Of a stretch of DNA of 64,000 nt, positions 1 through 64,000 are shown in pieces; position 1 is the first letter of the stretch; each line of letters opens with the position of its first letter. A program made the position numbers and the translations under genes. The notes beneath the pieces are model-generated. The model did no database searches and had not been told where the DNA came from. It saw nothing but the letters and a program-made list of their open reading frames with translations. Source of the stretch: a virus (taxonomy: Duplodnaviria > Caudoviricetes); IMG/VR virus record IMGVR_UViG_2904150443_000004, positions 1 to 64,000 of that record. The stretch is one strand, 5' to 3'.

Positions 1-57
1 TAATCAGAGGCTTAGTGCACACGGGACTATAAAATCATCATTTCATCATTCTCTTCT

Positions 58-213
58 TCAGGCAGTAGGATAATCATCCCCTGTTATTTCTTTAAATTGT
101 ACGACTGTAATAGAACCATACTCAACAAACTTGCCAACATACATAGAGCTATTTGGATCTTTTGAATAGCATTTTAGATCATAGTATCGCTTAATCATTT
201 TAAACCAGTCCAA
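58..213 (-). CDS. XkdX-family small phage tail protein (51 aa, TTG start)
   Basis: Read by hand: MDWFKMIKRYYDLKCY...GSITVVQFKEITGDDYPTA; typical W..IK.YY / IT..xF.EITG pattern; follows the tail fibre accessory gene. Confidence 0.8.
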   Translation of the reverse strand: MDWFKMIKRYYDLKCYSKDPNSSMYVGKFVEYGSITVVQFKEITGDDYPTA

Positions 214-855
214 TTAAAACACTCCTTTTTGAGATAATTTTAGTAAAAGTGTTGCATAATCTTGAGCAAGTTGCTGATTTGTAGAATCTAGTTGAGCATT
301 TTGCAAAATTACTGATGCTAAATCAAAAGTATGTTGTTGATTAATCAATTCTAATTCAGCATTTTTTAAAAGCATGGATGCAGTATCATTAACTTGAGCC
401 TGATTTCTTACTTCAAGATCAGCGACTTTTAAAAGTAGGGATGCATTATCTTGTTGTATTAATTCAAGTTCAGAAGGCTGCGGTTTCGGTTTCAAAGCTT
501 CAATTTCCTTATCAGTCAAACCGTTACGCCAGAAGCTTGAGCCATCCACAGACTGCGGCGATCTCGGTGTTGTTTCTTCGCTTTCCGGATCGTATGCTGC
601 TTCGTAAACTTTTACGGAATTGCGATAGCCCTCGACATCGAATGTCGGCTCGTACAGTCCGTCAGGCAGCGTAATAGCCACCGTATACCCGACTAGCACT
701 GTCTCCGACTCATCTGGCTCGACAACTGCCGCCCGTGGCGTTTCATCGTTAGTCTGAACCGGCTCCATTCTATCAAAAACGCCCGTCACGGAGTCCGCAA
801 CGAGCGTTGGTTCGATGTATCTACCGTTTAGATCGGTTTTGATTGCTTCTTTCAT
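214..855 (-). CDS. tail fibre accessory/assembly protein (YomD/XkdW-like position) with C-terminal coiled-coil repeats
   Basis: LPDGLYEP motif, W..GLT..EIEALK motif, repeated ASxLLK/QNA units; between fibre gene and xkdX-like gene; GGAGG RBS. Confidence 0.6.
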   Translation of the reverse strand: MKEAIKTDLNGRYIEPTLVADSVTGVFDRMEPVQTNDETPRAAVVEPDESETVLVGYTVAITLPDGLYEPTFDVEGYRNSVKVYEAAYDPESEETTPRSPQSVDGSSFWRNGLTDKEIEALKPKPQPSELELIQQDNASLLLKVADLEVRNQAQVNDTASMLLKNAELELINQQHTFDLASVILQNAQLDSTNQQLAQDYATLLLKLSQKGVF

Positions 856-867
856 CGTGCGTCCTCC

Positions 868-3800
868 TTATTGTTCTGCTAAGAATGATATCCCGCCAAG
901 TACAGTCTTTATCGCCGTAACATTGTTGTCAATAAACACCTCGCCGCTATCCCGAACAGTAACCGCTGCCGTTACCCAAGCGTTCCCACTGTATGCTGTC
1001 GTAGATATTTGCGTAACACGTTTAGGACGATAACCAGATGGAAGCATGAACGCAATTTTATTGACGACTCCATCTTTAATGTTCCCAGTAAAGTGTATGA
1101 TTCCGAAGCTGTCTTTGAAATAAGAAACAGTTATATCGTGCTTCCAATCGTTAAGTAACGTAGGGGTAATCCATTGAGGTGAGTCCTTCTCTGCTTTCTG
1201 TGTCTCAACCACACTCAACCGTCGCTCTGCATCGCTTGCCCACGATACCATATCCGTTACTGTACCGCGCAGGTTCGTTGCTTTGCTGCCGATGATAGGA
1301 GCCGTAAGCGTAGGGTCTAGCGTTGTATATGTGACGTGATAGACTGCGGTCGTGTCGTAGTTTTGGAGCGGAATATCTGTATAAGCCCCATTACCTCCTC
1401 CATTTTTTACAGACCAATTTTCGTCATAGCTTGCGCCTTTATAAACGCGCTGGATATTTTTTGCGACATGCTGCAATGGTACCGAGTTGGGATAGTTGGG
1501 AGAGCCCTTTGTGTTAATAGCTGCATATCCGATTGACGTATTAACCGTAGGATTCGCCTTCTCACGAATCACAACGCCGCTACCGACCTCGACCATGTTC
1601 CAGCCTTTCGAGAGCGTCAGGCCAGTTTCGTAATTCTTGATGGGCTCGACGGTTGGCTTCGCTTTGAGATATTGGAGACGGTAAGGCGTGAAACTCTCGT
1701 ATGACGTTGTCGGCAGTATAGTCGTTCTAGACGGAGCGTTCGCATTACCAACTTCTGATATTTTTATAAATGCTTTGACTTCTCCTGTCTTACCGTTATA
1801 AACTCCTTTTCCGTCCACTGAGCCGCCTGTGCCACCATCCCAGTTAAACATCTTCCAGCCCAAGAAATACGCCTTGATTTCGTCGACTGTCGGTGTGTAG
1901 CTGTCGCCCCAACCGCTGTCTGCGTTGGAGACGGACAAATAAAGATTATTATATGCAGAATCGCCCATCTGCCAATAACCACCACCTGTCCACCCACTTA
2001 CGCCATCTAAATCATTATTCAGTGGTATGCCTTTGTAATCAACTATAATACCCTGAGGTACTGTCTTAATCGCGGGCGAAAGTCCACTAGCTGTTACGAT
2101 TTTAAAGCCACTTTTTACAGTGCCATTTAAAGTCCAATTCAACGATCCGTCTAACGCAACCTTTTTACACTTTTCGAACACATAGGGCAATCCGTCGTCA
2201 CCAACGTGCAACACGTCCGCATTCGAACCATCTACCGGATTCGCTGCGAGTTGACATTCGGCTGCCCACATGGAACGTGATTGTGGCGCGAATGGCTGCG
2301 GTTTATCGCCGGGTACGAGCATCGGATTTCGGTATTTAGCTGTACCAATAACGGGAGATGTGCCCGTACTATCGAGAGTATTTAACACTACTTCAAACCA
2401 AGCAGTTGCATCCGTCGTTGTAACTGTTCCCTTTAGTTTCACGTTATCTATGCGTGTTTTGTCTGGCTTGCATAGATATACATACGCAAGGGAGTTAGTG
2501 CCTTGAGAATCGACTGTAAAGGTATAAACGGACGATTTAGACACCGGAACATAATATCTCACGAATGATCCGCCAACTTTTTGAGCATCAATTGTAACAG
2601 CATACTGATCGTCAATCATACAACTATCGCCCGGTGCGATTCCCTGTTCCCATTCCATAAACGGCGGCAGTAGGTTACCGCTCGTCGCGATAGCATACGG
2701 ATTCGTGACGTTTACGATTCCGATACCGTCTCGGATTTCCGTTTTCCCACTAATCGCTCCGAGTCGGAATGGAGCTGCTTCAGGTATATTAATAACCTGA
2801 ATACCAGATTTTAATGTAATTTCCTGATGTACATCATTTAGTGCTATGTTATTAAAATACTCTTTTGCGTCCGTTAATGCTTTATCAACTTCTGCTTTTC
2901 TAGCTATATGCTCATTATCTGTAGGAGGGGAGACTTTTGCACTTCCATTAGAATCGCGAATAATAATCCGATTAGGTATATTATCTTCTGTTGCTCCATG
3001 AGCCACATTTTCAGCAACATGATTCTCTACATCTTCAATTTTTCCGTTAATATCTCTTTTTACAATTTGGTTTGTTCCATTTCCACTATTAAGTGTCAAG
3101 GTAGGGGTAGTTGATTCAAAATCAACTTTAATATCATCGTTTACTGATTTGACTTCTGTAACAGAACCAGCACCCGTTCCGTCTAACCCTTTTTGAGCGC
3201 ATAGATCCCAAACACTTTTATCAGTAGGGGAGATACCAATATTATCTTTTAATGCAATATAGCTGGAACCATTAAAAAACACAGTATCGTTTTCTTGATA
3301 CTGTGTAGTAGATGAATAGTCTCGCTTCCAATTAATGCTGTCACCTTTTTTACCAACAAGTTTCCATTTAGTGTTATCAGATGGGTCGATTCCTTTTGAT
3401 TCCTCAACATTCATGTAACTAGAACCATCAAAGCTAACTATATTGTTCGGCTTATAAGTTGTAATAGGTGAGTATTCATCAAGATGTCTAGTTTCATCGG
3501 CAATATTCTGAGCGTTATTTGCAGCTTGATTTGCAGAATTTCTTGCATCATTTGCTTCAGATATTGCATGTGCAGTATCAGTTTGCCTCTTATCCTCCTG
3601 AGACTGTCTAATTATTTCATTGCTATTACGTTTTTCTTCTTCTAATTTACGCTCGTTTTCATTTGTCTCACGAGCTTGCTCAGATTTTTTTCTAGCTTCT
3701 TCATTTACTTTTCTTTCATTTTCCAGAGAATTTCTTATATTTTCATCTTTATCACGAATAAGTTCAGCTTGATTTCGTTTCTGTTCAGACTCTATTCTCT

Positions 3801-4350
3801 GTTTCTCATTCTCTTTTCTAACGTTTTCCTCAGTGAATCTTAGTGACTCTTCATTTCTGATTGCAGTATTAGTATCAGTAGAAACTTTAGTGGCATCGTT
3901 AGCATTCTTAGTAGCGGTTTGTGCATCGCCAATAACTTGATTCAATTTCTGAATATTATCAAGGGCTGTTTCACCAGTATCAATCAATTCTTTTAGAGTT
4001 CTAGTAACTTCACCATTGTTCTGATTCACCCATACTCGGTTAGAGCTGATATAGGCATTTCCACGACCTAAAAAACTTGCAGTTAAAGTTTTTCCTTCAG
4101 CGTTTTGGTGGAAGTAGACAATCCCATTGTTATAATCTACTCTGTATTGATTTTCTGCTAAATCGGCAGAGTAGTTTTGTGGAACTTCAGAATAGCCATA
4201 AATTCTAACCTTATCTCTAAATACAGGAATTTCGGTTAATTGCATTCTTTGATTTATTATTTTCTGTTGTTGATTTATTGGCATATACGGATCATCAGGT
4301 GTGCCTCGTCGATATTTTCCAATAGGGGAGAGCTCATAATCTAGGCTCAT
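868..4350 (-). CDS. tail fibre/receptor-binding protein (coiled-coil stalk, two CBM-like aromatic repeats, C-terminal fibre tip)
   Basis: E/R-rich coiled coil; repeats YSPITTYKPNNIVSFDGSSY and YSSTTQYQENDTVFFNGSSY; C-terminal WITPTLLN...YFKDSFGIIH...LPSGYRP; position after Tal. Confidence 0.8.
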   Translation of the reverse strand: MSLDYELSPIGKYRRGTPDDPYMPINQQQKIINQRMQLTEIPVFRDKVRIYGYSEVPQNYSADLAENQYRVDYNNGIVYFHQNAEGKTLTASFLGRGNAYISSNRVWVNQNNGEVTRTLKELIDTGETALDNIQKLNQVIGDAQTATKNANDATKVSTDTNTAIRNEESLRFTEENVRKENEKQRIESEQKRNQAELIRDKDENIRNSLENERKVNEEARKKSEQARETNENERKLEEEKRNSNEIIRQSQEDKRQTDTAHAISEANDARNSANQAANNAQNIADETRHLDEYSPITTYKPNNIVSFDGSSYMNVEESKGIDPSDNTKWKLVGKKGDSINWKRDYSSTTQYQENDTVFFNGSSYIALKDNIGISPTDKSVWDLCAQKGLDGTGAGSVTEVKSVNDDIKVDFESTTPTLTLNSGNGTNQIVKRDINGKIEDVENHVAENVAHGATEDNIPNRIIIRDSNGSAKVSPPTDNEHIARKAEVDKALTDAKEYFNNIALNDVHQEITLKSGIQVINIPEAAPFRLGAISGKTEIRDGIGIVNVTNPYAIATSGNLLPPFMEWEQGIAPGDSCMIDDQYAVTIDAQKVGGSFVRYYVPVSKSSVYTFTVDSQGTNSLAYVYLCKPDKTRIDNVKLKGTVTTTDATAWFEVVLNTLDSTGTSPVIGTAKYRNPMLVPGDKPQPFAPQSRSMWAAECQLAANPVDGSNADVLHVGDDGLPYVFEKCKKVALDGSLNWTLNGTVKSGFKIVTASGLSPAIKTVPQGIIVDYKGIPLNNDLDGVSGWTGGGYWQMGDSAYNNLYLSVSNADSGWGDSYTPTVDEIKAYFLGWKMFNWDGGTGGSVDGKGVYNGKTGEVKAFIKISEVGNANAPSRTTILPTTSYESFTPYRLQYLKAKPTVEPIKNYETGLTLSKGWNMVEVGSGVVIREKANPTVNTSIGYAAINTKGSPNYPNSVPLQHVAKNIQRVYKGASYDENWSVKNGGGNGAYTDIPLQNYDTTAVYHVTYTTLDPTLTAPIIGSKATNLRGTVTDMVSWASDAERRLSVVETQKAEKDSPQWITPTLLNDWKHDITVSYFKDSFGIIHFTGNIKDGVVNKIAFMLPSGYRPKRVTQISTTAYSGNAWVTAAVTVRDSGEVFIDNNVTAIKTVLGGISFLAEQ

Positions 4351-4531
4351 TCAAACATCCTCTCTCTATAGTTTTATGGGTAATGAAATATATGTTTCAT
4401 CAGTTGTGTAATGTGTTGTAATACAATGTGTTACGTATTATCACAATGTACTTCAATTAATTATGTTGAAACACATGTAAAAGATAAAAGTCCCCTGAAC
4501 AAATAATTCAGGAGACCACATAAGGTTATTA

Positions 4532-5086
4532 TTAACTTTTCTTAGCGATTTCCGACTCAATATCAGCAATCTCTTTTTGAAGCTTTTCGATTCTTTGATT
4601 GTTGTCTTTGACAATTTTCTCATTTTCCTCAACAAAAGAAGTTGAACCGTCTTTTTTAGCTTGCTCAACTCTTTTAATTAATTCGTCTCTCTCGTCTGTA
4701 ATAAATTTGAGCTGAGTACTCTTTTCAGTTTTGAGTCTTTCTAAATCTTTTTTACTTGTATTTGCATATGCTCCGGTATTATTATCGTTTGGTTGAGTTT
4801 CGTTAACTGTTTCATTCTCCTTAGTTGTCAGACTGATCACTCCATTATTAACTGAATCTACATTAGCACCAAGTGCGTCAGAAATACTTCTTACTGGAAG
4901 GTGGGCTTTACCATCAACTGCAATTGCCTTATCTGAAATGGACTTCCCATTAATCTTAACTGTATATTCTTTGTCTACCTTCTTACCAAGCAAGGTTTGA
5001 ATGTTATCAGCAAAGACACTCGCTGATACAGTTAATAAGGAACCTACTACAGCCCCTACTACGACATACTTAGCTTTATTTAACAT
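4532..5086 (-). CDS. secreted accessory protein (signal peptide, copper-amine-oxidase N-terminal/stalk-like domain, coiled coil); moron inside the tail module
   Basis: Start MLNKAK after GAGGAG RBS; signal peptide ending VFA; DGKAHLPVRSISDALGA motif; hairpin at ~4490-4517 downstream. Confidence 0.65.
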   Translation of the reverse strand: MLNKAKYVVVGAVVGSLLTVSASVFADNIQTLLGKKVDKEYTVKINGKSISDKAIAVDGKAHLPVRSISDALGANVDSVNNGVISLTTKENETVNETQPNDNNTGAYANTSKKDLERLKTEKSTQLKFITDERDELIKRVEQAKKDGSTSFVEENEKIVKDNNQRIEKLQKEIADIESEIAKKS

Positions 5087-5151
5087 GGAAACATCTCCTC
5101 TGGTATATTTGTATATGCCAATTATACCCTTTAGTGTTGTCGCCATCAATT

Positions 5152-7938
5152 TTAATCTGAGCCAGTAGTGAAATACCCCCCATTCGGAGGCCAGTTTTGG
5201 TTATCCTTATTGCCGTGATTGTGTGTTCCGATATATAACGAGTGACTATGCCCTCTGTAAGATCTAGCATTAACGGCATTCCACAATGAATCTAATTCGC
5301 TTCGTAAATTTCTTATATGTCCAATTGTAAGTTCTAAGCCTGTAACACTACCTCTAAAATCAACTGAACTGTAAAATGTTGCGGGGCCACGAAAAGTAGC
5401 TGCACCATTCATACCAATTGGAGTAGACGTATCATTAGAACCAATAGAAATATTACTTCCGTATAGAGTCAATTGGTTAGAACCTGAGTAGGAGTTTATT
5501 TCACCAACGTAACTTCCATACTGATTATAAAAGGTTAGAGAAGAAACACCGGAATCGGAACCAGTGTTAATTACTATTCGATTTCTACCGCTGCCATCAT
5601 ATGTCCTCAAACCATTAGCATCTACTTCAATACGTCTACCATTTGCAGATGTTCTTAAAGTGGGACCTGTGATAATACCGCCATTTATTTCTGAACCATT
5701 GATTGTTGCTGCTGAAATTGTAGAGCTAGTTATGCTACCAACTTCAAAGTTAGCACTCTTAAGTGTACCGCCAGTAATAGTACCTTGAGCATTTATGTTG
5801 CCGCTAAATGTTCCACCTTGGGCATTGATTATTCCAGTGAAAGTACCACTAGTAGCATTGATATTACCTGTGATACTCAAATTGCCATCGTTATCTGCAA
5901 AGAATCTGTCAACCCAGTTAGGAGAGGAGGCTGTACCTATATTAGCTTGAATTCTGAAACCTGTATTTGCAGACAATAAAACTCTACTTTTATTATCCGT
6001 TTTGGTCACAGATAAGTCTAAGTCTCTTATCTTAACTCCCTCACTATTTACAAGGAAGTCGCCTTTTGAGGTAGTGATCGTCAGATTTGATCCTGCTAGT
6101 AGAACGCCCATGACGCGTTCTGCGACAATCTTGTCAGCAGTAATAGCTGTGCGCCATGTATTCCCAGAATCGGAAGTCATGGCGAGAACCCCGTGTTGCA
6201 TGATTAATTGTTTATTTGGATTAGCTAAATCATGTACACGAATACCCCGACGATCTATAGTTACGCTATTCTCATTAGAGGCAATTATTTCACGCTTAGT
6301 GGCATCCCAAACTCCATTGATAATTTGCTGCACATCATTCACACTAGAGACTGACTCATCCCATTTATATTTGCTAGTATCCACCGATGTGGAAGTGGAT
6401 ATTGATTTATACAAATCACGAAGAAATCTCTGTTCATCGTTCAAAATATCTCGAACATTTGAAATAGTAATACTAATACTCTTACCTTCATAGTCAAAGT
6501 CAATTGCTACTAATTTTGCTTCGATATTTATTCCCAGCTTTTCGTGATAAACACGTACAATGTCACCAATTCTCAATCGATCTAATTTCAAAGCTTCGGG
6601 AAATATTTCATACAGGTTTACAACAGATAGGGACACCACTAACTTAGGTTCATTTATCTTATAAAAATGCTCAGTTGCAGCCTCAAGAAGATTCTGTGGA
6701 GTGGTTATATTCGTATTTACGAATTCTTTTTCGTAAATAAACTGATTCCATTCTTTTATTTGACTAGAGCTAAAGTTACTCTCTATTTTAAGTAAGTTCT
6801 TGAGTTGCGTAATAGAATTATTAGTGGTAGAAATTTGATTATTTATATTATTAATCTCATTCTGCTTCGTACTTTTTTCTTGTAGTTTATTATTTTTTTG
6901 ATTTATAGTATCCTGTACAGGTTCTCCAGCAGCATTTTTTACGCTTAACGTATCTTCAATGATAGCTAACTGATCATTAATTTTTTGTAATTCATTTTGT
7001 CGAAGTGTTAATGAATCTTGTTGTTGTTTTAACGTGTCCAACAGTGACTTAAATTGTGAGTCTTTACTTTTAACAAGTTCCCTGTAATCAAGCAAGGCGT
7101 GACACAAACCATTGCTCATATATCGACTTTCACTCAATACTTTCTTATTAACGTCACGCTGGAAAGGGTACATGAAATAAGAATAGTCTTCGATGTAATT
7201 AGAGCCAGTCGCATTTACACTTTGAATAGACACATCATCAGCCCCAAAGACTCTTAAACGAGTACAAAACTCATCTAAATTTGTCTCCTGACTTACAGTC
7301 TCCATCAGCTTTCCATAGCTAATGTTATGACCTTTATATTGACCGTAATTTTTCTCTTGATAGAAGTTTATTTTTCTATTTACAGTATCCCATTCAATTA
7401 GTGCATCAAAAGTAAGAGCCGCTTGTTGTACTCCATCTAGTACTGTTGTAGATGATAGATCCAATGTACGATATTTTGTATCAAACAGAGCGTCCACATA
7501 GCCGATATTCCATATAGTAGAGGAGAGTAACGACTGTAGGTGAGTAGAAAGGTTTTTCGATACCTCTTTATATGTTTTAACGATTTTAGATGAAGTTTCA
7601 TATCCTAAACTCAGGCAATCCACTTGCTTATAGTCAGAGTTACTTTCCATTACATCTTTTATTTTATCAATAATGAAATACTCAGTATCATGACCATAGG
7701 TAAGCTTGATTAGATACTTGCTAAATAATCTCTTCAATTGAGGATTGTCAATCAATTTTCCTTTTTTCCATACTTTATAAGGCAGCAAAAAAGACAGCTC
7801 ATTTAAGCTGCCTAAGTTAACTTTTCTACTTATTCGATATGAAGTGGAGAGATTGCCCACAACTTGCCTATCCAAGTCTGGTTTGCAAAGTTGAATATTC
7901 GGTCTAATATTAATTGGTTTTAAATCTGGTCTTATCAA
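5152..7938 (-). CDS. phage tail spike/Tal-type (prophage endopeptidase-tail family, YomG-like) protein
   Basis: TRLRVFG...NYIEDYSYF motif, coiled coil, G/T/I-rich beta-helix repeats; follows Dit. Confidence 0.8.
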   Translation of the reverse strand: MIRPDLKPINIRPNIQLCKPDLDRQVVGNLSTSYRISRKVNLGSLNELSFLLPYKVWKKGKLIDNPQLKRLFSKYLIKLTYGHDTEYFIIDKIKDVMESNSDYKQVDCLSLGYETSSKIVKTYKEVSKNLSTHLQSLLSSTIWNIGYVDALFDTKYRTLDLSSTTVLDGVQQAALTFDALIEWDTVNRKINFYQEKNYGQYKGHNISYGKLMETVSQETNLDEFCTRLRVFGADDVSIQSVNATGSNYIEDYSYFMYPFQRDVNKKVLSESRYMSNGLCHALLDYRELVKSKDSQFKSLLDTLKQQQDSLTLRQNELQKINDQLAIIEDTLSVKNAAGEPVQDTINQKNNKLQEKSTKQNEINNINNQISTTNNSITQLKNLLKIESNFSSSQIKEWNQFIYEKEFVNTNITTPQNLLEAATEHFYKINEPKLVVSLSVVNLYEIFPEALKLDRLRIGDIVRVYHEKLGINIEAKLVAIDFDYEGKSISITISNVRDILNDEQRFLRDLYKSISTSTSVDTSKYKWDESVSSVNDVQQIINGVWDATKREIIASNENSVTIDRRGIRVHDLANPNKQLIMQHGVLAMTSDSGNTWRTAITADKIVAERVMGVLLAGSNLTITTSKGDFLVNSEGVKIRDLDLSVTKTDNKSRVLLSANTGFRIQANIGTASSPNWVDRFFADNDGNLSITGNINATSGTFTGIINAQGGTFSGNINAQGTITGGTLKSANFEVGSITSSTISAATINGSEINGGIITGPTLRTSANGRRIEVDANGLRTYDGSGRNRIVINTGSDSGVSSLTFYNQYGSYVGEINSYSGSNQLTLYGSNISIGSNDTSTPIGMNGAATFRGPATFYSSVDFRGSVTGLELTIGHIRNLRSELDSLWNAVNARSYRGHSHSLYIGTHNHGNKDNQNWPPNGGYFTTGSD

Positions 7939-7953
7939 TAAATAGTCTCCTCT

Positions 7954-8733
7954 CTAAGATAGGTACTTAAACTGATAAGTCCATCTGAGCTTACAATTGC
8001 CGTATACCATTAAATAGTTTTTACCTCTAGGTAGCTCCAAGAAAATATCATTATGGTTTTTATATCTATAAATACCTGTCAAGTTTGTTTCAATGCTCTT
8101 GTCTTCCATATCAATCTCTAACATTTCACCGTTAACTAATCCGCTTAACTTGAACTCTTGTGAGCCATTTGATAAATTAATGATCCTGATATCACCATCA
8201 CCAGTTTTCTCAATATCGAGAGAGGGGAAGATTGGTTCGCTACCATCATTATCAATTACAAATTCAGTACCATTTGAGTTATTCTCGTATTCATAATAGT
8301 ATGGGGTACTGATAATAGGAGAGTAGCGATAACTATCAATATTTCTCATTTCCAACTCAATGTAACCTTGCCTAATACCATTATGAATCAATTGAGAATT
8401 ACCATTGAAAACGGTGTAGTATCTTTTGCTCGGATTATTCGAGAAGTACAACTCTTTATAAAAAGGCTGGATTAGCCAATTAGCTATTTCCTCTAATCGT
8501 TCTTCTGAAAAATCTACATTAAAAGTGATTTGCATTGGAATAACTAAAGGATCTCGCTCGGTATCAATAAAGTATGGACGATTCCTTCCACGAACTGAAA
8601 CTTCATTAATTTTGGTAGTAGGCGCAAAAGTCTCCTGTAACATACCGCTTTTCCCGACTGTAACGTGAATAACTCCCATTGAATAACTAGAAATGCCATC
8701 ATAAACAAAGTACAAATCATCATATATGGTCAA
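7954..8733 (-). CDS. distal tail protein (Dit, YomH-like)
   Basis: FVYDGISS..MG N-terminus, WLIQPFYKEL, IDNDG, FLELPRGKN motifs; TTG start at 8733 after GAGGTG. Confidence 0.8.
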   Translation of the reverse strand: MTIYDDLYFVYDGISSYSMGVIHVTVGKSGMLQETFAPTTKINEVSVRGRNRPYFIDTERDPLVIPMQITFNVDFSEERLEEIANWLIQPFYKELYFSNNPSKRYYTVFNGNSQLIHNGIRQGYIELEMRNIDSYRYSPIISTPYYYEYENNSNGTEFVIDNDGSEPIFPSLDIEKTGDGDIRIINLSNGSQEFKLSGLVNGEMLEIDMEDKSIETNLTGIYRYKNHNDIFLELPRGKNYLMVYGNCKLRWTYQFKYLS

Positions 8734-8751
8734 AATAATCACCTCGAAAAT

Positions 8752-8780
8752 AAAAAGGAGAGACCAGTAAAAGTCTCTCC
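8752..8780 (-). terminator. intrinsic terminator between TMP and Dit
   Basis: GGAGAGAC-N8-GTCTCTCC followed by a T-tract on the minus strand. Confidence 0.65.
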
Positions 8781-11700
8781 TAGCGACCAAGTTTCTTTAA
8801 TCCTTTTACAACTGTACTTAAAACATTATTAGTATCTTCTTTGCTTCCGGTCATATTGTCAACGTATAAATTCACTTGATAAATAGAACTTTCCGCAGCA
8901 GGAGTGCCTGCTGGAGTTGCAAGTTGTAAGCTTTTAAGTGGATTCAAATTAGAAATAATGTTTCTCGTAATGTCAACAAGCTTAAGCATATTAGATGTAT
9001 CGTCCTTATTCAGGATTAATTCCTTCTCGTGAGCTAACAAGAACTTACCATCTTTATTACCCCAAGCAGGAGTCATACCGCCTGTATCAAACTTTGCAAT
9101 CTGTCCGTATGTAAAGTTATCCTTAGCTATTCCATACTTTTCTCTCAACTTAGCATTCTGAATAGCAGCTTGAGATTTTACTTGTTCATCTCTGCTTTGC
9201 TCCCAGATTCTTTTATTGGTTTTATACATATTAAAATCAGAATCTGACATCCTGTCAAAAGGGGAGGGACGTGAAACGGTTTTTCCAGTAGAGTCATTCG
9301 TGCCAGAACTCGCAACGGAGCTGTAACCTAAAGCAGACAGGGAACGCTGTGCTTCGTTCATTTTGTCAATAATACTATTCTGAATACCATCTTCTACATC
9401 TTGCAAATGTGAGAGAACATCAGTTTTAAACAAATCAAATGAACTTGTAATAGAGTCAAGACTTCCGTTAATTATGTCTTCTCTTAGTTGGGTGAAGTAT
9501 TGATCATTCTCTAAAATAGACTTCCAATATGTTTCTTCATCTTTTTTCTTTTTATCTAGGCTATCTTTAAGGACTTTGTGAAGATTATCTTCTGTCTTTT
9601 TGTTAACATCAATCTGCTCTTTCTTCTGATCCTTTAAGTCATTCAACTCGCGCTCACGAAGTTCGTATGTACGGTCATTTTGCATAGTCTGGATTTCATC
9701 TATGACTTTAGCAAGATCTTCTTCAAGTTGCTGACGCTTATATCTGCCTGAATCTGAATCATCCAGAAGAAGCTTATTTATGTCTTGTTGTATCTTTGCT
9801 TGTTCTTTTTGTTTATTAGCAAGTTGCTTTTCGTAACTTTCTTCATTCTTCTGACGACTAATCTCCTTAAGCTTTGCATCAACAATCGCATTGAAAGCAT
9901 TTAGTTCGTCATCATAATCCTTCATTACCTTATCATGACGTTCGTCTTCTGATTTGATTTGTGCATCGATTGCTTCAAGTGCAGCTTTCTCAGCCTTCTT
10001 ATATGCTTCGATTACTTTATTTATTGTATCATCGGCTATCTTTGAAGCCATATTGCGCTGAGCTACGGACACATCCAGTAGGGCAGATTTGTATTCGTCC
10101 ATCTGGGTAATTAAAGCATCTGTTTGGGCTTTTGTGAGATCACCTTTTTTTAGGCGCTCAGTGATCCAATAAATCTCATCGTTATAAAAGGTAATCATCT
10201 TCTTGCGAAGCTGATTCTGAGTCACTAATTCTTGATTGTATTCGGCAGTACCTTCATTGTATAAGTTCTGTTGTTTTTCAGAATAAGACAGTAGACGATT
10301 ATACTCAGACACAACCTTATTCCTTTTAGTTAAATACTCATTTGTTTCAGCTAATCGACCATCATCAATCCTCTTACTTGTGTCAAATATTTTAGTCTTA
10401 AGATCAGCCTGTTGCTCGGGTGTGAGATCTTTACGAGTAGCCAATGCTTTATAAGTTTTAAGCCTCTCTTGATCCATCTTGACTTCAGTAGCATTAGAGA
10501 GACGCATTTTTTCTACGCGTTTATCAAGGGCATCCATTTCATCTTTAAATCTTTGTTCACGAAGCTTTTTGACTTCAAGATTAATGGAGCGTTCATTATC
10601 TACATTTTCTTTTAGATGCTGTTTGTGTCGCTGTGCAATCCTATCCCAACCTTTGATTTGATCATCAGTTGTCCAGTTTTGCATTTCAACTAAGTATTTA
10701 AAACGAGCAACATCCTTGTTATATGCATCCTCACGAGCCTTACGCGCTTTCTCAGCAGCGTCATCCTTATCTTTCTTACCTTTTTTCTCTTTCTTTTCTT
10801 TCGAAGGGGAGACACCGAAATTCGGATCAGAAACCATATCCATAAGCTTCATGATTTCAGCTTCGCCTTGTTCTGCACTGGAAATATAGTTCTTGGTGTC
10901 AATTATGGCACCAGTGAGTGCCGCTTGCTTATCATCTATGTAGTTATTTGCTGCCGCTTTGACACTGTCGGGTGCGCCAAATAAAGGATCAAACATTCCA
11001 GCTTTTTTACCTAGAGGATTTCTAGAGCTATCCAACTCAGATTCCAAGCTATTTAATGCATTTTTTGCATCTTGAAGGTTCTTGATTTGCTTAATTTCTA
11101 CACCGTAACCACGGATACGTTGAAGAGCGTTGTTGAGAGAAGTCGCAGTGCTGGCATTTTCATTTTTAATGTCCTCTTGTACTTTTTTAAGCTTTGCTTC
11201 ACGTAAAGCATTTACCGCATCTTCTTCAACTTTCCAACCATCTGCGGTTTTATATACATTATCTCGCAACTCTGGATACTTCGTAATGAGATCAAACATA
11301 GCATCAGAGGATAACGATTGCCCCTCTTTGAGCTGGTGCAGAACATTATTTAACTCCTTAATACCATCAACTGTCTTTTTAGTTTCATCGGCTAAATCAC
11401 CTGTATTAACTCCCAAGACTTCAGCAGAGTCAGCAGCATTTAACATATCTTCTTCAAGTTGAGCAGGAAATTTGATTCGCAATAAAGCCAATCTAACTCC
11501 GTCAAGTTGTTCTCCAGTTAGTTGAAGATCAGGAGGAAGGGTTCGGAATACATTGTCAAGATCTTGAATGGAGCTAATATTCTTATTATTGAAAGCATTA
11601 AAAAATTGATCAAGTTGCTGCGTGGTTAAATTTAAGTTACTAGAAGCATCAGCCGAAGCTAATCCCTCAAAGATTGATGACATAAGAGGGGAGATCTTTT

Positions 11701-14659
11701 CTCCATTAGCTTCTAGAATGTTTAAATAACCTTGGAATTTACCATTAATACCTTGTGCAGCTTTATTTAGATTCTGCTGTAGTTCATTATTTGCTTTATC
11801 AAACTTCTCTTGAAGCTCTTTTACATTAGATGCGTAGAACTCTCCTAACCGTTGAACACCATCTGCAAAGTTACTGTTCTTCGGATCGATTGTCGCATTC
11901 ATAAAACCAGTAATGCTATATAGACCATCGTTATCTATTGGAGAACCGCTTTCTTTACTCTTCAAAAAAGAATCGTATTTATTCCGAGCCTCATCAAGTA
12001 AACGATTAGCTTCCTCAGCTTCTTGTTTCTTTTTGCCTATAGAATCACGAATAGAAGTTTCTTCACTGTAAAACGCGAGTGCCGCTTTTTCCCGTTCTAT
12101 TTTAACTTCTTCTTGGAGAGCGGCTACTTTTTGTTGAATAGCTTTAGTATTTTGCTCGTAGGCAGAGGTTTGATTATCTAAGCCTTTAGCGGATATACCA
12201 AATCTAGACTCTAATTCTGATTCGATTTTAAATAACTTAGTTTTTTCGTCAGCAGATAGATTAGTTTGTTTAGCAAGCTTGTCGTACTGATCACCAAGTT
12301 CTTTTAAGTATTTTATATCACTTACTTTGGCAACCGTATCATTTAGGGATGTAGCAGTGTCCTCAGCAGCAATCTTCGTGTCGGTAAATTTGTTTATTAA
12401 CCACTCTAGACCAGCTCCCAAGGCAACAAAAACCCCACCCACGACAGTTGCAGATAAGAGCCCTCTAATTGCACCCTTAGCCACACTAGCCGAGCCCGCT
12501 AAAAATTGCAATGCCCGTGCCAATATATTTGTACCACCAGCGGCAGCACTAGCAGCTACTGGAATACCTAAAATACCTGCTATTGTTTGGGTGATGTTTA
12601 TCATTACAGTTCTAAAAGCAGCACTTAGGCCATAGATAGCCATACTTAAGACACCCAATACAACGGGAAGAACTCCAACTGTATCTGTCAGCCATTTGAA
12701 TACATTACCAAAGTTTGTAGCTAGGGCAATTAGATTTACCAAGGAGTTAGAAATTACTGCATCTCCCATTGATACAGCGAGTGATTGCCAAGCTACCTTC
12801 ATCTTTTCGATTCGTGCTTGTAAGGATTCCATGTATTTCTCGTTCTCGCGTGAAGCTGAACCTTGAGAATGGAGGGCAGTGTTTGTTGCATCAATGCCCA
12901 TTTCATAGTTGCTCATGAGCGCCAAAAACCGATTAAGCTGGTAACGTCCTGCTAGTGTTACACCGATATTTTGCTGTTGTTCATTAGTAAGCGTATTCCA
13001 TTGTTCCGCAAGATCACCAAGAATGGAATCAACTCTCCTTACATCTCCGCTCATGGTACGAATAGAAATGCCGATACCATTAAGGATAGTCTCAGCTTCG
13101 GACATTGTTGTGATACGAGAGTAAATGCTTTTTAATGAGTTGCCAATAATTGAGCCTGATTCTCGCGTCACGGCCATAATTGCCGTTGCGTGTCCGAGTG
13201 TTTCCTCCATAGTCGCTCCGAACGTGCGTGCAGAAGAACCAGCTCGTTGCAATGCAACTGCGAGGTTCTGCGATGTAACGGCAAAATTGTTATCTATTTC
13301 GTTTATGCTATCTGCGATCTTAATACTCTTCGATGACTCTATATTGAACGCAATCATTGCGCTCGTAAGAGCATCAACTGACTCTTTAGGAGTCATTTCT
13401 GATATATTTTGCATTAATATTGCGGTTTTAGAAAGGTTGGTAGTATCGACCTCATTAAAACCTTGTCTTGCAAAATCTATCATTACATCTAACGTTTGAT
13501 TTAGAGTTCGTCCCAACTCATTACTTAAATCAATACTGTTCTGAAGCATTCCCTCAAAGTCTGTTGAACCACTCATAACTCGTTTTAACTGAGTCATTTG
13601 TGAATCAATTTCTATGATCGTATCAACAGCAGCTTGAAGAGCATGTAGACTTCCATACAATGACCCCATGGTTAATGTCCATGTTATGGTTCTACTTATT
13701 GCAGTTTTGAATGACTCAGATAAGCTTTCAATATGTGAACCAGAAGTTTTAGCGGATGCAACAATATTCTTGAGACCAATGTCAATATCAGCTAGTGCTT
13801 TTTTATAATTACTTGCTTTAGTTATCTGCCCAAAGGAGGCATTCAACTCATCGATTTGTGATTTTACTTTAGTACTTGAACCAAATCGTCTTGTAACATC
13901 AGCAATCTTGGCTTCCATACGAGCTTTACTAAGAAGAAAATCCTCATCTCTCTTCTTATTTTCAGCCCAAGCCTTTTCCTGAAGTTGAACAAACTTTTGT
14001 TGTTCATTTAATCGCTTCTGATTGAAAATTGAGTCTTCACGCTTAGCTACTTCATAGGCTCGTACCTGATCTAAAACTCTTGTTTCACCAAGATGTTTTT
14101 CACGCTTTTCCTTTTCGATAAACGCTTCATAGTGTGCTTTATCAACATCTCGGATTAGATTTCGTTCTAGTTGTCTACGTTTCTCGATTGCTTGTGCTGC
14201 ATCTCTAGCATCCTTGGCGTAATCGTAGGTTTCAATGATATTACCCTTAACCTCACCGTTAGGGTGTTTTGTTACGATTTGTTTATTGTTATTGAGATTG
14301 TTTCCATAAGTTTGAACACGATATTGTTCCTCACCGAAAGCTTTAACTACTTTTTCTCTTTCAAGCCTGAACTGTTTCGCGGCTTGTGTTGCTCTATTCA
14401 TAGCATCAGTTTCATTTTTTATGTTATTAGTTGATCCTGATAGTGCATTACTTTGTAATTGAGTAGCCTTAGTAATCTTATCAATAGAGGCAATAAAACT
14501 GCTCAAAGTTTGAGAAAGATTCTTTCCAATTTCAATATCCAATTTTATTTTTTGTAGAGATGCATGTTTCTGAATTCGCTTTATTGCATCATTAATGTCC
14601 CCAATTGATTTGCCTTCATTGAGCGTGGCACTAATGAGTATTCTTAAATCTTTTCCCAC
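8780..14659 (-). CDS. tape measure protein (TP901-family core)
   Basis: 1959 aa, helical; IDSQMTQLKRV, GNSLKSIYSRI core; central hydrophobic segments; FDTGG C-terminal motif. Confidence 0.92.
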   Translation of the reverse strand: MGKDLRILISATLNEGKSIGDINDAIKRIQKHASLQKIKLDIEIGKNLSQTLSSFIASIDKITKATQLQSNALSGSTNNIKNETDAMNRATQAAKQFRLEREKVVKAFGEEQYRVQTYGNNLNNNKQIVTKHPNGEVKGNIIETYDYAKDARDAAQAIEKRRQLERNLIRDVDKAHYEAFIEKEKREKHLGETRVLDQVRAYEVAKREDSIFNQKRLNEQQKFVQLQEKAWAENKKRDEDFLLSKARMEAKIADVTRRFGSSTKVKSQIDELNASFGQITKASNYKKALADIDIGLKNIVASAKTSGSHIESLSESFKTAISRTITWTLTMGSLYGSLHALQAAVDTIIEIDSQMTQLKRVMSGSTDFEGMLQNSIDLSNELGRTLNQTLDVMIDFARQGFNEVDTTNLSKTAILMQNISEMTPKESVDALTSAMIAFNIESSKSIKIADSINEIDNNFAVTSQNLAVALQRAGSSARTFGATMEETLGHATAIMAVTRESGSIIGNSLKSIYSRITTMSEAETILNGIGISIRTMSGDVRRVDSILGDLAEQWNTLTNEQQQNIGVTLAGRYQLNRFLALMSNYEMGIDATNTALHSQGSASRENEKYMESLQARIEKMKVAWQSLAVSMGDAVISNSLVNLIALATNFGNVFKWLTDTVGVLPVVLGVLSMAIYGLSAAFRTVMINITQTIAGILGIPVAASAAAGGTNILARALQFLAGSASVAKGAIRGLLSATVVGGVFVALGAGLEWLINKFTDTKIAAEDTATSLNDTVAKVSDIKYLKELGDQYDKLAKQTNLSADEKTKLFKIESELESRFGISAKGLDNQTSAYEQNTKAIQQKVAALQEEVKIEREKAALAFYSEETSIRDSIGKKKQEAEEANRLLDEARNKYDSFLKSKESGSPIDNDGLYSITGFMNATIDPKNSNFADGVQRLGEFYASNVKELQEKFDKANNELQQNLNKAAQGINGKFQGYLNILEANGEKISPLMSSIFEGLASADASSNLNLTTQQLDQFFNAFNNKNISSIQDLDNVFRTLPPDLQLTGEQLDGVRLALLRIKFPAQLEEDMLNAADSAEVLGVNTGDLADETKKTVDGIKELNNVLHQLKEGQSLSSDAMFDLITKYPELRDNVYKTADGWKVEEDAVNALREAKLKKVQEDIKNENASTATSLNNALQRIRGYGVEIKQIKNLQDAKNALNSLESELDSSRNPLGKKAGMFDPLFGAPDSVKAAANNYIDDKQAALTGAIIDTKNYISSAEQGEAEIMKLMDMVSDPNFGVSPSKEKKEKKGKKDKDDAAEKARKAREDAYNKDVARFKYLVEMQNWTTDDQIKGWDRIAQRHKQHLKENVDNERSINLEVKKLREQRFKDEMDALDKRVEKMRLSNATEVKMDQERLKTYKALATRKDLTPEQQADLKTKIFDTSKRIDDGRLAETNEYLTKRNKVVSEYNRLLSYSEKQQNLYNEGTAEYNQELVTQNQLRKKMITFYNDEIYWITERLKKGDLTKAQTDALITQMDEYKSALLDVSVAQRNMASKIADDTINKVIEAYKKAEKAALEAIDAQIKSEDERHDKVMKDYDDELNAFNAIVDAKLKEISRQKNEESYEKQLANKQKEQAKIQQDINKLLLDDSDSGRYKRQQLEEDLAKVIDEIQTMQNDRTYELRERELNDLKDQKKEQIDVNKKTEDNLHKVLKDSLDKKKKDEETYWKSILENDQYFTQLREDIINGSLDSITSSFDLFKTDVLSHLQDVEDGIQNSIIDKMNEAQRSLSALGYSSVASSGTNDSTGKTVSRPSPFDRMSDSDFNMYKTNKRIWEQSRDEQVKSQAAIQNAKLREKYGIAKDNFTYGQIAKFDTGGMTPAWGNKDGKFLLAHEKELILNKDDTSNMLKLVDITRNIISNLNPLKSLQLATPAGTPAAESSIYQVNLYVDNMTGSKEDTNNVLSTVVKGLKKLGR

Positions 14660-14756
14660 TTATATAATCACTCCTTTACTTTTTGAAAGGAGTGAGTTAT
14701 TCACTCCGTCCTAATTAACAAAAAAATCTGCACCATAGTTGATGCAGACCGTTTCA

Positions 14757-14924
14757 CTAATTAATTTCTTTATTTTCTATTGTTGGTGCTTCTTGGATGG
14801 GGGAGTTTAAAGTGTGAATAATATCGTTAATTGCTTGATTTTCTTTCAATCCTTGAAAGGGGACACGATCAAGAAAGACAAGAATATTATTAATAATGTC
14901 ATCATTTAACTCGTATTTAGCCAT
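14757..14924 (-). CDS. small hypothetical protein (55 aa)
   Basis: Read by hand: MAKYELNDDIINNILVFLDRVPFQGLKENQAIN...; AGGGAGA RBS; hairpin plus T-tract at ~14720-14748. Confidence 0.6.
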   Translation of the reverse strand: MAKYELNDDIINNILVFLDRVPFQGLKENQAINDIIHTLNSPIQEAPTIENKEIN

Positions 14925-14941
14925 TGAATTTCTCCCTATTG

Positions 14942-16147
14942 TTACAATGAAATGTGTCTTTTATTGACTATCGTTTTAATGTTAGATGATTGAGAAATCT
15001 TCTTCATTAGAAGGTCGAATATGTCATTTTGAGTTTTATTATTTATTTCGTGTTGGTTGAAGTGGATGAGGTTTATATTATTACCATTGCATAATTTTAT
15101 TTTATGCTCTTTTACTTTGTCGTATCTTTTATAATTATCAAGTCCAAAGATTTCAATAAAGTAAGTTTTGCAATCTAGTGTTATCATAAAGTCAAAACGA
15201 TATTTTCGATCTAAATTTGGAATGTAATCTTTGTAATATATGTTATCTATCTCATACTCAATGTTTTTCTTTTCTAGCATACACGCAAAGATATATTCTA
15301 GTTTCGATCTACATATATTCCCTTTATGAGTTTGATAGCGCTGTGAGAGATGAACAATTTTTTTATTAAATGCCTCCATAAAAGCATTTTCCCAAGAACC
15401 AAATCTACTTACATAAGTAGCATAATTAGGGTAGTTAGGATTGGAATTTAGAATAATTTGATCTGGATATCTGCCAGTTTCCTTATATATTTCTCTAAGC
15501 TTTAGTATCATCTGTTCTTCACTCATACGTCTTGTCTTAGAAGAGCTTGTTATATCCAAGCCGACTTTTAATAGAGCATTTGAGATATTACCAAAATGAC
15601 GATCATAGGTTGATGCACTATAAAATTCACTATATTTTTGACTATACTCATTTAAATCATATGTGCTAGGAGAATGACCTAGGATTTCGCTAAGCTCTTT
15701 TAGTTTATGGAGCATATCTTTTTCTAATTGAGTATTGTTAAATTCTTTATAGTCATAACCAATCAATTCATATGCTTTTTTAATCCCACCGAATCTCTTA
15801 ATATAAACACTTCCACACTGCATTGATGGATACTTTTCAATATCTTTAAGTGTTAGTAGATATTTATTATTTTTCAGATGAAGAAGCGTTGTTTCACGCA
15901 AATCATCGAGTATTTGTTTGTTACTTTTCCTATCGTTTTGATAATATTTTTGTTTTTCTTCTGGTATTGTTACACCGGAAAGACGGATTGCATTATACCA
16001 ACTTCCGAATCTTAATCGATAAACTTCAGCAGCAGGAAGTCCATTGGCCGCCTTAAAAGTTTTGGAGGTCGGAATTCCATTAGCAGTAATATAATCTTTT
16101 AAAATTGCTAATAGCTCTTCATTACTGTAAGAATTCTTTCGCAACAA
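14942..16147 (-). CDS. homing-endonuclease-associated repeat protein with C-terminal PD-(D/E)xK-like nuclease
   Basis: Four repeats of Y..RFGSW..A type; C-terminal RSKLE...YRFDF...FIEIFG. Confidence 0.75.
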   Translation of the reverse strand: MLRKNSYSNEELLAILKDYITANGIPTSKTFKAANGLPAAEVYRLRFGSWYNAIRLSGVTIPEEKQKYYQNDRKSNKQILDDLRETTLLHLKNNKYLLTLKDIEKYPSMQCGSVYIKRFGGIKKAYELIGYDYKEFNNTQLEKDMLHKLKELSEILGHSPSTYDLNEYSQKYSEFYSASTYDRHFGNISNALLKVGLDITSSSKTRRMSEEQMILKLREIYKETGRYPDQIILNSNPNYPNYATYVSRFGSWENAFMEAFNKKIVHLSQRYQTHKGNICRSKLEYIFACMLEKKNIEYEIDNIYYKDYIPNLDRKYRFDFMITLDCKTYFIEIFGLDNYKRYDKVKEHKIKLCNGNNINLIHFNQHEINNKTQNDIFDLLMKKISQSSNIKTIVNKRHISL

Positions 16148-16159
16148 TATCTCCTTTAT

Positions 16160-17173
16160 TTACCCAAATATTTGATTCTTCTCTTCTTCAAAATCTCGAA
16201 GATCATAAATTTGTGTTGTTGAAATGTTTTCATGATGTGCAACGTACTTACTCACCAAGTTAATATCTACACCTGATTCAAGTAGGTGAGTGATACAGGA
16301 ATTCTTAAATATATGGACGTTTATGCGTCTTTCAAGAATATCGGAGAGTGTGTTGGCACAAAAATCATCTGCCCAAGTCTGAGACATTTTATCAATTTGT
16401 CCATTATATTTAGTTGTAAAGATGTGCTCATGTTCGTAACCTCTAACTTCAATCCATTTCTTTAAGTGGGGGAGAACATCAAGAGGCACCATATATTGCA
16501 ATATTTTCCCATCATCGCCACGCCCCTTACCCCTTACATTATGGGTAACGACATAAGTTTGCCCTTCTGGAACTTCATAGTCTAATATCTCTGTTTTAAA
16601 TTGAATGATTTCAGAACGTCTTGCTCCAACCCGAAATGCTGTTGCCAGCCAAGCCATACCTAAATAGTTTTCATCATCTTCAAGTACAGACATCATTAAG
16701 TCATACTCATCTTTTGTTACTTTTACCTTCTCGTATACTCGATTCTTCGGTATAGCAGGTAGACCACGAGTGAAATTCCTAAATGTTCTATAATTCTCGT
16801 CATCTTCAGCAACTATATTCTCAATATAATTACACAAACTTGACACAGAAGCTTTTCTAAGGCTAATAGCACTGGACGACATTTTTCTATTATCCCTAAT
16901 AAAACTCAGATATCTTAAATAATCACGCTTGGTAAGCTTATAGAATGGTTTGTTTTGCATCGAATTGCATATGTACCAACCAAACTGCTTTAAGCAGCTT
17001 GTATATTGTTTTTTAGAGTCTGGACTAAGACTTTGTGTAGATATATATTCTTCAACCAAACTCCTATAATCTTCATTAACCTTTAGCCACATTTCCTCAG
17101 TTACTTCTGGTAATTTCTTTGCTGGTTCACGTAAAATATTTTTATTAATTTTCTTTTTAACCAATAACATCAC
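16160..17173 (-). CDS. tyrosine recombinase/integrase family protein (YomM-like)
   Basis: GARRSE (Arg I), VRGKG (Lys), HIFK in place of HxxR, HH...STTQIY (Tyr); same position upstream of the TMP as in SPbeta. Confidence 0.85.
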   Translation of the reverse strand: MMLLVKKKINKNILREPAKKLPEVTEEMWLKVNEDYRSLVEEYISTQSLSPDSKKQYTSCLKQFGWYICNSMQNKPFYKLTKRDYLRYLSFIRDNRKMSSSAISLRKASVSSLCNYIENIVAEDDENYRTFRNFTRGLPAIPKNRVYEKVKVTKDEYDLMMSVLEDDENYLGMAWLATAFRVGARRSEIIQFKTEILDYEVPEGQTYVVTHNVRGKGRGDDGKILQYMVPLDVLPHLKKWIEVRGYEHEHIFTTKYNGQIDKMSQTWADDFCANTLSDILERRINVHIFKNSCITHLLESGVDINLVSKYVAHHENISTTQIYDLRDFEEEKNQIFG

Positions 17174-17182
17174 CTTGTTTAA

Positions 17183-17659
17183 TCATTTTACATTTAACCC
17201 TCTCTTAAGCATCCCTTTCTTAAGTGCTTCTATATGCTTCCCATTGGCCTTAAGCCTATCAGCAGTATCCTGATAGAAATCACGAGGGTAGGGCTGATTC
17301 TTATAGATCCTTGAACGTTCCCATGTATAACCAGTACCAGTAACCATGATCTCATCGATTGGTCGACCATAGTCATCATCATCACCAGTAGTTACGTTCT
17401 CAATCGAGATAGTATGATCATCAACTAACTCAACTTGAATGTTCTCAATACTGGATAAGCCTTTCTCACCACGTAACTCACGTCTAACATATTGACTTGG
17501 ATCATATTGACTAAAAGTAACCTCTTGAATAGTTTCGCTCATTTCTTGTCTTGCAGTAGGAGCCACATCTGACTTCAAAGATTTTGCAGATTGTGACTCT
17601 ATATACTTGAATAGACTTTTAAGATCTGAGAAATCATTTTTCGGCATCTTTGTTCTCAT
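17183..17659 (-). CDS. putative tail completion protein (HK97 gp10-like)
   Basis: YDPSQYVRR and C-terminal PRDFYQDT motifs; position in tail module. Confidence 0.5.
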   Translation of the reverse strand: MRTKMPKNDFSDLKSLFKYIESQSAKSLKSDVAPTARQEMSETIQEVTFSQYDPSQYVRRELRGEKGLSSIENIQVELVDDHTISIENVTTGDDDDYGRPIDEIMVTGTGYTWERSRIYKNQPYPRDFYQDTADRLKANGKHIEALKKGMLKRGLNVK

Positions 17660-18116
17660 TTACTTTCATTAGTTCATTCTTCGCATAGATACTACCAATC
17701 ATTTCTCCAATAACTCTACTGTTTTCGTTTACTTGCTTCATAGCATCATCTATTTTTCTTAATTCTGCCTTGTCAAAACTTTGCATGATTTCACTAAGTA
17801 GACCTAAATCAATTAGCTTTTTACAAACCTTAATTAATCCCTCTATATCTGTGGAGATATTATTCAAATTAGTAAAATGGCGTAGAATTAACATGAAATA
17901 TATGAATGTAACATCTTTTAAAAGATCAGCGTAAACTCCTTTCTTATGCGCATCTTCTAAAATCTCTGTCATTTCAACGATTAAATTTTGAATAGATGTG
18001 AGCTTGAATTTCTTTTGAATTAGAACAAAATCACCAGTGCTTAAAGTAATTTTTTCTTGTTCATTGAAAACCTTATGCTGTTTGTTGATTCCTGCTATAG
18101 TCAATTGTTTTGTCAT
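17634..18116 (-). CDS. putative tail assembly chaperone
   Basis: Helical 160 aa protein right after the tail tube gene; GGGAGTGA RBS. Confidence 0.5.
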   Translation of the reverse strand: MTKQLTIAGINKQHKVFNEQEKITLSTGDFVLIQKKFKLTSIQNLIVEMTEILEDAHKKGVYADLLKDVTFIYFMLILRHFTNLNNISTDIEGLIKVCKKLIDLGLLSEIMQSFDKAELRKIDDAMKQVNENSRVIGEMIGSIYAKNELMKVNENKDAEK

Positions 18117-18179
18117 TTAATCACTCCCTAAGATCATTTAGGGGATAACAGGAGTTGAACCTGTTGATACCCTCTCCCC

Positions 18180-18207
18180 AAAAAAAGGCGTACCACAGAC
18201 ATACGCC
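18180..18207 (-). terminator. intrinsic terminator after tail tube gene
   Basis: GGCGTA-N9-TACGCC followed by T7 on the minus strand. Confidence 0.65.
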
Positions 18208-18222
18208 ATTTGATAATTTGTT

Positions 18223-18978
18223 TTATTTAATTGCTTCTTCATCGTAAATTGTCATAAGCCACATGTCTGTATTACGAGGATCTTTCAATACCTCCAAGTT
18301 CAAATCAAGAACAGCAGGGTCTCCATCTACGGCCATGTTTAAATTGAAATTATCTTCAAATTTAGCATTCGGGATAGTGATTTGAGCAGCATAATCTTTC
18401 TTAGTGTCAGCATCACGCACCAAGCAGTCCATAACTACTTTAAATGTTTTACCGAATGCATCAGACGTAACCTTCAATGTTTTAGCACTTGCGTCAGTGG
18501 TAACATTATAGTACACCGCCAACTCATCACCATCTGTTAACCCAGTAAACGTAATTTCTTTATCTTTAACAGTGCCGCCAGCTACTTCTTCACCCAATGT
18601 ACCATCTGATAGGATTTTATATACATAAGGTGTTCCGACCGGAGTGGCCTTAAGTGTAATCTTGCCTCCTTTTAGAATAAGAGGAGATTCTGTGCGTGAA
18701 ACAGACGTTGCTCCTTCAATCAAGTCATTACCGGTCAACATTGCAAGTGCTTTGTTATCAAAAATTGCATCTTGTAGCGTGACTTTACTTTGACGGTTAG
18801 AGGAGAATCCTACTAAGCGTGGATTACCAAATCCACCTTGGGCATATACCGTTTCACCTGTTGTTTCTAGACCACTTGTCTTAAGAGTTCTAAGGGTTAC
18901 AACTGGTTTTTTAGATGTCAAACTATAAAACGTAACAATACCTGCGTCACGAATAGCCCAACGGTTAGGTGTAGTCAT
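18223..18978 (-). CDS. major tail tube protein (YomU-like)
   Basis: LKTSGLE...YAQGG.GN.RL, QITIPNAK...DGDPAV motifs; position. Confidence 0.75.
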   Translation of the reverse strand: MTTPNRWAIRDAGIVTFYSLTSKKPVVTLRTLKTSGLETTGETVYAQGGFGNPRLVGFSSNRQSKVTLQDAIFDNKALAMLTGNDLIEGATSVSRTESPLILKGGKITLKATPVGTPYVYKILSDGTLGEEVAGGTVKDKEITFTGLTDGDELAVYYNVTTDASAKTLKVTSDAFGKTFKVVMDCLVRDADTKKDYAAQITIPNAKFEDNFNLNMAVDGDPAVLDLNLEVLKDPRNTDMWLMTIYDEEAIK

Positions 18979-18993
18979 ATTTATATATCACTC

Positions 18994-19719
18994 CTATATT
19001 TTATTTGAATTTGAATAATGTAGTTCACTAAGTTTCATCTTGCTTCCGTTTACGGTTCCTGAATATATACCTTGGAGAGTGAACTGATAATTATCAATTT
19101 GTTCGAGTCTATTTATTGCGTCATAGAATTGATAAATGTTTAGGTTCCATACGTCAAAAATATTTACATTATTAGACTTCCAAGCAAGTCCAGAAATCTT
19201 ATTTGCTAGGCTTACAATCTGCTTTTTCTTTTTGTTGACGTATTCTTTTCCTGCGTGTAGTCTTTTGATCAATTCAGCAGCTTTACTGTTAGCTGGTTTG
19301 TATTCATCTTCAGTTTCAATCTTGATGTTATTTGAAAAGATAATAAGACTCTGAATATAATCAAAATTATCTCTTGTTACATAGCGCTTATTTAAAATGT
19401 CACCAAAATAAAAAAAGACGCTTTCATCGTCTCTTGATGGAATATGAACTTCTTCTTTGAACAGTAGCTCAAGGCCAATCTTTACTTCGCTCCACAGTTC
19501 ATCACTATTTAAACAGTTGACGAAGAGGATTGAGAAATTATCAAATTCTATGTCTTTGAGGTGGGGGATATTAGCTTTATTTAGAAGCAATAAGGAGAGT
19601 ATCTGACTATATCGCTCCTCTCCAAGTGACGCTATATCTTTTAAACGTGGCACATGAAAATGACCTACATTAGGAATTTCAATCGGAAGATCAGCAAGCA
19701 TTTTTAATTCATCAGTCAT
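18994..19719 (-). CDS. virion/tail assembly protein (YomV-like position)
   Basis: Long ORF with PRLKDI and WNLNIYQFYD motifs in the structural operon. Confidence 0.5.
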   Translation of the reverse strand: MTDELKMLADLPIEIPNVGHFHVPRLKDIASLGEERYSQILSLLLLNKANIPHLKDIEFDNFSILFVNCLNSDELWSEVKIGLELLFKEEVHIPSRDDESVFFYFGDILNKRYVTRDNFDYIQSLIIFSNNIKIETEDEYKPANSKAAELIKRLHAGKEYVNKKKKQIVSLANKISGLAWKSNNVNIFDVWNLNIYQFYDAINRLEQIDNYQFTLQGIYSGTVNGSKMKLSELHYSNSNKI

Positions 19720-19727
19720 ATTTGCAC

Positions 19728-20201
19728 CTAGTTAAAATCAACTGGCTTATAAGATACAGATATTCCAATAAACTTCTTGTTTACATACAATTCATCCATG
19801 CCAGCGAATTCAAGCTTTCCTATTCCAAGACCGCGCTTTTGATTAAATAATTCATCTATCTCATTAATGATATAATCATAACGAAGAATCCCATAGTCAG
19901 TTCTAACTAAATCGGTGTGAGTGATGACAAAAATAGTTATAAGCCCATCTTTGAACGAGTTATCAATCTTCCTAAATCGACTCAAAGATAAATTAATAAA
20001 TGTTTTCGCTTCATCTTCAACTTCTGGAACTCTACGATACGGGAATACTCTATCATATAAAAGTGAATATGGATCATTAATCTCTATCTTATCCAAAAAG
20101 TCAGGATCGTTATAATATAGCGCTTTACATAAATTTTTATTGCTAATGATTCTGGTCATTATTTCAGTTTTCATTGTAGATAATTCACATAATCGTGTCA
20201 T
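19728..20201 (-). CDS. putative tail terminator/neck protein
   Basis: RYDYIINEIDELFN...GIGKL motif; position. Confidence 0.5.
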   Translation of the reverse strand: MTRLCELSTMKTEIMTRIISNKNLCKALYYNDPDFLDKIEINDPYSLLYDRVFPYRRVPEVEDEAKTFINLSLSRFRKIDNSFKDGLITIFVITHTDLVRTDYGILRYDYIINEIDELFNQKRGLGIGKLEFAGMDELYVNKKFIGISVSYKPVDFN

Positions 20202-20217
20202 ATCCCATATTCACCTC

Positions 20218-21423
20218 CTATATGATAGATTTAATTTGAATACGTTGAACACTTGAGATTGTGTTGTTAGAATTTGAAATATGTAATTTTACATGTCCGA
20301 TTTTACTGCCAGCAACAAGAACACATTCATTTATATCAGTTGATTGAATTGTTGCCAGTGTAGTAGGTGTATCATCATCACCAAGTAACTTGAATGTCGC
20401 TGAATCATCATATGTCTGCCCATTGTTTTCAAAATGAACAGTAAAAGTTTTCGTTTGTTTTACGTAAATCAATGACTGCGTTTCGAATACAACCGTTAGG
20501 CTGTCAATTACATTTAACTTAACATTCATTACAAATGATTGACGGATATCACCATAAGCGACAATAATCTCAGTTTCACCTTCAGATATTGGTGTGACTA
20601 GTCCATTCTGATCTACAGTTGCTACAGTCTCATTTGATGATGTAAAGGAAAGTGCTGCGCCAGATATGAGTTTATCTCCATCATATAAATGTGCAATAAC
20701 TTGATACGTTTCGCCTATTTTAAGGCTATCTGTTTGATTGAGCACATTTATACTATACTTCTTCAATCGGCTAATATAGTTAGCAATACCTAGTTCCAAG
20801 TTATCGTCTGCGGTATTTATCTCATCCTCATCGACAGTAACGATTGAGATATCACTAACACTAATGGTATCAAGAGCACTGATTTTCCATGCACGACCGT
20901 CAAAAATGAATCTGTTTCCCTTTTTAAACTTAGCAGTTGTCGAGTTTCTATCAACGATTAGACTTCTTCTTTCATTACCAATTGAGATAATCCTACCATC
21001 TTCAACACCAAAGTTAGTTGCTGGATCACTTTTGAAGGTGAAGTAAGCAGACTGAATTGCACCTTCATTATCAATCCATTTCAACTGACCAACACAACGT
21101 CTCATTACAGAGCGATAATAAAGTCCATCTCCCATATTGTCAGTGAGGATAGTAATCCATTTCTCATTTAACCAGTCTACAATATCCCCATTTTTCAGCT
21201 CGTAATCAAAGGCTACGATTTCTTTCTGTTCTTTTACTTTACTGTCATCGACAATAGTTACCCTAATCAGGGTAGGGGATGAGTTAACCGATACTTCAAA
21301 GTAAGAGGGGGAGTTATGAAAGTTACTACGTAAGAAACGATGTGTGTTGGTCATCATGGATGACTTAATGTTGGCTGATGAAATGCGTGTTTTATAGTCG
21401 TTTATAACTCCCAAATTTACCAC
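20218..21423 (-). CDS. head-tail joining protein with Ig-like (Big_2) domain
   Basis: GDIVDW...W, FTSSNETVATVDQNGLVT Big_2 signature. Confidence 0.7.
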   Translation of the reverse strand: MVNLGVINDYKTRISSANIKSSMMTNTHRFLRSNFHNSPSYFEVSVNSSPTLIRVTIVDDSKVKEQKEIVAFDYELKNGDIVDWLNEKWITILTDNMGDGLYYRSVMRRCVGQLKWIDNEGAIQSAYFTFKSDPATNFGVEDGRIISIGNERRSLIVDRNSTTAKFKKGNRFIFDGRAWKISALDTISVSDISIVTVDEDEINTADDNLELGIANYISRLKKYSINVLNQTDSLKIGETYQVIAHLYDGDKLISGAALSFTSSNETVATVDQNGLVTPISEGETEIIVAYGDIRQSFVMNVKLNVIDSLTVVFETQSLIYVKQTKTFTVHFENNGQTYDDSATFKLLGDDDTPTTLATIQSTDINECVLVAGSKIGHVKLHISNSNNTISSVQRIQIKSII

Positions 21424-21424
21424 C

Positions 21425-21835
21425 TCATGTAGAATAATAATAGTAGATCAGGTCTTGATCTGCTTCGTTTATTAATGATTTCTTGAGGTTGGTCAATTTA
21501 TCAAGCATGTTGGCATTACTGTAGGTGGTAAAGTCGCGACTACCGAGAGTTTGCCTAATGTTTTCAAGTCTCAATATTTCGGGTGTTATCCAGTGAACAA
21601 TCATATACTTAGCCAATATCTCTTGTTCTAGATCAGTTAAAGCAAAATTAAATTGCTGAGTAATGTCATCCCTGTTACTTAGCATCTTATCAGTATACTT
21701 AAAATCAGTAATTGCACTTTTAAGGAACTTCAATAAGCTGTTTGATAGTTGATCATCGGCAAGTTCCGCTAAATCATAATCAGTTATTTTCGATAAGAAA
21801 CGGTCGTAAATTAATTCATAGGATGTGGCATCCAT
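21425..21835 (-). CDS. head-tail adaptor protein (YomZ-like)
   Basis: YELIYDRFLSKITDY, LTDLEQEILA..M...W, DFTTYSNAN motifs. Confidence 0.6.
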   Translation of the reverse strand: MDATSYELIYDRFLSKITDYDLAELADDQLSNSLLKFLKSAITDFKYTDKMLSNRDDITQQFNFALTDLEQEILAKYMIVHWITPEILRLENIRQTLGSRDFTTYSNANMLDKLTNLKKSLINEADQDLIYYYYST

Positions 21836-21854
21836 CTAATCACCACAATTCATC

Positions 21855-22292
21855 TTATTCATCTTCAAAAATCCTTGCATTTGTTGCTTTTTCAATAATA
21901 TCGATTTTGGCTTTACTGTCTACCTTAAGCTCGCGTGCAACTTCAACAAATTGTGTAAGAATTGTTGGTTCAGTAATTTCTTGAATAACTTTTTCAAGCT
22001 TCTTATAGTTGCCTTGAATTAATTCGACTATCTCATCATGACGTAATACATTATGGTTTTCTTTTGTTCCATCTTCTTTTTCAATTCCGTATTTTACACG
22101 AATATCTTTATTATCAATCCACAAAATTCCTTTTTGGATTATTTCTTGATTGATATAGATGTATTGGATTTCTTCTTCAGTGATGTCCATAAAAGCAGCT
22201 TGTTTGGATAGCAACCTAAATGATTCAGGTGTAGGATTGAGAAAGAAACCAACGCCACTGTGAATATTATTGATTACTTTGACTTTATTCAT
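21855..22292 (-). CDS. phage structural hypothetical protein (YonA-like position)
   Basis: ORF with RBS directly after the capsid gene. Confidence 0.5.
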   Translation of the reverse strand: MNKVKVINNIHSGVGFFLNPTPESFRLLSKQAAFMDITEEEIQYIYINQEIIQKGILWIDNKDIRVKYGIEKEDGTKENHNVLRHDEIVELIQGNYKKLEKVIQEITEPTILTQFVEVARELKVDSKAKIDIIEKATNARIFEDE

Positions 22293-22354
22293 TTTTTATC
22301 TCCCTTTTTATGAAATACTATAGGGAGCCAATTGACTCCCTAAAATAACCTTAG

Positions 22355-23320
22355 TTATGTAATTGTGATGAGACCAAGGTTAGGAACTTGAAGTACGTTA
22401 ACACCGACTTTTTGAAGTGTTTTCTTAGTAATAGAACCGTCAGTAAAGCTTTGCTGCTCAAGCATTTCAGCGCCACCCTCAAATGTTACTTTAACTGGTT
22501 TATCAGCATTCACCGGAATGACAAACAAGTTTTTGTTATCCAATACCCATTCAGTATTTGTTTCATCTGTGAAAGTGTTTGGTAATTGGACTAGAGCCTT
22601 ACCTTCCCAAACACCAATGAAACCATTTTTGTTAAATTCATCTTTCATGTTGTCAGACATAGAAGCCTTAAATCCAGCATCACTAGTAATATTAGAGAGA
22701 GCTACAGACGTACCTACAATTACAGGTTTTCCGTATGCTGAAACAGTATTTGCTACATTGCGAATTTGTTGTAGAGCAAAAGCGCCAGTGTATTTGTTGG
22801 CAGCAGGAGCATTAATCATTGCTTTTACAAATGTATTTTGAATACTAACAAGAACCTGCTCAAGAGTCTTTTCTGCGATTTCATCAATCATGTCAGTAAA
22901 AGACTCAGCACGACCAGCTAGTACATCGTCCCACTCAGCATAAACAGCAGCTCCGATTGCTTGAGGTTTGGCCTCAACTTTACTTCTGTAAATTTTTTGG
23001 CGACGAATTTCTGAACCAAGTGCAACATACTCAACTTTAATTGTTCCGCGACGAACGTTATATTCTTTTTTTACGCCATGTGGGACATAAGCAATTTCTG
23101 CGATAACGTCTAGAGCATTACCTACACGTTGTTTCAGTACAGCATTTACGTTTTCTTTGATAATTTCATTAATTTCTACTTTATTTCGCTCGTAGTTAGA
23201 CATGAGGTTACTAAAGAGCTCAACCAGTTCTACTTTACGCTGTTCAGTGGTTTGGTCTGCTACTGACGAACGATTATGACGAACGTCCATGCAAAGTTCC
23301 ATAATTAGTTGTTTATTCAT
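22355..23320 (-). CDS. major capsid protein (YonB-like)
   Basis: 321 aa; strong RBS; hairpin at 22321-22342 downstream; G.IGVWEG..LVQLPN motif; follows scaffold and decoration genes. Confidence 0.8.
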   Translation of the reverse strand: MNKQLIMELCMDVRHNRSSVADQTTEQRKVELVELFSNLMSNYERNKVEINEIIKENVNAVLKQRVGNALDVIAEIAYVPHGVKKEYNVRRGTIKVEYVALGSEIRRQKIYRSKVEAKPQAIGAAVYAEWDDVLAGRAESFTDMIDEIAEKTLEQVLVSIQNTFVKAMINAPAANKYTGAFALQQIRNVANTVSAYGKPVIVGTSVALSNITSDAGFKASMSDNMKDEFNKNGFIGVWEGKALVQLPNTFTDETNTEWVLDNKNLFVIPVNADKPVKVTFEGGAEMLEQQSFTDGSITKKTLQKVGVNVLQVPNLGLITIT

Positions 23321-23357
23321 TAAGTATTTCCTCCAAATATAAATAATTTATTTATAA

Positions 23358-23831
23358 TTAAGCTTTCTCAATTTTAAGTGCTAGAGCATCTTGACCATTC
23401 AGTGTTGTTTTTTCCTCAACTCTGAACACTTGGGCAGGGATTGGATCTACAGTTGGGAAAGTGGACGATACTACGAAATTCCCACCAACTTTGGCATAAG
23501 CGAAATCACCTTTAACTACTGCACCAATATTAGAACGATCTCCACTGAAATCAATTTTAGTAGTAGTGATTGTGTCATCTTCTACAAGTGTATATCCCCG
23601 CACCTCCATCCCGCCGACCTCATTGCGGAATTCAGATTCATCACGAGAGTCATATGTATTTGCTACTGATGCTACAAATTTTTGTCTTTTAGTTACATCT
23701 TTAGTGGGAACGAGCTTACCTGTGACATAATCTTCTTCACCTAGCGTTCCGTTTTCAATTGGCTGATCAAAGTCATAGTGACGAGCATGTCCTTTCACTA
23801 AATCAAGACGTGCAATACCATATTTACCCAT
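23358..23831 (-). CDS. capsid decoration/stabilising protein (YonC-like)
   Basis: IENG motif; located between scaffold and capsid genes. Confidence 0.55.
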   Translation of the reverse strand: MGKYGIARLDLVKGHARHYDFDQPIENGTLGEEDYVTGKLVPTKDVTKRQKFVASVANTYDSRDESEFRNEVGGMEVRGYTLVEDDTITTTKIDFSGDRSNIGAVVKGDFAYAKVGGNFVVSSTFPTVDPIPAQVFRVEEKTTLNGQDALALKIEKA

Positions 23832-23861
23832 TAAATTAATTCCTCCATAAATTTATATATT

Positions 23862-25331
23862 TTAGTTAATTCCATACTTTTCAAGTACAGAACCCTTAAT
23901 CAATTCTCCTTGATTACTTGCTACAACTACTACTGGTTTTTCCTTTTCCTTTGGTTCTTTCGATGCAACTTCCTTAGAAATCTGTTCCACAACTGCGGCG
24001 TTTAGTTTTTGCTCATCCAGTTCTTCCAGTGCTGAGACAACGGTTTCTGATTTCATAACTTCCTCAGACAATAAGTTCGAATATTTCTCTACGAGAGCAT
24101 TTTTCTTTGTCTCTTTCTCAGCTTTTTCAAACTTATCTTTAAAAGGAGTGAGCTCACTAATATGATTAGAAAGTTCAGTTTCTTTAAGCTCATGAGTTTT
24201 AATAGTCTCTTGCTGATTCACAATTGTCTGATTAAGTTCAGTAACCTTCTCAGAAAGTTCGGTGACTTTATCCTGAAGTTCTTTAATTTCCTGTTCCGTC
24301 AAGATTTGATCCTCCTTATGTTTGTTATTAATCTCGGTAACCTTAGTATTAAGTTCATTTTCTAGATTTTTGTTTTTTTCAATTAAGGAAGCAATTTCGA
24401 CACCATCAGGAATGAATCCCAATTTACCTTTAGCCCAAGTGTCTTTATTTGATAGCACTACAGAATCATTTACGATATCATAGTCGATTTTCCAAAGTGT
24501 TGAGGAATCATCATATTCCTCTACAAGAACATAGTCATGATACAAATCTCGAATGTAATAATTGTATTTTCTGTATGTTGTTTTTAAGTTAACCGGGTTT
24601 AATATACTGTAGATTTGACCAGAAACTTCACTCCATTTCAACGAAGAAGTCTCTACTCCTGTATGATAATTGATATCCTTGCCTTTATTAAAAACCTCTG
24701 TTTGTTCTTTGCTCATATCTACACCTCCTTCAAAGTCAGAATTAAATGCTTCGGCTATCAGTAATGTGGCTTTGCTCTTTGCTTCTGCTGGTTCTGAAAC
24801 CACAGCGGAACCGATCAAATGATTTATTTTCTTTCCGTATTTATAGGCAATATAGCGAATTCCATCTTCTTGCTTTTCATATCCAGCGACCAAAACTTCA
24901 CATGACATTTCAAGGTCATCATCATTGTAAAGTTCAAGTAATGCTTCACAAACTTTAGGGTATCGCTTAAGTACCCTTACACTGCCCATAAGCTTCAAAG
25001 AGCCGTCTTCGTCTTCTTCAGACCAAAAATCTATAAATGAGCCAATAACTTGTGTTATTAATTGACCAGTCTTTTTATCTAATTCATGTGTTAATGACTT
25101 ATATAAACCTTTTTCTAGTTTGTGCTTGTTTACAACCAATGGTATGCCAATGTATTTTTCCTTGTTGGTAACAACACCATTAATGAAGTCATCTGTGAAC
25201 TCTACACCGTTGAAATTAACCTTATTAGTCAAAATACACATGTTAAGAACCATGTATATATCGTTTGATTCTTCGCTTAATTCAATATATTTTGCTCTTA
25301 ATAGTATTTTCTCTTCGCTCATTTTTCTCAT
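23862..25331 (-). CDS. prohead protease/scaffold protein (YonD-like)
   Basis: N-terminal NFNGVEF...SCEV...GSAVV.EPA protease-like domain plus acidic coiled-coil C-terminus. Confidence 0.7.
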   Translation of the reverse strand: MRKMSEEKILLRAKYIELSEESNDIYMVLNMCILTNKVNFNGVEFTDDFINGVVTNKEKYIGIPLVVNKHKLEKGLYKSLTHELDKKTGQLITQVIGSFIDFWSEEDEDGSLKLMGSVRVLKRYPKVCEALLELYNDDDLEMSCEVLVAGYEKQEDGIRYIAYKYGKKINHLIGSAVVSEPAEAKSKATLLIAEAFNSDFEGGVDMSKEQTEVFNKGKDINYHTGVETSSLKWSEVSGQIYSILNPVNLKTTYRKYNYYIRDLYHDYVLVEEYDDSSTLWKIDYDIVNDSVVLSNKDTWAKGKLGFIPDGVEIASLIEKNKNLENELNTKVTEINNKHKEDQILTEQEIKELQDKVTELSEKVTELNQTIVNQQETIKTHELKETELSNHISELTPFKDKFEKAEKETKKNALVEKYSNLLSEEVMKSETVVSALEELDEQKLNAAVVEQISKEVASKEPKEKEKPVVVVASNQGELIKGSVLEKYGIN

Positions 25332-25360
25332 TTCACCTCCTTCATTTCGTCTACATAATT

Positions 25361-26944
25361 TTAATCAGAAGGTGAGGGGTTATTATTGCCGCCATATGAC
25401 TTACTCTTTGTGTTTCCGTCATTAATAGCATCTCCCTCTGGTCTACCTCCTGAATTTGAGGGCATTGTATGGGCATTTAGTGGGGGCTTGATGAACTCAT
25501 GAATTTTCAACACTTCATTTTCATATTTAGCCATTCCAAGAGCATAATGATAAGGTACACCAAGTAATGCCTCTGCCCAAGGAGAGAATATCCCTGTTTG
25601 TTGATAGAATGTATAGCACTTATCTATATATTTATCTTTATCTAACATTGTCGTCCTATCGAAATAGAACTTACATGAAATATCGGTTGGAAATTTTTCT
25701 TCTATGTAGTTATTGATTATTGTTTCAATGTCTTCTAGAACAGTAAAGATCGTTCGAAAGAACTTTTCACTGTTCATTGTTGCTGCTGAAAAGTTAGCGC
25801 CAGATCCATAGATTAATGCCTCTGAAACGCCCAAGTTCATAAAGACATCAGAATTAATCTTGTTATACAAGTCCTTAGTAAACATTTCTACTTCCACATC
25901 TAGACTCTCAAGCTTGAAGAAATCAGGTAGTGCCATTACCGCAGTTCCGCTTGTATCATTACTACTGGAGTTATTACTCTGACCTTTTTTAACAAGCAGT
26001 TTACTAACCTCTTTAAAATATCCTTCGATTAATGGTTTTGGTGCGGGTTTATTAGAATCTTTCCCGCCTATGTTACCAGCATAGAGAATTAAGATTTTCT
26101 TGGTGAGCTGATCTGCCTGACTACGTTCAACACGAGCGATTATTTCCTTTTGAATCAATGAAGTCCATGCGCCCATACTTAATGGAAATCCATATGGCAT
26201 GTTTCTGTTGTTATCTAATCCAAGCACTTCACAATTAGAAATTCTGATATATCTTGCTGAATCATCTTTTGTTCTCTGGTAATTTAGATAGGCTGACTTT
26301 GTTACTTCATCAGGTAGGGACTCAATTACAATAGCAATATCATTTGCAGATGCATTTGATGGTAGAGTTCTTTTTATTGAAGCTAAGTCATATTCAACAA
26401 CCCACTTACCATTCTCTTGTCTGTTTATTCTAAGATCATCTAACTCAAGAAATTGTACGTACTTGCCATTTCTCAGACATGAAACAACAGTGCCCATTTC
26501 TCCGACTTCATACAAGGCATCACGAACAAACTTTTTGACATTAATAGAGTCTAGAAAATCATAGATCTCTTTTTCGAATTCCGTAATCAATTCAAGATCT
26601 TCATAACTAGACCATGCCAAATGATAGTTAAGTGTAGGTAGTGATTTAAAAGCCTTGAGAACATCTTTGATTATCCCGTGCTTGTTAGTTAGATATTTAG
26701 AAGCAGTTCTAATTCTTTTTATATTCTCGTATGGATTGCGCAAATAATTATATAGATCAGTAAGCTTAATATCAGTTAGAGAAGCGCCAGAACCATATTG
26801 GGTTACATAGTCTGTTAGGGAACAGAGTTCATAAAGATGTTCGTCATTCTGAATATTACTAGATGATGAAGCAGTCTCGGTTATGGGTTTTTGTTTTGGA
26901 GGTCGACCACGTTTTCTACGTTCACCAGTTACCTGTGTTACAAT
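25361..26944 (-). CDS. portal protein (YonE-like); probable ATT start at 26944
   Basis: Between terminase and protease; frame open 67 codons upstream of the tracked TTG to an ATT 5 nt after AAAGGAGG; C-terminal GGRP motif. Confidence 0.78.
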   Translation of the reverse strand: MVTQVTGERRKRGRPPKQKPITETASSSSNIQNDEHLYELCSLTDYVTQYGSGASLTDIKLTDLYNYLRNPYENIKRIRTASKYLTNKHGIIKDVLKAFKSLPTLNYHLAWSSYEDLELITEFEKEIYDFLDSINVKKFVRDALYEVGEMGTVVSCLRNGKYVQFLELDDLRINRQENGKWVVEYDLASIKRTLPSNASANDIAIVIESLPDEVTKSAYLNYQRTKDDSARYIRISNCEVLGLDNNRNMPYGFPLSMGAWTSLIQKEIIARVERSQADQLTKKILILYAGNIGGKDSNKPAPKPLIEGYFKEVSKLLVKKGQSNNSSSNDTSGTAVMALPDFFKLESLDVEVEMFTKDLYNKINSDVFMNLGVSEALIYGSGANFSAATMNSEKFFRTIFTVLEDIETIINNYIEEKFPTDISCKFYFDRTTMLDKDKYIDKCYTFYQQTGIFSPWAEALLGVPYHYALGMAKYENEVLKIHEFIKPPLNAHTMPSNSGGRPEGDAINDGNTKSKSYGGNNNPSPSD

Positions 26945-26959
26945 AAAAACCTCCTTTCA

Positions 26960-29900
26960 TTAGAATCCTGATTGCATGAAGAACATATAATCATCTTCAT
27001 TTTCTTCTTCTACTTTTGACAAGAACTCTTTGATATACCACAATCCCATAACAAGTGAACTATATCTGTCCTTGTCTACTCTTTTTGTTAACTGCTCAAC
27101 AGTGTATTTTCCATTCTGTGTTTGTTTTAATTTGAGATTTGCTACTTCCTCAAGTAATAAATCTGTTTGAACGTGAGGAAGTACATTATTGTTAAAATAA
27201 TCAGTGTCATTAACTTCATAGTTATTTTCAGTATTTTTGATTAATAACTGCAACTTGCAACTTTCTACCATGTCAATGAAGTTGACTATTATGTCATGGT
27301 TAATACCTTGAGCCATGAGAGCATATACTATCTTTTCCGAATCGACTATGTCTGGTTCATCTTCCGTGTTTATAGTATCCCAGCATCCTAAGCTTTCTTC
27401 AGTTATTGGGTCGATTGTTTCTTTAAGAAGTTCATCCTTCAAGCCAACACCAACACCATTCACGTCAACAACAACTACTTTTGCGCCGTATCTCTTTTTT
27501 ATCTTTTTGATTTCAATAGCTTGGGCAGTGAAATTTAGACCATTTGGCAAGTTAATAAGATTTACAAGAGACACTTTACTTATCTTTTGGTCTTTCGTCT
27601 TCTTTATTTTTAGCACAGAGATTGAAGTCTTATTGTTATTCTGAGAGAGGGAACGTGCCACGTCTACACTCAGGATATAAATATATCTTTCATCTCCCTT
27701 TAACTCAGGAGATTTTAGGGTTCGTAAGTCAATTACTTTGTTAATGCTTACTAGCGCTGAATCAGATGCACCAACCCACTTAGATTCATAGTTCATAGCA
27801 AAGAACGTTGGAGATAGCCTTGATTTCTTATCAAGTATCGTAGACCTTGGTTCACCACGGCTATAATTAACAGCTAGTTGCCAATCAGAGCCAATAACGA
27901 TCTTACCTTTTAATTCTGCCATTTCATCCAACATACTGATGTTTCGTTCAAACTCAGAAGAGCCTCTAAATCCAGAAGTTGTCATGAAATTTATTTGACC
28001 ATTCAACTCTTCAGGATTTATTAACGCTAAACTACCAATTGTCCTTCTCGGAACGTTAACAATTGGCTCTAGAACATCTTCGAAAAGTGCGTTATTCAAC
28101 AAGTTACTTTCTTCAACGTTTAATCTTTTTCTACGAGCACCTTTAGAACTTTGAGCATTAGCCATAACATCAATACGTGCTCCAGAAGTAAAAACAATCT
28201 CAACTGAATCTTTTGAGAAAGAAGGTCTGCCTTGGATCTCGTTTTGAATCATTGGATAGAATCTTAATATTTCTCTGAATTTTTCATCTACTAATTTTGC
28301 GGCATTTTCTCTGGTCTGAGCTGTCATTGATATTTCAATATCAGGATAGAAAATACAAGCGTGAACCATTGCCATTATCTCTAATAGCGTATTATGACTG
28401 ACAAAACCATTGGAGACAAAACTATGTGTTTCAGGTAATGAAAGATCATAAACATGATTTTCACTGTTATTTATTTGTTTTACCCTTGAGTAGAAATAGT
28501 TAGTATCAGATAAATTCTTAAGCTCAAAATATTCAGTTGTGTCTGAGACATTCTCCAAGTTTAGTAAATGATCAAGTTTTTCATAAGTAAGATTATTATT
28601 TCCTTTAAGGAGATGATAAACTTTATCGTATAAGTATGAATTATGGTTTTTTGCTTTATTATAGAAGGCACGAACTAGGTTATGCTGGTATGGAATGATG
28701 TCTTTATTGGTATTTCTCTTAATGTCACGACATAAATCAACTAATTTATCCTGTTTTCTCTTACAAGAAAACCCAATATACTTATAGAATAAATCCATAT
28801 CCTTTCCGGTAATAGTAATTCGATATGAATATGTCTTATATTCTTTATTGAATTTTCTTGATCGAGTTGACACTATACCGAAATTTAGCAATACACTCTG
28901 CACTTGCTTCGATAATTTCTTTGAAGCTGTACAGTATTCTATATATGTGTTTGATAAGCCACCATCAGTATCAAATAAACCTCTTATAAAAGATGACACG
29001 AAGTCTTTTGGTGATTCTAAAATAACCTTTGGTATTTCTTTGCGGTAAGCATCTACTTGCTCTAAACCAAGTTGTTTAAAATATTCTCTTACATATTTTC
29101 CGTTTACATAATAATCTATATCAGTCTTTTTTTTGACTTCAATATTTAGCTCTTCACTAAAAAAGTTAATATAGTTGGATATAATATCTTCATCTTTAGA
29201 TGTGAATATTATTCGATTATCCATTGTTAAGCATCCATCACCAACAAGGTAACCAAGAATTAAAGCTAGTTGTTCTGTTAGAATAGTAGGAGTGGAACAC
29301 ATTGATTTTTCGATTTTCCATCTACTACTTTTTCCGAACGAATCTAAAAATGAATCCATATCAACATTTAGTGTAATTTTTTTTCCCCATTTGTCATTAT
29401 TTCTATTTATTACAATATAGTCCCCAATTAGGATATCTTCAGTTCGTTTCCAAGCTACTTCACCAGAATCTGTCATAACTAAGACAGGGTGATTTAGTGA
29501 ACTCTCTAATTCATATCCTTCTTCTGTTAAAATTACTCTTGTTGGCAACTTACCGCTATAAACACCTGCATTAGTACTTTCTAATTCTCCAAATCTGTTC
29601 ACCAGTTTTATATTTTTAACAATATATCTTTCTTTACCGGATTCATCATAATCGAAAAATGAACCTATCTCTTTCATACCACCTTCAGTAAAGAGGATTG
29701 TGTCACCGGATACACATTTGCCATAGCCACGAGGGAATACCATGTAGTTAGAAATGAACCTTGCAACACAACGTAAATATATACGTTGATCTAAATCTAA
29801 TCTGATTCCACCTGTTGGGGGAGTAATTAAATCCCACCACAAATCAGGATAGAATCTAGCCCATGAAACGAAATTACTATATTTATCGAGATTTTGAGTG

Positions 29901-30022
29901 AAACTATCTGACTCCATAACACCGCGAGATGAGACAGTTGGATTGAATTCAGGATTTCGAGTATCTAATCTATTTTTAGTATGTTTTGCATTATCAGATT
30001 GAAAGTTCTTATATGAGGCCAT
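26960..30022 (-). CDS. terminase large subunit (YonF-like) interrupted by an intein
   Basis: Walker A PRGYGK|T, Walker B NVEE, nuclease SVDVAR, KDRYSS; start MASYKNF at 30022. Confidence 0.92.
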   Translation of the reverse strand: MASYKNFQSDNAKHTKNRLDTRNPEFNPTVSSRGVMESDSFTQNLDKYSNFVSWARFYPDLWWDLITPPTGGIRLDLDQRIYLRCVARFISNYMVFPRGYGKCVSGDTILFTEGGMKEIGSFFDYDESGKERYIVKNIKLVNRFGELESTNAGVYSGKLPTRVILTEEGYELESSLNHPVLVMTDSGEVAWKRTEDILIGDYIVINRNNDKWGKKITLNVDMDSFLDSFGKSSRWKIEKSMCSTPTILTEQLALILGYLVGDGCLTMDNRIIFTSKDEDIISNYINFFSEELNIEVKKKTDIDYYVNGKYVREYFKQLGLEQVDAYRKEIPKVILESPKDFVSSFIRGLFDTDGGLSNTYIEYCTASKKLSKQVQSVLLNFGIVSTRSRKFNKEYKTYSYRITITGKDMDLFYKYIGFSCKRKQDKLVDLCRDIKRNTNKDIIPYQHNLVRAFYNKAKNHNSYLYDKVYHLLKGNNNLTYEKLDHLLNLENVSDTTEYFELKNLSDTNYFYSRVKQINNSENHVYDLSLPETHSFVSNGFVSHNTLLEIMAMVHACIFYPDIEISMTAQTRENAAKLVDEKFREILRFYPMIQNEIQGRPSFSKDSVEIVFTSGARIDVMANAQSSKGARRKRLNVEESNLLNNALFEDVLEPIVNVPRRTIGSLALINPEELNGQINFMTTSGFRGSSEFERNISMLDEMAELKGKIVIGSDWQLAVNYSRGEPRSTILDKKSRLSPTFFAMNYESKWVGASDSALVSINKVIDLRTLKSPELKGDERYIYILSVDVARSLSQNNNKTSISVLKIKKTKDQKISKVSLVNLINLPNGLNFTAQAIEIKKIKKRYGAKVVVVDVNGVGVGLKDELLKETIDPITEESLGCWDTINTEDEPDIVDSEKIVYALMAQGINHDIIVNFIDMVESCKLQLLIKNTENNYEVNDTDYFNNNVLPHVQTDLLLEEVANLKLKQTQNGKYTVEQLTKRVDKDRYSSLVMGLWYIKEFLSKVEEENEDDYMFFMQSGF
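28391..29716 (-). mobile_element. intein with LAGLIDADG homing endonuclease (442 aa)
   Basis: Begins CVSGDT, block B S..HP, LGYLVGDG and FIRGLFDTDG, ends VYDLSL..THSFVSNGFVSHN followed by Thr. Confidence 0.95.
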
Positions 30023-30923
30023 TTTCATCACCATTGGAAGCAGCATCTTCATAAGCTTTCTTTCTGACTTCATAAAACTCATAAATATCTTTATATTCTG
30101 CCGCTGGTAGTCCTTTTAAGTCACGCGCATAATTGACATAACACCATAAAGTGAAATCACCTCTATCTTGTGGTCTCGCTTTAAAACGTGGCAGGATTGG
30201 AATGATATCGACAGCCTGTTCAACTGTTCTTACCAATTGACCAAAGGTGTCCAAACCATCTGATAAATCAGATTTTGATAATTGAGACGGATTTATCTTT
30301 GCAGCAGTAGCCGCATCCTTAGCAAGAGTACCCCATTCCTTCGCAGCTTTTGAATCACCCTGAGCAGTAGCTAATTCCTCTTTAACTCTATATCTAATAT
30401 AAGTTAGTAGAGCCTCTGTATGCATCGCTGTCTTTTCTTGATAGTTGTTCTTTAACATGCTATATTTGCGCTCAAATGAACGATACTCGTCAGATGTGTA
30501 TCCATCTCCCCACTTATCAATCAATTCATCAGTAAGTTGAAATTGAGTAGAGAGTGTAAATTGTTGGTTAATATTTATATTAGGTTCTACGTAATTTTCT
30601 TTATTAATAGGCTCAAAAACGCTATCTCCCCATGTATATCCTTTATAATTCTTAAGGCCAATGTTCTTCATATATTTTCCGAAAACATTGTCTGGATTTT
30701 CTTTCATGGATGAATCGACTATATGATAGATGTAAGGCTTATCAATAAGGCGGAGTATAGATTTTAATGATTCGTATGGTTCATTATGATCATACATGTT
30801 ATTAAGACAAGTTTTACATACGGAAACTCGACCATCAGAAGATAATTTGGAGTAACTAACATAAAACTCTTTTGTAACATTCTTTTCTATATAGCATTTA
30901 GAGCATTGTTTTTTACTTGACAT
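30009..30923 (-). CDS. Zn-finger protein upstream of terminase (YonG-like, probable small subunit)
   Basis: CxxC...FY...CKxC N-terminus; KWG.GY motif; overlaps the TerL start. Confidence 0.65.
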   Translation of the reverse strand: MSSKKQCSKCYIEKNVTKEFYVSYSKLSSDGRVSVCKTCLNNMYDHNEPYESLKSILRLIDKPYIYHIVDSSMKENPDNVFGKYMKNIGLKNYKGYTWGDSVFEPINKENYVEPNININQQFTLSTQFQLTDELIDKWGDGYTSDEYRSFERKYSMLKNNYQEKTAMHTEALLTYIRYRVKEELATAQGDSKAAKEWGTLAKDAATAAKINPSQLSKSDLSDGLDTFGQLVRTVEQAVDIIPILPRFKARPQDRGDFTLWCYVNYARDLKGLPAAEYKDIYEFYEVRKKAYEDAASNGDENGLI

Positions 30924-32011
30924 GTATGATCACCTACTTCCGCAATTGAATCATCAGGTGGTGTAATAAATTCACCCATTCTATATCTTTCTATATATTC
31001 ATCTAACTGAGCTCTATTATTATTTCTAGTACCATATATGTGGTGAAAACTATTTATCTTATTTGGATTGTGACATTTCTTGCATAGAGTTATGCCATTA
31101 TTAATATCAAACCGAAGATGTATATTATCAGAAAAGTTCTCGACATGATGAGCCTCTATCTTGTCTCTCACAATTCCGCAACATTGACATGTAAAATTAT
31201 CTTTCTCAAACACCGACAATCTCCATACCGCATACTCTTCAGAGTTTCGAATCTTTGCGTGTAGTGGAGTAATTCCACCTAGCCATCTACCATTCTTGTC
31301 ACCATTTAATGGATTAATATGACGAGGATTAAGTTCTCCCTTCCAGTATCCCAACTCTTTCTTTAGTTTGCTGATTAAAGCTTTAAACTCTGGGGTCGAT
31401 TTCTTAGTGTTTGGATTTTTACCTAATTTAACACTTAATTTAGCTTTAGAAATCTTTCTTTTGTGGTCATCTGTCTTTGGTATTCGGAAAGGGGATTCAG
31501 GGCTAGACATAAAAATTGAAAGTTGTTCATATCTCTTCTTTCGAGTCTCATCATTCTTCCCTTTAAGTCCTAGTCTTTGTGCTCTATCCCACAATTCTTT
31601 TTCAGTAAATCCTTCATAGAATAGTTTTATCAATTCTTTATTAGAGTGCTTAGGGTACACTTCCATAAAGAATTCTTGATCTTCCTTGGTAAAGAATCTC
31701 TTTTTTGAATATTCTTCATTCATAAAATGACCATCTTTCCCACATTCTCTGCAAACATTTCTGAAGCCATCTTTGCATAATTTATCAGGTGGAAAAAATC
31801 TTATGTTTATCAACAGTTCACGATTGCATTTAGTACAAAATTTATATCCATTTTTGGGTTTAATGGCATTTAAATGATTAGTAAACTTACCGCCTGCACA
31901 TACTTTACATTTACTCGTATATCCATCTTTTGTGTCATGCTTTTTGAAAAAATGGTCTGTATCAAGTGGATATACTTTTTCACATTTGTTGCATATCTTT
32001 TCACTTATCAA
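30887..32011 (-). CDS. HNH homing endonuclease with Zn-finger repeats
   Basis: Two CxxC..CxxC repeats, WLGG, VFEKDNFTCQCCG...AHH...NGITLCKKCH. Confidence 0.85.
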   Translation of the reverse strand: MISEKICNKCEKVYPLDTDHFFKKHDTKDGYTSKCKVCAGGKFTNHLNAIKPKNGYKFCTKCNRELLINIRFFPPDKLCKDGFRNVCRECGKDGHFMNEEYSKKRFFTKEDQEFFMEVYPKHSNKELIKLFYEGFTEKELWDRAQRLGLKGKNDETRKKRYEQLSIFMSSPESPFRIPKTDDHKRKISKAKLSVKLGKNPNTKKSTPEFKALISKLKKELGYWKGELNPRHINPLNGDKNGRWLGGITPLHAKIRNSEEYAVWRLSVFEKDNFTCQCCGIVRDKIEAHHVENFSDNIHLRFDINNGITLCKKCHNPNKINSFHHIYGTRNNNRAQLDEYIERYRMGEFITPPDDSIAEVGDHTCQVKNNALNAI

Positions 32012-32175
32012 ATCACATATTCCTCCGATATTACTTTTCTCCGTGTAAAATGAAATACATGGTCAACGGATACGAAGATCTAAGCTTTCAAATAGACTCA
32101 TGACTTCCACTTCTAGACCGTTTTTAAAAATAACGAATTTATTATTATCCCTTCAATGCACGACAGGTGAGGGGA

Positions 32176-32245
32176 GGTGTGTGAAGACCTGTGTATGATA
32201 AGGGAGTGGTATCAAAGCACAGGCAATGTGGAAAAATCACACACC
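32176..32245 (-). ncRNA. putative structured RNA element (long interrupted hairpin)
   Basis: GGTGTGTGA/TCACACACC, CCTGTG/CACAGG and TGATA/TATCA nested pairings in an ORF-free interval. Confidence 0.4.
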
Positions 32246-32271
32246 AAACTTTTTACTCAAAATGAGCAAAC

Positions 32272-32296
32272 AAAAAGAACCGACAAACATCGGTTC
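32272..32296 (-). terminator. intrinsic terminator
   Basis: GAACCGA-N6-TCGGTTC followed by TTTTT on the minus strand. Confidence 0.65.
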
Positions 32297-32329
32297 CTAC
32301 GGTTCAATCATTTTATGTATTTGTTTAAT

Positions 32330-32443
32330 TTATTTATTAAGAATCTGTCTTAGCAAATCCATCTCTTCGTTCTTAATACATTGAACAATACCATTTTCAT
32401 TAACTACGACTTCTGGTTGCTTTACATTAACAATGTAATACAT
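32330..32443 (-). CDS. small hypothetical protein (37 aa)
   Basis: Read by hand: MYYIVNVKQPEVVVNENGIVQCIKNEEMDLLRQILNK; AAAGGA RBS. Confidence 0.4.
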   Translation of the reverse strand: MYYIVNVKQPEVVVNENGIVQCIKNEEMDLLRQILNK

Positions 32444-32477
32444 AATTTATGTTCCTTTTTTTTATATATTTAATATT

Positions 32478-33659
32478 TTATAAATCGATTGTAATTGTAT
32501 ACTCAATTTTATCCTTATCATTGAAAATATGCATTTTTTGCATTGGTTCAGCGAATACACGTCTTGATACAGCATAATCATCTGCACCGATTAAGCTACC
32601 GTTTGAGATAACTTTAGTTCTTCCATACTCCTTCACCGTATCGTGGTGAATATGAGCACTGAATACATAAGAGGGGACAATTCCAATCATCTGAGGTAAG
32701 TTTTTTGCGACAGAAGTTACATGATCCAAGTCTCCATGTACATAAACATGAGCAGGGGAGAAAGTGTTATCAATATAGTATCCATCTGTATCCTTGAGAA
32801 TTTGAACGTTACTAAACCCATTCAATCTACTCTCTAGATACCACGGAATAATATTCTCTAAATTCTCGGTGAAAACAGACTCACTTTTATTTGCTATGAG
32901 TCTAGCATGGTTCCCAATGATATTAATAAATCTAATCTGTCTAAAATGTTTAGATAGTTCAGCAACAGCCTCAGATAACGTTTCAGCTACATGCTGAACC
33001 TGCTTAATTACATCTTCACTAGCTTGTACTCGTGTCGAAACGTGAATAGCTCCACCTATGAAGTCACCAAGTGCCCCGATTGTAAGAGTATCTACTTTAT
33101 GTTTAATCCCGTATTCAATAGTTCTAGAGATAAGCTCTTGCACTCTATATTTAAAAATATTTGGATTATATGTATTAAAACTATTCGAAAAATCCATGCC
33201 ATAATGCCAATCTGACCAAAGCACATTTGCTCTTACTTCAGTAGGTTCTTTGTTAGTAGCTTTGAACTCCAACGGTTTACTAGTTGATAGCTCAGTAATG
33301 GCCTTGTGAATTTCATCTTTAAGATGCTCGAACCTTGCCTGTAAACGTACTATATTGTTGTACTCACGTTTTTGATCTTGAAACCTAATCTTTTCCTTCT
33401 GGAGCTCAATAGTCTTATCGTGTATATCCTTCATATATTCATCGCTATTAGCAAGTTTATCTGTGAGGAATGGTTTCCACTTAGCATATGAAGCGTAATC
33501 TTTACGCCATTTAGACTCTGAATACTCCTCATCAGCTTCTCTGTTCAATAGTTCAGCAGCAGTATTCCAATTCAGTCCATATGTCTCTAAATTATCTCCA
33601 AGCCTGACATGATACTCTTCCAAAGTTTCATTGGTGTTTCTTAGTATCTTAGCAGTCAT
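32478..33659 (-). CDS. calcineurin-like metallophosphoesterase (YonJ-like)
   Basis: SDWH, GD, GNH, VHGD and AHIH metal-binding motifs after an N-terminal coiled coil. Confidence 0.82.
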   Translation of the reverse strand: MTAKILRNTNETLEEYHVRLGDNLETYGLNWNTAAELLNREADEEYSESKWRKDYASYAKWKPFLTDKLANSDEYMKDIHDKTIELQKEKIRFQDQKREYNNIVRLQARFEHLKDEIHKAITELSTSKPLEFKATNKEPTEVRANVLWSDWHYGMDFSNSFNTYNPNIFKYRVQELISRTIEYGIKHKVDTLTIGALGDFIGGAIHVSTRVQASEDVIKQVQHVAETLSEAVAELSKHFRQIRFINIIGNHARLIANKSESVFTENLENIIPWYLESRLNGFSNVQILKDTDGYYIDNTFSPAHVYVHGDLDHVTSVAKNLPQMIGIVPSYVFSAHIHHDTVKEYGRTKVISNGSLIGADDYAVSRRVFAEPMQKMHIFNDKDKIEYTITIDL

Positions 33660-33663
33660 ACAT

Positions 33664-33819
33664 TTACTCCTTGTTTAGAGTATCTGTAAGAGTATACTCT
33701 TCACTTGGTTTAACTTTAATCTTATCTCCATTTACATCAACGTTGATAGCTTTTGCATTTGGATAGAGACCATATAACAGCTCTTTAATTTCATTCAATA
33801 CTTCTTGCTTATTATTCAT
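33664..33819 (-). CDS. small hypothetical protein (51 aa)
   Basis: MNNKQEV start after GGGAGTG RBS; abuts the next gene. Confidence 0.55.
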   Translation of the reverse strand: MNNKQEVLNEIKELLYGLYPNAKAINVDVNGDKIKVKPSEEYTLTDTLNKE

Positions 33820-33946
33820 TATTAATTCACTCCCTGAATTATTTTTAGAAAGCACAAATAGACCAACTTAAATGTTGGTCAGAGAGGATAGGGGAGTAGT
33901 AGAAATAAATCTACCACTCCATATATGTATTAAAGTTAGGAGGTTT

Positions 33947-34222
33947 TTACTTACCGATAATACTTTGTAGACGCTTAAGGGCTGTCCACTTATACTTTCG
34001 TCCAGCAGGGATATCGATTTCTTCACCAGTTTGTGGGTGACGACCTTTCCGTGCTTTAGTAGGCACTACTTCGATTCGAAAGCGCTTAGTAATATCCACA
34101 AAGTCATCCTGCTTTAGTCCGTCTTCAATAATATCTAGAAAAGTATCAAATTGTTCTTCCGCTTCTTTTTTGGAAATACTACGCTTCTCGGCATACAGTT
34201 TTTCGATATCTACTTTTTTCAC
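33947..34222 (-). CDS. hup: HU-family DNA-binding protein (YonN-like)
   Basis: KARKGRHPQTGEEIDIPA arm motif. Confidence 0.9.
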   Translation of the reverse strand: MKKVDIEKLYAEKRSISKKEAEEQFDTFLDIIEDGLKQDDFVDITKRFRIEVVPTKARKGRHPQTGEEIDIPAGRKYKWTALKRLQSIIGK

Positions 34223-34465
34223 TTTATTTTCTCCCTTTAATTTTCTTTTTGTTAAGTAGGGGATTCATGATCGTCTCTTTTATGTGGATATTAGCTTTCA
34301 TGTTCCCTTATATACCATTACGATTTTTATGTATAGATTAACATATAGACGATAGAACTTAGTAAAAATCTATGTTTTATCACACAGTAGAAAATAAAGT
34401 TAAATATAAAATAAGAAATATATATAGATAAAAACCAGTAATTTACTGAGTTTAATGAAAAAATC

Positions 34466-37072
34466 CTATTTTATACCCTTTTCTTTTTTTAATTTTTCCC
34501 TATATTTTTTCTTTGCTTCTTTTACTTGAGCTCTAATAATTATTTTTGAGCAATCAGCACAATATTTTTTTGCGTTATTGGTTGCCAGCACACGTAAACC
34601 GCATAACTCGCAAGCTATGTATTTGTGATTGTATTTATTGTGAATATTTGCTTTTAAATTTTCAACTATAATGTCCCCAAAAGTAGACCATAGTGTTGTT
34701 TTATGACTGCTATTTTTGTCTCCATACAGATATTTCACTAATATGTCAACAACGTAGTAAGGATCACTATTGGTTTCAAGTAGCTCGTTACGGATTTTTC
34801 TATATGTATGAGTATTTTCAAAGGACGAACTGTTCTCGTCATAGTCAATTGAAATGAAGCGTTTCTTAAGATCTAACTTTGAGTATTTCTCTATGATGTC
34901 TTGATTCATTTCCACATCAAGTGATTTCATTAAATTGATGTAATCAAACGAGCCAATATTTGTTCTATTAAAGTTGATCCTACTGTTCGGAATTAGTTTA
35001 CCCATTCGATTCACAGTGCTGTTACTCATGGGTTCTACGTTTGATTCATTTTTATCCTTGGCATGAATAAAAAAGTGTGGAACTTTAGTCCTTGTATATC
35101 GAGTTATAAGTCTGTTGATTTTTTCTGGTCTTGTTGGTTTGTACAATGTCTTAGCATAATCAATAGTAAAGTTATTCTCCATACATAGAATCTTGATCAC
35201 ATCTAGGTTAATATCATTACTGTTCCATATTTTAGTTATATCATTGCTTATTACACCAATATTACCACCAGTGTAAGCAGCCTTAAGTCCATTGTAGATA
35301 TTCTCGGTATTAATTAACTCTGCACCTGCTTTTGCCATGTTGTAGTAAAGGGGAACAATGTCCTTCATATTTCTCTCGGCAACAGTAACTAGGGTAATGT
35401 CGTTCGATACTAGACTCTTGTCACCGTCATTGTCAAACATAAGCACTTTGCTTATGGGATCTTGGCAGCTCGTGTACAGACTCTTTGTGACATACCATCT
35501 TTTCATTTCTTTAGTTATTGTATTCATCCTGATTGCATGTTCTCGATACAAATGAGGACTTCTTAAGCAATCAAGCTTCTCATTATGGTTATAGAGTGAG
35601 CAAAATATATCTCCATTAGACAGTAATCCTTTTGGATTAGACTCTTTCAGAAATATAAATTCGCAGAATGCGTAAAGATCAGGAGATATGAAAGTGTACT
35701 TTCCTTCAATATCGATTTTTCCAGCCTTCGCATTTTTAATCAGACTCTTTTTAGTTTGCTTAATGATTTCTCGACTATATACATCTTTCAGTAGTTCAGG
35801 ATATATATCTAAAGCCTGTTGGAAGTAGTTCTTGTTTGTATTAGATTCTGTTACACCAAGAACTTTTAACATTGTTCTACGATCTTCTCCAAGGGAAGTA
35901 ATGACTTCCTTGGTTGAACTAGTAAGTTCAATTAGTTCATCTTCCGTAATGTCTGTTAAAGTCTGAATCATCTGATAATTTAATTTAGCATTTCCAATAA
36001 CATCTTCCTCTTCATTACACATTCCAGCTTGGCAGCCATATTGCTTGTAATAGAGCTTATATTCATCCCATGATGAATAATACTTCCACATTTTAAACTG
36101 ACTTTTAGTGAATATAACTTCAATTTTGTCTTTTAGAATATCGTATTCTTTCCCATAAATATCTTTTACAATTCCAGTATTCATGGGCGTCTCCTTGTTC
36201 TTCTCCCTAATGAATTTATCGAAAGGGAAGGGGACAAGTAATCCCTTCATCCAAGGCATTCTTATCATAACTGCTTTACCTTGGGTACGGGGTAGTATCA
36301 TTCCGCAGCCATCAGTATGGGTGATAGGTATGTCCATTTCCTTGCGCGAGATTGAGTATGTTTTATCATCAATAAAATCTACCGTTGCTTGAACATTAGT
36401 CTCCATATCTTCAACTACAATGGACTTATCAATATCGAATCCAATCCATTGCTCTGTAGCACTGTTACATAGGGCTAGGTAGGCGAGAAATTTATTAATA
36501 TTTACCCCACCAAGTTCATTAATTCGCTCAATCGACAGGCCACACATTAATGATTTTATATACTGACCCAGAATAGACTCTTTGATAAAGAGTGTTTTCT
36601 TGGTACGGATCTGACCTGCTGAAGCAGTAAAGCAAACATACTTTTCGTTCTTGTAAGTGAATCCATCTAAAATTAAATTCTGAAGAACTTTAAAGTGATA
36701 AGCTTGAACGATTATGATGTCTTCTGTTAATGTATTAGGTTCCATGCCTAATGTCCTAGTTAGTACTGACTCAAATACTGAAACAATGTTTTTGTCTTTT
36801 ATGTATTTATCATTGAAATCACGTACAGAGTTATTGGACTGCAATTTATCTAACAACAGGCTCTTTAAGTATGTTATTCGACCATTGAGTCTTTTTATTT
36901 GATTTTTTTGTTTTTTGATAAGTACTTCATCCTGCGTCTCATCCATAAGAGAGCGTATTTTCTTTTTATAATGACGGGAAATTTTTAACTTGCTATGTAT
37001 TTTGTATTCTTCCTTTGTGTAAAAAAAGCTCGTGTCTACACTGTATAACTGCACTTGCTTGTTAAGATTTAT
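34466..37072 (-). CDS. yonO: single-subunit DNA-dependent RNA polymerase, YonO type (RdRP-related); probable ATA start at 37072
   Basis: TASAGQIR, TDGCG, RSPHL and catalytic FDNDGD motifs; next to HU as in SPbeta. Confidence 0.92.
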   Translation of the reverse strand: MNLNKQVQLYSVDTSFFYTKEEYKIHSKLKISRHYKKKIRSLMDETQDEVLIKKQKNQIKRLNGRITYLKSLLLDKLQSNNSVRDFNDKYIKDKNIVSVFESVLTRTLGMEPNTLTEDIIIVQAYHFKVLQNLILDGFTYKNEKYVCFTASAGQIRTKKTLFIKESILGQYIKSLMCGLSIERINELGGVNINKFLAYLALCNSATEQWIGFDIDKSIVVEDMETNVQATVDFIDDKTYSISRKEMDIPITHTDGCGMILPRTQGKAVMIRMPWMKGLLVPFPFDKFIREKNKETPMNTGIVKDIYGKEYDILKDKIEVIFTKSQFKMWKYYSSWDEYKLYYKQYGCQAGMCNEEEDVIGNAKLNYQMIQTLTDITEDELIELTSSTKEVITSLGEDRRTMLKVLGVTESNTNKNYFQQALDIYPELLKDVYSREIIKQTKKSLIKNAKAGKIDIEGKYTFISPDLYAFCEFIFLKESNPKGLLSNGDIFCSLYNHNEKLDCLRSPHLYREHAIRMNTITKEMKRWYVTKSLYTSCQDPISKVLMFDNDGDKSLVSNDITLVTVAERNMKDIVPLYYNMAKAGAELINTENIYNGLKAAYTGGNIGVISNDITKIWNSNDINLDVIKILCMENNFTIDYAKTLYKPTRPEKINRLITRYTRTKVPHFFIHAKDKNESNVEPMSNSTVNRMGKLIPNSRINFNRTNIGSFDYINLMKSLDVEMNQDIIEKYSKLDLKKRFISIDYDENSSSFENTHTYRKIRNELLETNSDPYYVVDILVKYLYGDKNSSHKTTLWSTFGDIIVENLKANIHNKYNHKYIACELCGLRVLATNNAKKYCADCSKIIIRAQVKEAKKKYREKLKKEKGIK

Positions 37073-37106
37073 GATTAAAACCCTCCCTTGGTTTGTTTAT
37101 AAGAAA

Positions 37107-37136
37107 AATATAACAAAACACAATATTGAAAGTCAA
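37107..37136 (-). promoter_or_regulatory. sigmaA-like promoter of yonO
   Basis: TTGACT-18-TATATT with extended TG on the minus strand. Confidence 0.55.
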
Positions 37137-37227
37137 CAAAATTAAAAACAAAATATCAATATCATATTGACAAAAATAACCGACTAATCTAAATTTAGAG
37201 TATATTAGTTGGTGAGGTGATATTCAA

Positions 37228-38256
37228 GTGGAGAGCTGTACAATACAGGGATTAGTGTTAAACAACGTATACTCTGACATTATGGCATTTCTAAATCAGT
37301 ATGAGAGTAAAAACACAAGGAAAGAGTACAGAAGAGACATACAAGAATTTTTTCATTTTATATGCGGAAAAGAACTTGAATCATTGTTACCTGAAGATGT
37401 AATTAGTCGTAAGGGTACAAGATTATCTAAAAAGTGTGTTATTGAGTATCGTAATTACCTGAACTCAAAAGGTAATTCTAAAGGAACGAGAAACAGAAAA
37501 ATGTCAGCAACACGCAACCTCTATAAATTCTTACAGAGTGAAGGTTATGATATTGATCATATGATATTCGCTTTAAAACCACTCAAATACATTCCAGACA
37601 GTTATGAATCATTAACAAAAGAGGAGGTTATGACTCTAGCTGATTACTTAAAAAAACAAAGGTATGGAGATGAACTATATGCTTTTGTGTACTTAGCAGT
37701 TATCACAAGTTTTAGGGTGGACGCAATTTTAAATATAGATAAAAAGAAAGATATAAGAAAAGACAAGAACTCAGAGTTCTATCTTGTAACTGCTGTTGAT
37801 AAAAGAAATCAAAAAAGATCAATGCCTATTGAACTATGGTTATTTGAATTACTTGATAATCTTAATGGAGACACGCGCCTGTTTGAGAATCTAACAGTAG
37901 ATATTATTCATGATGCAATAACAAAGGCTGCAAAGGCTTTGGAGTTTGAAGGAAGAGTGGTAACACACTCACTAAGAAAAGTAGCGCCTACATTCGGACA
38001 AGAAAACGGGAATAGTGTGAAATCAGATATGGAACAAACAGGCCACGCCTCAGTCCAGACATTCATGAGTACATACGTGAAAGAGAAAATAAATTATGAG
38101 GATCTAGCTGGCATACAAATGTTCCGTACCATCGATGAGACGGTCTTTGATGACTTAAGTAAGGAACAGGTTTTGTCTTTACTGAAGAGCTTAAATCAAA
38201 ACGTATACAACCAACTTGCGAGACATCTGATGAGGGATGACAAAAAGGTTGTCTAA
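37228..38256 (+). CDS. tyrosine recombinase/integrase family protein, catalytic residues intact
   Basis: SAM-like N-terminal domain (NTRKEY..DI..FF); R (FRVDA), K (DKRN), HSLR, GH, Y (MSTY). Confidence 0.88.
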   Translation: MESCTIQGLVLNNVYSDIMAFLNQYESKNTRKEYRRDIQEFFHFICGKELESLLPEDVISRKGTRLSKKCVIEYRNYLNSKGNSKGTRNRKMSATRNLYKFLQSEGYDIDHMIFALKPLKYIPDSYESLTKEEVMTLADYLKKQRYGDELYAFVYLAVITSFRVDAILNIDKKKDIRKDKNSEFYLVTAVDKRNQKRSMPIELWLFELLDNLNGDTRLFENLTVDIIHDAITKAAKALEFEGRVVTHSLRKVAPTFGQENGNSVKSDMEQTGHASVQTFMSTYVKEKINYEDLAGIQMFRTIDETVFDDLSKEQVLSLLKSLNQNVYNQLARHLMRDDKKVV

Positions 38257-38625
38257 TTGAAAACACTAAGTGGCACATTATCGTGACAAAAACATCAAAA
38301 ACAGAAAATGGTTATATGACAAAAGTATCTGAATCGAAACAGTACCAAACCCTTATAAACTAAGGGCTAGAGCGATTTGCTCATGAAAATATAGTTGATT
38401 TGAAAGAGCTTATAAATAACTGCCTTGACAAAAACACCGTTTTTGAAAAATCAGAGTACAAAAAACTTTGACAAAAACATCGATTTTGACTATATATAGA
38501 AAACACCATTTTCTTGACAAAAAGCTAAAAATGAACACAAAAATGAGGATGAGTGCGTGACAAAAAGCCCATTTTTGACTATAGAGTTAATAGATTTAAT
38601 AATTATTTAGTTAATATATTTAATA
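38238..38625 (+). repeat. iteron-like TGACAAAA(A) direct repeats plus AT-rich tract; candidate replication origin
   Basis: Copies at 38238, 38284, 38317, 38426, 38469, 38515, 38558; AT-rich 38585-38625. Confidence 0.7.
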
Positions 38626-38836
38626 TCTCCTGAACAAAATGAGATTTTGTCCAGTGGAGGAGAGTTCTTTTTGGATGTTAGATTGGTTGTTGTATTGTAA
38701 GACAATTATCTTTAGTTTTAGAGTGTATTGTACTTAGGATATGTATTTATATTGTCTTAGGGGGGATGTGTTCTGATTCCTGTAACTGGACTTAGAAATT
38801 GGACTGTAGAATTGATGTTAGAGAAAGAGGTGATAT

Positions 38837-39613
38837 GTGTATCTCATGAACTTTTGTATGAAGAGGATATATGTTAAATCTAATTGGTTTGATGATGGTA
38901 GTAACAAGTATCAGAAAATAGGGATAGATGGTTTCAATCTGTATTTAAATATGTTTCGGTTCAGACTATTTAATCAGGAACATGAATACACGTTTATTAC
39001 GTCGATATCTCTACTGAGAAAAGAAACGAAATACACAGCTCAGAGAATATTGGAGTTGTTAAAGGTATTAGTTAAAGAGAAAATTATTAAGATTGATATT
39101 TCCCGTTGGGATAGACTTCTTGATGTAAATGGGAAGATTGATACTGATAAGACAATTGTCATCACGGCTATTGATAAACCAGTTACGGATAAAAGAAGGA
39201 ATGAACATGGTGATATGATTGATTATCCTGTAACTATAAATGACCAGTACATAAGCTTAGATTTACCCCTTATGCAGCATTACATAGACTTAGGATTTGG
39301 TGAGAGGTATTTGGGATTACATTGTTTACTGAGCAGGTATTCGAACAATTCAGAAGGCAAGGCATGGATGTCCATTAATAAGATGGCTAGCACATTAGGA
39401 TTTGGGTATAAGAGTGTCCATGATATGATTCGTGAGTTGAATAAAAGGTATTTGTTATATAGTCGATATATTGAAACTGAGCAAACTGTTAATGGCAAGT
39501 CAGGAACAAAGTTTGAACACTACTTGTTGACTAATTTGGACTATAGAGACGAGTTTCTGAGAAGTTATAAGGATTTGATTGATAAGAATATTAAAAAGTG
39601 GGATAAAGAATAG
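38837..39613 (+). CDS. putative replication initiator/winged-HTH protein
   Basis: Two wHTH-like repeats (FNLYL...TSISLL; AWMSINKMASTLGFGYKSV..MI.EL); next to the repeats and the helicase. Confidence 0.55.
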   Translation: MYLMNFCMKRIYVKSNWFDDGSNKYQKIGIDGFNLYLNMFRFRLFNQEHEYTFITSISLLRKETKYTAQRILELLKVLVKEKIIKIDISRWDRLLDVNGKIDTDKTIVITAIDKPVTDKRRNEHGDMIDYPVTINDQYISLDLPLMQHYIDLGFGERYLGLHCLLSRYSNNSEGKAWMSINKMASTLGFGYKSVHDMIRELNKRYLLYSRYIETEQTVNGKSGTKFEHYLLTNLDYRDEFLRSYKDLIDKNIKKWDKE

Positions 39614-39622
39614 TGTGTATTT

Positions 39623-39655
39623 AACAGTTACCTTGTTACTGAGGTAGCTGTTTTT
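39623..39655 (+). terminator. intrinsic terminator
   Basis: AACAGTTACCTT-loop-GAGGTAGCTGTT plus T-tract. Confidence 0.65.
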
Positions 39656-39659
39656 GTTT

Positions 39660-40560
39660 TGGATGAAAATTATCCCCCCATACTGGTACGTAATCGTGAG
39701 TGTAAAAAGTGATAATCGTGATTGCGATTATTTTAGGTGAGAAATGAGGATAGAGAGTAGTGTTTATATGGGCTAGAGAGTGATTTATGAGGTGACGTGA
39801 TAGAGAGAAGATTAGGTGATATCGCTAGAACTGAGCAATTATAAGGGTTATTTGGATACCGAAGGAGAGATATTAGACTAAATTGACGTTTTGGAGTGAA
39901 AATTGGAAATTTTAAAGGGTTATTTGAGACGATTACGAGAGAAGTAAAAGGTGATGAAAAGTGAGGATAGGTGAGTGATTATATGGGCTATATAGCTGTA
40001 TAGGAGAGATGAGTCACGATGTGTGTTGCGATTATAGTTACGATTATTTGAGTGTCAAAATTGGAAATTCTGAAGCGGGAAATGAGGTGATAATGTATAT
40101 CGGATGTTTTGTAAGTTGGCTGTGTGGATTGATGTGTTAGCCGACTTTTCCGACCAATTAGACTGATTTTAGTTGTAAACTACCCCCCTCTATATGGTCA
40201 TAAAACCCTTATGTTTACTGACTTTTAGCACCAACTAATAGACATTAGTAGCATTTTAACTGTTTTAGTTAGATTATTATATTAGTTGGACGATATTTTG
40301 CTTATTATTTTAGTGTGATGAGAGTGAGAAGGAGAAAGGGGAGACCAACGACACCACCATTATTAATAATAGTTAGGCTCCGAATAATCGTTATTGTAAC
40401 AGGAGCCGTTTGGCCAGTGTGATAAAGCAAGTTGTATAACTATATATGTGTATCAACACTCAATTACTGTTCATAGTCATATCACTTATCACGGCTTACA
40501 AGTTTATATCATATAAGAGAACTTCATCACAACATAACAATTAACACTATTTATTTAATA
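39660..40560. repeat. ~0.9 kb non-coding region with degenerate internal repeats and a base-skew switch
   Basis: TGAGGATAG...TTATATGGGCTA twice (~39746, ~39962); AAAATTGGAAATT twice (~39899, ~40057); several CGATTA/TAATCG; no ORFs. Confidence 0.55.
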
Positions 40561-40643
40561 ATTTACATTCATATATCAACTTTGATATAATGGAATCACA
40601 AGCACATATCCTAATCACAACACAATCAAAGGAGGAAGTAACC

Positions 40644-41864
40644 ATATCAACAATCAAAGTAGTCGATTCCATAATGGGGTCTGGTAAGACATCAGCAGCT
40701 ATCAACCTTATGAACTATGATCATGAGAACAATTACATTTTTATCACTCCATATCTATCAGAAATTGAACGAGTAAAGAAAGCATGTACTAGACGATTCT
40801 ATGACCCTAAGATCACAACAGTAGACGGTGAGAAGCACACTAAGTTTGACTCATTACATTATCTACTCATCAACAACAAGAACATTGCTTCTACTCATGC
40901 ACTATTTAAACGAGCTAATGAGGAGACAAAAGATCTTATCCATAGTGGTAATTATATTCTAATCCTAGATGAAGTAATGAACGTTATAGAGCAACTTGAG
41001 CTTAAACAGGGTGACATTGACTTGCTATTCAAACAAAAGCTTATCTATGAGAAGGATGGTTATATCCATTGGAACGAGTCCCAGAAGGATTATGACTCAC
41101 GATATAATGACATTAGAGATATGGCACTTAATAAGAACCTAATCATACATAAAGGTAAGATTCTAATCTGGACATTCCCAATAGAAGTATTCAAAGCCTT
41201 CAAGGAAGTATACATATTAACTTATCTATTCGATGCACAGATACAAAAATATTATTATGATATGAACAATGTTAAATATGAAAAGTATGAAGCAGTAGAA
41301 GATAGAGGATTCAACTATTACACATTCAGGGCAAAAACAGATAATACATATGAGGAACAGATTAAGAAAGAAATTAAAAGTAAAATAACTATTTATCAAG
41401 GTACATTAAATAATATTGGCGATCCTGATTACTCTTTATCAAAAAGTTGGTACACAAATAAAAAAGATCTATTACCTAAACTTAAAAACAATACTGAAAA
41501 CTATTTTAAGAACAAAGTAAAAGCTAAGTCTAATCAAGTAATGTGGACTACATTTAAACAGTTTCAATCTAAGATAAAGGGACGAGGATATGCCAAATCA
41601 TTTGTTCCATGTAATGCAAGAGCCACAAATGAATTTAAGGATAGAATACATATTGCATATACGATTAACTATTTCCTTAATCCTATTATTGAAGGTTTCT
41701 TTAATGACAAGAATGTGAAGATTAATGAAGATCTATATTCCGTATCAGACTTGTTACAATGGGTATGGAGAAGCGGGATAAGAGAAGGGAATAGTATAAC
41801 TATATACATTCCATCTAAGCGAATGAGAGGACTATTAAAGCAATGGTTAGATAATGAACTATAG
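40644..41864 (+). CDS. SF2 helicase-like protein (YonV-like); probable ATA start
   Basis: Walker A GSGKTS, LILDEV Walker B, QWVWRSGIR motif VI; GGAGG 8 nt before ATA at 40644; promoter TTTACA-18-TATAAT at 40562-40591. Confidence 0.8.
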   Translation: MSTIKVVDSIMGSGKTSAAINLMNYDHENNYIFITPYLSEIERVKKACTRRFYDPKITTVDGEKHTKFDSLHYLLINNKNIASTHALFKRANEETKDLIHSGNYILILDEVMNVIEQLELKQGDIDLLFKQKLIYEKDGYIHWNESQKDYDSRYNDIRDMALNKNLIIHKGKILIWTFPIEVFKAFKEVYILTYLFDAQIQKYYYDMNNVKYEKYEAVEDRGFNYYTFRAKTDNTYEEQIKKEIKSKITIYQGTLNNIGDPDYSLSKSWYTNKKDLLPKLKNNTENYFKNKVKAKSNQVMWTTFKQFQSKIKGRGYAKSFVPCNARATNEFKDRIHIAYTINYFLNPIIEGFFNDKNVKINEDLYSVSDLLQWVWRSGIREGNSITIYIPSKRMRGLLKQWLDNEL

Positions 41865-42118
41865 AGCTAGTAAAACATATTTACTAAGTGGGTGTCTAAA
41901 AGTCAATAAATATCTACTCTATAGGCTCGTTGCTCTTAAAGGGAGGTAAGATTATTTATCAAGAATATAATACAGCTAACGCGCATTCAAAAGGCAGAAT
42001 GCTTGTTCATCCCATCTAAGACCGTGATGGGCTGTTATTGGGATCTATAATGTTGTCAGGAATGTTCCGTATTCAAATTTCACGATGAGTTAATTTATTG
42101 ATATTTAATTATAAAGAC

Positions 42119-42147
42119 TTTACAAATGAAAAGGTATGTATTATAAT
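42119..42147 (+). promoter_or_regulatory. sigmaA-like early promoter
   Basis: TTTACA-17-TATAAT. Confidence 0.6.
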
Positions 42148-42182
42148 CATAAATATAAAATAACACTAAAGGGGATATAATA

Positions 42183-42788
42183 ATGAACAATAATGCAACA
42201 TATAGTAATGGTACTTGGAAAAAGGGACTCGGAACAGAACTTGAATTGATATACATAATTGAAACCACCAAATTTGATGAGGAAGTAGACAGAGATTTTA
42301 CCAACATCAAAAGATATGAGCGCAACAATATTCAAGAGGCAATCGACTTAATCAATCAATTCCAACAACATGGGTACAAAAACATTAACCTTATGACCCA
42401 GATCAATCATAACGGTGATACAATTCTAGAGGATTCGAGCGAAACAGGTATCGAATTTGCTGTTAATACATCAATCAATAAAGATTATAATGAAGTAAAT
42501 AAGCAAAAAGAATTATTAATGAATAATGAAAAACTGTTCAATGGGTTCATTGAAAAATATAAAGCAGAAAAGGCATTCATTGAGTTTAAAGACGAACAGG
42601 CAAACAATAGGGATGAACAGGGCTTACACTGGTACGAAATGCTGCTTCGTCCATTGTCTCCATATTGCCAACCAAATGGGCACATTAAATATGATGAGAC
42701 TAAAGGAAGACATGGAATTATTGCATATGATAGAGAATTAACCGCTAACGAATTAGAAGAGTATGAATTAAGAAAATGGATCTTATAA
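42183..42788 (+). CDS. protein with C-terminal DarA_C-like (defence-against-restriction) domain
   Basis: WYEMLLRPLSPYCQP.G...GRHGIIAYDRELT..EL..YEL pattern. Confidence 0.65.
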   Translation: MNNNATYSNGTWKKGLGTELELIYIIETTKFDEEVDRDFTNIKRYERNNIQEAIDLINQFQQHGYKNINLMTQINHNGDTILEDSSETGIEFAVNTSINKDYNEVNKQKELLMNNEKLFNGFIEKYKAEKAFIEFKDEQANNRDEQGLHWYEMLLRPLSPYCQPNGHIKYDETKGRHGIIAYDRELTANELEEYELRKWIL

Positions 42789-42882
42789 AATAAAGTATTG
42801 AAATAAACAAGACGTTTACTATGCATATATAAAGAAATATATTATAATATCACTATAAACAATAAAGGAGTGCTATTATATT

Positions 42883-43164
42883 ATGAAGCCATTAGACAAA
42901 GAAACACTCTTCAAACTCGTAAAAGGACTGATGAACAAAGGATTCTATGTTATATCAACACATGCAGAAGATCGCATGAAAGAACGTGGATTTACAAGGG
43001 AAGAGATCGAACACATACTGTTTAACCCTTGTGATCTTGTAGGTGAACCACGATATGATGAAGAATATAAAACATATAAATATAGAATTAAAAATGAAGA
43101 GAATAGAAGCGTAGTTGTCAGCATAGACTTTGATAATCTTGTAATAGTGGTAACAGTCATATGA
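42883..43164 (+). CDS. DUF4258-family RelE-fold putative toxin/RNase
   Basis: STHAEDRMKERGFT..EI, C-terminal VIVVTVI. Confidence 0.7.
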   Translation: MKPLDKETLFKLVKGLMNKGFYVISTHAEDRMKERGFTREEIEHILFNPCDLVGEPRYDEEYKTYKYRIKNEENRSVVVSIDFDNLVIVVTVI

Positions 43165-43209
43165 TTGTTGCCTTTTCTCTTTGCCGAGTGATATATTAAT
43201 GATCAAGAG

Positions 43210-43452
43210 GTGATACAAATGTTGGAGCAAGATAAGCAAGAACTAATTAACCTTGGTAAGCGAATGTTTTGCACAGAGTGTGGGAAGCGAGAACATGAGT
43301 TTACGACCATTAATAAAGAAGAAACGATTAACGGTAAAGTCTACACTATTCCTAACGTCCCTGTGATGCGTTGTAAGCATTGTAATGCTATTGCTTATCC
43401 ATCGTTTGCATTCGACCATATAGACGAATACAAAGAACAATTAAACCAATAG
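43210..43452 (+). CDS. YgiT/MqsA-type zinc finger protein (putative antitoxin)
   Basis: CTECG...IPNVPVMRCKHC; directly after DUF4258. Confidence 0.75.
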   Translation: MIQMLEQDKQELINLGKRMFCTECGKREHEFTTINKEETINGKVYTIPNVPVMRCKHCNAIAYPSFAFDHIDEYKEQLNQ

Positions 43453-43594
43453 GGAACGAATGGCCTTATTGGTTTTTCTTTTGAAAAATAATAATAGAAA
43501 ATAATAAAAATCATCTTATAACCACTTTACATATATAAAGATATATGTTATATTTAATTCAACGAAGGAAATGAATAAATATAAAAAGGTGGTA

Positions 43595-43696
43595 ATGAAG
43601 ATGAGCAGAACACAATTAATCGTTGCAATGTCAAAGATCCAAAGAAAGCAAGAAATTAAAAAGTTAACGGTTGTTGGTGCATTGCTCTCTAAGTAA
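43595..43696 (+). CDS. small basic peptide (33 aa)
   Basis: MKMSRTQLIVAMSKIQRKQEIKKLTVVGALLSK after AAGGTGG; promoter TTTACA-17-TATATT at 43526-43554. Confidence 0.4.
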   Translation: MKMSRTQLIVAMSKIQRKQEIKKLTVVGALLSK

Positions 43697-43743
43697 TAAA
43701 ACAAATAATTAAAAAACTATAATATACTAAAGGAGAAAATAAA

Positions 43744-44070
43744 ATGAAAAAAACATTTATCGTAGTATTCACACTTGTAATGATGATGATTAGCACGAAT
43801 GTTGTTAAGGCTGCTGAAGCAAATCAAGTTTCTACTAAGGTTGATTACATCTACTTTGATAAGACTTCGAAAGTGTATTATGCGGTATCTGTAAAAGATG
43901 CAGACGGTGGACATTGGGTAGTAGACTTGTTGTATTACGATACATATGACGAAGTACTGGAAAAGGCGCTTAACAAGTCTCTTAAAGGGAAGAAACTTAA
44001 AATCAGCTACGAAGGCAATCTGGAAACTGATGAGGAAGTGTTGATTGTCGAAAGTGAAATTGTAAAATGA
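43744..44070 (+). CDS. secreted hypothetical protein
   Basis: MKK plus hydrophobic signal peptide ending VKA; AAGGAG RBS. Confidence 0.7.
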   Translation: MKKTFIVVFTLVMMMISTNVVKAAEANQVSTKVDYIYFDKTSKVYYAVSVKDADGGHWVVDLLYYDTYDEVLEKALNKSLKGKKLKISYEGNLETDEEVLIVESEIVK

Positions 44071-44187
44071 CAAAAATAAAATATGGTTCTAGAAACAATA
44101 AAAAAAGTGAATGCAAGTGATGTGTTCCTTCCCCTCATTACTGAGGGGGAGGAGGATGCAAATAACTATAATAATGGAGGAGTTAAA

Positions 44188-44415
44188 ATGAACAAATCAA
44201 AAAGAGAAAGAAAGTTTAAAATTGGTGATGATGTTATTTGGACGAATTCAAATGGAGTGAATCTTGGTAAGCGAAAAATTATAGGATATGATACAAGGTC
44301 AGGTGAAACATATTTTGAATATACTTATTACATTGACCCAATTGATACACCTTGGTTTTCCATTGGTGAAAGTGAATTAAAGTTGTGTAATCCTTTAAAG
44401 CAAGAAAAAAACTAG
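44188..44415 (+). CDS. hypothetical protein (SH3/KOW-like, YorP-like)
   Basis: GGAGG RBS before MNKSK; KFKIGD.V motif. Confidence 0.6.
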   Translation: MNKSKRERKFKIGDDVIWTNSNGVNLGKRKIIGYDTRSGETYFEYTYYIDPIDTPWFSIGESELKLCNPLKQEKN

Positions 44416-44440
44416 AATATTCTGAATGGAGGAATAAAAA

Positions 44441-44599
44441 ATGCTGGTAGTTGATGCGAGTTTGTGGGGCGACTGGGACGAAATGTTCAAATATATACGA
44501 CAATTTAAAGATAAATGTAAAATTACAATTGTGAATGCTTCATATTTGTTAGAGGTTATGTATGGTGAAGAGTTAAGGGAATTAGGATTTATCAAATAA
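44441..44599 (+). CDS. hypothetical protein (52 aa)
   Basis: Read by hand: MLVVDASLWGDWDEMFKY...; GGAGG RBS. Confidence 0.55.
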   Translation: MLVVDASLWGDWDEMFKYIRQFKDKCKITIVNASYLLEVMYGEELRELGFIK

Positions 44600-44624
44600 A
44601 ATTAACATTCACTACGAAAGGACA

Positions 44625-44831
44625 GTGATTTTAATGAATAAGTTGAAGAAGAAAGTTATAAAACTACTTGAATCAAATGGGTACGATCTTGAAGTAGAAG
44701 GCCATATAATTTATACACCAAATTGTACAATTGAGATTCGTAATGATCAGATAACCGTTAATGAACAACCAATTGACTATAACAGTGATATTGATGAAAT
44801 ATATTACGCAGTTGCTGAAGTAGAGGGGTAG
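44625..44831 (+). CDS. hypothetical protein
   Basis: Co-oriented ORF in the early array. Confidence 0.6.
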   Translation: MILMNKLKKKVIKLLESNGYDLEVEGHIIYTPNCTIEIRNDQITVNEQPIDYNSDIDEIYYAVAEVEG

Positions 44832-44876
44832 TAAGCAAATCAAATTTTAATTATATTCGAACTTGGAGGAATCGGA

Positions 44877-45287
44877 ATGGCAATAGAAAATGTGTATGTA
44901 CAATTAGAAATTAATAAAGACACTGATGCAGTCCATATTGATAAGATGTTCTTAGCTCCAGATCTACAAGAGAATTATAACTATGACTTGAATTTGCACA
45001 AAGGTTATTCATGGGCTGATAAATTTGAAGTATTAGAAGGATATGAGTTGAAATTTATTTTACTAAAGGATGTAAATTATGACGGAAGAAAACGTAAAAT
45101 TACAGATAGCGATATTAAAATTAAATTGTCTGAATTAAATTTAGCTCAAATTCCCAAAGAACCATCGATGTTTGGATATTCGGCTAAGGCTACAGAGAAA
45201 TTAAAAGAATTAGTTTTAAACAACTTAGAAAAACGTAAACAGTTAATAGGTGAAGGTAAAATAATTAATTTAAAAGATATTGCATAA
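44877..45287 (+). CDS. hypothetical protein
   Basis: GGAGG RBS; co-oriented ORF. Confidence 0.65.
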   Translation: MAIENVYVQLEINKDTDAVHIDKMFLAPDLQENYNYDLNLHKGYSWADKFEVLEGYELKFILLKDVNYDGRKRKITDSDIKIKLSELNLAQIPKEPSMFGYSAKATEKLKELVLNNLEKRKQLIGEGKIINLKDIA

Positions 45288-45328
45288 TCAAATGAAATGT
45301 TATTTCAATATGATACGGAGGAATAAAT

Positions 45329-45643
45329 ATGGCGCGATTTAATGGAGTTGAGTTAACAGACGAATCAATTCAGAAAACTAGAAAATGGTTTGCCGATAAT
45401 GCAATAGCGTGTATCGAGGAAGTCAAAAGTGGAAAACAAAATGTAAATGATAGTGAAGCGTATTTTTCGTGGAGAAATGATCAAGCAAGAGAATACAAAG
45501 AAGGTCACAGTGATCACACTTTAACATTCTTGCAACGTGCATATTTTATTCAAAGTGGAGAATGCATAGCATTATTGCCTCAAACTATCAAACAGACAAT
45601 GAAATGTTACTTTCATATAAATAAAATAATAATTAAAGTATAA
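45329..45643 (+). CDS. hypothetical protein
   Basis: GGAGG RBS; flanked by AATGAAATGTTA direct repeats. Confidence 0.65.
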   Translation: MARFNGVELTDESIQKTRKWFADNAIACIEEVKSGKQNVNDSEAYFSWRNDQAREYKEGHSDHTLTFLQRAYFIQSGECIALLPQTIKQTMKCYFHINKIIIKV

Positions 45644-45651
45644 TAAATATA

Positions 45652-45680
45652 TTGACTTTATATTTATAAAGTTATATAAT
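45652..45680 (+). promoter_or_regulatory. repeated sigmaA early promoter
   Basis: TTGACT-17-TATAAT. Confidence 0.75.
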
Positions 45681-45726
45681 AATAATATAAAGAAAACACT
45701 CATATACATAGAGGAGGCTGTAATAA

Positions 45727-45930
45727 ATGGGGAAATTGCAATTTATCGAAAAAGCAAATGTTGAATTATTATATGGGCGTGGAGTTGTAGAAAGAAAAAT
45801 ATTTGAATATGAAGATAAGGCGATTTTTAAACATATGGGATCATGGCACTTTTGTAAAAAGGTGGATGGAAAATGGAAGAAATATGAGATTAAAGTAGAT
45901 CAATACAGAATTTTAAAGCCTAAAGTTTAA
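45727..45930 (+). CDS. hypothetical protein
   Basis: GAGGAGG RBS after the promoter. Confidence 0.65.
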   Translation: MGKLQFIEKANVELLYGRGVVERKIFEYEDKAIFKHMGSWHFCKKVDGKWKKYEIKVDQYRILKPKV

Positions 45931-45980
45931 GACGGATGGAGGATTTATTGAGCTGCTACTAATATATAGGAGGAATAACA

Positions 45981-46193
45981 ATGGATTTCAAATTAGCTGT
46001 AAAATCATTGCCTGAAGGTGTTTCATATGACCCTATGGAACACACTTCAATATATGATTTAATATATTTGGTACAACATGAGTTAGATCTAATTGAGGAA
46101 GAGCCAGAACATTATAATCATTTATCAGTAAGGGAACTAAATAATCTTAAAATTAATTGCGGAAAATTTATAAGGAAATATCTATTATGTTGA
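45981..46193 (+). CDS. hypothetical protein
   Basis: AGGAGG RBS. Confidence 0.65.
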   Translation: MDFKLAVKSLPEGVSYDPMEHTSIYDLIYLVQHELDLIEEEPEHYNHLSVRELNNLKINCGKFIRKYLLC

Positions 46194-46350
46194 AATACTG
46201 TTTTCATTAATTCGATATATTACAAAAAATCAATAGTATTTATTGCTTATATTATAACGATTATGTGTTGAAATCTATTAGGTCATATGGTAATATATTC
46301 CTAGAAATACACAATCCAATACATCATACTATTTTGTAGGAGCGTGTAGA

Positions 46351-46788
46351 ATGAAAAAGAAAGTAGTTTTATTCCTTACTGTTTTAACTCTGACTGCCCT
46401 TCCAACAAGTGTTTTTGCTCAAAGTGTGACTTCATACAATCCACTCAAGAATGTATTCAATCAAAAATATTCACCACTCGCTTATGAATCAAAATCAGGT
46501 GTGTTGCCAAGCAGCGGAGAAGTTGAATATTCAATCGATTACAGTTCTGAAGATGGTGCCCACCTCAGAGTATATTTAGGGGATGACGATAAAAAGGGAA
46601 TGAAATTGGTAGTTTACGATCCGAGCAATAAAGTATTTGCTTCTGGAGAAACAAAATCAAGCAATAGCTATCAAGTAACGTTGGAAACAAAGCCAACAAA
46701 GGAAGGAACATATAGAATTAAGATCGTATCTAACGATGGTGACGGTGGATGGGATTACGGTTACACTTCCGCAGCTAGAGTGTATTAG
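46351..46788 (+). CDS. secreted beta-sandwich (PPC-like) protein
   Basis: Signal peptide ending VFA; LVVYDPS...GTYRIKI motif; own terminator. Confidence 0.65.
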   Translation: MKKKVVLFLTVLTLTALPTSVFAQSVTSYNPLKNVFNQKYSPLAYESKSGVLPSSGEVEYSIDYSSEDGAHLRVYLGDDDKKGMKLVVYDPSNKVFASGETKSSNSYQVTLETKPTKEGTYRIKIVSNDGDGGWDYGYTSAARVY

Positions 46789-46849
46789 TTAAAAGTTAAA
46801 ACATTCTACTAAAGAAGAGATAGCAACGGAATTAAACATATTGTACATG

Positions 46850-46873
46850 AGAGCCTTTAGAGGCTCTTTTTTT
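46850..46873 (+). terminator. intrinsic terminator
   Basis: AGAGCCT-TTAG-AGGCTCT plus T-tract. Confidence 0.75.
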
Positions 46874-46905
46874 AGTGTAAAATATCAATAAATAATAAAA
46901 TTATA

Positions 46906-46934
46906 TTGACTTCGCAAAAATAAAGAATTATAAT
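46906..46934 (+). promoter_or_regulatory. repeated sigmaA early promoter
   Basis: TTGACT-17-TATAAT. Confidence 0.75.
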
Positions 46935-46967
46935 GAATATAAGATAAATACATAGGAGGCATTTAAT

Positions 46968-47435
46968 GTGGATAAGATGGAAAAAGCTATTAATAGAGTT
47001 GATCGCTATGAATCAAAGTTAAATAACCATCTAGAATTAATAAAGAAGTTGGGTATTGATGCAGGTGCGTTTTGGGCTTCATTCCCTGCTGGTTCTGAAG
47101 AAAGAAAATCACTTACCGAACTAGAGAGAATACAACGTGATTTGAGCAATGCTAGAGAAGAACTTTCTAAGAGAGTGAAAATTGAAAACAAGAAAGGCAC
47201 GAAATCAGAACAGCCAATGAAGCATGATAGACCTTCTCTTTGGATGCAATCAAAAACTGGCATGTGGCATAAACATGCAGGCAATTATTTTGGTGAAGCA
47301 ATTGCAAGCTGTCAAAGTTACAACTTAGATAGAATAAATGCATTATACGGTGATCCTGTAAGTAGTCCACCAGATGGAGCAAAGATATGCAAGAAGTGCT
47401 TGAGCAAGAGTTCAGGAAAGACATGGAGAGAATGA
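46968..47435 (+). CDS. hypothetical protein with C-terminal H/C zinc-binding motif
   Basis: AGGAGG RBS; WH...C...CKKC. Confidence 0.6.
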   Translation: MDKMEKAINRVDRYESKLNNHLELIKKLGIDAGAFWASFPAGSEERKSLTELERIQRDLSNAREELSKRVKIENKKGTKSEQPMKHDRPSLWMQSKTGMWHKHAGNYFGEAIASCQSYNLDRINALYGDPVSSPPDGAKICKKCLSKSSGKTWRE

Positions 47436-47677
47436 GAATGGAAGCTATAAGAGAAGAATTTGAAAGAGTAAGGAACAACATGGCGAATGGTGATACACTT
47501 CATTTACTGGTTGCAGGATATGAGGCCGAATTTATATACACTAACGAAAATTATGTATTGAAAATAAGAAGGGAACAGGAAGTGCTATTTTATCATGGAA
47601 ATATTGATTTTGAGAAAATAGTTAATCTTGAAGAATACTACTTACAAAATAATTGCTTTCCAGATTGTCTAACGTAA
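47432..47677 (+). CDS. hypothetical protein
   Basis: ATGA overlap with the upstream stop. Confidence 0.55.
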   Translation: MRMEAIREEFERVRNNMANGDTLHLLVAGYEAEFIYTNENYVLKIRREQEVLFYHGNIDFEKIVNLEEYYLQNNCFPDCLT

Positions 47678-47678
47678 A

Positions 47679-47705
47679 AAGCCTGTAGGATTGTACTACA
47701 GGCTT
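47679..47705. terminator. hairpin terminator between convergent genes
   Basis: AAGCCTGTAG-N7-CTACAGGCTT. Confidence 0.7.
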
Positions 47706-48150
47706 AACTTATTTTATCCATGGCCCCAAGATCCTTGGCACGTCTCAAAATCTCCATAAGACTATTCAAGTCATCACTATTAGTATTCTGTCTTAAACTT
47801 CTTACTTCATCCTTAAGGTGCTGAATCTGCTTGTCCTTTTCATTCAGCAATTGTTCGAATCTGGAAAGGTAAGCAATGATTGAATCAAAGGGCGTTGTTG
47901 AACTCTCAACTTTTACTGACTTATTTCCCTTCAATTTTGCACGTTCTGTCTTGGCCTGTCTTATCTCGTTCTTATAGTCGTTTCTAACCTCTGAATTCCA
48001 TCTGAATCCACAAGCTGCTGGCGTTCTATTTAACGCTTCTGCGACCTCATCAAAGGCGTTTAATTGCGTACTGCCTTTGCTAATGTGAGATATCACAGTT
48101 TGAGCTAGTAAAATATTTTCTTGATTAGACCACTTGTCCTTTCTTTCCAT
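47704..48150 (-). CDS. rsfA: RsfA-family (Myb-like) sporulation transcriptional regulator
   Basis: RKDKWS..E..LLA.TV..HI..GSTQL.AFDEV...LNRTPAACGFRWNS signature; AAGGAGG RBS. Confidence 0.9.
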   Translation of the reverse strand: MERKDKWSNQENILLAQTVISHISKGSTQLNAFDEVAEALNRTPAACGFRWNSEVRNDYKNEIRQAKTERAKLKGNKSVKVESSTTPFDSIIAYLSRFEQLLNEKDKQIQHLKDEVRSLRQNTNSDDLNSLMEILRRAKDLGAMDKIS

Positions 48151-48171
48151 ATGTACAACCCTCCTTAGATC

Positions 48172-48201
48172 CATTCTATACAGTCAAATATCAATTTATA
48201 C
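48172..48201 (-). promoter_or_regulatory. sigmaF/G-like forespore promoter of rsfA
   Basis: GTATA-15-GTATAGAATG versus sigmaF consensus GYATA-15-GGnnAnAHTR (one mismatch). Confidence 0.55.
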
Positions 48202-48335
48202 TTAGGGTATGAAATAGTTCTTTTATAAGAAAATAATGGTTGACGCACATACGACATTGTGATAAATTGGATTTAGTAAGTCGTACATACGACAAATGCC
48301 AAGATATCAAATGATGATGAGAGGATGAAGAGAAT

Positions 48336-48554
48336 ATGAAATCATGGACGCGCCAAGGATATAGAGTAGTTGAATCTGAATTAAATTTTGACTTACATCA
48401 ATTTGAAGTGATTCAAGACGAAAAGGTAATAGCTACTATTGTACCTCCAGATATGGAATCAATGGAGCAAATAATAAGCGATTTAGATGCTGGTGAAGAT
48501 GTGAACGGTTGGGAAGATGGAATGGGCAATACGATATATATCGAAAAAAAGTAA
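48336..48554 (+). CDS. hypothetical acidic protein
   Basis: GAGGA RBS; promoter TTGACG at 48240 with GTCGTA-CA-TACGAC palindrome. Confidence 0.6.
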   Translation: MKSWTRQGYRVVESELNFDLHQFEVIQDEKVIATIVPPDMESMEQIISDLDAGEDVNGWEDGMGNTIYIEKK

Positions 48555-48691
48555 CACCGCTGGACTGTGTAACCACAGTAAAAGGATATGCAATAGAGAA
48601 TGATATTAATATTCGCACAGTTCAGCGTATGTGTGAAGACGGAAGACTAAAAGCAAAGAATGTACACGGTGTTTGGTTAATAGAATACTAA
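48509..48691 (+). CDS. small HTH (excisionase/HTH_59-like) protein; start uncertain
   Basis: INIRTVQRMCEDGRLKAKNVHGVWLI motif. Confidence 0.55.
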   Translation: MGRWNGQYDIYRKKVTPLDCVTTVKGYAIENDINIRTVQRMCEDGRLKAKNVHGVWLIEY

Positions 48692-48752
48692 AAACTCATT
48701 CTTTGCTTCACCTTTTATAAAATAAAATATATGATCAATAACAAAATATATA

Positions 48753-48781
48753 TTGACTTTATTTTTCTAAAGGGATATAAT
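48753..48781 (+). promoter_or_regulatory. repeated sigmaA early promoter
   Basis: TTGACT-17-TATAAT. Confidence 0.75.
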
Positions 48782-48819
48782 AAAATTATCAAATACATAG
48801 TACGTGGAGGCAATTATCA

Positions 48820-49044
48820 ATGAAAAAATCAGAACTAACAATTTCAGAAATTATACAATTATCTACTGAACTTGGGAGCTTTGGATATAGAACAATTGAT
48901 CAGTTTTTATTTAAAAAGTTTGGATTCGATTATTATGAACTTCCTTTTTACAATGACTTAAAAACAACATTAGAAGCAATCATGGAACGTGTCGAAATTA
49001 AAAACCCTAATGGGTATGTTGAATATCAATGGGTTGATAAATAA
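48820..49044 (+). CDS. hypothetical protein
   Basis: GGAGG RBS. Confidence 0.65.
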   Translation: MKKSELTISEIIQLSTELGSFGYRTIDQFLFKKFGFDYYELPFYNDLKTTLEAIMERVEIKNPNGYVEYQWVDK

Positions 49045-49100
49045 AATAAATTAATTAATGTAATACAATCAATACAATACATAATCTGGAGGCGTTAGAT

Positions 49101-51368
49101 ATGTACTATGGAGATAAGAGAGAAGCAAAAGTAATGATCATGGAAAAGTTAATTGAAAACGGTTGGAAAGTGTATGGATATAAAGCAGATGAATCTGACT
49201 CGATGGTTGATTACTACTCTCCAGCTTCATGGGATGGAATCGCAGAAAAAAACGGATATGTTCTTGTTATCGATCAATACAATAATCGCCAATCTGGATA
49301 TCAAGTAAAAAAATATAATTATAATAACAAAAAATACATAGAAAATAAGAGGATTGCAAAACTAACTGCAATGATGAACGATTCAGCATCCACTGAAAAT
49401 GAAAAAGCTTCTTGTGCTGTGCTTATCGAAAAAGAGAAAGAAAAAGCAGGAGAGGGGCAAGAATATACAGTAATCGAAACTTACCCAACGTTTCAACATG
49501 GCAACCCTAAAGCCTGCTCATGGCACATTGAAAAAGATGGTCAAATTATTGCTAAGGGGAAAGGTGTATTTTCAGTTAATGAATACAATTGGGAAGATAA
49601 AACTAAAACAGCAGATGAACAAAAAGCAGAAAAACTAAATAAATTCGTTAAGAAAATTGAAAAAGTATTAACTGACTCGGATGCATTAAAATCTGAAGTA
49701 GTGAAAGTAGAAAAGACAGTTATTAAACCAGTTGAAAAGGAAGGAAAAACTATTAACATTGGTGACATCCTTTCTTTTTCGTATCATGGACATTATTGGA
49801 TTGTCAATGATGTTTATACAGTAGGTGAACAGATTCGCGTAACGTATGAGATTCTAGGAAGCGAAAAAAGAGGGTATCAACGTAAAAAAAATGCTAAGAG
49901 ATACTACCAACCAATGAACCGCCTTGAAAAAGAAATGCAAGAAGGGAGGGTAAAAGTTTACACATTACAAGAGGTAATCGAATATACAGAAAAAACTGTA
50001 TTCACTAAAACAAAACGTTCTCAGAAAGTTACTAATGCTATTCAGCTTGAAACACAAGAAGCATATGACACACAAACACAAGACCCAAAAGAGAATAATG
50101 CTACGGATCAAGAACAAGCTTCTAAACGTCAACTGTGGGCTTTACATTGTGCCACAAGATTAAATACAACTAATCTAGTCATTAGTAAACAGAAGGCCAG
50201 TGATTTGATTAGCAAATCGAAGGCAGGTCAAAATATTGTTGAAGAAATTGAATTTATGATGAATATCGATGATAGCAACAATGAAGCTAAAGTAAGTCAA
50301 ACAACCGAAAGTAAAAAGCAACACGATCAAACAAATTTCATTGAAAAAATTGATAAACAGATCGAGTCAGCCCAAATTAAATTAGATTCTTTATCTGGTA
50401 ATTATAAAACAAATACGTGGAAACGGCAGCAAGAAGAAGTCGGTAGAGAAATGAAACGTAATTCATTGCGTTTTGATATTTCTTTGCTTGAGTATCTTAG
50501 AAATAAAGCTACATTGAACGAAATGACTAATTTTGAGCAATGTCTTTTAGTTGGATCTTTTCGTGATCAGATACAGAATTATTCAATACAGAAATATGAA
50601 TATAAATATCCTGAAATTGATACTCGTTTTGATTTAAATAACTGGTATAATGCTGAAATACCTAAAAAGCAAAAAAGACTGCAAAAGGCAGGGATATATA
50701 ATACTCATCAACTGATTGAAGCAGTAGAAGAATATAAAATTATTAAAGATAAAATACAAAGACCTATTGATCCAATCAAAGTAAAAATCAAGAAACTGGA
50801 ATCAAATGTGAAATTGGTTAAAATTTATGGATATTTTCCTACACCTGCGAACATTGTTAATCAAATGATTGAATTGGCAGATTTAAGAGACGGAGAAATA
50901 GTTCTAGAACCGTCAGCAGGCAATGGCAATATACTAGATGGAATAACCGTCCATGCACAAGAAAATGGTTTAGAATTGAAATTAGAAGCGATTGAACGGA
51001 ATCATACTTTATCAGAAATATTAAAATTGAAAAACTATAATGTAATTTCAGATGACTTTATAACATATGAATGCGAAATAAAATATGATAAAGTTATTAT
51101 GAATCCACCATTTGAAAAGAATCAGGATATTGAACATGTATTACATGCTTACAGTTGCTTAAAAGATGGAGGTAAATTGATTGCTATCATGTCGCCTCAT
51201 TGGACATTTGCAAATGACGCTAAAAGTATACATTTCCGAAGTTGGTTAAGTGACAAAGGATATTATGAAAAGCTCCCAGATGGTTCATTTAAAGAGTCAG
51301 GAACAGGGGTGAATACTATATTAGTTGTGATTGAAAAAATTGAAATCGAAGCATCTGAAGCCGTTTAG
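49101..51368 (+). CDS. large multidomain protein with C-terminal N6-adenine methyltransferase (DarB/polyvalent-protein-like)
   Basis: YFPTP, VLEPSAGNG (SAM binding), MNPPF (catalytic), FKESGTGV.T. Confidence 0.82.
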   Translation: MYYGDKREAKVMIMEKLIENGWKVYGYKADESDSMVDYYSPASWDGIAEKNGYVLVIDQYNNRQSGYQVKKYNYNNKKYIENKRIAKLTAMMNDSASTENEKASCAVLIEKEKEKAGEGQEYTVIETYPTFQHGNPKACSWHIEKDGQIIAKGKGVFSVNEYNWEDKTKTADEQKAEKLNKFVKKIEKVLTDSDALKSEVVKVEKTVIKPVEKEGKTINIGDILSFSYHGHYWIVNDVYTVGEQIRVTYEILGSEKRGYQRKKNAKRYYQPMNRLEKEMQEGRVKVYTLQEVIEYTEKTVFTKTKRSQKVTNAIQLETQEAYDTQTQDPKENNATDQEQASKRQLWALHCATRLNTTNLVISKQKASDLISKSKAGQNIVEEIEFMMNIDDSNNEAKVSQTTESKKQHDQTNFIEKIDKQIESAQIKLDSLSGNYKTNTWKRQQEEVGREMKRNSLRFDISLLEYLRNKATLNEMTNFEQCLLVGSFRDQIQNYSIQKYEYKYPEIDTRFDLNNWYNAEIPKKQKRLQKAGIYNTHQLIEAVEEYKIIKDKIQRPIDPIKVKIKKLESNVKLVKIYGYFPTPANIVNQMIELADLRDGEIVLEPSAGNGNILDGITVHAQENGLELKLEAIERNHTLSEILKLKNYNVISDDFITYECEIKYDKVIMNPPFEKNQDIEHVLHAYSCLKDGGKLIAIMSPHWTFANDAKSIHFRSWLSDKGYYEKLPDGSFKESGTGVNTILVVIEKIEIEASEAV

Positions 51369-51531
51369 GGGGACTGGTGATTTACCTATTAATAGAAAAG
51401 AAATGTATTGAAAAATGTTAAGAAAATTGAGAAATAAAAGTGAAATATTTATAAACAATCAATTATTCAATAGAATAACTTACCTTTCACCTTACTATTG
51501 AATTATTAGTATAATGGAGTAGGGTGATATT

Positions 51532-52371
51532 ATGTTCGTTTCTCCAATGTTACTACAGTACACAGAAAACAATCTTCCTTTTGATAGTCCAAACCACGCT
51601 GCCGAATTGAAGTTTGATGGATTTAGGCTTGTATTATCTAAAATGGATCAGGTTAGATTATATACACGGCACAATAACGAAGTAACCACGACCTTTTCTG
51701 AGTTACTTGAGATTGATTTACCCAATAATACAATACTAGATGGTGAAGTTATATTAACAGACAATCAAGGGAAGCCAGATTTTGAAGAGCTACAAAAGAG
51801 ATTCAAGTCTAAACGTGATAAGCGTAAAGTCACATTTGTTGCATTCGACATTGTTATGTATAAGGGTGTTGATGTTACAGGCTTGCCATTGTTCAGACGA
51901 AAGGAATTGCTTGAGGAAGCCTTTCCAGAATCAGATAGACATACTAAGAGTAGATTCATGACAGGAAGCCCAGTAGACGTCTTTGAGGTCGTTAAAGGAG
52001 CCATGCTCGAAGGCATTGTAATCAAGAATATAAATTCGACTTACAAAGTAAATAAGCGTTCATGGGATTGGCAAAAGGCAATAAATTGGACATATGCTGA
52101 TGTGCATATCACAGGTTATAGAAAAAATGAGTTTGGATGGTTAACATCGATCATAACTGAGAATGGAACGTTAAGGCCAGTTGGTATTTTAGAGTTGGGG
52201 GTTTCCCCAGATCAAAAGAAAGAGTTTAACCGTGTGAAAAAGAAATTGGCTTATAAAGAAGATAATAATTATGTTTATATGGAGCCATTTGTTAAAGCCA
52301 GAGTAAAGACTCGAAACTGGACTAAGAATGGTATGTTAAGATCGCCAGCAATGGAATCATTTATTTTATGA
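51532..52371 (+). CDS. ATP-dependent DNA ligase (SPbeta LigB/YoqV-like)
   Basis: ELKFDGFR motif I, LDGE, AFDI, EGIVIK. Confidence 0.9.
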   Translation: MFVSPMLLQYTENNLPFDSPNHAAELKFDGFRLVLSKMDQVRLYTRHNNEVTTTFSELLEIDLPNNTILDGEVILTDNQGKPDFEELQKRFKSKRDKRKVTFVAFDIVMYKGVDVTGLPLFRRKELLEEAFPESDRHTKSRFMTGSPVDVFEVVKGAMLEGIVIKNINSTYKVNKRSWDWQKAINWTYADVHITGYRKNEFGWLTSIITENGTLRPVGILELGVSPDQKKEFNRVKKKLAYKEDNNYVYMEPFVKARVKTRNWTKNGMLRSPAMESFIL

Positions 52372-52394
52372 GGCCGAAGAAATTCGGCTTTTTT
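52372..52394 (+). terminator. intrinsic terminator
   Basis: GCCGAA-GAAA-TTCGGC plus T6. Confidence 0.7.
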
Positions 52395-52440
52395 ACATAT
52401 TTAAAGGAATAAAATATGAAAATATATTATAGATATTGTA

Positions 52441-52470
52441 TTGACATCACGCGTGCGTGAATGATATACT
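52441..52470 (+). promoter_or_regulatory. sigmaA promoter with palindromic operator in the spacer
   Basis: TTGACA-TCACGCGTGCGTGA-ATGA-TATACT. Confidence 0.7.
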
Positions 52471-52506
52471 AGTACCAAGATAAGGAAATAGAGAAAAGGT
52501 GATTGG

Positions 52507-52896
52507 ATGTTAAGAATTAACCTGAATGATCCTGACATTATGAGCACCAAGGAAGCAGCTACTCGATGGGGCAAAAAGGATGATTCCTCGATAAGACATC
52601 GAAGAGATGAATTCCCAGATGGTACGCTTCGAAAAGTAGGGCGTGATTGGGTTGTTACTAGGGAAGGTATGGAATTTGTATTTGGATTATCAACAGAGGG
52701 TTATTATATGGAAAGACAATCATTTATTGGACTTCAAAAAGAAAAGAGAGTTGAACATGAATTGTTAGGTAAGGGCACTGTAACAGCAATTTCACCTACT
52801 CATGATGTTGTGGTACAAGTACTATTTGATAATTATCAAGGTAGTGCACAATGGATGGTTGATGCAACATTGGTGAAAATAGAAAGCGATATTTAA
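52507..52896 (+). CDS. HTH_59-like DNA-binding protein
   Basis: IMSTKEAATRWG...RKVGRDWVVTREGM..VFG. Confidence 0.7.
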   Translation: MLRINLNDPDIMSTKEAATRWGKKDDSSIRHRRDEFPDGTLRKVGRDWVVTREGMEFVFGLSTEGYYMERQSFIGLQKEKRVEHELLGKGTVTAISPTHDVVVQVLFDNYQGSAQWMVDATLVKIESDI

Positions 52897-52945
52897 ATGT
52901 AACTGTTGATTCAACGGGAAATAGATTAATACTAATACCATAGGA

Positions 52946-53209
52946 GTGATAGAAATGAGTAATCAGCTGAAGGATTTTTATGAAACAAATGCTTTTGAGT
53001 GTCCAACAACTAAAGCGCTAATCAAAGGTGTATATTTTCCGAGTTTAAATGAATTAAAATTTAGAGTGAACGAAAAAACAGAAGAAACCGACTGGGAGAC
53101 ACTAAAATGGCGCTTGAAAGCAGAAATTAGAATTTTAGGTGGCCTTAAGGCTGCAAACGATCATCTAGAAAAACTAGGATTGAATGTAGCGGAAATTAAT
53201 TTTAACTAA
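52946..53209 (+). CDS. hypothetical protein
   Basis: Co-oriented ORF with RBS. Confidence 0.6.
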   Translation: MIEMSNQLKDFYETNAFECPTTKALIKGVYFPSLNELKFRVNEKTEETDWETLKWRLKAEIRILGGLKAANDHLEKLGLNVAEINFN

Positions 53210-53242
53210 ATTACTGTTTTATTTTAGAAAGGAGAGGTATCG

Positions 53243-53452
53243 ATGAAATTGTTTTATGCCTATCATGAAAAGTACATAGAGGATTTTGGAGTTTACGCAG
53301 TTAAAAGCTCAGATGAGTTAATGGAAATTTTAGCAAAGGAAGAAAACAAGGAAGTTACATATGTGCGACAAAATTATATTTACGGTGAAATGACGCAATA
53401 TATAAATGAGAGAACAGGAAAGAAATATAAAGTTGTTCTTGAAGAAGTATAA
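53243..53452 (+). CDS. hypothetical protein
   Basis: GAGG RBS. Confidence 0.6.
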   Translation: MKLFYAYHEKYIEDFGVYAVKSSDELMEILAKEENKEVTYVRQNYIYGEMTQYINERTGKKYKVVLEEV

Positions 53453-53494
53453 GGTAAACAATGAAAAGGTTATCGGATATCGGAGGTGCATTAA

Positions 53495-53692
53495 ATGAGA
53501 GTATTTATGATTGATGGAGAAAAATACACTACTTTCGAATACGGAATGTACATGCTAGATAAGACCTTTTCTGAAGGTAATGGGATTCTTGATCCTAAAG
53601 TAATGACGCATGATGAAATATCTGCATGGGGATTAGGATTCATTCTTGTTCAATTAAGTGAACGTGATGATATTGAAGAAATTGTATCATAA
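53495..53692 (+). CDS. hypothetical protein
   Basis: GGAGGTG RBS. Confidence 0.6.
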   Translation: MRVFMIDGEKYTTFEYGMYMLDKTFSEGNGILDPKVMTHDEISAWGLGFILVQLSERDDIEEIVS

Positions 53693-53740
53693 AAGGGTTA
53701 TTTCATAGGGTAAAATTAAAAGAGATTGGAGAGCTAATAA

Positions 53741-54085
53741 ATGAATGTTTATGAACTCATTTGGTTACATGGCAAGAAAGAATTTGTTATTGGAAATGAT
53801 ATCTCAGATGCCATAAATAATGCAGGAATCGGCAGAGGAGCTTTACAAGCACTGGACTATTGGAAAGAGGTCAGCGAGTTACCAGATCATTTGAAGAAGT
53901 TTGAAATCGTATCTGACAATGGAACCACTGATGAAATTTTTAATCCAAGCTTCATAAATAAGTTGAATGAAACGAGTTTTGAAGTTGGTTCTATCACTGA
54001 GATAAAACTAAGTACCCTGATATTCAAATATCAATTTATTGGTAAGTCAAAAACTGGATATCAATATAAGCAAATAGCATCATGA
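53741..54085 (+). CDS. hypothetical protein
   Basis: GGAG RBS. Confidence 0.6.
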   Translation: MNVYELIWLHGKKEFVIGNDISDAINNAGIGRGALQALDYWKEVSELPDHLKKFEIVSDNGTTDEIFNPSFINKLNETSFEVGSITEIKLSTLIFKYQFIGKSKTGYQYKQIAS

Positions 54086-54122
54086 TTCTAAATGAAATGA
54101 CTGTTTGATGGGAGGACTTACA

Positions 54123-54461
54123 TTGAAAGCGAAAGTATTTGTGGATGAAGGGACAGGCTTATGTCAAGAACAGAAAGATATACTCACTAGAAGATATGAA
54201 TCATATGTGACTTACGCGGTACCTTTGATTGTTAACTATGAAGACATGATCATTCTCGACCAAAATTTAGATTTAACTGAAACACTTGATTATGTTTTTG
54301 CTTGTTCAAATGTTAAGTTTCTTAATTTCTTTATGGTTAGATTGGCTAAAGAAGCTGGAAGACAAATTGCAAACAGTAGATTTGTTAATGTCAACACTCC
54401 TATAGGGGTATGCGCTTTTGTTCATGACGAAAAAAATGATCAATGGACATTGGTGAATTAA
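54123..54461 (+). CDS. hypothetical protein
   Basis: GGAGG RBS before TTG at 54123. Confidence 0.55.
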   Translation: MKAKVFVDEGTGLCQEQKDILTRRYESYVTYAVPLIVNYEDMIILDQNLDLTETLDYVFACSNVKFLNFFMVRLAKEAGRQIANSRFVNVNTPIGVCAFVHDEKNDQWTLVN

Positions 54462-54526
54462 TGTGAAACTGTTTTAAACGAGGTTTGAAATATAACTTGA
54501 ATATAACAGCAATAGGAGGTAACAAC

Positions 54527-54778
54527 ATGGCAAAACCTAAGGTACCAAAACGTCCGACACGTGATGAATTTGTTTTAGAGGAATTAGGAAACCAACTGAC
54601 TGAAGCTTATCAAGAAGAGTCTGCTATAGTACTGACGGTTTGGGGGCGGGAAGAGCCAGTAAAAGGACAAATTATTAAAATGGACTCAAGAACAGGAAAA
54701 GTTCATGTAAGACAAGACGAAGTAATTACAAAAGTCCCATTTATGGATATTATGAGCATGGATTATCCAAGGGATTAA
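54527..54778 (+). CDS. yolD: YolD-like protein
   Basis: KRPTRDEFVLEELGNQL.EA...LTVWG...G.I...D...KVPFMDI; AGGAGG RBS. Confidence 0.75.
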   Translation: MAKPKVPKRPTRDEFVLEELGNQLTEAYQEESAIVLTVWGREEPVKGQIIKMDSRTGKVHVRQDEVITKVPFMDIMSMDYPRD

Positions 54779-54978
54779 ATTTTAATGAATTGAATATTTA
54801 TGTTTCAAAAAATGGTGGGACATAGATATGGATTTGAAAATATACCCGTTAAAAGGGATATAAAGGACTTGAGTTAATTGAGTTTGATGAAACTGTTATA
54901 TATGATCTGGGTTGTATAATTAAATCAGTTCGTAATTAATATTTTTTCGAATCTTATGAATTATAATAAAATACAAAT

Positions 54979-55752
54979 ATGAAAGGAAATAATAATATGA
55001 ATATACATATTCCTATTGATTGGGGAAGTTATATTATTTCTATTCCACTGATATTGGCGACAGTGTGGGCAGGCTTAAGGTTCTTGGCAAAAAAATATGT
55101 TGAACAAGAGTTCTCTAAAAGAATAGAAAATCACAAACACGATTTGAATTTATTAGTAGAGGCCAATAAATTTGATATTCAAAGAAAGATGTATGATTTC
55201 AATTTGTATACGACTAAAAGGCACGAAACATATATGAAGTTGTATAATTTATTTTTAGAAGCATCAAGCCGAGTAAGTAGATTTCAAGGGATCAGGCAAA
55301 TACCAGATTTTAAAAATTTCTCAAATGAAGTAATAGCGGAATATTTAAGACGTTTTAATCTGTCAGAAAGTGAATGGTTAACTATTGCTGAAAACTGGAA
55401 TAACGGAACAGATCCATACTTAGTTAAAAAAGTAGAGAGTTATTACAATATAAACGAAGTTAGGGAAATGGAGGCCGCTTATGTAAAAGCTAAAAACGAA
55501 TATTTATTAACTCGTTTATACTTGTCAAAGAAAGTAGAAAGCATATGCTTGATCTTATCTTCAAAATTGACAGAAGCTTTACTTGAGCTAGAAGAAATAT
55601 ACGATATAAACTATATTGAACAAGATATTAATTTAACCGAGTCACGAAAAAACTTAAGAAAAATACACGATGATATTAATTTGCATAGTCTAGAGTTAAA
55701 AGATGAAATGCAAAAAGAATTGTCAATTGGATATTACGACAATACAAAATAA
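54979..55752 (+). CDS. membrane-anchored helical hypothetical protein
   Basis: N-terminal TM segment followed by a helical domain. Confidence 0.65.
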   Translation: MKGNNNMNIHIPIDWGSYIISIPLILATVWAGLRFLAKKYVEQEFSKRIENHKHDLNLLVEANKFDIQRKMYDFNLYTTKRHETYMKLYNLFLEASSRVSRFQGIRQIPDFKNFSNEVIAEYLRRFNLSESEWLTIAENWNNGTDPYLVKKVESYYNINEVREMEAAYVKAKNEYLLTRLYLSKKVESICLILSSKLTEALLELEEIYDINYIEQDINLTESRKNLRKIHDDINLHSLELKDEMQKELSIGYYDNTK

Positions 55753-55914
55753 AAGACATGTTTCATTATATATAAAATCACATAATTTAGATTATGTTCC
55801 CTTTATGTTCGGTTGTATTACACAACCGAATTTGCTATATTTAGATTAAGAAGAATAGACGCCGCAAAGATTACAAAGATGGCGCAAATTGATGAAGAAG
55901 AGAGGATGATAAGA

Positions 55915-56277
55915 ATGAAAAAGGAAAATTTCGAAAATGGGGTTATTATTAATTCGGAAGCTGCTTTACAATATTTACTCGGCAAAAGTAGTATCGATGC
56001 AGATGGTGGTCATTACATACTTGACATTCAAGACGAAGGGGAAGAAATCGCAATTACTGTTGATTATACGCGTACAGTTGCAGATGCCGAGTATCACGTT
56101 CTTGGAACGAATTGTGTTTTCAACGTAACATACTCAACTGACAGATACTCTCAGAATCATTTCTCATTTGAAGTGCTCATCAATGACTTGCACGAGCAAC
56201 ACTTGGATGAAGTTGAAGCTTGGTTGTACGAAGCGGTACTCAAATACGGAGAGATGGAGGGTTCAGAAAATGATTAA
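55915..56277 (+). CDS. hypothetical acidic protein
   Basis: GAGGA RBS; upstream perfect inverted repeat at 55808-55830. Confidence 0.6.
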   Translation: MKKENFENGVIINSEAALQYLLGKSSIDADGGHYILDIQDEGEEIAITVDYTRTVADAEYHVLGTNCVFNVTYSTDRYSQNHFSFEVLINDLHEQHLDEVEAWLYEAVLKYGEMEGSEND

Positions 56278-56944
56278 AGAAAACACATTGGTTCCTGGGT
56301 TAATTCCGACTTTGGAAAAAGTCGTCTACACTTATCAATACAGGTATAGTGATAGCCGCGAATGGAAATATCACGAATACGCGTTTCTTCCAGAAGAGTT
56401 GACACCGGATATTTCACCATATTCACTGGGGGAAAAGCTATATCGGGAAATGCGATGTGCGGAAACACGGTATCTAGAACAGAAAAGGTACGCCTATATC
56501 ACATGTTCAGAATGCGGGCATAAGGTACTCGTCAATAGAGATGGATGGACAAAATGTGATGAGTGCAAAACGTACTTCGAACAGTTCAAACATGTGGATG
56601 AACTGTTCTATCCAAGAACTTTATTAAAAAAGTATGAGGAAGAGGTTAAGAACCTTCTAAGTGAAGATGACGAATTTTTGCAAGACATAGAATGTGATGA
56701 TGACTGCTCCGTTACATTCAGTGTGTCTGCTACCCGATACAAGAATAAATGGGCTATGTATGTATGGGTTAACGAAAATTATGATGACCCAGAAGATGAG
56801 GCTTACTCTTACAACCATAGTCATGTGTATTGGATTGGAGAATTCCAACCGCGTCACTGGATTGGTGAGTGCGTTAGTACTGTACCTAACTTGGACAGGT
56901 ACATGAAGTACGTGAACAGTTTAAACGATGTACAAGAAATATAA
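56270..56944 (+). CDS. zinc-ribbon hypothetical protein
   Basis: GGAGG RBS; CSECG...CDECK. Confidence 0.6.
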   Translation: MIKENTLVPGLIPTLEKVVYTYQYRYSDSREWKYHEYAFLPEELTPDISPYSLGEKLYREMRCAETRYLEQKRYAYITCSECGHKVLVNRDGWTKCDECKTYFEQFKHVDELFYPRTLLKKYEEEVKNLLSEDDEFLQDIECDDDCSVTFSVSATRYKNKWAMYVWVNENYDDPEDEAYSYNHSHVYWIGEFQPRHWIGECVSTVPNLDRYMKYVNSLNDVQEI

Positions 56945-57067
56945 AAAGCAGCCATAGGCCGGCTGCTCCTCTCGGTGGTTCTTTCGTTAATCCTCATAGG
57001 TACGATAAAAGGGCCACCGATCCCTTGTGCACGTATTTATATTACCATAAAGGGAAGATGTGTACAA

Positions 57068-57265
57068 ATGAAAATTGTTGAGTTTGTTGGTGCAGCTGCA
57101 TTTGCCAAAATGCTCGGCACGTCACAGCAAAACGTTAGCAAGTCTGGAAAACGAGCGCTTGATCCAAACTATCGCGGCGATTTCTTGAGGCCGGACGCTA
57201 TATGCGAAGGTCGTCCGCTTTGGCTTAAGGAAGAAGCTGAAAAGTTTGCAAGGAGTGAGTTTTAA
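57068..57265 (+). CDS. small HTH DNA-binding protein
   Basis: VGAAAFAKMLGTSQQNVS HTH; RPLW motif. Confidence 0.65.
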   Translation: MKIVEFVGAAAFAKMLGTSQQNVSKSGKRALDPNYRGDFLRPDAICEGRPLWLKEEAEKFARSEF

Positions 57266-57997
57266 ATGAATCACAAAAGCGCAATCACCGATGAGGTTAG
57301 AAATAGGATAGTTAACCTGTTGAGGGGTGGTCATACAATAGTCAAAATCGAAGAGTTGACTGGTGTCCATCGAACGACTATTTTTAAGATAAAATGCAAA
57401 CTTGGATTGGTGAAAAACTACAAAAGTTTTACTTGCCTGAGTAAGAAAAAAGTCCGCGACATTCAAAGAGATCTTGATAATTTAGATCGACAGCCTAATA
57501 GTGACGATATAAAACGACTTTCTAAATTGCATGACGTTTCGGAGCCAAACATACTAAAGGTCATAAAGGAAGGGATTAATGCGGTATCAAAAGTACGCCC
57601 TCTCAAACCGCAGAAAATACAGATGATATACAAATCCCTTGAAGAAGGGAAGCAATCAGAGGAAATAATAGAAAAAACAGGTGTTTCGAGAACAACACTG
57701 GTGTATTACAGGGAACGATACAATCGCGGAAAAGATATTAGGGTATGTGCATCTTCTGATTGTGATAATACATTCTTACCACGACTGGATGGAAAGCCGA
57801 AGCTATATTGCTCCACGCGCTGTCGCGATCGCGAGAAACAGCGTAGATATAGATCATTATACTCAAAACAAAATCGGTGTCCACAATGTGGTGGTGAATG
57901 GGTCGAGCCCAACGAGACATACCGAGGAAAGCCAAAGCATTGCCTAAATTGTCAAGAGTATTACCATTTGAGATATGAAAAGAATAAAGATGTTTAG
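57266..57997 (+). CDS. multi-HTH protein with C-terminal zinc fingers
   Basis: Two GVxRTT HTH motifs; C..C...YCS.RC and CPQCG...CLNC. Confidence 0.65.
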   Translation: MNHKSAITDEVRNRIVNLLRGGHTIVKIEELTGVHRTTIFKIKCKLGLVKNYKSFTCLSKKKVRDIQRDLDNLDRQPNSDDIKRLSKLHDVSEPNILKVIKEGINAVSKVRPLKPQKIQMIYKSLEEGKQSEEIIEKTGVSRTTLVYYRERYNRGKDIRVCASSDCDNTFLPRLDGKPKLYCSTRCRDREKQRRYRSLYSKQNRCPQCGGEWVEPNETYRGKPKHCLNCQEYYHLRYEKNKDV

Positions 57998-58173
57998 TTA
58001 TTGCCATTATATGAAAGTGGAAACTAAATACTGAATTTTGTATATAAACACAAATTGGGCTCACAGCTCTATTGTGTTTTTTTGTTTATTCAAATGACAT
58101 TATATGATCACAGAACATGTATTATGTCAAGGATTTTGTTTTTTATTTTAAATTTCTTGACTATATGAATAAT

Positions 58174-58187
58174 GGAACAAACGTTCC
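58174..58187. promoter_or_regulatory. LexA (Cheo) box-like palindrome upstream of mazF
   Basis: GGAAC-AAAC-GTTCC fits the GAAC-N4-GTTC core; TTGTTA-16-TATAAT at 58189-58216. Confidence 0.6.
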
Positions 58188-58261
58188 CTTGTTAAATATC
58201 AAATATGAATTATAATAAAACTATACAGATAACTAAAATATATTAGTTTGGATGTGTAAAT

Positions 58262-58660
58262 ATGACTGACAGAGTTGTTCAATATAAGAGAGATGATATT
58301 TGGTTGGCAGATTTGGGTGGATCAGCTGGTTCTGAGCAAGGTGGAATTAGACCTGTATTATTGATTTCGAATGATATTGGGAACCGCTTTAGCCCTGTAG
58401 TTATCGGTGCTGTAATTTCTTCTGCAACTACTAAAAAGAGAATGCCAACACATGTAAGTCTGCCAGCCAACAGGCATGGGTTAATTAAAGACAGTTTTGT
58501 TGGTACTGAACAATTAAAGACAATTGATAAATGGTGTCTGATTGAAAAATTAACAACAATAGATGAAGAGACTATGGACGAAATAAACGAAGCATTGATA
58601 TTAAGCTTAGGACTGAGAGATTACATAGATAAAAAATATATAAAGAGAAAGGATGTATAA
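58262..58660 (+). CDS. mazF: PemK/MazF-family endoribonuclease (no upstream antitoxin)
   Basis: GSEQGGIRPVLLISNDIGNRFSP...EQLKTIDK, close to B. subtilis NdoA; catalytic Arg kept, Thr position is Ser. Confidence 0.9.
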   Translation: MTDRVVQYKRDDIWLADLGGSAGSEQGGIRPVLLISNDIGNRFSPVVIGAVISSATTKKRMPTHVSLPANRHGLIKDSFVGTEQLKTIDKWCLIEKLTTIDEETMDEINEALILSLGLRDYIDKKYIKRKDV

Positions 58661-58661
58661 A

Positions 58662-58817
58662 ATGTTTAAAGTTGTTGGACAAGGGATTTTTACAAAAGAG
58701 GATTTAATAAATAAATTAATTGAATGGGGGATTGTAAATGCATCGTGGGTTGTAATGGAGGCTGAGAAGAAAGGTCGTTTTGAGTATGGTAAACATAGAA
58801 TACTCGTTTTTAGATAG
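58662..58817 (+). CDS. small protein coupled to mazF (51 aa)
   Basis: Read by hand: MFKVVGQGIFTKEDLINKLIEWG...; AAAGGA RBS; hairpin terminator at 58826-58863. Confidence 0.55.
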   Translation: MFKVVGQGIFTKEDLINKLIEWGIVNASWVVMEAEKKGRFEYGKHRILVFR

Positions 58818-58907
58818 TCTTACATAAGTCACTCGATCATTAATGTAGATTGAGTGACTTTTTAATTTTAATATAAAAGAAAATACTAAAAATATCTGTT
58901 TTATATA

Positions 58908-58936
58908 TTGACTTTATATAAGTAAAGATGTATTAT
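58908..58936 (+). promoter_or_regulatory. repeated sigmaA early promoter
   Basis: TTGACT-17-TATTAT with extended TG. Confidence 0.65.
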
Positions 58937-59166
58937 CATATTAAGGCCGACAGGCAAGATAATCCAGATAATTAAAAGTAAAATAATTTAATAGTAATCA
59001 ATAAACGGAGGTGTTAATTAGTGTATAAAAATGGTAGACTTATTGACGGGAAATTATACATACATACAAAAATGGGTAACAGAATAAATCTAAAATTGTT
59101 CAAGGATGAGCATCTGAACAACTAATGAAACTATGTTTTTATAAGGAGAAAAATGAGGAGTGCAAA

Positions 59167-59394
59167 ATGACAGGTGAGAACTTTAAAAGAATAAATCGTA
59201 AAAATTCAGAAGTTGAAAAACTTAAAGAGGAACTAGAAAACGCAAGAGTAGCATTCACTAATTATAGTAAAGCACCTGATGAAGACAGTTGGAGTTTTGA
59301 TGAGTTGTACAGGCTTCAAAATACTGTTATTAATTCAGAATATAATTTATACTGTGCTAGGTATGAAGATAACAGAAGAAGAAACTGGAGATAA
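59167..59394 (+). CDS. hypothetical protein
   Basis: GAGGAG RBS before MTGENF. Confidence 0.6.
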   Translation: MTGENFKRINRKNSEVEKLKEELENARVAFTNYSKAPDEDSWSFDELYRLQNTVINSEYNLYCARYEDNRRRNWR

Positions 59395-59417
59395 AAGATT
59401 ATTTAGAGAGGTGTAAA

Positions 59418-59669
59418 ATGAGACTGCGGAACAAACTTATTAAAACTGTTGCCCAAAGTGAAGAATTAAGAAGTAAATTTTCTCTATATTCTACTTATAA
59501 AGAACCTGATATTGATAGAACTAGATTTGTACTAACTGATTCAACTGATATTGTAATATGCAATGAAGAAGAAATTAATAACTATTTAAGTGCAGGATTC
59601 AGTATTTTTGGTTCAGCACAGTCTAATGAAGAAGTAGATGCAATTATTTCGAGAGCTGAAGTATCTTAA
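59418..59669 (+). CDS. hypothetical protein
   Basis: GAGGTG RBS. Confidence 0.6.
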   Translation: MRLRNKLIKTVAQSEELRSKFSLYSTYKEPDIDRTRFVLTDSTDIVICNEEEINNYLSAGFSIFGSAQSNEEVDAIISRAEVS

Positions 59670-59699
59670 CATGAAGCATTCAAAAGGAGACTGATAATT

Positions 59700-59957
59700 A
59701 TGGAATCGGCGTTGAACTTGTTTGGAATAGAAATTTTGAATTGCATATCTTATGATTTCACTGAAGATGGGATTCAATACAATAGCGTGACGTTTTGTAT
59801 TAGCTCTCTAAAAAAATACGATGGCCTGTGTGTTGAAGTAAATCATGATTGGAAAATAAGAATTTGGAGTGTGTTAGGGGAAATTGTTAAAGAATTTTAC
59901 ATAATCGAGAACGAAGAGTTTAAGAGATTGCTTTATAGTAAATATCCTTTGAAATAA
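59700..59957 (+). CDS. hypothetical protein
   Basis: AAGGAG RBS. Confidence 0.6.
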   Translation: MESALNLFGIEILNCISYDFTEDGIQYNSVTFCISSLKKYDGLCVEVNHDWKIRIWSVLGEIVKEFYIIENEEFKRLLYSKYPLK

Positions 59958-59979
59958 TATTAAAAAAGGTGGTGGAAAT

Positions 59980-60336
59980 GTGAGCAAGAATAATTTTGAA
60001 GTGGGTAAGAAAGTATATTTGTCACTAGGAATTAACAAAAGTAGATATAGTAGTGTGGATTATGTTGAAGGTGAAGTAACAAAAGTAGGTAGAAAGTATG
60101 TCACTGTTAAAATAGGGATTACCCAATATCAGTTTGATCTCACAGATAATCTAAGACAAAAGACGGATTACGCAGAAGATTACTATCTCTACGAATCCCT
60201 AGAAGAATTGTTAGATGAAAAAAGAAGAGAAGAATTAGCTCGACATTTGAGCGTGTATTTCTCAGGCTCCTATAATATAAAGAACAAGCTAACGTTAGAT
60301 CAAATGCAGCGAATCAAGGATATTATTTCTGAATAA
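59980..60336 (+). CDS. KOW/SH3-like beta-barrel hypothetical protein
   Basis: EVGKKVY...VTKVGRKY motif. Confidence 0.6.
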   Translation: MSKNNFEVGKKVYLSLGINKSRYSSVDYVEGEVTKVGRKYVTVKIGITQYQFDLTDNLRQKTDYAEDYYLYESLEELLDEKRREELARHLSVYFSGSYNIKNKLTLDQMQRIKDIISE

Positions 60337-60353
60337 AATGATCCTTTCAAGAG

Positions 60354-60605
60354 GTGATTGGTATGAAATTTAATTTTGAAGATTCAGAAGAATTAAAGCC
60401 AGTTTCGTGGATCGATGTTTGGTATGACAGAAGACAGAGACTATGGACAGCGATACTAAAGAATGATGATGATTTTCAAATAGGTGATGCTGAATATGGT
60501 TCAAAAAGTGATATAGGAGCTATAGTGGAATCTTGGATTAACGAATATGAATTAGATAGAACATACATCTCAAAAAAACAAATCCAACAAAAGAAAAGAC
60601 ACTGA
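60354..60605 (+). CDS. hypothetical protein
   Basis: Co-oriented ORF; GAGGTG RBS (start probably 60363). Confidence 0.6.
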   Translation: MIGMKFNFEDSEELKPVSWIDVWYDRRQRLWTAILKNDDDFQIGDAEYGSKSDIGAIVESWINEYELDRTYISKKQIQQKKRH

Positions 60606-60648
60606 GATTAATCACAGCATTTTAGATGAAATGAATATTTGATGGGGA

Positions 60649-61038
60649 GTGAGTAATGTGGATTATAAGTTTCGTATAGTAAGCACAATGGAGATTACAG
60701 GTGAAGTGGACAATGAACAGTATCAGATTAATGAAGGGGAAGAGTTAATTATTCAGTCTCAATCAATTGATAAATTAAAGTGGTTCGTATTTATTCCATC
60801 TATTGAAAAGTTTGATTACATAGAAAAGTATAAGATTGATTTACTAATTACAGATTACATATTCTATCCGCAATATTACGGAGAATTTCAATTGCCAGTG
60901 ATTAGTGATAACATCCACACTTACGCATTTATCACCCCTAGTGGATATGTTCAATGTGCATCAAAGAAAGATATAATCGAATTAAAATCATACAAGGAGG
61001 TACAGCGAATTAGCAGTGATGAGATTCGATTTAAATAA
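60649..61038 (+). CDS. hypothetical protein
   Basis: Co-oriented ORF. Confidence 0.55.
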   Translation: MSNVDYKFRIVSTMEITGEVDNEQYQINEGEELIIQSQSIDKLKWFVFIPSIEKFDYIEKYKIDLLITDYIFYPQYYGEFQLPVISDNIHTYAFITPSGYVQCASKKDIIELKSYKEVQRISSDEIRFK

Positions 61039-61067
61039 AAACAATTCTTTGAATAGGTGATAACAAG

Positions 61068-61577
61068 ATGGATGAGAGAATAATTTTCGACACGCACACA
61101 GAGAACCTAAAACGTGAGTTAAACGTTGATCCCTTAGTTTTCTTTGGTGATGAAGCGAAAGAAAAAACTAAAAAATATGGTTCAATATTTCATGGAGCTC
61201 ATGTTTGGGAAGAAGAGTCTGAGTTTGTGGCTGTAAAGGACATAAATCAGATAGGGACTCTTGCACATGAGATGCGTCATAGTTGGCAGTACAAGAATAA
61301 AGACAAAGAGAACTATATATTTCGAAGCAGTAAAGACAAGCCATGGATAATAAGAAAACTAATACGAGCTTTATATTTAATATATTACCCGTTTAATAGA
61401 AAAGAATTGGATGCCAATAAGTATGCAGTTGAATATTGCACAAAAACAGGTTTACAAGCTGAAGTATTAAGAATTGAAAAGCTAATAACGGGAAATAGAA
61501 TAGCACAAGTAATCACTTTAGCAGCACATCTATTATTTTTTTATTTGATATACCTCATTTGGATTATTGTTAAATGA
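61068..61577 (+). CDS. HExxH zinc metallopeptidase-like membrane protein
   Basis: TLAHEMRHSWQ...ELDAN.YA; C-terminal TM helix. Confidence 0.7.
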   Translation: MDERIIFDTHTENLKRELNVDPLVFFGDEAKEKTKKYGSIFHGAHVWEEESEFVAVKDINQIGTLAHEMRHSWQYKNKDKENYIFRSSKDKPWIIRKLIRALYLIYYPFNRKELDANKYAVEYCTKTGLQAEVLRIEKLITGNRIAQVITLAAHLLFFYLIYLIWIIVK

Positions 61578-61779
61578 TATTAATAGGGAGAGAAAAAATG
61601 AGAAAAACTGGAAAGAAACTATTGATAGTTTGGGTACATTTCCACAGCGTCAAGACTCAGTAGTAGAACAACTAGAGGATTTAGTTTACGTTGCTAATAA
61701 ACTAGGCTTTTACGATGCAGCTGACATTATAAAGGTAATGGCAATTAGAGAGCATAGAAAAGCTTTTAAAAGTGAATAA
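61567..61779 (+). CDS. hypothetical protein; start uncertain, possible frameshift
   Basis: The RBS-associated ATG at 61598 is one base out of frame with the ORF body. Confidence 0.45.
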   Translation: MLNDINRERKNEKNWKETIDSLGTFPQRQDSVVEQLEDLVYVANKLGFYDAADIIKVMAIREHRKAFKSE

Positions 61780-61828
61780 AAAGATTATTATATTTGCTTT
61801 GATTACAGAAGGGAGAAAATGATAAGGA

Positions 61829-62515
61829 TTGAAAAGTAAAAAATGTACAAAATGTGGTGAAGAGTTACCTAAAAATGAAGAGTACTTCTATAAACAACTG
61901 GTAAGATGCCAAAGGAAATCAGATTACTATAAACTAACATCATGGTGTAAAGACTGTTCTAAGAAAAATACTAAAAATAACATCGATAAAGATCGAGAGG
62001 GTTTTTATAAAAGACAAAAACCATACCAAGATGCAAATCAAGGCATAAGAAATAAGCGTGCTAGAGATTGGAGAGTCAATAATCCAGATAGAAATCGAGA
62101 TAATCAATCAAATTATTATATTAGAGAAAAAGATTCTGGTAGATTTAAAATGTATTACAGTAATAGAAAAAAGAAAAATCATAAAATATCAGCAGAAGAG
62201 TGGGAACATAATAAAAGATATTTTAATTACAAATGTGCATATTGTGGCATGAAACTAGAAGAACATTATAGGCTTTATGCTGGAAAATTACAAAAATACG
62301 ATTTTCATAAAGAACATTATGATGACAACGGAGCTAATGATCTTAGTAACTGCGTCCCAAGTTGTGGAAGTTGCAATAGTCAAAAATGGGAATTTGAAAT
62401 TGGAGAATGGTATAACGAAAGCAATCAAAAATATTCAGAAGAACGCTTTAGTAGAATTATTAAATGGATAAAAGAAGATTATATATTTTACATAGAAGGT
62501 AAAGATAAAATGTAA
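61829..62515 (+). CDS. HNH endonuclease
   Basis: CTKC...CKDC; CAYCG...EH...NCVPSCGSCNSQK. Confidence 0.85.
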   Translation: MKSKKCTKCGEELPKNEEYFYKQLVRCQRKSDYYKLTSWCKDCSKKNTKNNIDKDREGFYKRQKPYQDANQGIRNKRARDWRVNNPDRNRDNQSNYYIREKDSGRFKMYYSNRKKKNHKISAEEWEHNKRYFNYKCAYCGMKLEEHYRLYAGKLQKYDFHKEHYDDNGANDLSNCVPSCGSCNSQKWEFEIGEWYNESNQKYSEERFSRIIKWIKEDYIFYIEGKDKM

Positions 62516-62589
62516 AAGTAAATGCTTCTATGATATATAGAGCAAATGAAAGGATTCTTTTACTTGAAATGAAAAAACGGGGGAGTTAG

Positions 62590-62820
62590 ATGTTTGAGGA
62601 GAAGACATTGTATTCAATCGTTGAAAAAGCTAAAAAATATGATGAATTAATTAAATTTCCTAGTACGGATAAAGAGGTGTCATGTTCGTTTTGTGGCAAA
62701 TCACAAACTTCCGTAAAGAAAATCATTACAAACCACGAAGTTTCAATATGTAATGAATGCATAGAGTTATGCGTAGAGATTTTATCAGAACAAGAAAATG
62801 ACAGCGATAAAACAGAGTGA
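62590..62820 (+). CDS. stand-alone ClpX C4-type zinc finger protein
   Basis: [13 protein letters not shown]......[12 protein letters not shown] matches the ClpX N-terminal ZBD. Confidence 0.85.
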
Positions 62821-63095
62821 AAGAAATTCTTTATCAAGAATTAGAGGTAACAAGAGAAAAAGTAGTGAGACACAGGGAAAAATATTATGCAAAAGAGATT
62901 ACGTCTTTTGAGCAGCTAAACGAACTTAATAATAGAGCAGAAGTTGCTATCATGAACAATTGTAATATGGTTGTAGGCCGAATTATGTATAGAGAAAAAA
63001 ATTGGATATTGATTGATGTAGTAACTGGGACTGTTTCAGTAAATGAAGATAGTTTTAGGCATGGTAATTTTATGTATGAACTTGAACTATATTAA
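62817..63095 (+). CDS. hypothetical protein
   Basis: GTGA overlap with the upstream stop. Confidence 0.5.
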
Positions 63096-63122
63096 AAAAT
63101 GGATCTATTACAGGAGGTAAAA

Positions 63123-63299
63123 ATGAGCGTAAGAACTACATATGATGAAAAGAGAGACATACTGAAGAAAACATTACAAGAGTGCTTAGAGCAAGCAAGG
63201 GAACTTCTTGATGAAGATATCTGGGGCTATGAAGAGATGAGAGAGGGATATGCTTTAGATGTGTATGTAGCGGTGAAAAAAGCGAAGGATACAGTCTAA
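63123..63299 (+). CDS. hypothetical protein
   Basis: AGGAGGT RBS before MSVRTT. Confidence 0.55.
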   Translation: MSVRTTYDEKRDILKKTLQECLEQARELLDEDIWGYEEMREGYALDVYVAVKKAKDTV

Positions 63300-63504
63300 T
63301 TAAAGTTGTAATAAAAGATGTTCAAAGAAAAGGGTGATACATTTGGGTTGGAAAATCAAATTTATTGAGAATTTTGAGGATTATAAAATAGGAGATACAT
63401 TAGAGTGTGATGAAATGGGCTTACCATTGTTTTATTGCGGCATGATGAAAGTGGCAATACGAATAGAATAAGAAAATGAAAGAAGTATTTTATAACAAAA
63501 GGAG

Positions 63505-63759
63505 TTGCTAATCGATATGAATAGATTAAATTATTATAGTGATAACGATGAAATGACTTTAGATGAAGAAATGTTGTACAATCAGGCATTAAGCACAGTA
63601 AAGATCATTGAAGAAAACGTGAGATTAAGAAGGGAAAATAAGAGACTTATGAACAAAGTCGCTGACAATGAAGAGTGGACTAATCAACAGTTACAAGAAA
63701 ATATTAAGTATGCTGGTAATCTACTTGACTCACTTATTAAGAAATCGGATACTAAGTAA
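63505..63759 (+). CDS. hypothetical coiled-coil protein
   Basis: AAGGAG RBS; start approximate. Confidence 0.55.
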   Translation: MLIDMNRLNYYSDNDEMTLDEEMLYNQALSTVKIIEENVRLRRENKRLMNKVADNEEWTNQQLQENIKYAGNLLDSLIKKSDTK

Positions 63760-63802
63760 AATATGTGTATTATGAAGTAAATTCCGTTATAGGAGGGCTA
63801 AT

Positions 63803-63988
63803 ATGGACAGATATCTTAATACAATCATGAATCGACTTGCAAATATTATTCATAATGAATCGCAACATCCCAGCAAAGAGAGTTGTAATCTTATTATTGA
63901 TTCATTGTCTCGATTAGTCAAAGAATACAACGAAGAATTTGATAGAAACATTGACGTTACGGATTATAGAAAAAAGAACATGAAGTAA
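63803..63988 (+). CDS. hypothetical protein
   Basis: AGGAGG RBS. Confidence 0.55.
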   Translation: MDRYLNTIMNRLANIIHNESQHPSKESCNLIIDSLSRLVKEYNEEFDRNIDVTDYRKKNMK

Positions 63989-64000
63989 GTCTTTCACGGG

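Follow-up and report, generated by a model that had tools for sequence, protein, structure and literature searches.

Background

The single-gene cassettes of integrons lie in a co-oriented array and are bounded by attC sites of about 57-141 bp, which are recognised as folded single strands. Tyrosine-type recombinases require 6-bp overlap regions that are identical and asymmetric in both partners; their well-studied core sites have arms of 7-13 bp, and dif has a 6-bp central region. In engineered recombinase-mediated cassette exchange, heterospecific lox or FRT spacers are employed; only like spacers recombine, and the cassette between unlike sites is swapped. Stoperators, found in cluster A mycobacteriophages, are asymmetric.

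Other repeated elements have been described in plasmids and phages. In Acinetobacter plasmids, pdif (XerC/XerD) sites are described as flanking one or a few adaptive genes in varied contexts (Mindlin et al. 2019, PMC6449649). In T4-type phages, promoter-early stem-loops (PeSLs), which combine a promoter with terminator stem-loops, are reported to recombine with one another (Arbiol et al. 2010, PMC2839356). The stoperators are given as 13-bp sites that share a single consensus and follow the direction of transcription (Mavrich and Hatfull 2019, PMC6550527), and SPBRE of phage SPbeta and Phi3TRE of phi3T as operators of MrpR/SroF (PMC10516654; bioRxiv 10.1101/2025.11.27.690993). Here we analysed a repeated motif in a 64-kb stretch of viral DNA (the window), in the 146,367-bp provirus of the large SPbeta-like phage to which it belongs (G000), in five related records (G001 to G005) and in SPbeta.

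Results and discussion

A short interrupted palindrome is enriched throughout the provirus

The window contains 12 mismatch-free copies of the motif ATRAAA-N6-TTTYAT, whereas 100 dinucleotide shuffles averaged 0.31 (maximum 2; none reached 12); this bears out the enrichment proposed in the first-pass annotation. When up to one mismatch is allowed, 22 copies are found versus 5.76 in the shuffles (largest 13). The whole provirus contains 44 exact copies, versus 3 for a reversed control pattern; the motif is therefore genome-wide and not limited to 42.8-63.8 kb, and the range 42785-63773, to which it had been assigned, is not special. The 16-bp core TRAAA-N6-TTTYA, the arms of which are usually followed on the outer flank by one extra A or T, was found 62 times in G000, whereas 30 sequences simulated with a first-order Markov model averaged 5.2. 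The motif ranked first in both G000 and SPbeta when 5-mer inverted repeats were sought blindly, and SPbeta is enriched for the core, with 36 copies. The core is also enriched in all five relatives' records (67, 42, 39, 67 and 27 copies versus 7, 3, 5, 7 and 7 for the control pattern). The motif is thus a feature of the SPbeta-like clade. We found no published description of it.

All 19 coordinates in the first-pass annotation carry the sequences given for them. Its five exact copies have no mismatch at the 12 fixed positions, and of its nine near copies six have one mismatch and three have two. Its five weaker copies, with 2-4 mismatches, are indistinguishable from chance, and its listing of exact copies was incomplete, having overlooked the one at 63476 within its own range and six at 29-26960. 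The sites in the window are as follows; they are given without strand, and "address" denotes the six-base centre.

29-46: exact copy outside the first-pass range; late-gene arm, genes on the minus strand
4383-4400: exact copy, intergenic; lies before a minus-strand start codon 33 nt away
5976-5993: exact copy in a long ORF, perhaps a chance match or a site with a different role
14947-14964: exact copy 23 nt before a minus-strand start codon; the crude gene model places it within an ORF
21378-21395: exact copy in a long ORF, perhaps a chance match or a site with a different role
26943-26960: exact copy adjoining the stop of the 1040-aa ORF 26960-30082 (minus strand)
43504-43521: near copy ATAAAA-ATCATC-TTATAA, intergenic; one mismatch to the 16-bp core; centre in motif context in 9 of 187 other indexed records
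45599-45616: exact copy ATGAAA-TGTTAC-TTTCAT; a strong promoter-like site (45652-45680) has its -35 located 36 bp downstream; centre found in 8 other records
46190-46207: TTGAAA-TACTGT-TTTCAT, core exact; overlaps the stop of ORF 45981-46193
48209-48226: exact copy ATGAAA-TAGTTC-TTTTAT, intergenic
53689-53706: exact copy ATAAAA-GGGTTA-TTTCAT; its TAA (positions 2-4) terminates ORF 53495-53692; centre one base off the relatives' address GGTTTA
54092-54109: near copy ATGAAA-TGACTG-TTTGAT, intergenic; centre in motif context in 12 other records
55749-55766: exact copy ATAAAA-GACATG-TTTCAT; its TAA terminates ORF 54979-55752; directly after the copy a GC-rich island begins
58887-58904: near copy TAAAAA-TATCTG-TTTTAT, intergenic
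59125-59142: exact copy ATGAAA-CTATGT-TTTTAT, first of a conserved address series; relatives' version of the address CTATAT or CTATAA
60333-60350: ATAAAA-TGATCC-TTTCAA, core exact; address TGATCC
60626-60643: near copy ATGAAA-TGAATA-TTTGAT; address TGAATA
61776-61793: near copy ATAAAA-AGATTA-TTATAT; address AGATTA
62546-62563: ATGAAA-GGATTC-TTTTAC, core exact; address GGATTC
63476-63493: exact copy ATGAAA-GAAGTA-TTTTAT; address GAAGTA; overlooked earlier
63980-63997: near copy ATGAAG-TAAGTC-TTTCAC; address TAAGTC; last member of the series in the window

The motif lies at gene junctions and acts as DNA

By a crude ORF model, 45 of the 62 core centres in G000 fall outside ORFs, compared with a non-coding share of 10.3% of the genome (binomial p = 4.5e-31), in agreement with the junction placement claimed earlier. 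Many copies overlap the stop codon of the preceding gene, and the next start follows after 10-40 nt; two exact copies in the window (5976 and 21378) sit within long ORFs. None of the four strongest plus-strand promoter-like sites overlaps a motif site.

Lying inside operons, after the stop codon of one gene and ahead of the ribosome-binding site of the next, the motif is placed as would be expected of an RNA hairpin between cistrons that serves as a processing, stability or translation signal. The stem, however, would comprise 5-6 A-U pairs, and the start codon may be as near as about 11 nt or over 40 nt away. Moreover, the R and Y letters of the arms do not covary (Fisher p = 0.21), and the commonest combination in the sense direction is the pairing-breaking A..C, seen in 20/62 copies in G000 and 26/39 in G003. 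The half-sites are therefore independent and the motif acts at the DNA level; the hairpin was rejected and seems to us barely credible.

The six-base centres are unique, asymmetric and conserved in order

Among the 340 core sites of the seven genomes, no centre is duplicated within a genome, no two are reverse complements and none is palindromic, while column-preserving shuffles give means of 4.9 duplicates, 4.0 reverse-complement pairs and 7.5 palindromic centres, and none of 2000 shuffles had a total of 0. For G000 alone the uniqueness has weak power, as 280 of 5000 shuffles likewise give none. Centres are shared even between deeply diverged phages: those common to G000 and G001, G004, G003, G002, G005 and SPbeta number 8, 11, 5, 3, 0 and 1, respectively (null means 0.7-1.6); in total 28 are shared in the same orientation versus 7 reverse-complemented and 4 in reversed controls. 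Shared centres are collinear, with a run of six in G004 and a Spearman coefficient of -1.0 with G003, and the adjacent genes proved non-homologous at each of 27 shared sites.

The series CTATGT, TGATCC, TGAATA, AGATTA, GGATTC, GAAGTA and TAAGTC (59126-63981) keeps its order, with varying spacing, in 16 other IMG/VR phage loci, which were chosen by at least three motif sites, 4 of 20 being set aside. The genes between these addresses are mostly unrelated: the numbers of protein families in the six slots are 14 in 15 phages, 13 in 14, 8 in 12, 12 in 13, 10 in 12 and 8 in 9. Outside the 16-mer, no flanking column is conserved at 80% or more in these loci. In phage record L237, TGATCC occurs amid quite different addresses. 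A G004 relative of the cassette at 53741-54085, 51% identical, sits between GGATTC and GAAGTA, which is another slot; addresses are thus not absolutely tied to cassettes.

The comparison supports the earlier proposal that the 6-bp centre matters. It speaks against the proposal that cassettes are shuffled: the order of centres does not change from phage to phage, which indicates replacement of genes at their positions and not reordering. Since the same centres recur in the same order with differing genes between them, the motif most likely marks fixed gene-swap joints.

A dimeric DNA-binding protein might instead dock at the motif for regulation or silencing inside operons, at stoperator-like roadblocks or operators. 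It could be an MrpR/YopR-like repressor, such as that encoded at about 73.9-74.9 kb of the provirus, and the link to exchange would then be a by-product of site conservation. The palindromic arms with independent half-sites, the dozens of intergenic copies within co-oriented gene arrays and an MrpR-like protein in all seven genomes are compatible with such docking. The SPbeta form of SPBRE is absent from G000, whose repressor may thus use a different operator, and cluster A mycobacteriophages are reported to have 20-30 repressor sites, mostly non-promoter (PMC6550527). Like those stoperators, the motif forms dozens of short protein-type sites genome-wide, mostly away from promoters and in short intergenic gaps; unlike them, it has symmetric arms and a centre that differs in each copy and is conserved by position. 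SPBRE and Phi3TRE are repeated elements of the same phage group, described as bound by a protein of tyrosine-recombinase fold, but SPBRE is longer and different in sequence (AAATACAAAWAATATGTAT in SPbeta), with about 10 copies located in promoters. SPbeta carries both SPBRE and the motif, and all ten reported MrpR ChAP-seq peaks are at SPBRE promoters (PMC10516654). The identity of the motif with SPBRE was therefore rejected, and MrpR/YopR operators, the alternative offered in the first-pass annotation, are disfavoured. More generally, a pure operator needs no unique, asymmetric, position-conserved centre, nor does it predict homology that ends exactly at both motif edges (see below), and we regard docking as the sole role of the motif as unlikely. 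Docking is compatible with exchange joints, as a bound recombinase could hinder transcription too.

Unique, non-palindromic centres in fixed order would also suit ordered sticky-end assembly, in which a nuclease recognises the interrupted palindrome and cuts within the centre, giving each junction its own cohesive end, and a phage ligase rejoins pieces from co-infecting genomes in order. An ATP-dependent DNA ligase gene (51532-52371) is indeed located inside the array and could supply the ligase, and SPbeta has a ligase-like gene annotated LigB. No candidate nuclease gene was identified, however, and at least 60 cuts per genome would be very costly; this purely conjectural scheme is highly improbable.

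Homology between SPbeta and its close kin breaks at the edges of the motif

SPbeta (82.5-100.5 kb) was compared with its close kin Goe13, SPbetaL4, phi3T, SPbetaL2 and SPbetaL8. Of the 58-72 homology ends per phage, 17-27 are no more than 12 bp from the centre of a motif, where about 3% would be expected. Starts of homology cluster between -8 and -12, and ends between +8 and +10, relative to the motif; the breakpoints thus pile up at its edges. A breakpoint is present at 10 of 11 junctions having the motif versus 9 of 27 without it (Fisher p = 0.003). Among phage pairs sharing a centre, neither flank is alike in 42, only the right in 25, only the left in 24 and both in 20. In G000, the motif is present at 2 of 22 junctions where adjacency is kept in a relative versus 64 of the remaining 176 co-oriented junctions (Fisher p = 0.009). 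No close relative of G000 was found in any collection searched; base-level breakpoints therefore come from the SPbeta kin, and the evidence for G000 consists of addresses and genes. The contigs of the one sequencing run holding this DNA, probably its source, contained no alternative joints. These comparisons uphold two earlier claims, that the sites mark gene exchange and that the units between them are mostly one gene.

Breakpoints at the motif and differing slot contents would also be seen if the motif were a short conserved linker at which general or phage homologous recombination, or template switching, swaps modules with no dedicated enzyme; the SPbeta gene yorG is annotated as a Sak4-like annealing protein. 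The identity at the sites extends over only 14-16 bp, which is short for homologous recombination, and the flanks are not conserved. Neither strict palindromic arms common to all copies nor the avoidance of palindromic centres (0 observed, 7.5 expected) is required of a linker. PeSL-mediated modular shuffling, as reported for T4-type phages, provides a precedent (PMC2839356). PeSLs, too, are small repeated intergenic elements in plastic regions where relatives differ by gene insertion, deletion and replacement, but the motif has no promoter or stable stem-loop, only 16 bp of it are conserved, and each copy is distinct. We consider a linker an improbable explanation, and exchange joints very probable.

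Candidate recombinases and the proposed exchange

Two tyrosine-recombinase-family genes are present in the window:

37228-38256, plus strand: candidate enzyme, a YopP-like tyrosine recombinase with Phage_integrase and SAM-like domains (Pfam)
16160-17173, minus strand: YomM-like tyrosine-recombinase-family protein (Pfam), second candidate, within tail genes

The first protein, 30% identical to SPbeta YopP, has counterparts in all seven genomes. The catalytic residues R, K, H and Y are invariant in all 24 family members, and the H/W position is H in 22 and W in 2; at the Arg II position 16 have R and 8, SPbeta's included, have K, a point against the proposed role. Its HxxR and GH align with those of IntI4 and HP1 integrase at weak E-values (0.2-0.3). 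The second protein is 63% identical to SPbeta YomM and is found in five of the seven genomes; in the G000 copy HxxK replaces HxxR. A homologue of the SprA-type serine recombinase is also present (24% identity). The leading candidate for the enzyme is the YopP-like protein, an assignment that is itself doubtful; host Xer proteins or the YomM-like protein are alternatives. The conserved arms of the motif, only 5-6 bp, are shorter than the 7-13 bp of well-studied core sites, which counts against a recombinase.

The motif shares with integron cassettes the single-gene units, the co-oriented array, bounds that are imperfect palindromes and a tyrosine recombinase, here only suspected. The description as integron-like nevertheless does not hold: the phage sites, unlike the long folded attC sites, are double-strand palindromes of 16-18 bp with no covariation between the variable arm letters, and replacement is in place between fixed addresses, whereas integrons take up cassettes at a single site and in no set order. 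Neither attI nor Pc was seen. With dif modules the locus has in common many short recombinase-type sites in an accessory region, each beside one or a few genes, gene modules that turn up in differing contexts, and the 6-bp centre; it differs in having arms of 5-6 bp versus 11 bp in dif, and centres that are unique per genome and fixed in order across phages, Xer here being a candidate. The logic proposed here, common arms with differing spacers and an in-place swap, is that of lox/FRT cassette exchange, which was designed in the laboratory with two or a few variants; in the phages it would be natural, with at least 60 variants per genome.

On balance we favour, with some reserve, the view that the motif copies are centre-specific recombination joints for in-place cassette exchange. 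The inverted arms TRAAA and TTTYA would be the part recognised by a symmetric protein, and the six bases between them would be a position-specific address, one per gene junction. We infer that exchange is catalysed at the site and needs identical centres. The most likely chemistry would be that of a tyrosine-type site-specific recombinase, and the action of a centre-matching enzyme of this kind on the sites is possible, if tentative. When two related phages, or a phage and a prophage, meet, crossing-over would occur between copies with the same address, and crossing-over at two neighbouring addresses would replace the gene or genes between them, leaving gene order and orientation undisturbed.

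The phage and its relatives

The 146,367-bp provirus record (G000) whose first 64 kb are the window belongs to a distant SPbeta-like phage and does not include the chromosome of the host. The following homologues of SPbeta (NC_001884) proteins are encoded in the window:

16160-17173 (-), YomM-like protein, 63% identical to SPbeta YomM
34466-37054 (-), homologue of the RNA polymerase YonO, 51% identical to SPbeta YonO
37228-38256 (+), YopP-like protein, 30% identical to SPbeta YopP

Beyond the window, the provirus harbours a homologue of the repressor MrpR/YopR (28%, about 73.9-74.9 kb) and homologues of YopQ, of the DNA polymerase YorL (60%) and of an SprA-type serine recombinase. Searches with megablast and blastn against the collection 'phages' gave no DNA-level match to G000, and no relatives of two of its accessory proteins were found in viral_contigs. 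No close relative of its ligase was found in genome_contigs, where the best match over the full-length protein was 47% identical and a single shorter match, covering about 100 aa, reached 62%. The best YonO relatives of G000 are 62% identical; among the five whole records of YonO-encoding relatives used here (G001-G005), the identity is 60-62% in four and 58% in the fifth. Because no close relative of G000 was found in the collections searched, base-level breakpoints were taken from the kin of SPbeta. The one sequencing run in which this DNA was detected, probably its source, is stored as contigs and showed neither joints nor alternative forms, which speaks neither for nor against exchange; no RNA run was listed.

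Number, placement and distribution of the motif

The motif ATRAAA-N6-TTTYAT occurs in 12 exact copies in the window, compared with 0.31 expected and a maximum of 2 in 100 shuffles, and in 22 copies at one mismatch or less (5.76 expected). At every position listed by the first-pass annotation, the sequence reported there is present. That annotation had described the motif at 42.8-63.8 kb; since the whole provirus contains 44 exact 18-mers, while the reversed control pattern has 3 copies, the motif is not confined to this region but spans the entire provirus, with a higher density where the genes are small. In a blind count of 5-mer inverted repeats with spacers of 0 to 12, TGAAA with a spacer of 6 ranked top in G000 (16 versus 1.1 expected) and TAAAA with the same spacer ranked top in SPbeta (34 versus 2.35 expected). 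The 16-nt core of the motif, TRAAA-N6-TTTYA, is present in 62 copies in G000 (simulation mean 5.2) and in 36 copies in SPbeta; the base before the core is A in 55 of the 62 G000 copies and the base after it is T in 50 of the 62. The shuffles and control patterns rule out chance or base composition as the origin of the motif.

The placement at gene junctions that had been noticed by eye was borne out: by a crude ORF model, 45 of the 62 core centres in G000 are outside ORFs, while the non-coding fraction is 10.3% (p = 4.5e-31). Many copies supply the stop codon of the upstream gene (TAA or TGA, at positions 2-4), many are located 10-40 nt ahead of the next start, and most occupy the interval from a stop codon to the following ribosome-binding site; two copies in the window are inside long ORFs.

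Copies of the core were found in all five whole records of YonO-encoding relatives (67, 42, 39, 67 and 27, compared with 7, 3, 5, 7 and 7 for the control). In the yonO neighbourhoods of 80 relatives (1.52 Mb) the enrichment was modest (64 copies, while two controls gave 21 and 5), since few sites lie in this section of the genomes, and whole records were therefore needed. No description of the motif was found in the literature searched, which included the accessible parts of PMC10516654, PMC5467207, PMC8270828 and PMC5730154 and of the preprints bioRxiv 10.1101/2021.11.22.469490, 10.1101/2023.05.01.538930 and 10.1101/2025.11.27.690993; a mention in Lazarevic et al. 1999, the SPbeta sequence paper, or in supplements is possible.

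The motif is not SPBRE, an RNA hairpin or a promoter element

The element SPBRE, as read in SPbeta upstream of the MrpR ChAP-seq target genes, is AAATACAAAWAATATGTAT. In the accessible part of the study of Kohm et al., ten ChAP-seq peaks are reported for MrpR and all are at SPBRE (PMC10516654). Regular expressions of the SPBRE form matched 6-7 copies in SPbeta and one unrelated sequence per pattern in G000, from which the form is absent by this search. SPbeta thus has both elements, SPBRE and its 36 copies of the present motif, and the two differ in sequence, which rules out that they are the same. Nor does the placement agree with an MrpR operator at promoters, as none of the four strongest promoter-like sites overlaps the motif and most copies are in stop-to-RBS intervals. 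A preprint, in its accessible part, describes the repressor box as a longer promoter element of about 24 bp (bioRxiv 10.1101/2025.11.27.690993). A search of G000 for an SPBRE-like element by frequent words returned just A/T-rich words of promoter regions.

Three promoter-like sites in the window have TTGACTTTAT-N-TTT-N-TAAAG in common:

45652-45671 (+), promoter-like site
48753-48772 (+), promoter-like site
58908-58927 (+), promoter-like site

The shared pattern consists of a -35 box followed by a spacer palindrome, CTTTAT...ATAAAG, and could be the operator of G000's own repressor in place of SPBRE. In SPbeta, a copy of the motif was observed at about 111028, with a ribosome-binding site after it, inside the annotated yorM CDS (110881-111597). 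The region upstream of the annotated yorM is without SPBRE, though yorM is among the ChAP-seq targets listed in the accessible part of the source (PMC10516654); the annotated start of yorM may be too early.

The number of promoter-like sites in the region was 95, versus 98.1 in shuffles, and the motif overlapped none of the four strongest on the + strand between 44.0 and 64.0 kb (45652, 46906, 48753 and 52441). With no excess of such sites and no overlap with the strong ones, a promoter element is ruled out. An RNA hairpin is likewise ruled out, by the lack of covariation between the R and Y letters of the arms (Fisher p = 0.21, G000) and by too many A..C pairs when the arms are read in the sense direction: the arm combination seen most often, in 20 of the 62 copies in G000 and 26 of the 39 in the relative G003, would place A opposite C in the sense transcript. 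Since the motif is neither a hairpin nor part of a promoter, the sites act as double-stranded DNA, whose two half-sites would be read independently, as by a symmetric protein.

Two kinds of repeated regulatory element in phages were compared with the sites. The stoperator is asymmetric as a site. In cluster A mycobacteriophages, according to the accessible part of the source, stoperators have one 13-bp consensus, are oriented with transcription and are bound by the immunity repressor (PMC6550527); in contrast, the arms here are symmetric and each copy has a centre of its own. PeSL elements of T4-type phages each combine a strong promoter with a terminator stem-loop, as described in the part of that report available (PMC2839356), whereas the present sites have neither an association with promoters nor the covariation of a stem. 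We consider it unlikely that the sites are docking places for a regulator, a role which could coexist with exchange.

Homology breakpoints in the close kin of SPbeta

The region 82.5-100.5 kb of SPbeta was compared base by base with the matching regions of Goe13, SPbetaL4, phi3T, SPbetaL2 and SPbetaL8. Per phage, 17-27 of the 58-72 homology ends were within 12 bp of a motif centre, compared with about 3% expected at random. Homology starts clustered 8-12 bp to the left of the centre and ends 8-10 bp to the right, at the edges of the motif. When only gene junctions were compared, which controls for the preference of breakpoints for gene boundaries, a breakpoint was present at 10 of the 11 junctions with the motif and at 9 of the 27 without it (Fisher p = 0.003). 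Four centres are present in all six phages of the SPbeta group, in the same order. Among phage pairs with a common centre, neither flank was alike in 42, the right flank only in 25, the left only in 24 and both in 20; likeness was scored ungapped over 60 bp, so that a small indel could mask it, and the BLAST-based result on homology ends is independent of this count.

In these phages the whole 16-mer is part of both the left-hand and the right-hand homology block. Sites of this kind might be short linkers for ordinary homologous recombination; however, 14-16 bp of identity seems too short for that process, and a linker needs neither palindromic arms nor non-palindromic centres. We give this explanation a low probability.

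The centres behave as addresses

The six-base centres of 340 exact sites from seven genomes comprised no duplicates within a genome, no reverse-complement pairs and no palindromes. Column-wise shuffling of the letters gave means of 4.9 duplicates, 4.0 reverse-complement pairs and 7.5 palindromes, and a total of zero in none of 2000 shuffles; for G000 alone the same test is weak (shuffle mean 2.8; zero in 280 of 5000). Unique and asymmetric centres are a requirement if like recombines only with like and in one direction. A scheme with a nuclease plus a ligase predicts the same centre rules; we regard it as very improbable.

The numbers of centres that G000 has in common with G001, G004, G003, G002, G005 and SPbeta are 8, 11, 5, 3, 0 and 1, respectively (null means 0.7-1.6). 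In the same orientation the common centres total 28, versus 7 for reverse-complemented and 4 for reversed controls. Six consecutive common centres are collinear between 60.3-71.6 kb of G000 and 64.4-55.2 kb of G004, and the rank order of the centres common to G000 and G003 is perfect. The genes on both sides of the common sites had no detectable homology in 27 of 27 cases. Ends of orthologous genes tended to agree on the presence of a site (both 33, one only 50 + 57, neither 284; Fisher p = 1.8e-5), and a site was found at 2 of the 22 junctions with conserved adjacency, compared with 64 of the remaining 176 co-oriented ones (p = 0.009). We read the sites as fixed joints, which persist while the neighbouring genes are replaced.

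A 104-aa ORF in the window is flanked by the sole pair of near-duplicate centres noticed there, which may have arisen by local duplication of a site:

45292-45309, site with centre TGTTAT
45329-45643, ORF of 104 aa
45599-45616, site with centre TGTTAC

A conserved series of addresses in IMG/VR

A scan of IMG/VR for the site with centre TGATCC (60333 in the window) yielded 101 loci, 80 of them listed; by a rough estimate, a 16-mer would be matched about 101 times by chance in a collection as large as this. The analysis of the series was limited to those 20 loci, among the matches listed, that have three or more copies of the motif and were thus chosen by motif content. Four of them were set aside before order and slot contents were counted: two giant-virus bins without addresses of the series (L182 and L206), a phage locus with 12 copies and TGATCC among other addresses (L237), and a locus with CTATAT, TGATCC and then another centre (L196). 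In G000 and in 16 of the 20 loci, among the matches listed, one series was found in one order, with members occasionally missing: CTATAT (or CTATAA; CTATGT in G000), TGATCC, TGAATA, AGATTA, GGATTC, GAAGTA, TAAGTC and GGTTTA; the list of addresses was taken from the same loci in which the order was then scored. In the window the series is located at 59126, 60334, 60627, 61777, 62547, 63477 and 63981.

The spacing between the addresses varies widely, TGATCC and TGAATA being 194-1218 bp apart. The contents of the slots, that is, of the stretches between neighbouring addresses, are mostly unrelated: among the matches listed, the numbers of families per number of phages were 14/15, 13/14, 8/12, 12/13, 10/12 and 8/9. 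When the copies of one address were aligned, exactly the 16-mer was conserved; no flanking column reached 80%, and the R and Y letters of the arms varied freely. One cassette has a relative in another slot:

53741-54085 (+), gene for a 114-aa protein, between GGGTTA and TGACTG

Its product is 51% identical to a relative encoded between GGATTC and GAAGTA in G004 (L168). Because this relative sits elsewhere, related cassettes can occupy different slots.

Other features of the array

The following features were also observed in the array:

42183-42788 (+), gene for a 201-aa protein, phrog_27491
49101-51368 (+), gene for a 755-aa protein, the N-terminal part of which matches phrog_27491
about 55850-58000, GC-rich island (0.40-0.46 versus about 0.30 around it)
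57266-57997, in the island, protein carrying a resolvase-type HTH plus a CGNR zinc finger
58262-58660 (+), accessory gene with a PemK/MazF-like toxin domain (Pfam E = 6.3e-28)

The two phrog_27491 proteins may reflect a partial duplication or a shared domain. The GC-rich island starts right behind the exact site at 55749 and ends near 58000, where no good site was found; its appearance suggests recent acquisition from another source. According to PMC10769878, arbitrium signalling in phi3T works through MazE-MazF of the host, and the MazF-like gene may be of interest for this reason. Beyond the window, an exact copy at 77379 in G000 is followed within about 20 nt by what resembles the beginning of a tRNA gene (about 77379-77440).

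Comparison with known recombination systems

The attC sites of integrons are imperfect palindromes of about 57-141 bp that are recognised as folded single strands, and an integron is one array, with an IntI-type integrase beside attI and the Pc promoter at its head. In contrast, the sites in G000 are conserved over 16 bp alone, their arms do not covary and the combinations that break pairing are the commonest, and they are spread over the whole 146 kb. The integron-like form in which cassette exchange had been proposed is thus not supported, while exchange itself fits as an addressed swap in place, in view of the breakpoints, the order of the centres and the contents of the slots. An alignment of the YopP-like protein with IntI4 was weak (E = 0.22).

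At sites of the Xer/dif type, XerC and XerD each have an arm of 11 bp, and the central region between the arms measures 6 bp. The motif, too, has a 6-bp centre, whereas conservation of each arm, in G000 as well as across phages, covers 5-6 bp; in the SPbeta copies the arms continue, more weakly, to about 11 bp. More generally, the core site of a tyrosine recombinase consists of inverted arms around an overlap of 6-8 bp, which is asymmetric, sets the direction and is identical in both partners. The motif has this architecture, TRAAA-N6-TTTYA being the top class of inverted repeat in G000 and SPbeta; its centres are asymmetric (no palindrome among 340 sites, 7.5 expected), and partner phages have the same centres at matching positions. 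Common symmetric arms with an asymmetric, unique and matched 6-bp centre fit the logic of tyrosine-recombinase overlaps, and the same logic underlies engineered cassette exchange with spacer variants.

Candidate recombinase and proposed exchange

On sequence grounds, the YopP-like family is the leading candidate for the recombinase. Among 24 members, from G000, the six other genomes and yonO-neighbour loci, the residues R, K, H and Y do not vary; at the Arg II position 16 members have R and 8 have K, and at that of the second His 22 have H and 2 have W. The residues were assigned from motif positions and weak alignments to IntI4 and HP1 integrase. YopP-like and MrpR-like proteins are each encoded in 7 of 7 genomes and YomM-like proteins in 5 of 7; two records are incomplete, and co-occurrence does not separate the candidates. 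According to the available part of a preprint, yopP belongs to the core genes and shows activity in lysogens (bioRxiv 10.1101/2021.11.22.469490).

The simplest account would be recombination at a site between copies with the same centre, by which the cassette between two neighbouring addresses would be replaced. A dedicated tyrosine recombinase, for which the YopP-like protein is a candidate, would read the arms and demand matching centres, and single genes could be swapped between phages with the genome order undisturbed. A quite possible, further-reaching reading of the whole is a natural recombinase-mediated cassette exchange in SPbeta-like phages, in which at least 60 sites per genome have common arms and each its own asymmetric six-base overlap, the addresses form an ordered map across the group, any accessory gene, anti-defence genes included, can be swapped in place, and a dedicated, possibly YopP-like, tyrosine recombinase matches the centres.

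Even without an enzyme at the sites, the address map offers new coordinates by which these mosaic genomes can be compared, and helps to find the slots that contain anti-defence genes. A natural set of dozens of sites, mutually exclusive in recombination, would have practical value for the ordered assembly of DNA. If true, cassette exchange at matching centres would join integrons and Xer-dependent modules as a further, new kind of site-specific gene exchange, the role of the conserved tyrosine-recombinase-like genes yopP and yomM would be directly testable in a model organism, and the fast renewal of accessory genes in large temperate Bacillus-type phages with a stable genome layout would be explained.

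Follow-up and report, generated by a model that had tools for sequence, protein, structure and literature searches.

A candidate LexA-repressed MazF cassette with a small basic partner protein in a large SPbeta-like prophage

Closest described systems and the layout of the cassette

Few bacterial toxins have been studied as well as MazF, and LexA-controlled toxin-antitoxin loci with an SOS box at the promoter include dinJ-yafQ and yafNO of Escherichia coli and, reportedly, higBA of the IncC plasmid. In SPbeta-type phages, the host MazEF pair was recently shown to steer the lysis-lysogeny decision, and the phi3T proteins AimX and YosL bind to host MazF and render it inactive, according to the available text of PMC10769878, which agrees with the premise of the original prediction that such phages carry antagonists of the host toxin. 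The groove-inserting motif of AimX is described as comprising M14, Y18, E20 and M21, its MazE counterpart being ..GYMEM.., which enters the MazF dimer groove. Another small phage gene in this group of phages, that for the antirepressor Sar, is governed by LexA boxes in phi3T and SPbeta (10.1101/2025.11.27.690993). The available text of that preprint describes Sar as a dimeric DNA mimic of 72-111 aa in which many of the contact residues are acidic, its gene lying one ORF away from sroF.

The locus described here lies in a 146,367-bp provirus, a large SPbeta-like prophage, within its first 64,000 nt; we refer to this whole 64,000-nt stretch as the window. A LexA-type box, a sigma-A-type promoter, mazF, a coupled 51-aa ORF and a terminator follow one another in that order, and the features are as follows.

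58158..58163, plus strand: TTGACT hexamer, read from the sequence, 11 nt before the box.
58174..58187 (core 58175-58186), no strand: candidate LexA-type (Cheo/SOS) box, a 14-bp perfect palindrome, GGAACAAACGTTCC, with core GAAC-N4-GTTC.
58189..58216, plus strand: sigma-A-type promoter, TTGTTA (58189-58194), 16-nt spacer and TATAAT ending at 58216; 10/12 matches in a promoter scan.
58262..58660, plus strand: mazF/pemK-family endoribonuclease gene, 132 aa, assigned by Pfam, PHROG and PDB matches.
58647..58653, plus strand: Shine-Dalgarno-like GAAAGGA for the 51-aa ORF, inside the 3' end of mazF and 8 nt before ATG 58662.
58662..58817, plus strand: gene for a 51-aa basic protein, the candidate cognate neutraliser (antitoxin), proposed from family search and synteny.
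58826..58871, plus strand: intrinsic terminator with a 13-bp perfect stem (58826-58838/58848-58860), a 9-nt loop and a U-rich tail.

The original prediction had named a palindrome just upstream of the -35 element, a coupled downstream ORF and a terminator after it, and each of these is borne out. The 51-aa ORF begins 1 nt past the mazF stop codon (58658-58660), and its own stop ends at 58817. The terminator folds with a dG of -17.7 kcal/mol (z -4.43), a value equalled by 0 of 200 shuffles; it does not appear in a simple consensus terminator scan, the criteria of which covered loops of 3-8 nt. The TTGACT hexamer is too distant from TATAAT to act as its -35. Upstream of the cassette lies a gene (57266..57997) with HTH_7 and zf-CGNR domains, and the 264 bases that separate it from mazF contain only ORFs of 37 aa and 32 aa, neither with Pfam matches. 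A megablast comparison of positions 57900-59100 with phage sequences returned no match. Our search of the literature, with supplementary tables outside its scope (for example Table S5 of 10.1101/2025.11.27.690993, on SOS boxes in SPbeta-like phages), found neither a MazF with such a downstream partner nor a LexA-box MazF cassette in phages.

Compared with the chromosomal mazEF systems of Bacillus subtilis and its relatives (ndoAI-ndoA or endoAI-endoA), the cassette has a close toxin homologue that keeps the catalytic Arg, carries Ser in place of Thr and sits in a tightly coupled two-gene operon. It differs in lacking an upstream MazE of the RHH or AbrB type, in having a partner that is encoded downstream, is 51 aa long, basic and unrelated in sequence, and in the LexA-type box at its promoter. 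The toxin gene precedes the partner gene, as it does in the toxin-first type II modules higBA, hicAB and mqsRA. However, the toxins of the toxin-first and LexA-controlled loci belong to the RelE, HicA or MqsR families and their antitoxins have a recognisable HTH, whereas the cassette pairs a MazF with a protein that has no known domain and for which the only sign of a DNA-binding domain is a weak winged-helix-like resemblance (Z<=4.3).

Like AimX and YosL of phi3T and SPbeta, the 51-aa protein is a small phage protein tied to MazF in an SPbeta-type phage, and AimX is annotated at 51 aa as well. In contrast, AimX and YosL mimic the C-terminal helix of MazE and target host MazF, whereas the 51-aa family has neither this helix motif nor any similarity to them (hhalign probability against AimX, 0.09%) and is encoded with a MazF of its own; AimX is moreover under AimR control, unlike the cassette with its LexA-type box. 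The Psychrobacillus phage Perkons (MT325768, 137 kb) has an orphan MazF (ORF37) that is 52% identical to the cassette MazF and likewise has no upstream mazE, but no GAAC-N4-GTTC was seen in the upstream region of its mazF. Perkons ORF38, a 56-aa frame downstream of that gene, was considered as a distant member of the 51-aa family and rejected on comparison.

The MazF protein and its host counterparts

The mazF product matches the Pfam profile PF02452 (PemK_toxin) with an E value of 6.3e-28 and 97.6 bits (cut-off 23.1) over profile positions 1-108 of 109, a match found again in a search of the whole provirus, and the PHROG 'MazF-like growth inhibitor' at 3e-26. Residues 8-121 align with the B. 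subtilis EndoA/YdcE chains 4mdx, 1ne8 and 4me7 at an E value of about 4e-34, and its earlier description as NdoA-like is thus confirmed. Arg25 and Thr48 form the MazF catalytic pair, and the active Mycobacterium tuberculosis MazF7 has Ser for this Thr, according to the available text of PMC7354611. In the cassette protein, R30 aligns with the catalytic Arg25 of B. subtilis MazF and S53 with Thr48, the latter a conservative change, and across ten cassette MazFs Arg is found at the first position in nine (Lys in locus L019) and Thr or Ser at the second in all ten. Retention of these residues argues against an inactive decoy, and we infer that the cassette MazF is a catalytically competent, sequence-specific endoribonuclease.

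The original prediction had called this toxin an orphan with no upstream mazE. The absence of mazE holds, both upstream and throughout the provirus: neither PF04014 (MazE/AbrB) nor PF01402 (RHH_1) was found in the 146,367 bp at E<=0.1, and the helix motif of the MazE/AimX/YosL type (GYMEM or M...Y.EM) is absent from all six frames. By these searches, no alternative antitoxin is present in cis or elsewhere in the phage. The word orphan is nevertheless misleading, in that a downstream partner is strictly conserved.

The hosts of the cassette retain a separate canonical alr-mazE-mazF locus, to whose MazF the cassette protein is 52-54% identical. This identity, together with the closeness of the protein to B. 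subtilis MazF, would suit an alternative in which the phage MazF acts on the host MazEF checkpoint of arbitrium phages, through titration of host MazE or through mixed dimers with host MazF; the small protein would then be an accessory. Also in its favor are the control of lysis-lysogeny in phi3T by host MazEF, as given in the available text of PMC10769878, and the distribution of UACAUA, the B. subtilis MazF motif, which is over-represented about twofold on the sense strand of this phage's non-structural genes (94 observed versus 46.9 expected, z 9.5). Its structural-gene transcripts are not enriched in the motif. We nevertheless consider this alternative improbable, because the retained catalytic residues speak against a dead decoy, because it leaves the invariant small partner unexplained and because the cassette is also present in genomes in which the same query found no YonO-like gene. 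Specifically, the window and genomes G265, G768 and G769 have a gene for a YonO-like RNA polymerase inside the element or close to it; the same query found none in G177, G217, G315, G299 or G001/G770.

In a MazF tree with six of 13 viral MazF loci as outgroups (L004, L007, L009, L012, L014 and L015, the other seven being left out), the cassette MazFs, the host MazFs and the Perkons MazF form an unresolved polytomy, and the cassette copies do not constitute one resolved clade. Branch lengths are around 1 for the cassette copies versus 0-0.07 for the host copies, and these long branches show that the cassette MazFs evolve fast.

The 51-aa partner family and its linkage to MazF

A profile search of 1.84 billion representatives with the 51-aa protein gave 25 matches at E<=1e-3. 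Most of these (23) have lengths of 51-58 aa; the other two, P0017 and P0025, are long proteins of the repeat or ankyrin type that we regard as spurious matches. Members of the family that carry a name are listed only as 'hypothetical protein', in Paenibacillus, and the start at ATG 58662 matches the MF(K/L)VVG start of the homologues. An AF2 model of the protein has a pLDDT of 91.7 and the fold bb-a-a-bb, and this model and the family of short homologues together indicate that the ORF is a real gene. The family has no relative in Pfam, NCBIfam or the PDB, a tblastn search of 50,697 phage records at E<=1 returned no match to the ORF, and a word-based protein search returned the ORF itself only. 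Judged by these searches, the 51-aa protein is a member of a small, previously undescribed family.

Several candidates were set aside. The viral matches L017 and L018 are spurious, resting on a shared EYGKHRIL word that falls within a reverse-transcriptase-like gene, and the weak genome matches L029-L031 (E about 2e-4) lie inside frames of 259-296 aa and were excluded before the synteny count.

In all 11 complete loci (the window, L003, L019, L020, L023-L028 and L034), a MazF homologue lies directly upstream on the same strand. MazF identity is 39-68% among ten of these loci by alignment and about 44% for L034 by tblastn, and in ten loci mazF and the partner gene overlap by up to 13 nt or stand up to 38 nt apart. 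Two further contigs that are cut at their ends (L032 and L033) open with a MazF-like C-terminus before the family member. The 51-aa family is therefore strictly linked to MazF in all complete loci found. The divergences of MazF and of its partner are correlated (Mantel r 0.47; 91 of 5000 permutations reached this value). A search for fused MazF-partner proteins found none among 7998 longer candidates, which is weak evidence against a neutralising partner. Members occur in 7 of 136 genomes of one Paenibacillales family, with none further in a 400-genome sample of the class, and the partner family is apparently confined to that one family. The best reading of the genomic setting is that the cassette is mobile and that the SPbeta-like prophage carries it as a moron, in line with its occurrence both with and without a YonO-like gene found nearby and with the separate canonical mazEF locus of the hosts.

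Our preferred explanation, which we hold with modest confidence, is that the locus is a mobile, LexA-repressed, toxin-first MazF module in which the small basic partner serves as the cognate neutraliser. The charge of the partner counts against the neutraliser reading, as does its lack of similarity to AimX and to the MazE helix motif. MazE-type antitoxins contact MazF through acidic parts, and a basic protein is atypical of a MazE-like antitoxin; the family is basic in all ten pairs examined, with pI values of 9.4-9.8 (9.6 for the protein in the window) and net charges of +2.5 to +3.5.

This consistent basicity is in keeping with an alternative, in our judgment unlikely, in which the 51-aa protein is a minimal winged-helix-like DNA or RNA binder that tunes the operon or the targets of MazF and is no direct inhibitor. 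On that view, only LexA repression or a cross-reacting host MazE would hold MazF back, and canonical MazE is indeed present in the hosts. The structural comparisons bear on the same point. No Foldseek match was obtained at E<=1e-3, and the neighbours given by VIA-align wide reach a best Z of 4.3 (sCTP), with winged-helix domains of RecX, AhrC and MCM at Z 2.5-3.7, all within the chance range stated for the tool. The nearest named Atlas clusters are the winged-helix-type DpnI_C and DsrD, with a score of 0.76 that the tool describes as 'often chance', and none scores >=0.9. Because these weak neighbours of the bb-a-a-bb fold are small winged-helix-like DNA-binding domains, the protein could be a nucleic-acid binder; however, every one of these scores falls in the range expected by chance, 51 aa leave little space for a second function, the cassettes show no obvious conserved operator other than the LexA-type box, and a strict one-to-one linkage of this kind is typical of toxin-antitoxin pairs.

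The LexA-type box and a proposed damage-responsive module

The consensus of the LexA box in Bacillota is CGAAC-N4-GTTCG. The candidate box matches 8/8 positions of the GAAC-N4-GTTC arms, has flanks G..C versus C..G in the consensus, and lies upstream of the -35 element TTGTTA with a gap of 2 nt from its core. Exact GAAC-N4-GTTC occurs twice in the window versus 0.61 expected, and at least two occurrences were obtained in 12 of 100 shuffles. The mazF box alone is thus within chance expectation, and its significance derives from its position and from its conservation across loci. There are likewise two exact boxes in the whole 146-kb provirus, the second of which is inside a CDS at 55102, leaving the box at the mazF promoter as the only exact intergenic one.

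Among the 11 complete loci, the box is exact in six, at -72 to -101 relative to the mazF start, and has one mismatch in a further three, against a background in the same loci of no exact occurrence and nine with <=1 mismatch in 45,612 positions. Note that the loci are homologous, and the box and synteny counts do not represent independent events. The arrangement of box, N2-4, TTG.., N17-18 and TATAAT is retained in 9/11 loci, and in these nine box-bearing loci the arms are conserved, whereas N4 and flanks differ from locus to locus; the box adjoins the -35 in every case. This box-promoter arrangement is missing in the remaining two (L024 and L026), and LexA control is therefore not obligatory for the MazF-partner pair.

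Boxes of the same type are found at promoters without MazF. Four GAAC-N4-GTTC-type boxes lie upstream of host lexA in each of the three cassette-bearing genomes examined (G265, G001 and G177), and the promoter of the phage's own uvrX-yolD-like operon, which encodes a Y-family polymerase and YolD, carries a pair of one-mismatch boxes in inverted orientation, with the 11-mer AACAAACGTTC in common. The box at mazF is part of the cassette, and we infer that it is a LexA-repressed operator. The original suggestion, that a LexA-type box governs a phage MazF and that the 51-aa ORF may encode a novel antitoxin, is strengthened by the recurrence of the cassette arrangement in 9/11 loci and by these other boxes, support that comes from sequence comparison.

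A palindrome at this position could instead be the cassette's own autoregulatory operator, bound by a MazF-partner complex or by the partner alone, with no more than a resemblance to a LexA box. Type II modules usually autoregulate through promoter palindromes, and the weak structural neighbours of the partner would allow it to be a DNA binder. We find this explanation hardly credible, given that conservation falls exactly on the LexA arms GAAC and GTTC and leaves N4 free, and that this motif also precedes host lexA in 3/3 genomes and the uvrX-yolD-like operon.

The box also invites comparison with Sar/YopT, since in each case an SOS box precedes a small gene of an SPbeta-like phage. By analogy, the 51-aa protein could be the phage's SOS-triggered induction factor, a functional counterpart of the LexA-controlled antirepressor, with mazF merely in the same operon. 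In phi3T and SPbeta, the antirepressor is indeed a small protein whose gene follows a LexA box, according to the available text of 10.1101/2025.11.27.690993; the mazF promoter has the sole exact intergenic box of the provirus, and no obvious Sar-like gene is present beside the integrase-like gene at 37228-38256. We nonetheless regard this analogy as very improbable. Sar proteins are larger, mimic DNA with many acidic residues at their contacts and are encoded close to sroF, whereas the partner is basic, MazF-linked and located 20 kb from the integrase-like gene; it is unrelated to the 111-aa phi3T Sar (hhalign probability 0.07%), and a family member follows MazF even in genomes with no detectable YonO-type phage. 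The YopT structure (PDB 2DLB) is not among the matches listed for the 51-aa model by Foldseek and VIA-align wide, although a missing match does not exclude likeness.

Under the preferred explanation of a LexA-repressed module with a neutralising partner, host LexA on the box adjoining the -35 would keep the operon low in an undamaged lysogen. DNA damage would lead to RecA-stimulated cleavage of LexA and derepression of the operon, by the same signal that induces SPbeta-type prophages. MazF would then act as a sequence-specific endoribonuclease, and the 51-aa protein, translated right after MazF from their common mRNA, would most likely neutralise it by direct binding. The result would be a toxin-first, type II-like module whose transcriptional control has passed to LexA instead of a DNA-binding MazE, and whose net outcome would be a damage-triggered, partner-buffered RNase pulse during prophage induction. 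Such a pulse could cut host and/or phage transcripts, or it could stabilise or guard the element. Counting against this proposal, co-induction of toxin and neutraliser from one mRNA leaves the source of net toxin activity unexplained.

A more speculative extension, which we advance only tentatively and think unlikely, is that this cassette gives the phage its own form of the MazF checkpoint, which arbitrium phages otherwise take from the host. The LexA-gated MazF would fire at induction, restrained by a basic 51-aa antitoxin of new fold that replaces MazE, with the host SOS repressor in charge of transcription; the RNase would prefer UACAUA-rich host and phage non-structural transcripts, spare structural ones and help time the early-to-late switch, much as T4 RegB does.

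What is new here is the 51-aa family, its strict MazF linkage and the box as a part of the cassette, which together look like a new type of toxin-partner cassette. If the proposal is true, an SOS-wired phage MazF would make it possible to test directly why a phage carries the nuclease itself, the partner would represent a new family of very small MazF partners or antitoxins unrelated, as far as can be detected, to MazE, AimX or YosL, and the host LexA repressor would replace antitoxin autoregulation in a toxin-antitoxin-like module. The family is small and apparently confined, and its biological reach is therefore narrow (one Paenibacillales family), but the design principle would be general. 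As a minor observation on the promoter region, a TTGACA or TTGACT hexamer is present 10-12 nt before the box in six of the nine box-bearing loci.

Setting of the mazF cassette

The window covers the initial 64 kb of an IMG/VR provirus of 146,367 bp. This provirus is SPbeta-like. Its structural genes are grouped as a minus-strand block (1-34 kb), and a long plus-strand gene run, which includes the cassette, lies downstream of an integrase-like gene that adjoins the gene for a YonO-like RNA polymerase.

Features of the provirus and the cassette
34466-37054, minus strand: YonO-like RNA polymerase (861 aa; 51% identity to YonO of SPbeta/phi3T-type phages)
37228-38256, plus strand: tyrosine-integrase-like protein (342 aa; Phage_int_SAM_1 and Phage_integrase)
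57266-57997, plus strand: protein with HTH_7, HTH_23 and a CGNR-type zinc finger (243 aa), directly upstream of the cassette
58174-58187: palindrome GGAACAAACGTTCC, 2 nt before a TTGTTA-16-TATAAT promoter
58262-58660, plus strand: mazF (Pfam PemK_toxin, 97.6 bits; B. subtilis MazF structures, E about 4e-34)
58662-58817, plus strand: 51-aa ORF, starting 1 nt beyond the stop codon of mazF and preceded by a separate ribosome-binding site, GAAAGGA
58826-58860, plus strand: intrinsic terminator with a 13-bp stem, downstream of the 51-aa ORF

In position and fold class, the 342-aa protein is a candidate for the master repressor that SPbeta-like phages have (SroF/MrpR(YopR) type); neither a Sar-like gene nor an exact LexA box was seen beside its gene. 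The HTH/zinc-finger gene is separated from mazF by 264 nt of noncoding DNA. The mazF, palindrome, promoter, 51-aa ORF and terminator of the original prediction were all recovered where it had placed them. Its claim that mazF lacks an upstream mazE also held, and no MazE-type gene (PF04014, PF01402) was found anywhere in the provirus.

The toxin belongs to MazF/PemK. Its R30 and S53 align with Arg25 and Thr48 of B. subtilis MazF, which PMC7354611 names as the key catalytic residues; the same paper notes that M. tuberculosis MazF7 carries Ser in place of Thr. Of ten cassette MazFs, all but one, which has Lys, keep the catalytic Arg, and the Thr48-equivalent position is always Thr or Ser. Because these residues are kept, the phage MazF looks like an active RNase rather than a decoy. 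A second, canonical mazF is present in all three host genomes examined, and relative to these host copies the cassette MazFs are the fast-evolving ones. In G001, the host genome whose neighborhood was read, the canonical gene comes after alr and a mazE of RHH type and encodes a protein very similar to B. subtilis MazF. That the phage MazF acts on the host MazEF checkpoint appears quite improbable.

The 51-aa family and its linkage with MazF

The small ORF is a real gene of an undescribed protein family. A word-based protein search returned only the ORF itself. A related contig of Paenibacillus cremeus (L003, the same as L021/L022) carries a 57%-identical ORF directly after a 42%-identical MazF. 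A two-sequence profile searched against 1.84 billion representative proteins gave 25 matches at E ≤ 1e-3, of which 23 are 51-58 aa long and aligned end to end; the other two are repeat proteins and were judged spurious. The 25 aligned members yielded no match in NCBIfam and one stray match in Pfam (E 0.0043), and the best E value of a PDB profile search was only 0.25. In their sources, members are named solely "hypothetical protein," from Paenibacillus species. By using AlphaFold2 with the 25-sequence alignment, we obtained a confident bb-a-a-bb fold (pLDDT 91.7), for which neither Foldseek (no match at E ≤ 1e-3) nor VIA-align gave a convincing structural neighbor; the best VIA-align Z of 4.3, mostly to small winged-helix-like DNA binders, falls inside that tool's stated chance range.

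Cassette loci were drawn from two large IMG/VR records (L019 and L020), genome samples and three metagenome contigs. Of 401 genomes sampled within the order to which P. cremeus belongs, seven have the cassette, that species among them, and all seven belong to a single GTDB family (7 of 136 genomes there); a sample of 400 other genomes of the class gave no further family members. All 11 loci whose upstream sequence is intact have a MazF homologue as the next gene upstream, in the same orientation, and the two remaining contigs open inside a MazF-like C-terminus. The two genes overlap by as much as 13 nt or are separated by as much as 38 nt (10 loci measured), and no conserved MazE-like ORF was seen ahead of the cassette MazF in the loci compared. 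The cassette resides inside YonO-bearing SPbeta-like elements in four cases and also in genomes where this YonO query gave no match, so that its behavior is that of a mobile moron.

In three loci a similar gene adjoins the cassette on the opposite strand. Its product, which carries the motif ..GSTQL.AFEEA....RT..ACGFRWNS.., may be RsfA/Myb-like.

Cassette-adjoining genes
L019 1828-2328, minus strand
L020 3250-3714, minus strand
L028 (G265:C55) 341-949 in reverse-oriented coordinates, minus strand

Two IMG/VR contigs retrieved as relatives (L017 6-4176 and L018 27-4197) were rejected as chance word matches unrelated to the cassette. They encode an 819-aa protein, then a near-repeat of its C-terminal stretch with many residues changed to Asn, then a 433-aa ORF; the arrangement resembles that of diversity-generating retroelements, which would make one of these a reverse transcriptase gene.

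An upstream MazE, which defines canonical mazEF, was looked for and not found, so the cassette is not canonical mazEF. It resembles toxin-first type II modules in gene order and proposed working, and LexA-controlled toxin-antitoxin loci in proposed working. It brings together a MazF toxin, a partner from a new family and an SOS-type box that is conserved, and no description of such a cassette was found in the literature searched. Psychrobacillus phage Perkons (MT325768; 137 kb) may offer a further MazF with a non-MazE partner: its MazF (L002 3998-4555; 52% identical to that of the window) follows an Spx-family gene without an upstream mazE and precedes an unrelated 56-aa ORF.

The LexA-type box

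When upstream regions were anchored on the box, nine of the 11 loci shared a common layout of GAAC-N4-GTTC, 2-4 nt, TTG.., 17-18 nt and TATAAT, with an optional TTGACA 10-12 nt before the box in six of the nine. The box arms are conserved, and the four central bases and flanks vary between loci. An exact box occurs at -150 to -30 of the start in six of 11 loci, and one with at most one mismatch in nine, whereas the 45,612 other positions in the same loci contain no exact box and nine with one mismatch at most; the box loci share ancestry, so binomial figures overstate independence. The box belongs to the cassette, and its motif is that of LexA boxes in the hosts. In each of three cassette-bearing genomes, lexA has four such boxes upstream, one of them exact and the others with one mismatch each, and an 11-mer, AACAAACGTTC, is common to the mazF box and the boxes of an operon elsewhere in the provirus.

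Operon outside the window
G000:C1:90955-92579 (L040): Y-family DNA polymerase (IMS and IMS_C, 411 aa) and YolD-like protein (109 aa), with boxes AGAACGTTTGTTTG and CAAACAAACGTTCT

The two boxes, inverted and each with one mismatch, lie on either side of the TATAAT of this operon (91017-92579), which is likely a second SOS-controlled unit of the provirus. That the palindrome before mazF is instead the cassette's self-operator seems very unlikely.

A recent preprint (10.1101/2025.11.27.690993) gives experimental evidence from SPbeta-like phages that LexA boxes control Sar, a small antirepressor (phi3T_99 in phi3T, YopT in SPbeta). Given this precedent, LexA-gated small genes are an established device in such phages. 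It is very unlikely that the 51-aa partner is itself a Sar-like induction factor.

The sole other exact GAAC-N4-GTTC in the 146 kb (55102-55113) lies inside a 257-aa ORF (54979-55752) and is probably a chance match. An intergenic one-mismatch box, GAATGCTTGTTC (41997-42008), precedes a 201-aa ORF (42183-42788) and could be a further LexA site.

Proposed mode of action and UACAUA abundance

We consider it quite probable that the promoter-box, mazF and the small gene form one functional unit under SOS-type control. We lean modestly toward the fuller proposal of a LexA-repressed, toxin-first two-gene module, in which DNA damage would derepress a bicistronic mRNA, MazF would be translated first, and the 51-aa partner, made by coupled translation, would be its cognate neutralizer. 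The neutralizer role is proposed because of synteny, coupling, the co-divergence of MazF and partner, and the lack of another candidate in the phage when PF04014, PF01402 and the MazE/AimX/YosL helix motif were looked for. Against the fuller proposal count the two loci without the box and the partner itself, which has a basic pI (9.4-9.8) throughout the ten pairs examined and lacks that helix motif; the module would also leave net toxin activity from co-induction unexplained. The partner might instead be a regulator, a small nucleic-acid binder rather than a neutralizer, which we regard as possible if rather unlikely.

B. subtilis MazF recognizes UACAUA, the six-base form being our own reading. 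The abstract of a 2026 preprint mentions a strict 6-bp site, letters not given. On the sense strand of the provirus genes, UACAUA is the most over-represented of 60 hexamers of the same composition, with 102 observed versus 52 expected from synonymous-codon shuffles of all provirus genes. The excess is found in the nonstructural genes (94 versus 46.9 expected, z 9.5); the structural block (1-34 kb) has no enrichment (8 versus 6.6 expected). The phi3T control (L047/L048) has a similar twofold excess in both gene classes. The excess may reflect MazF-based regulation or codon-pair context. The cassette transcript itself includes two TACATA sites, at 58622 and 58821.
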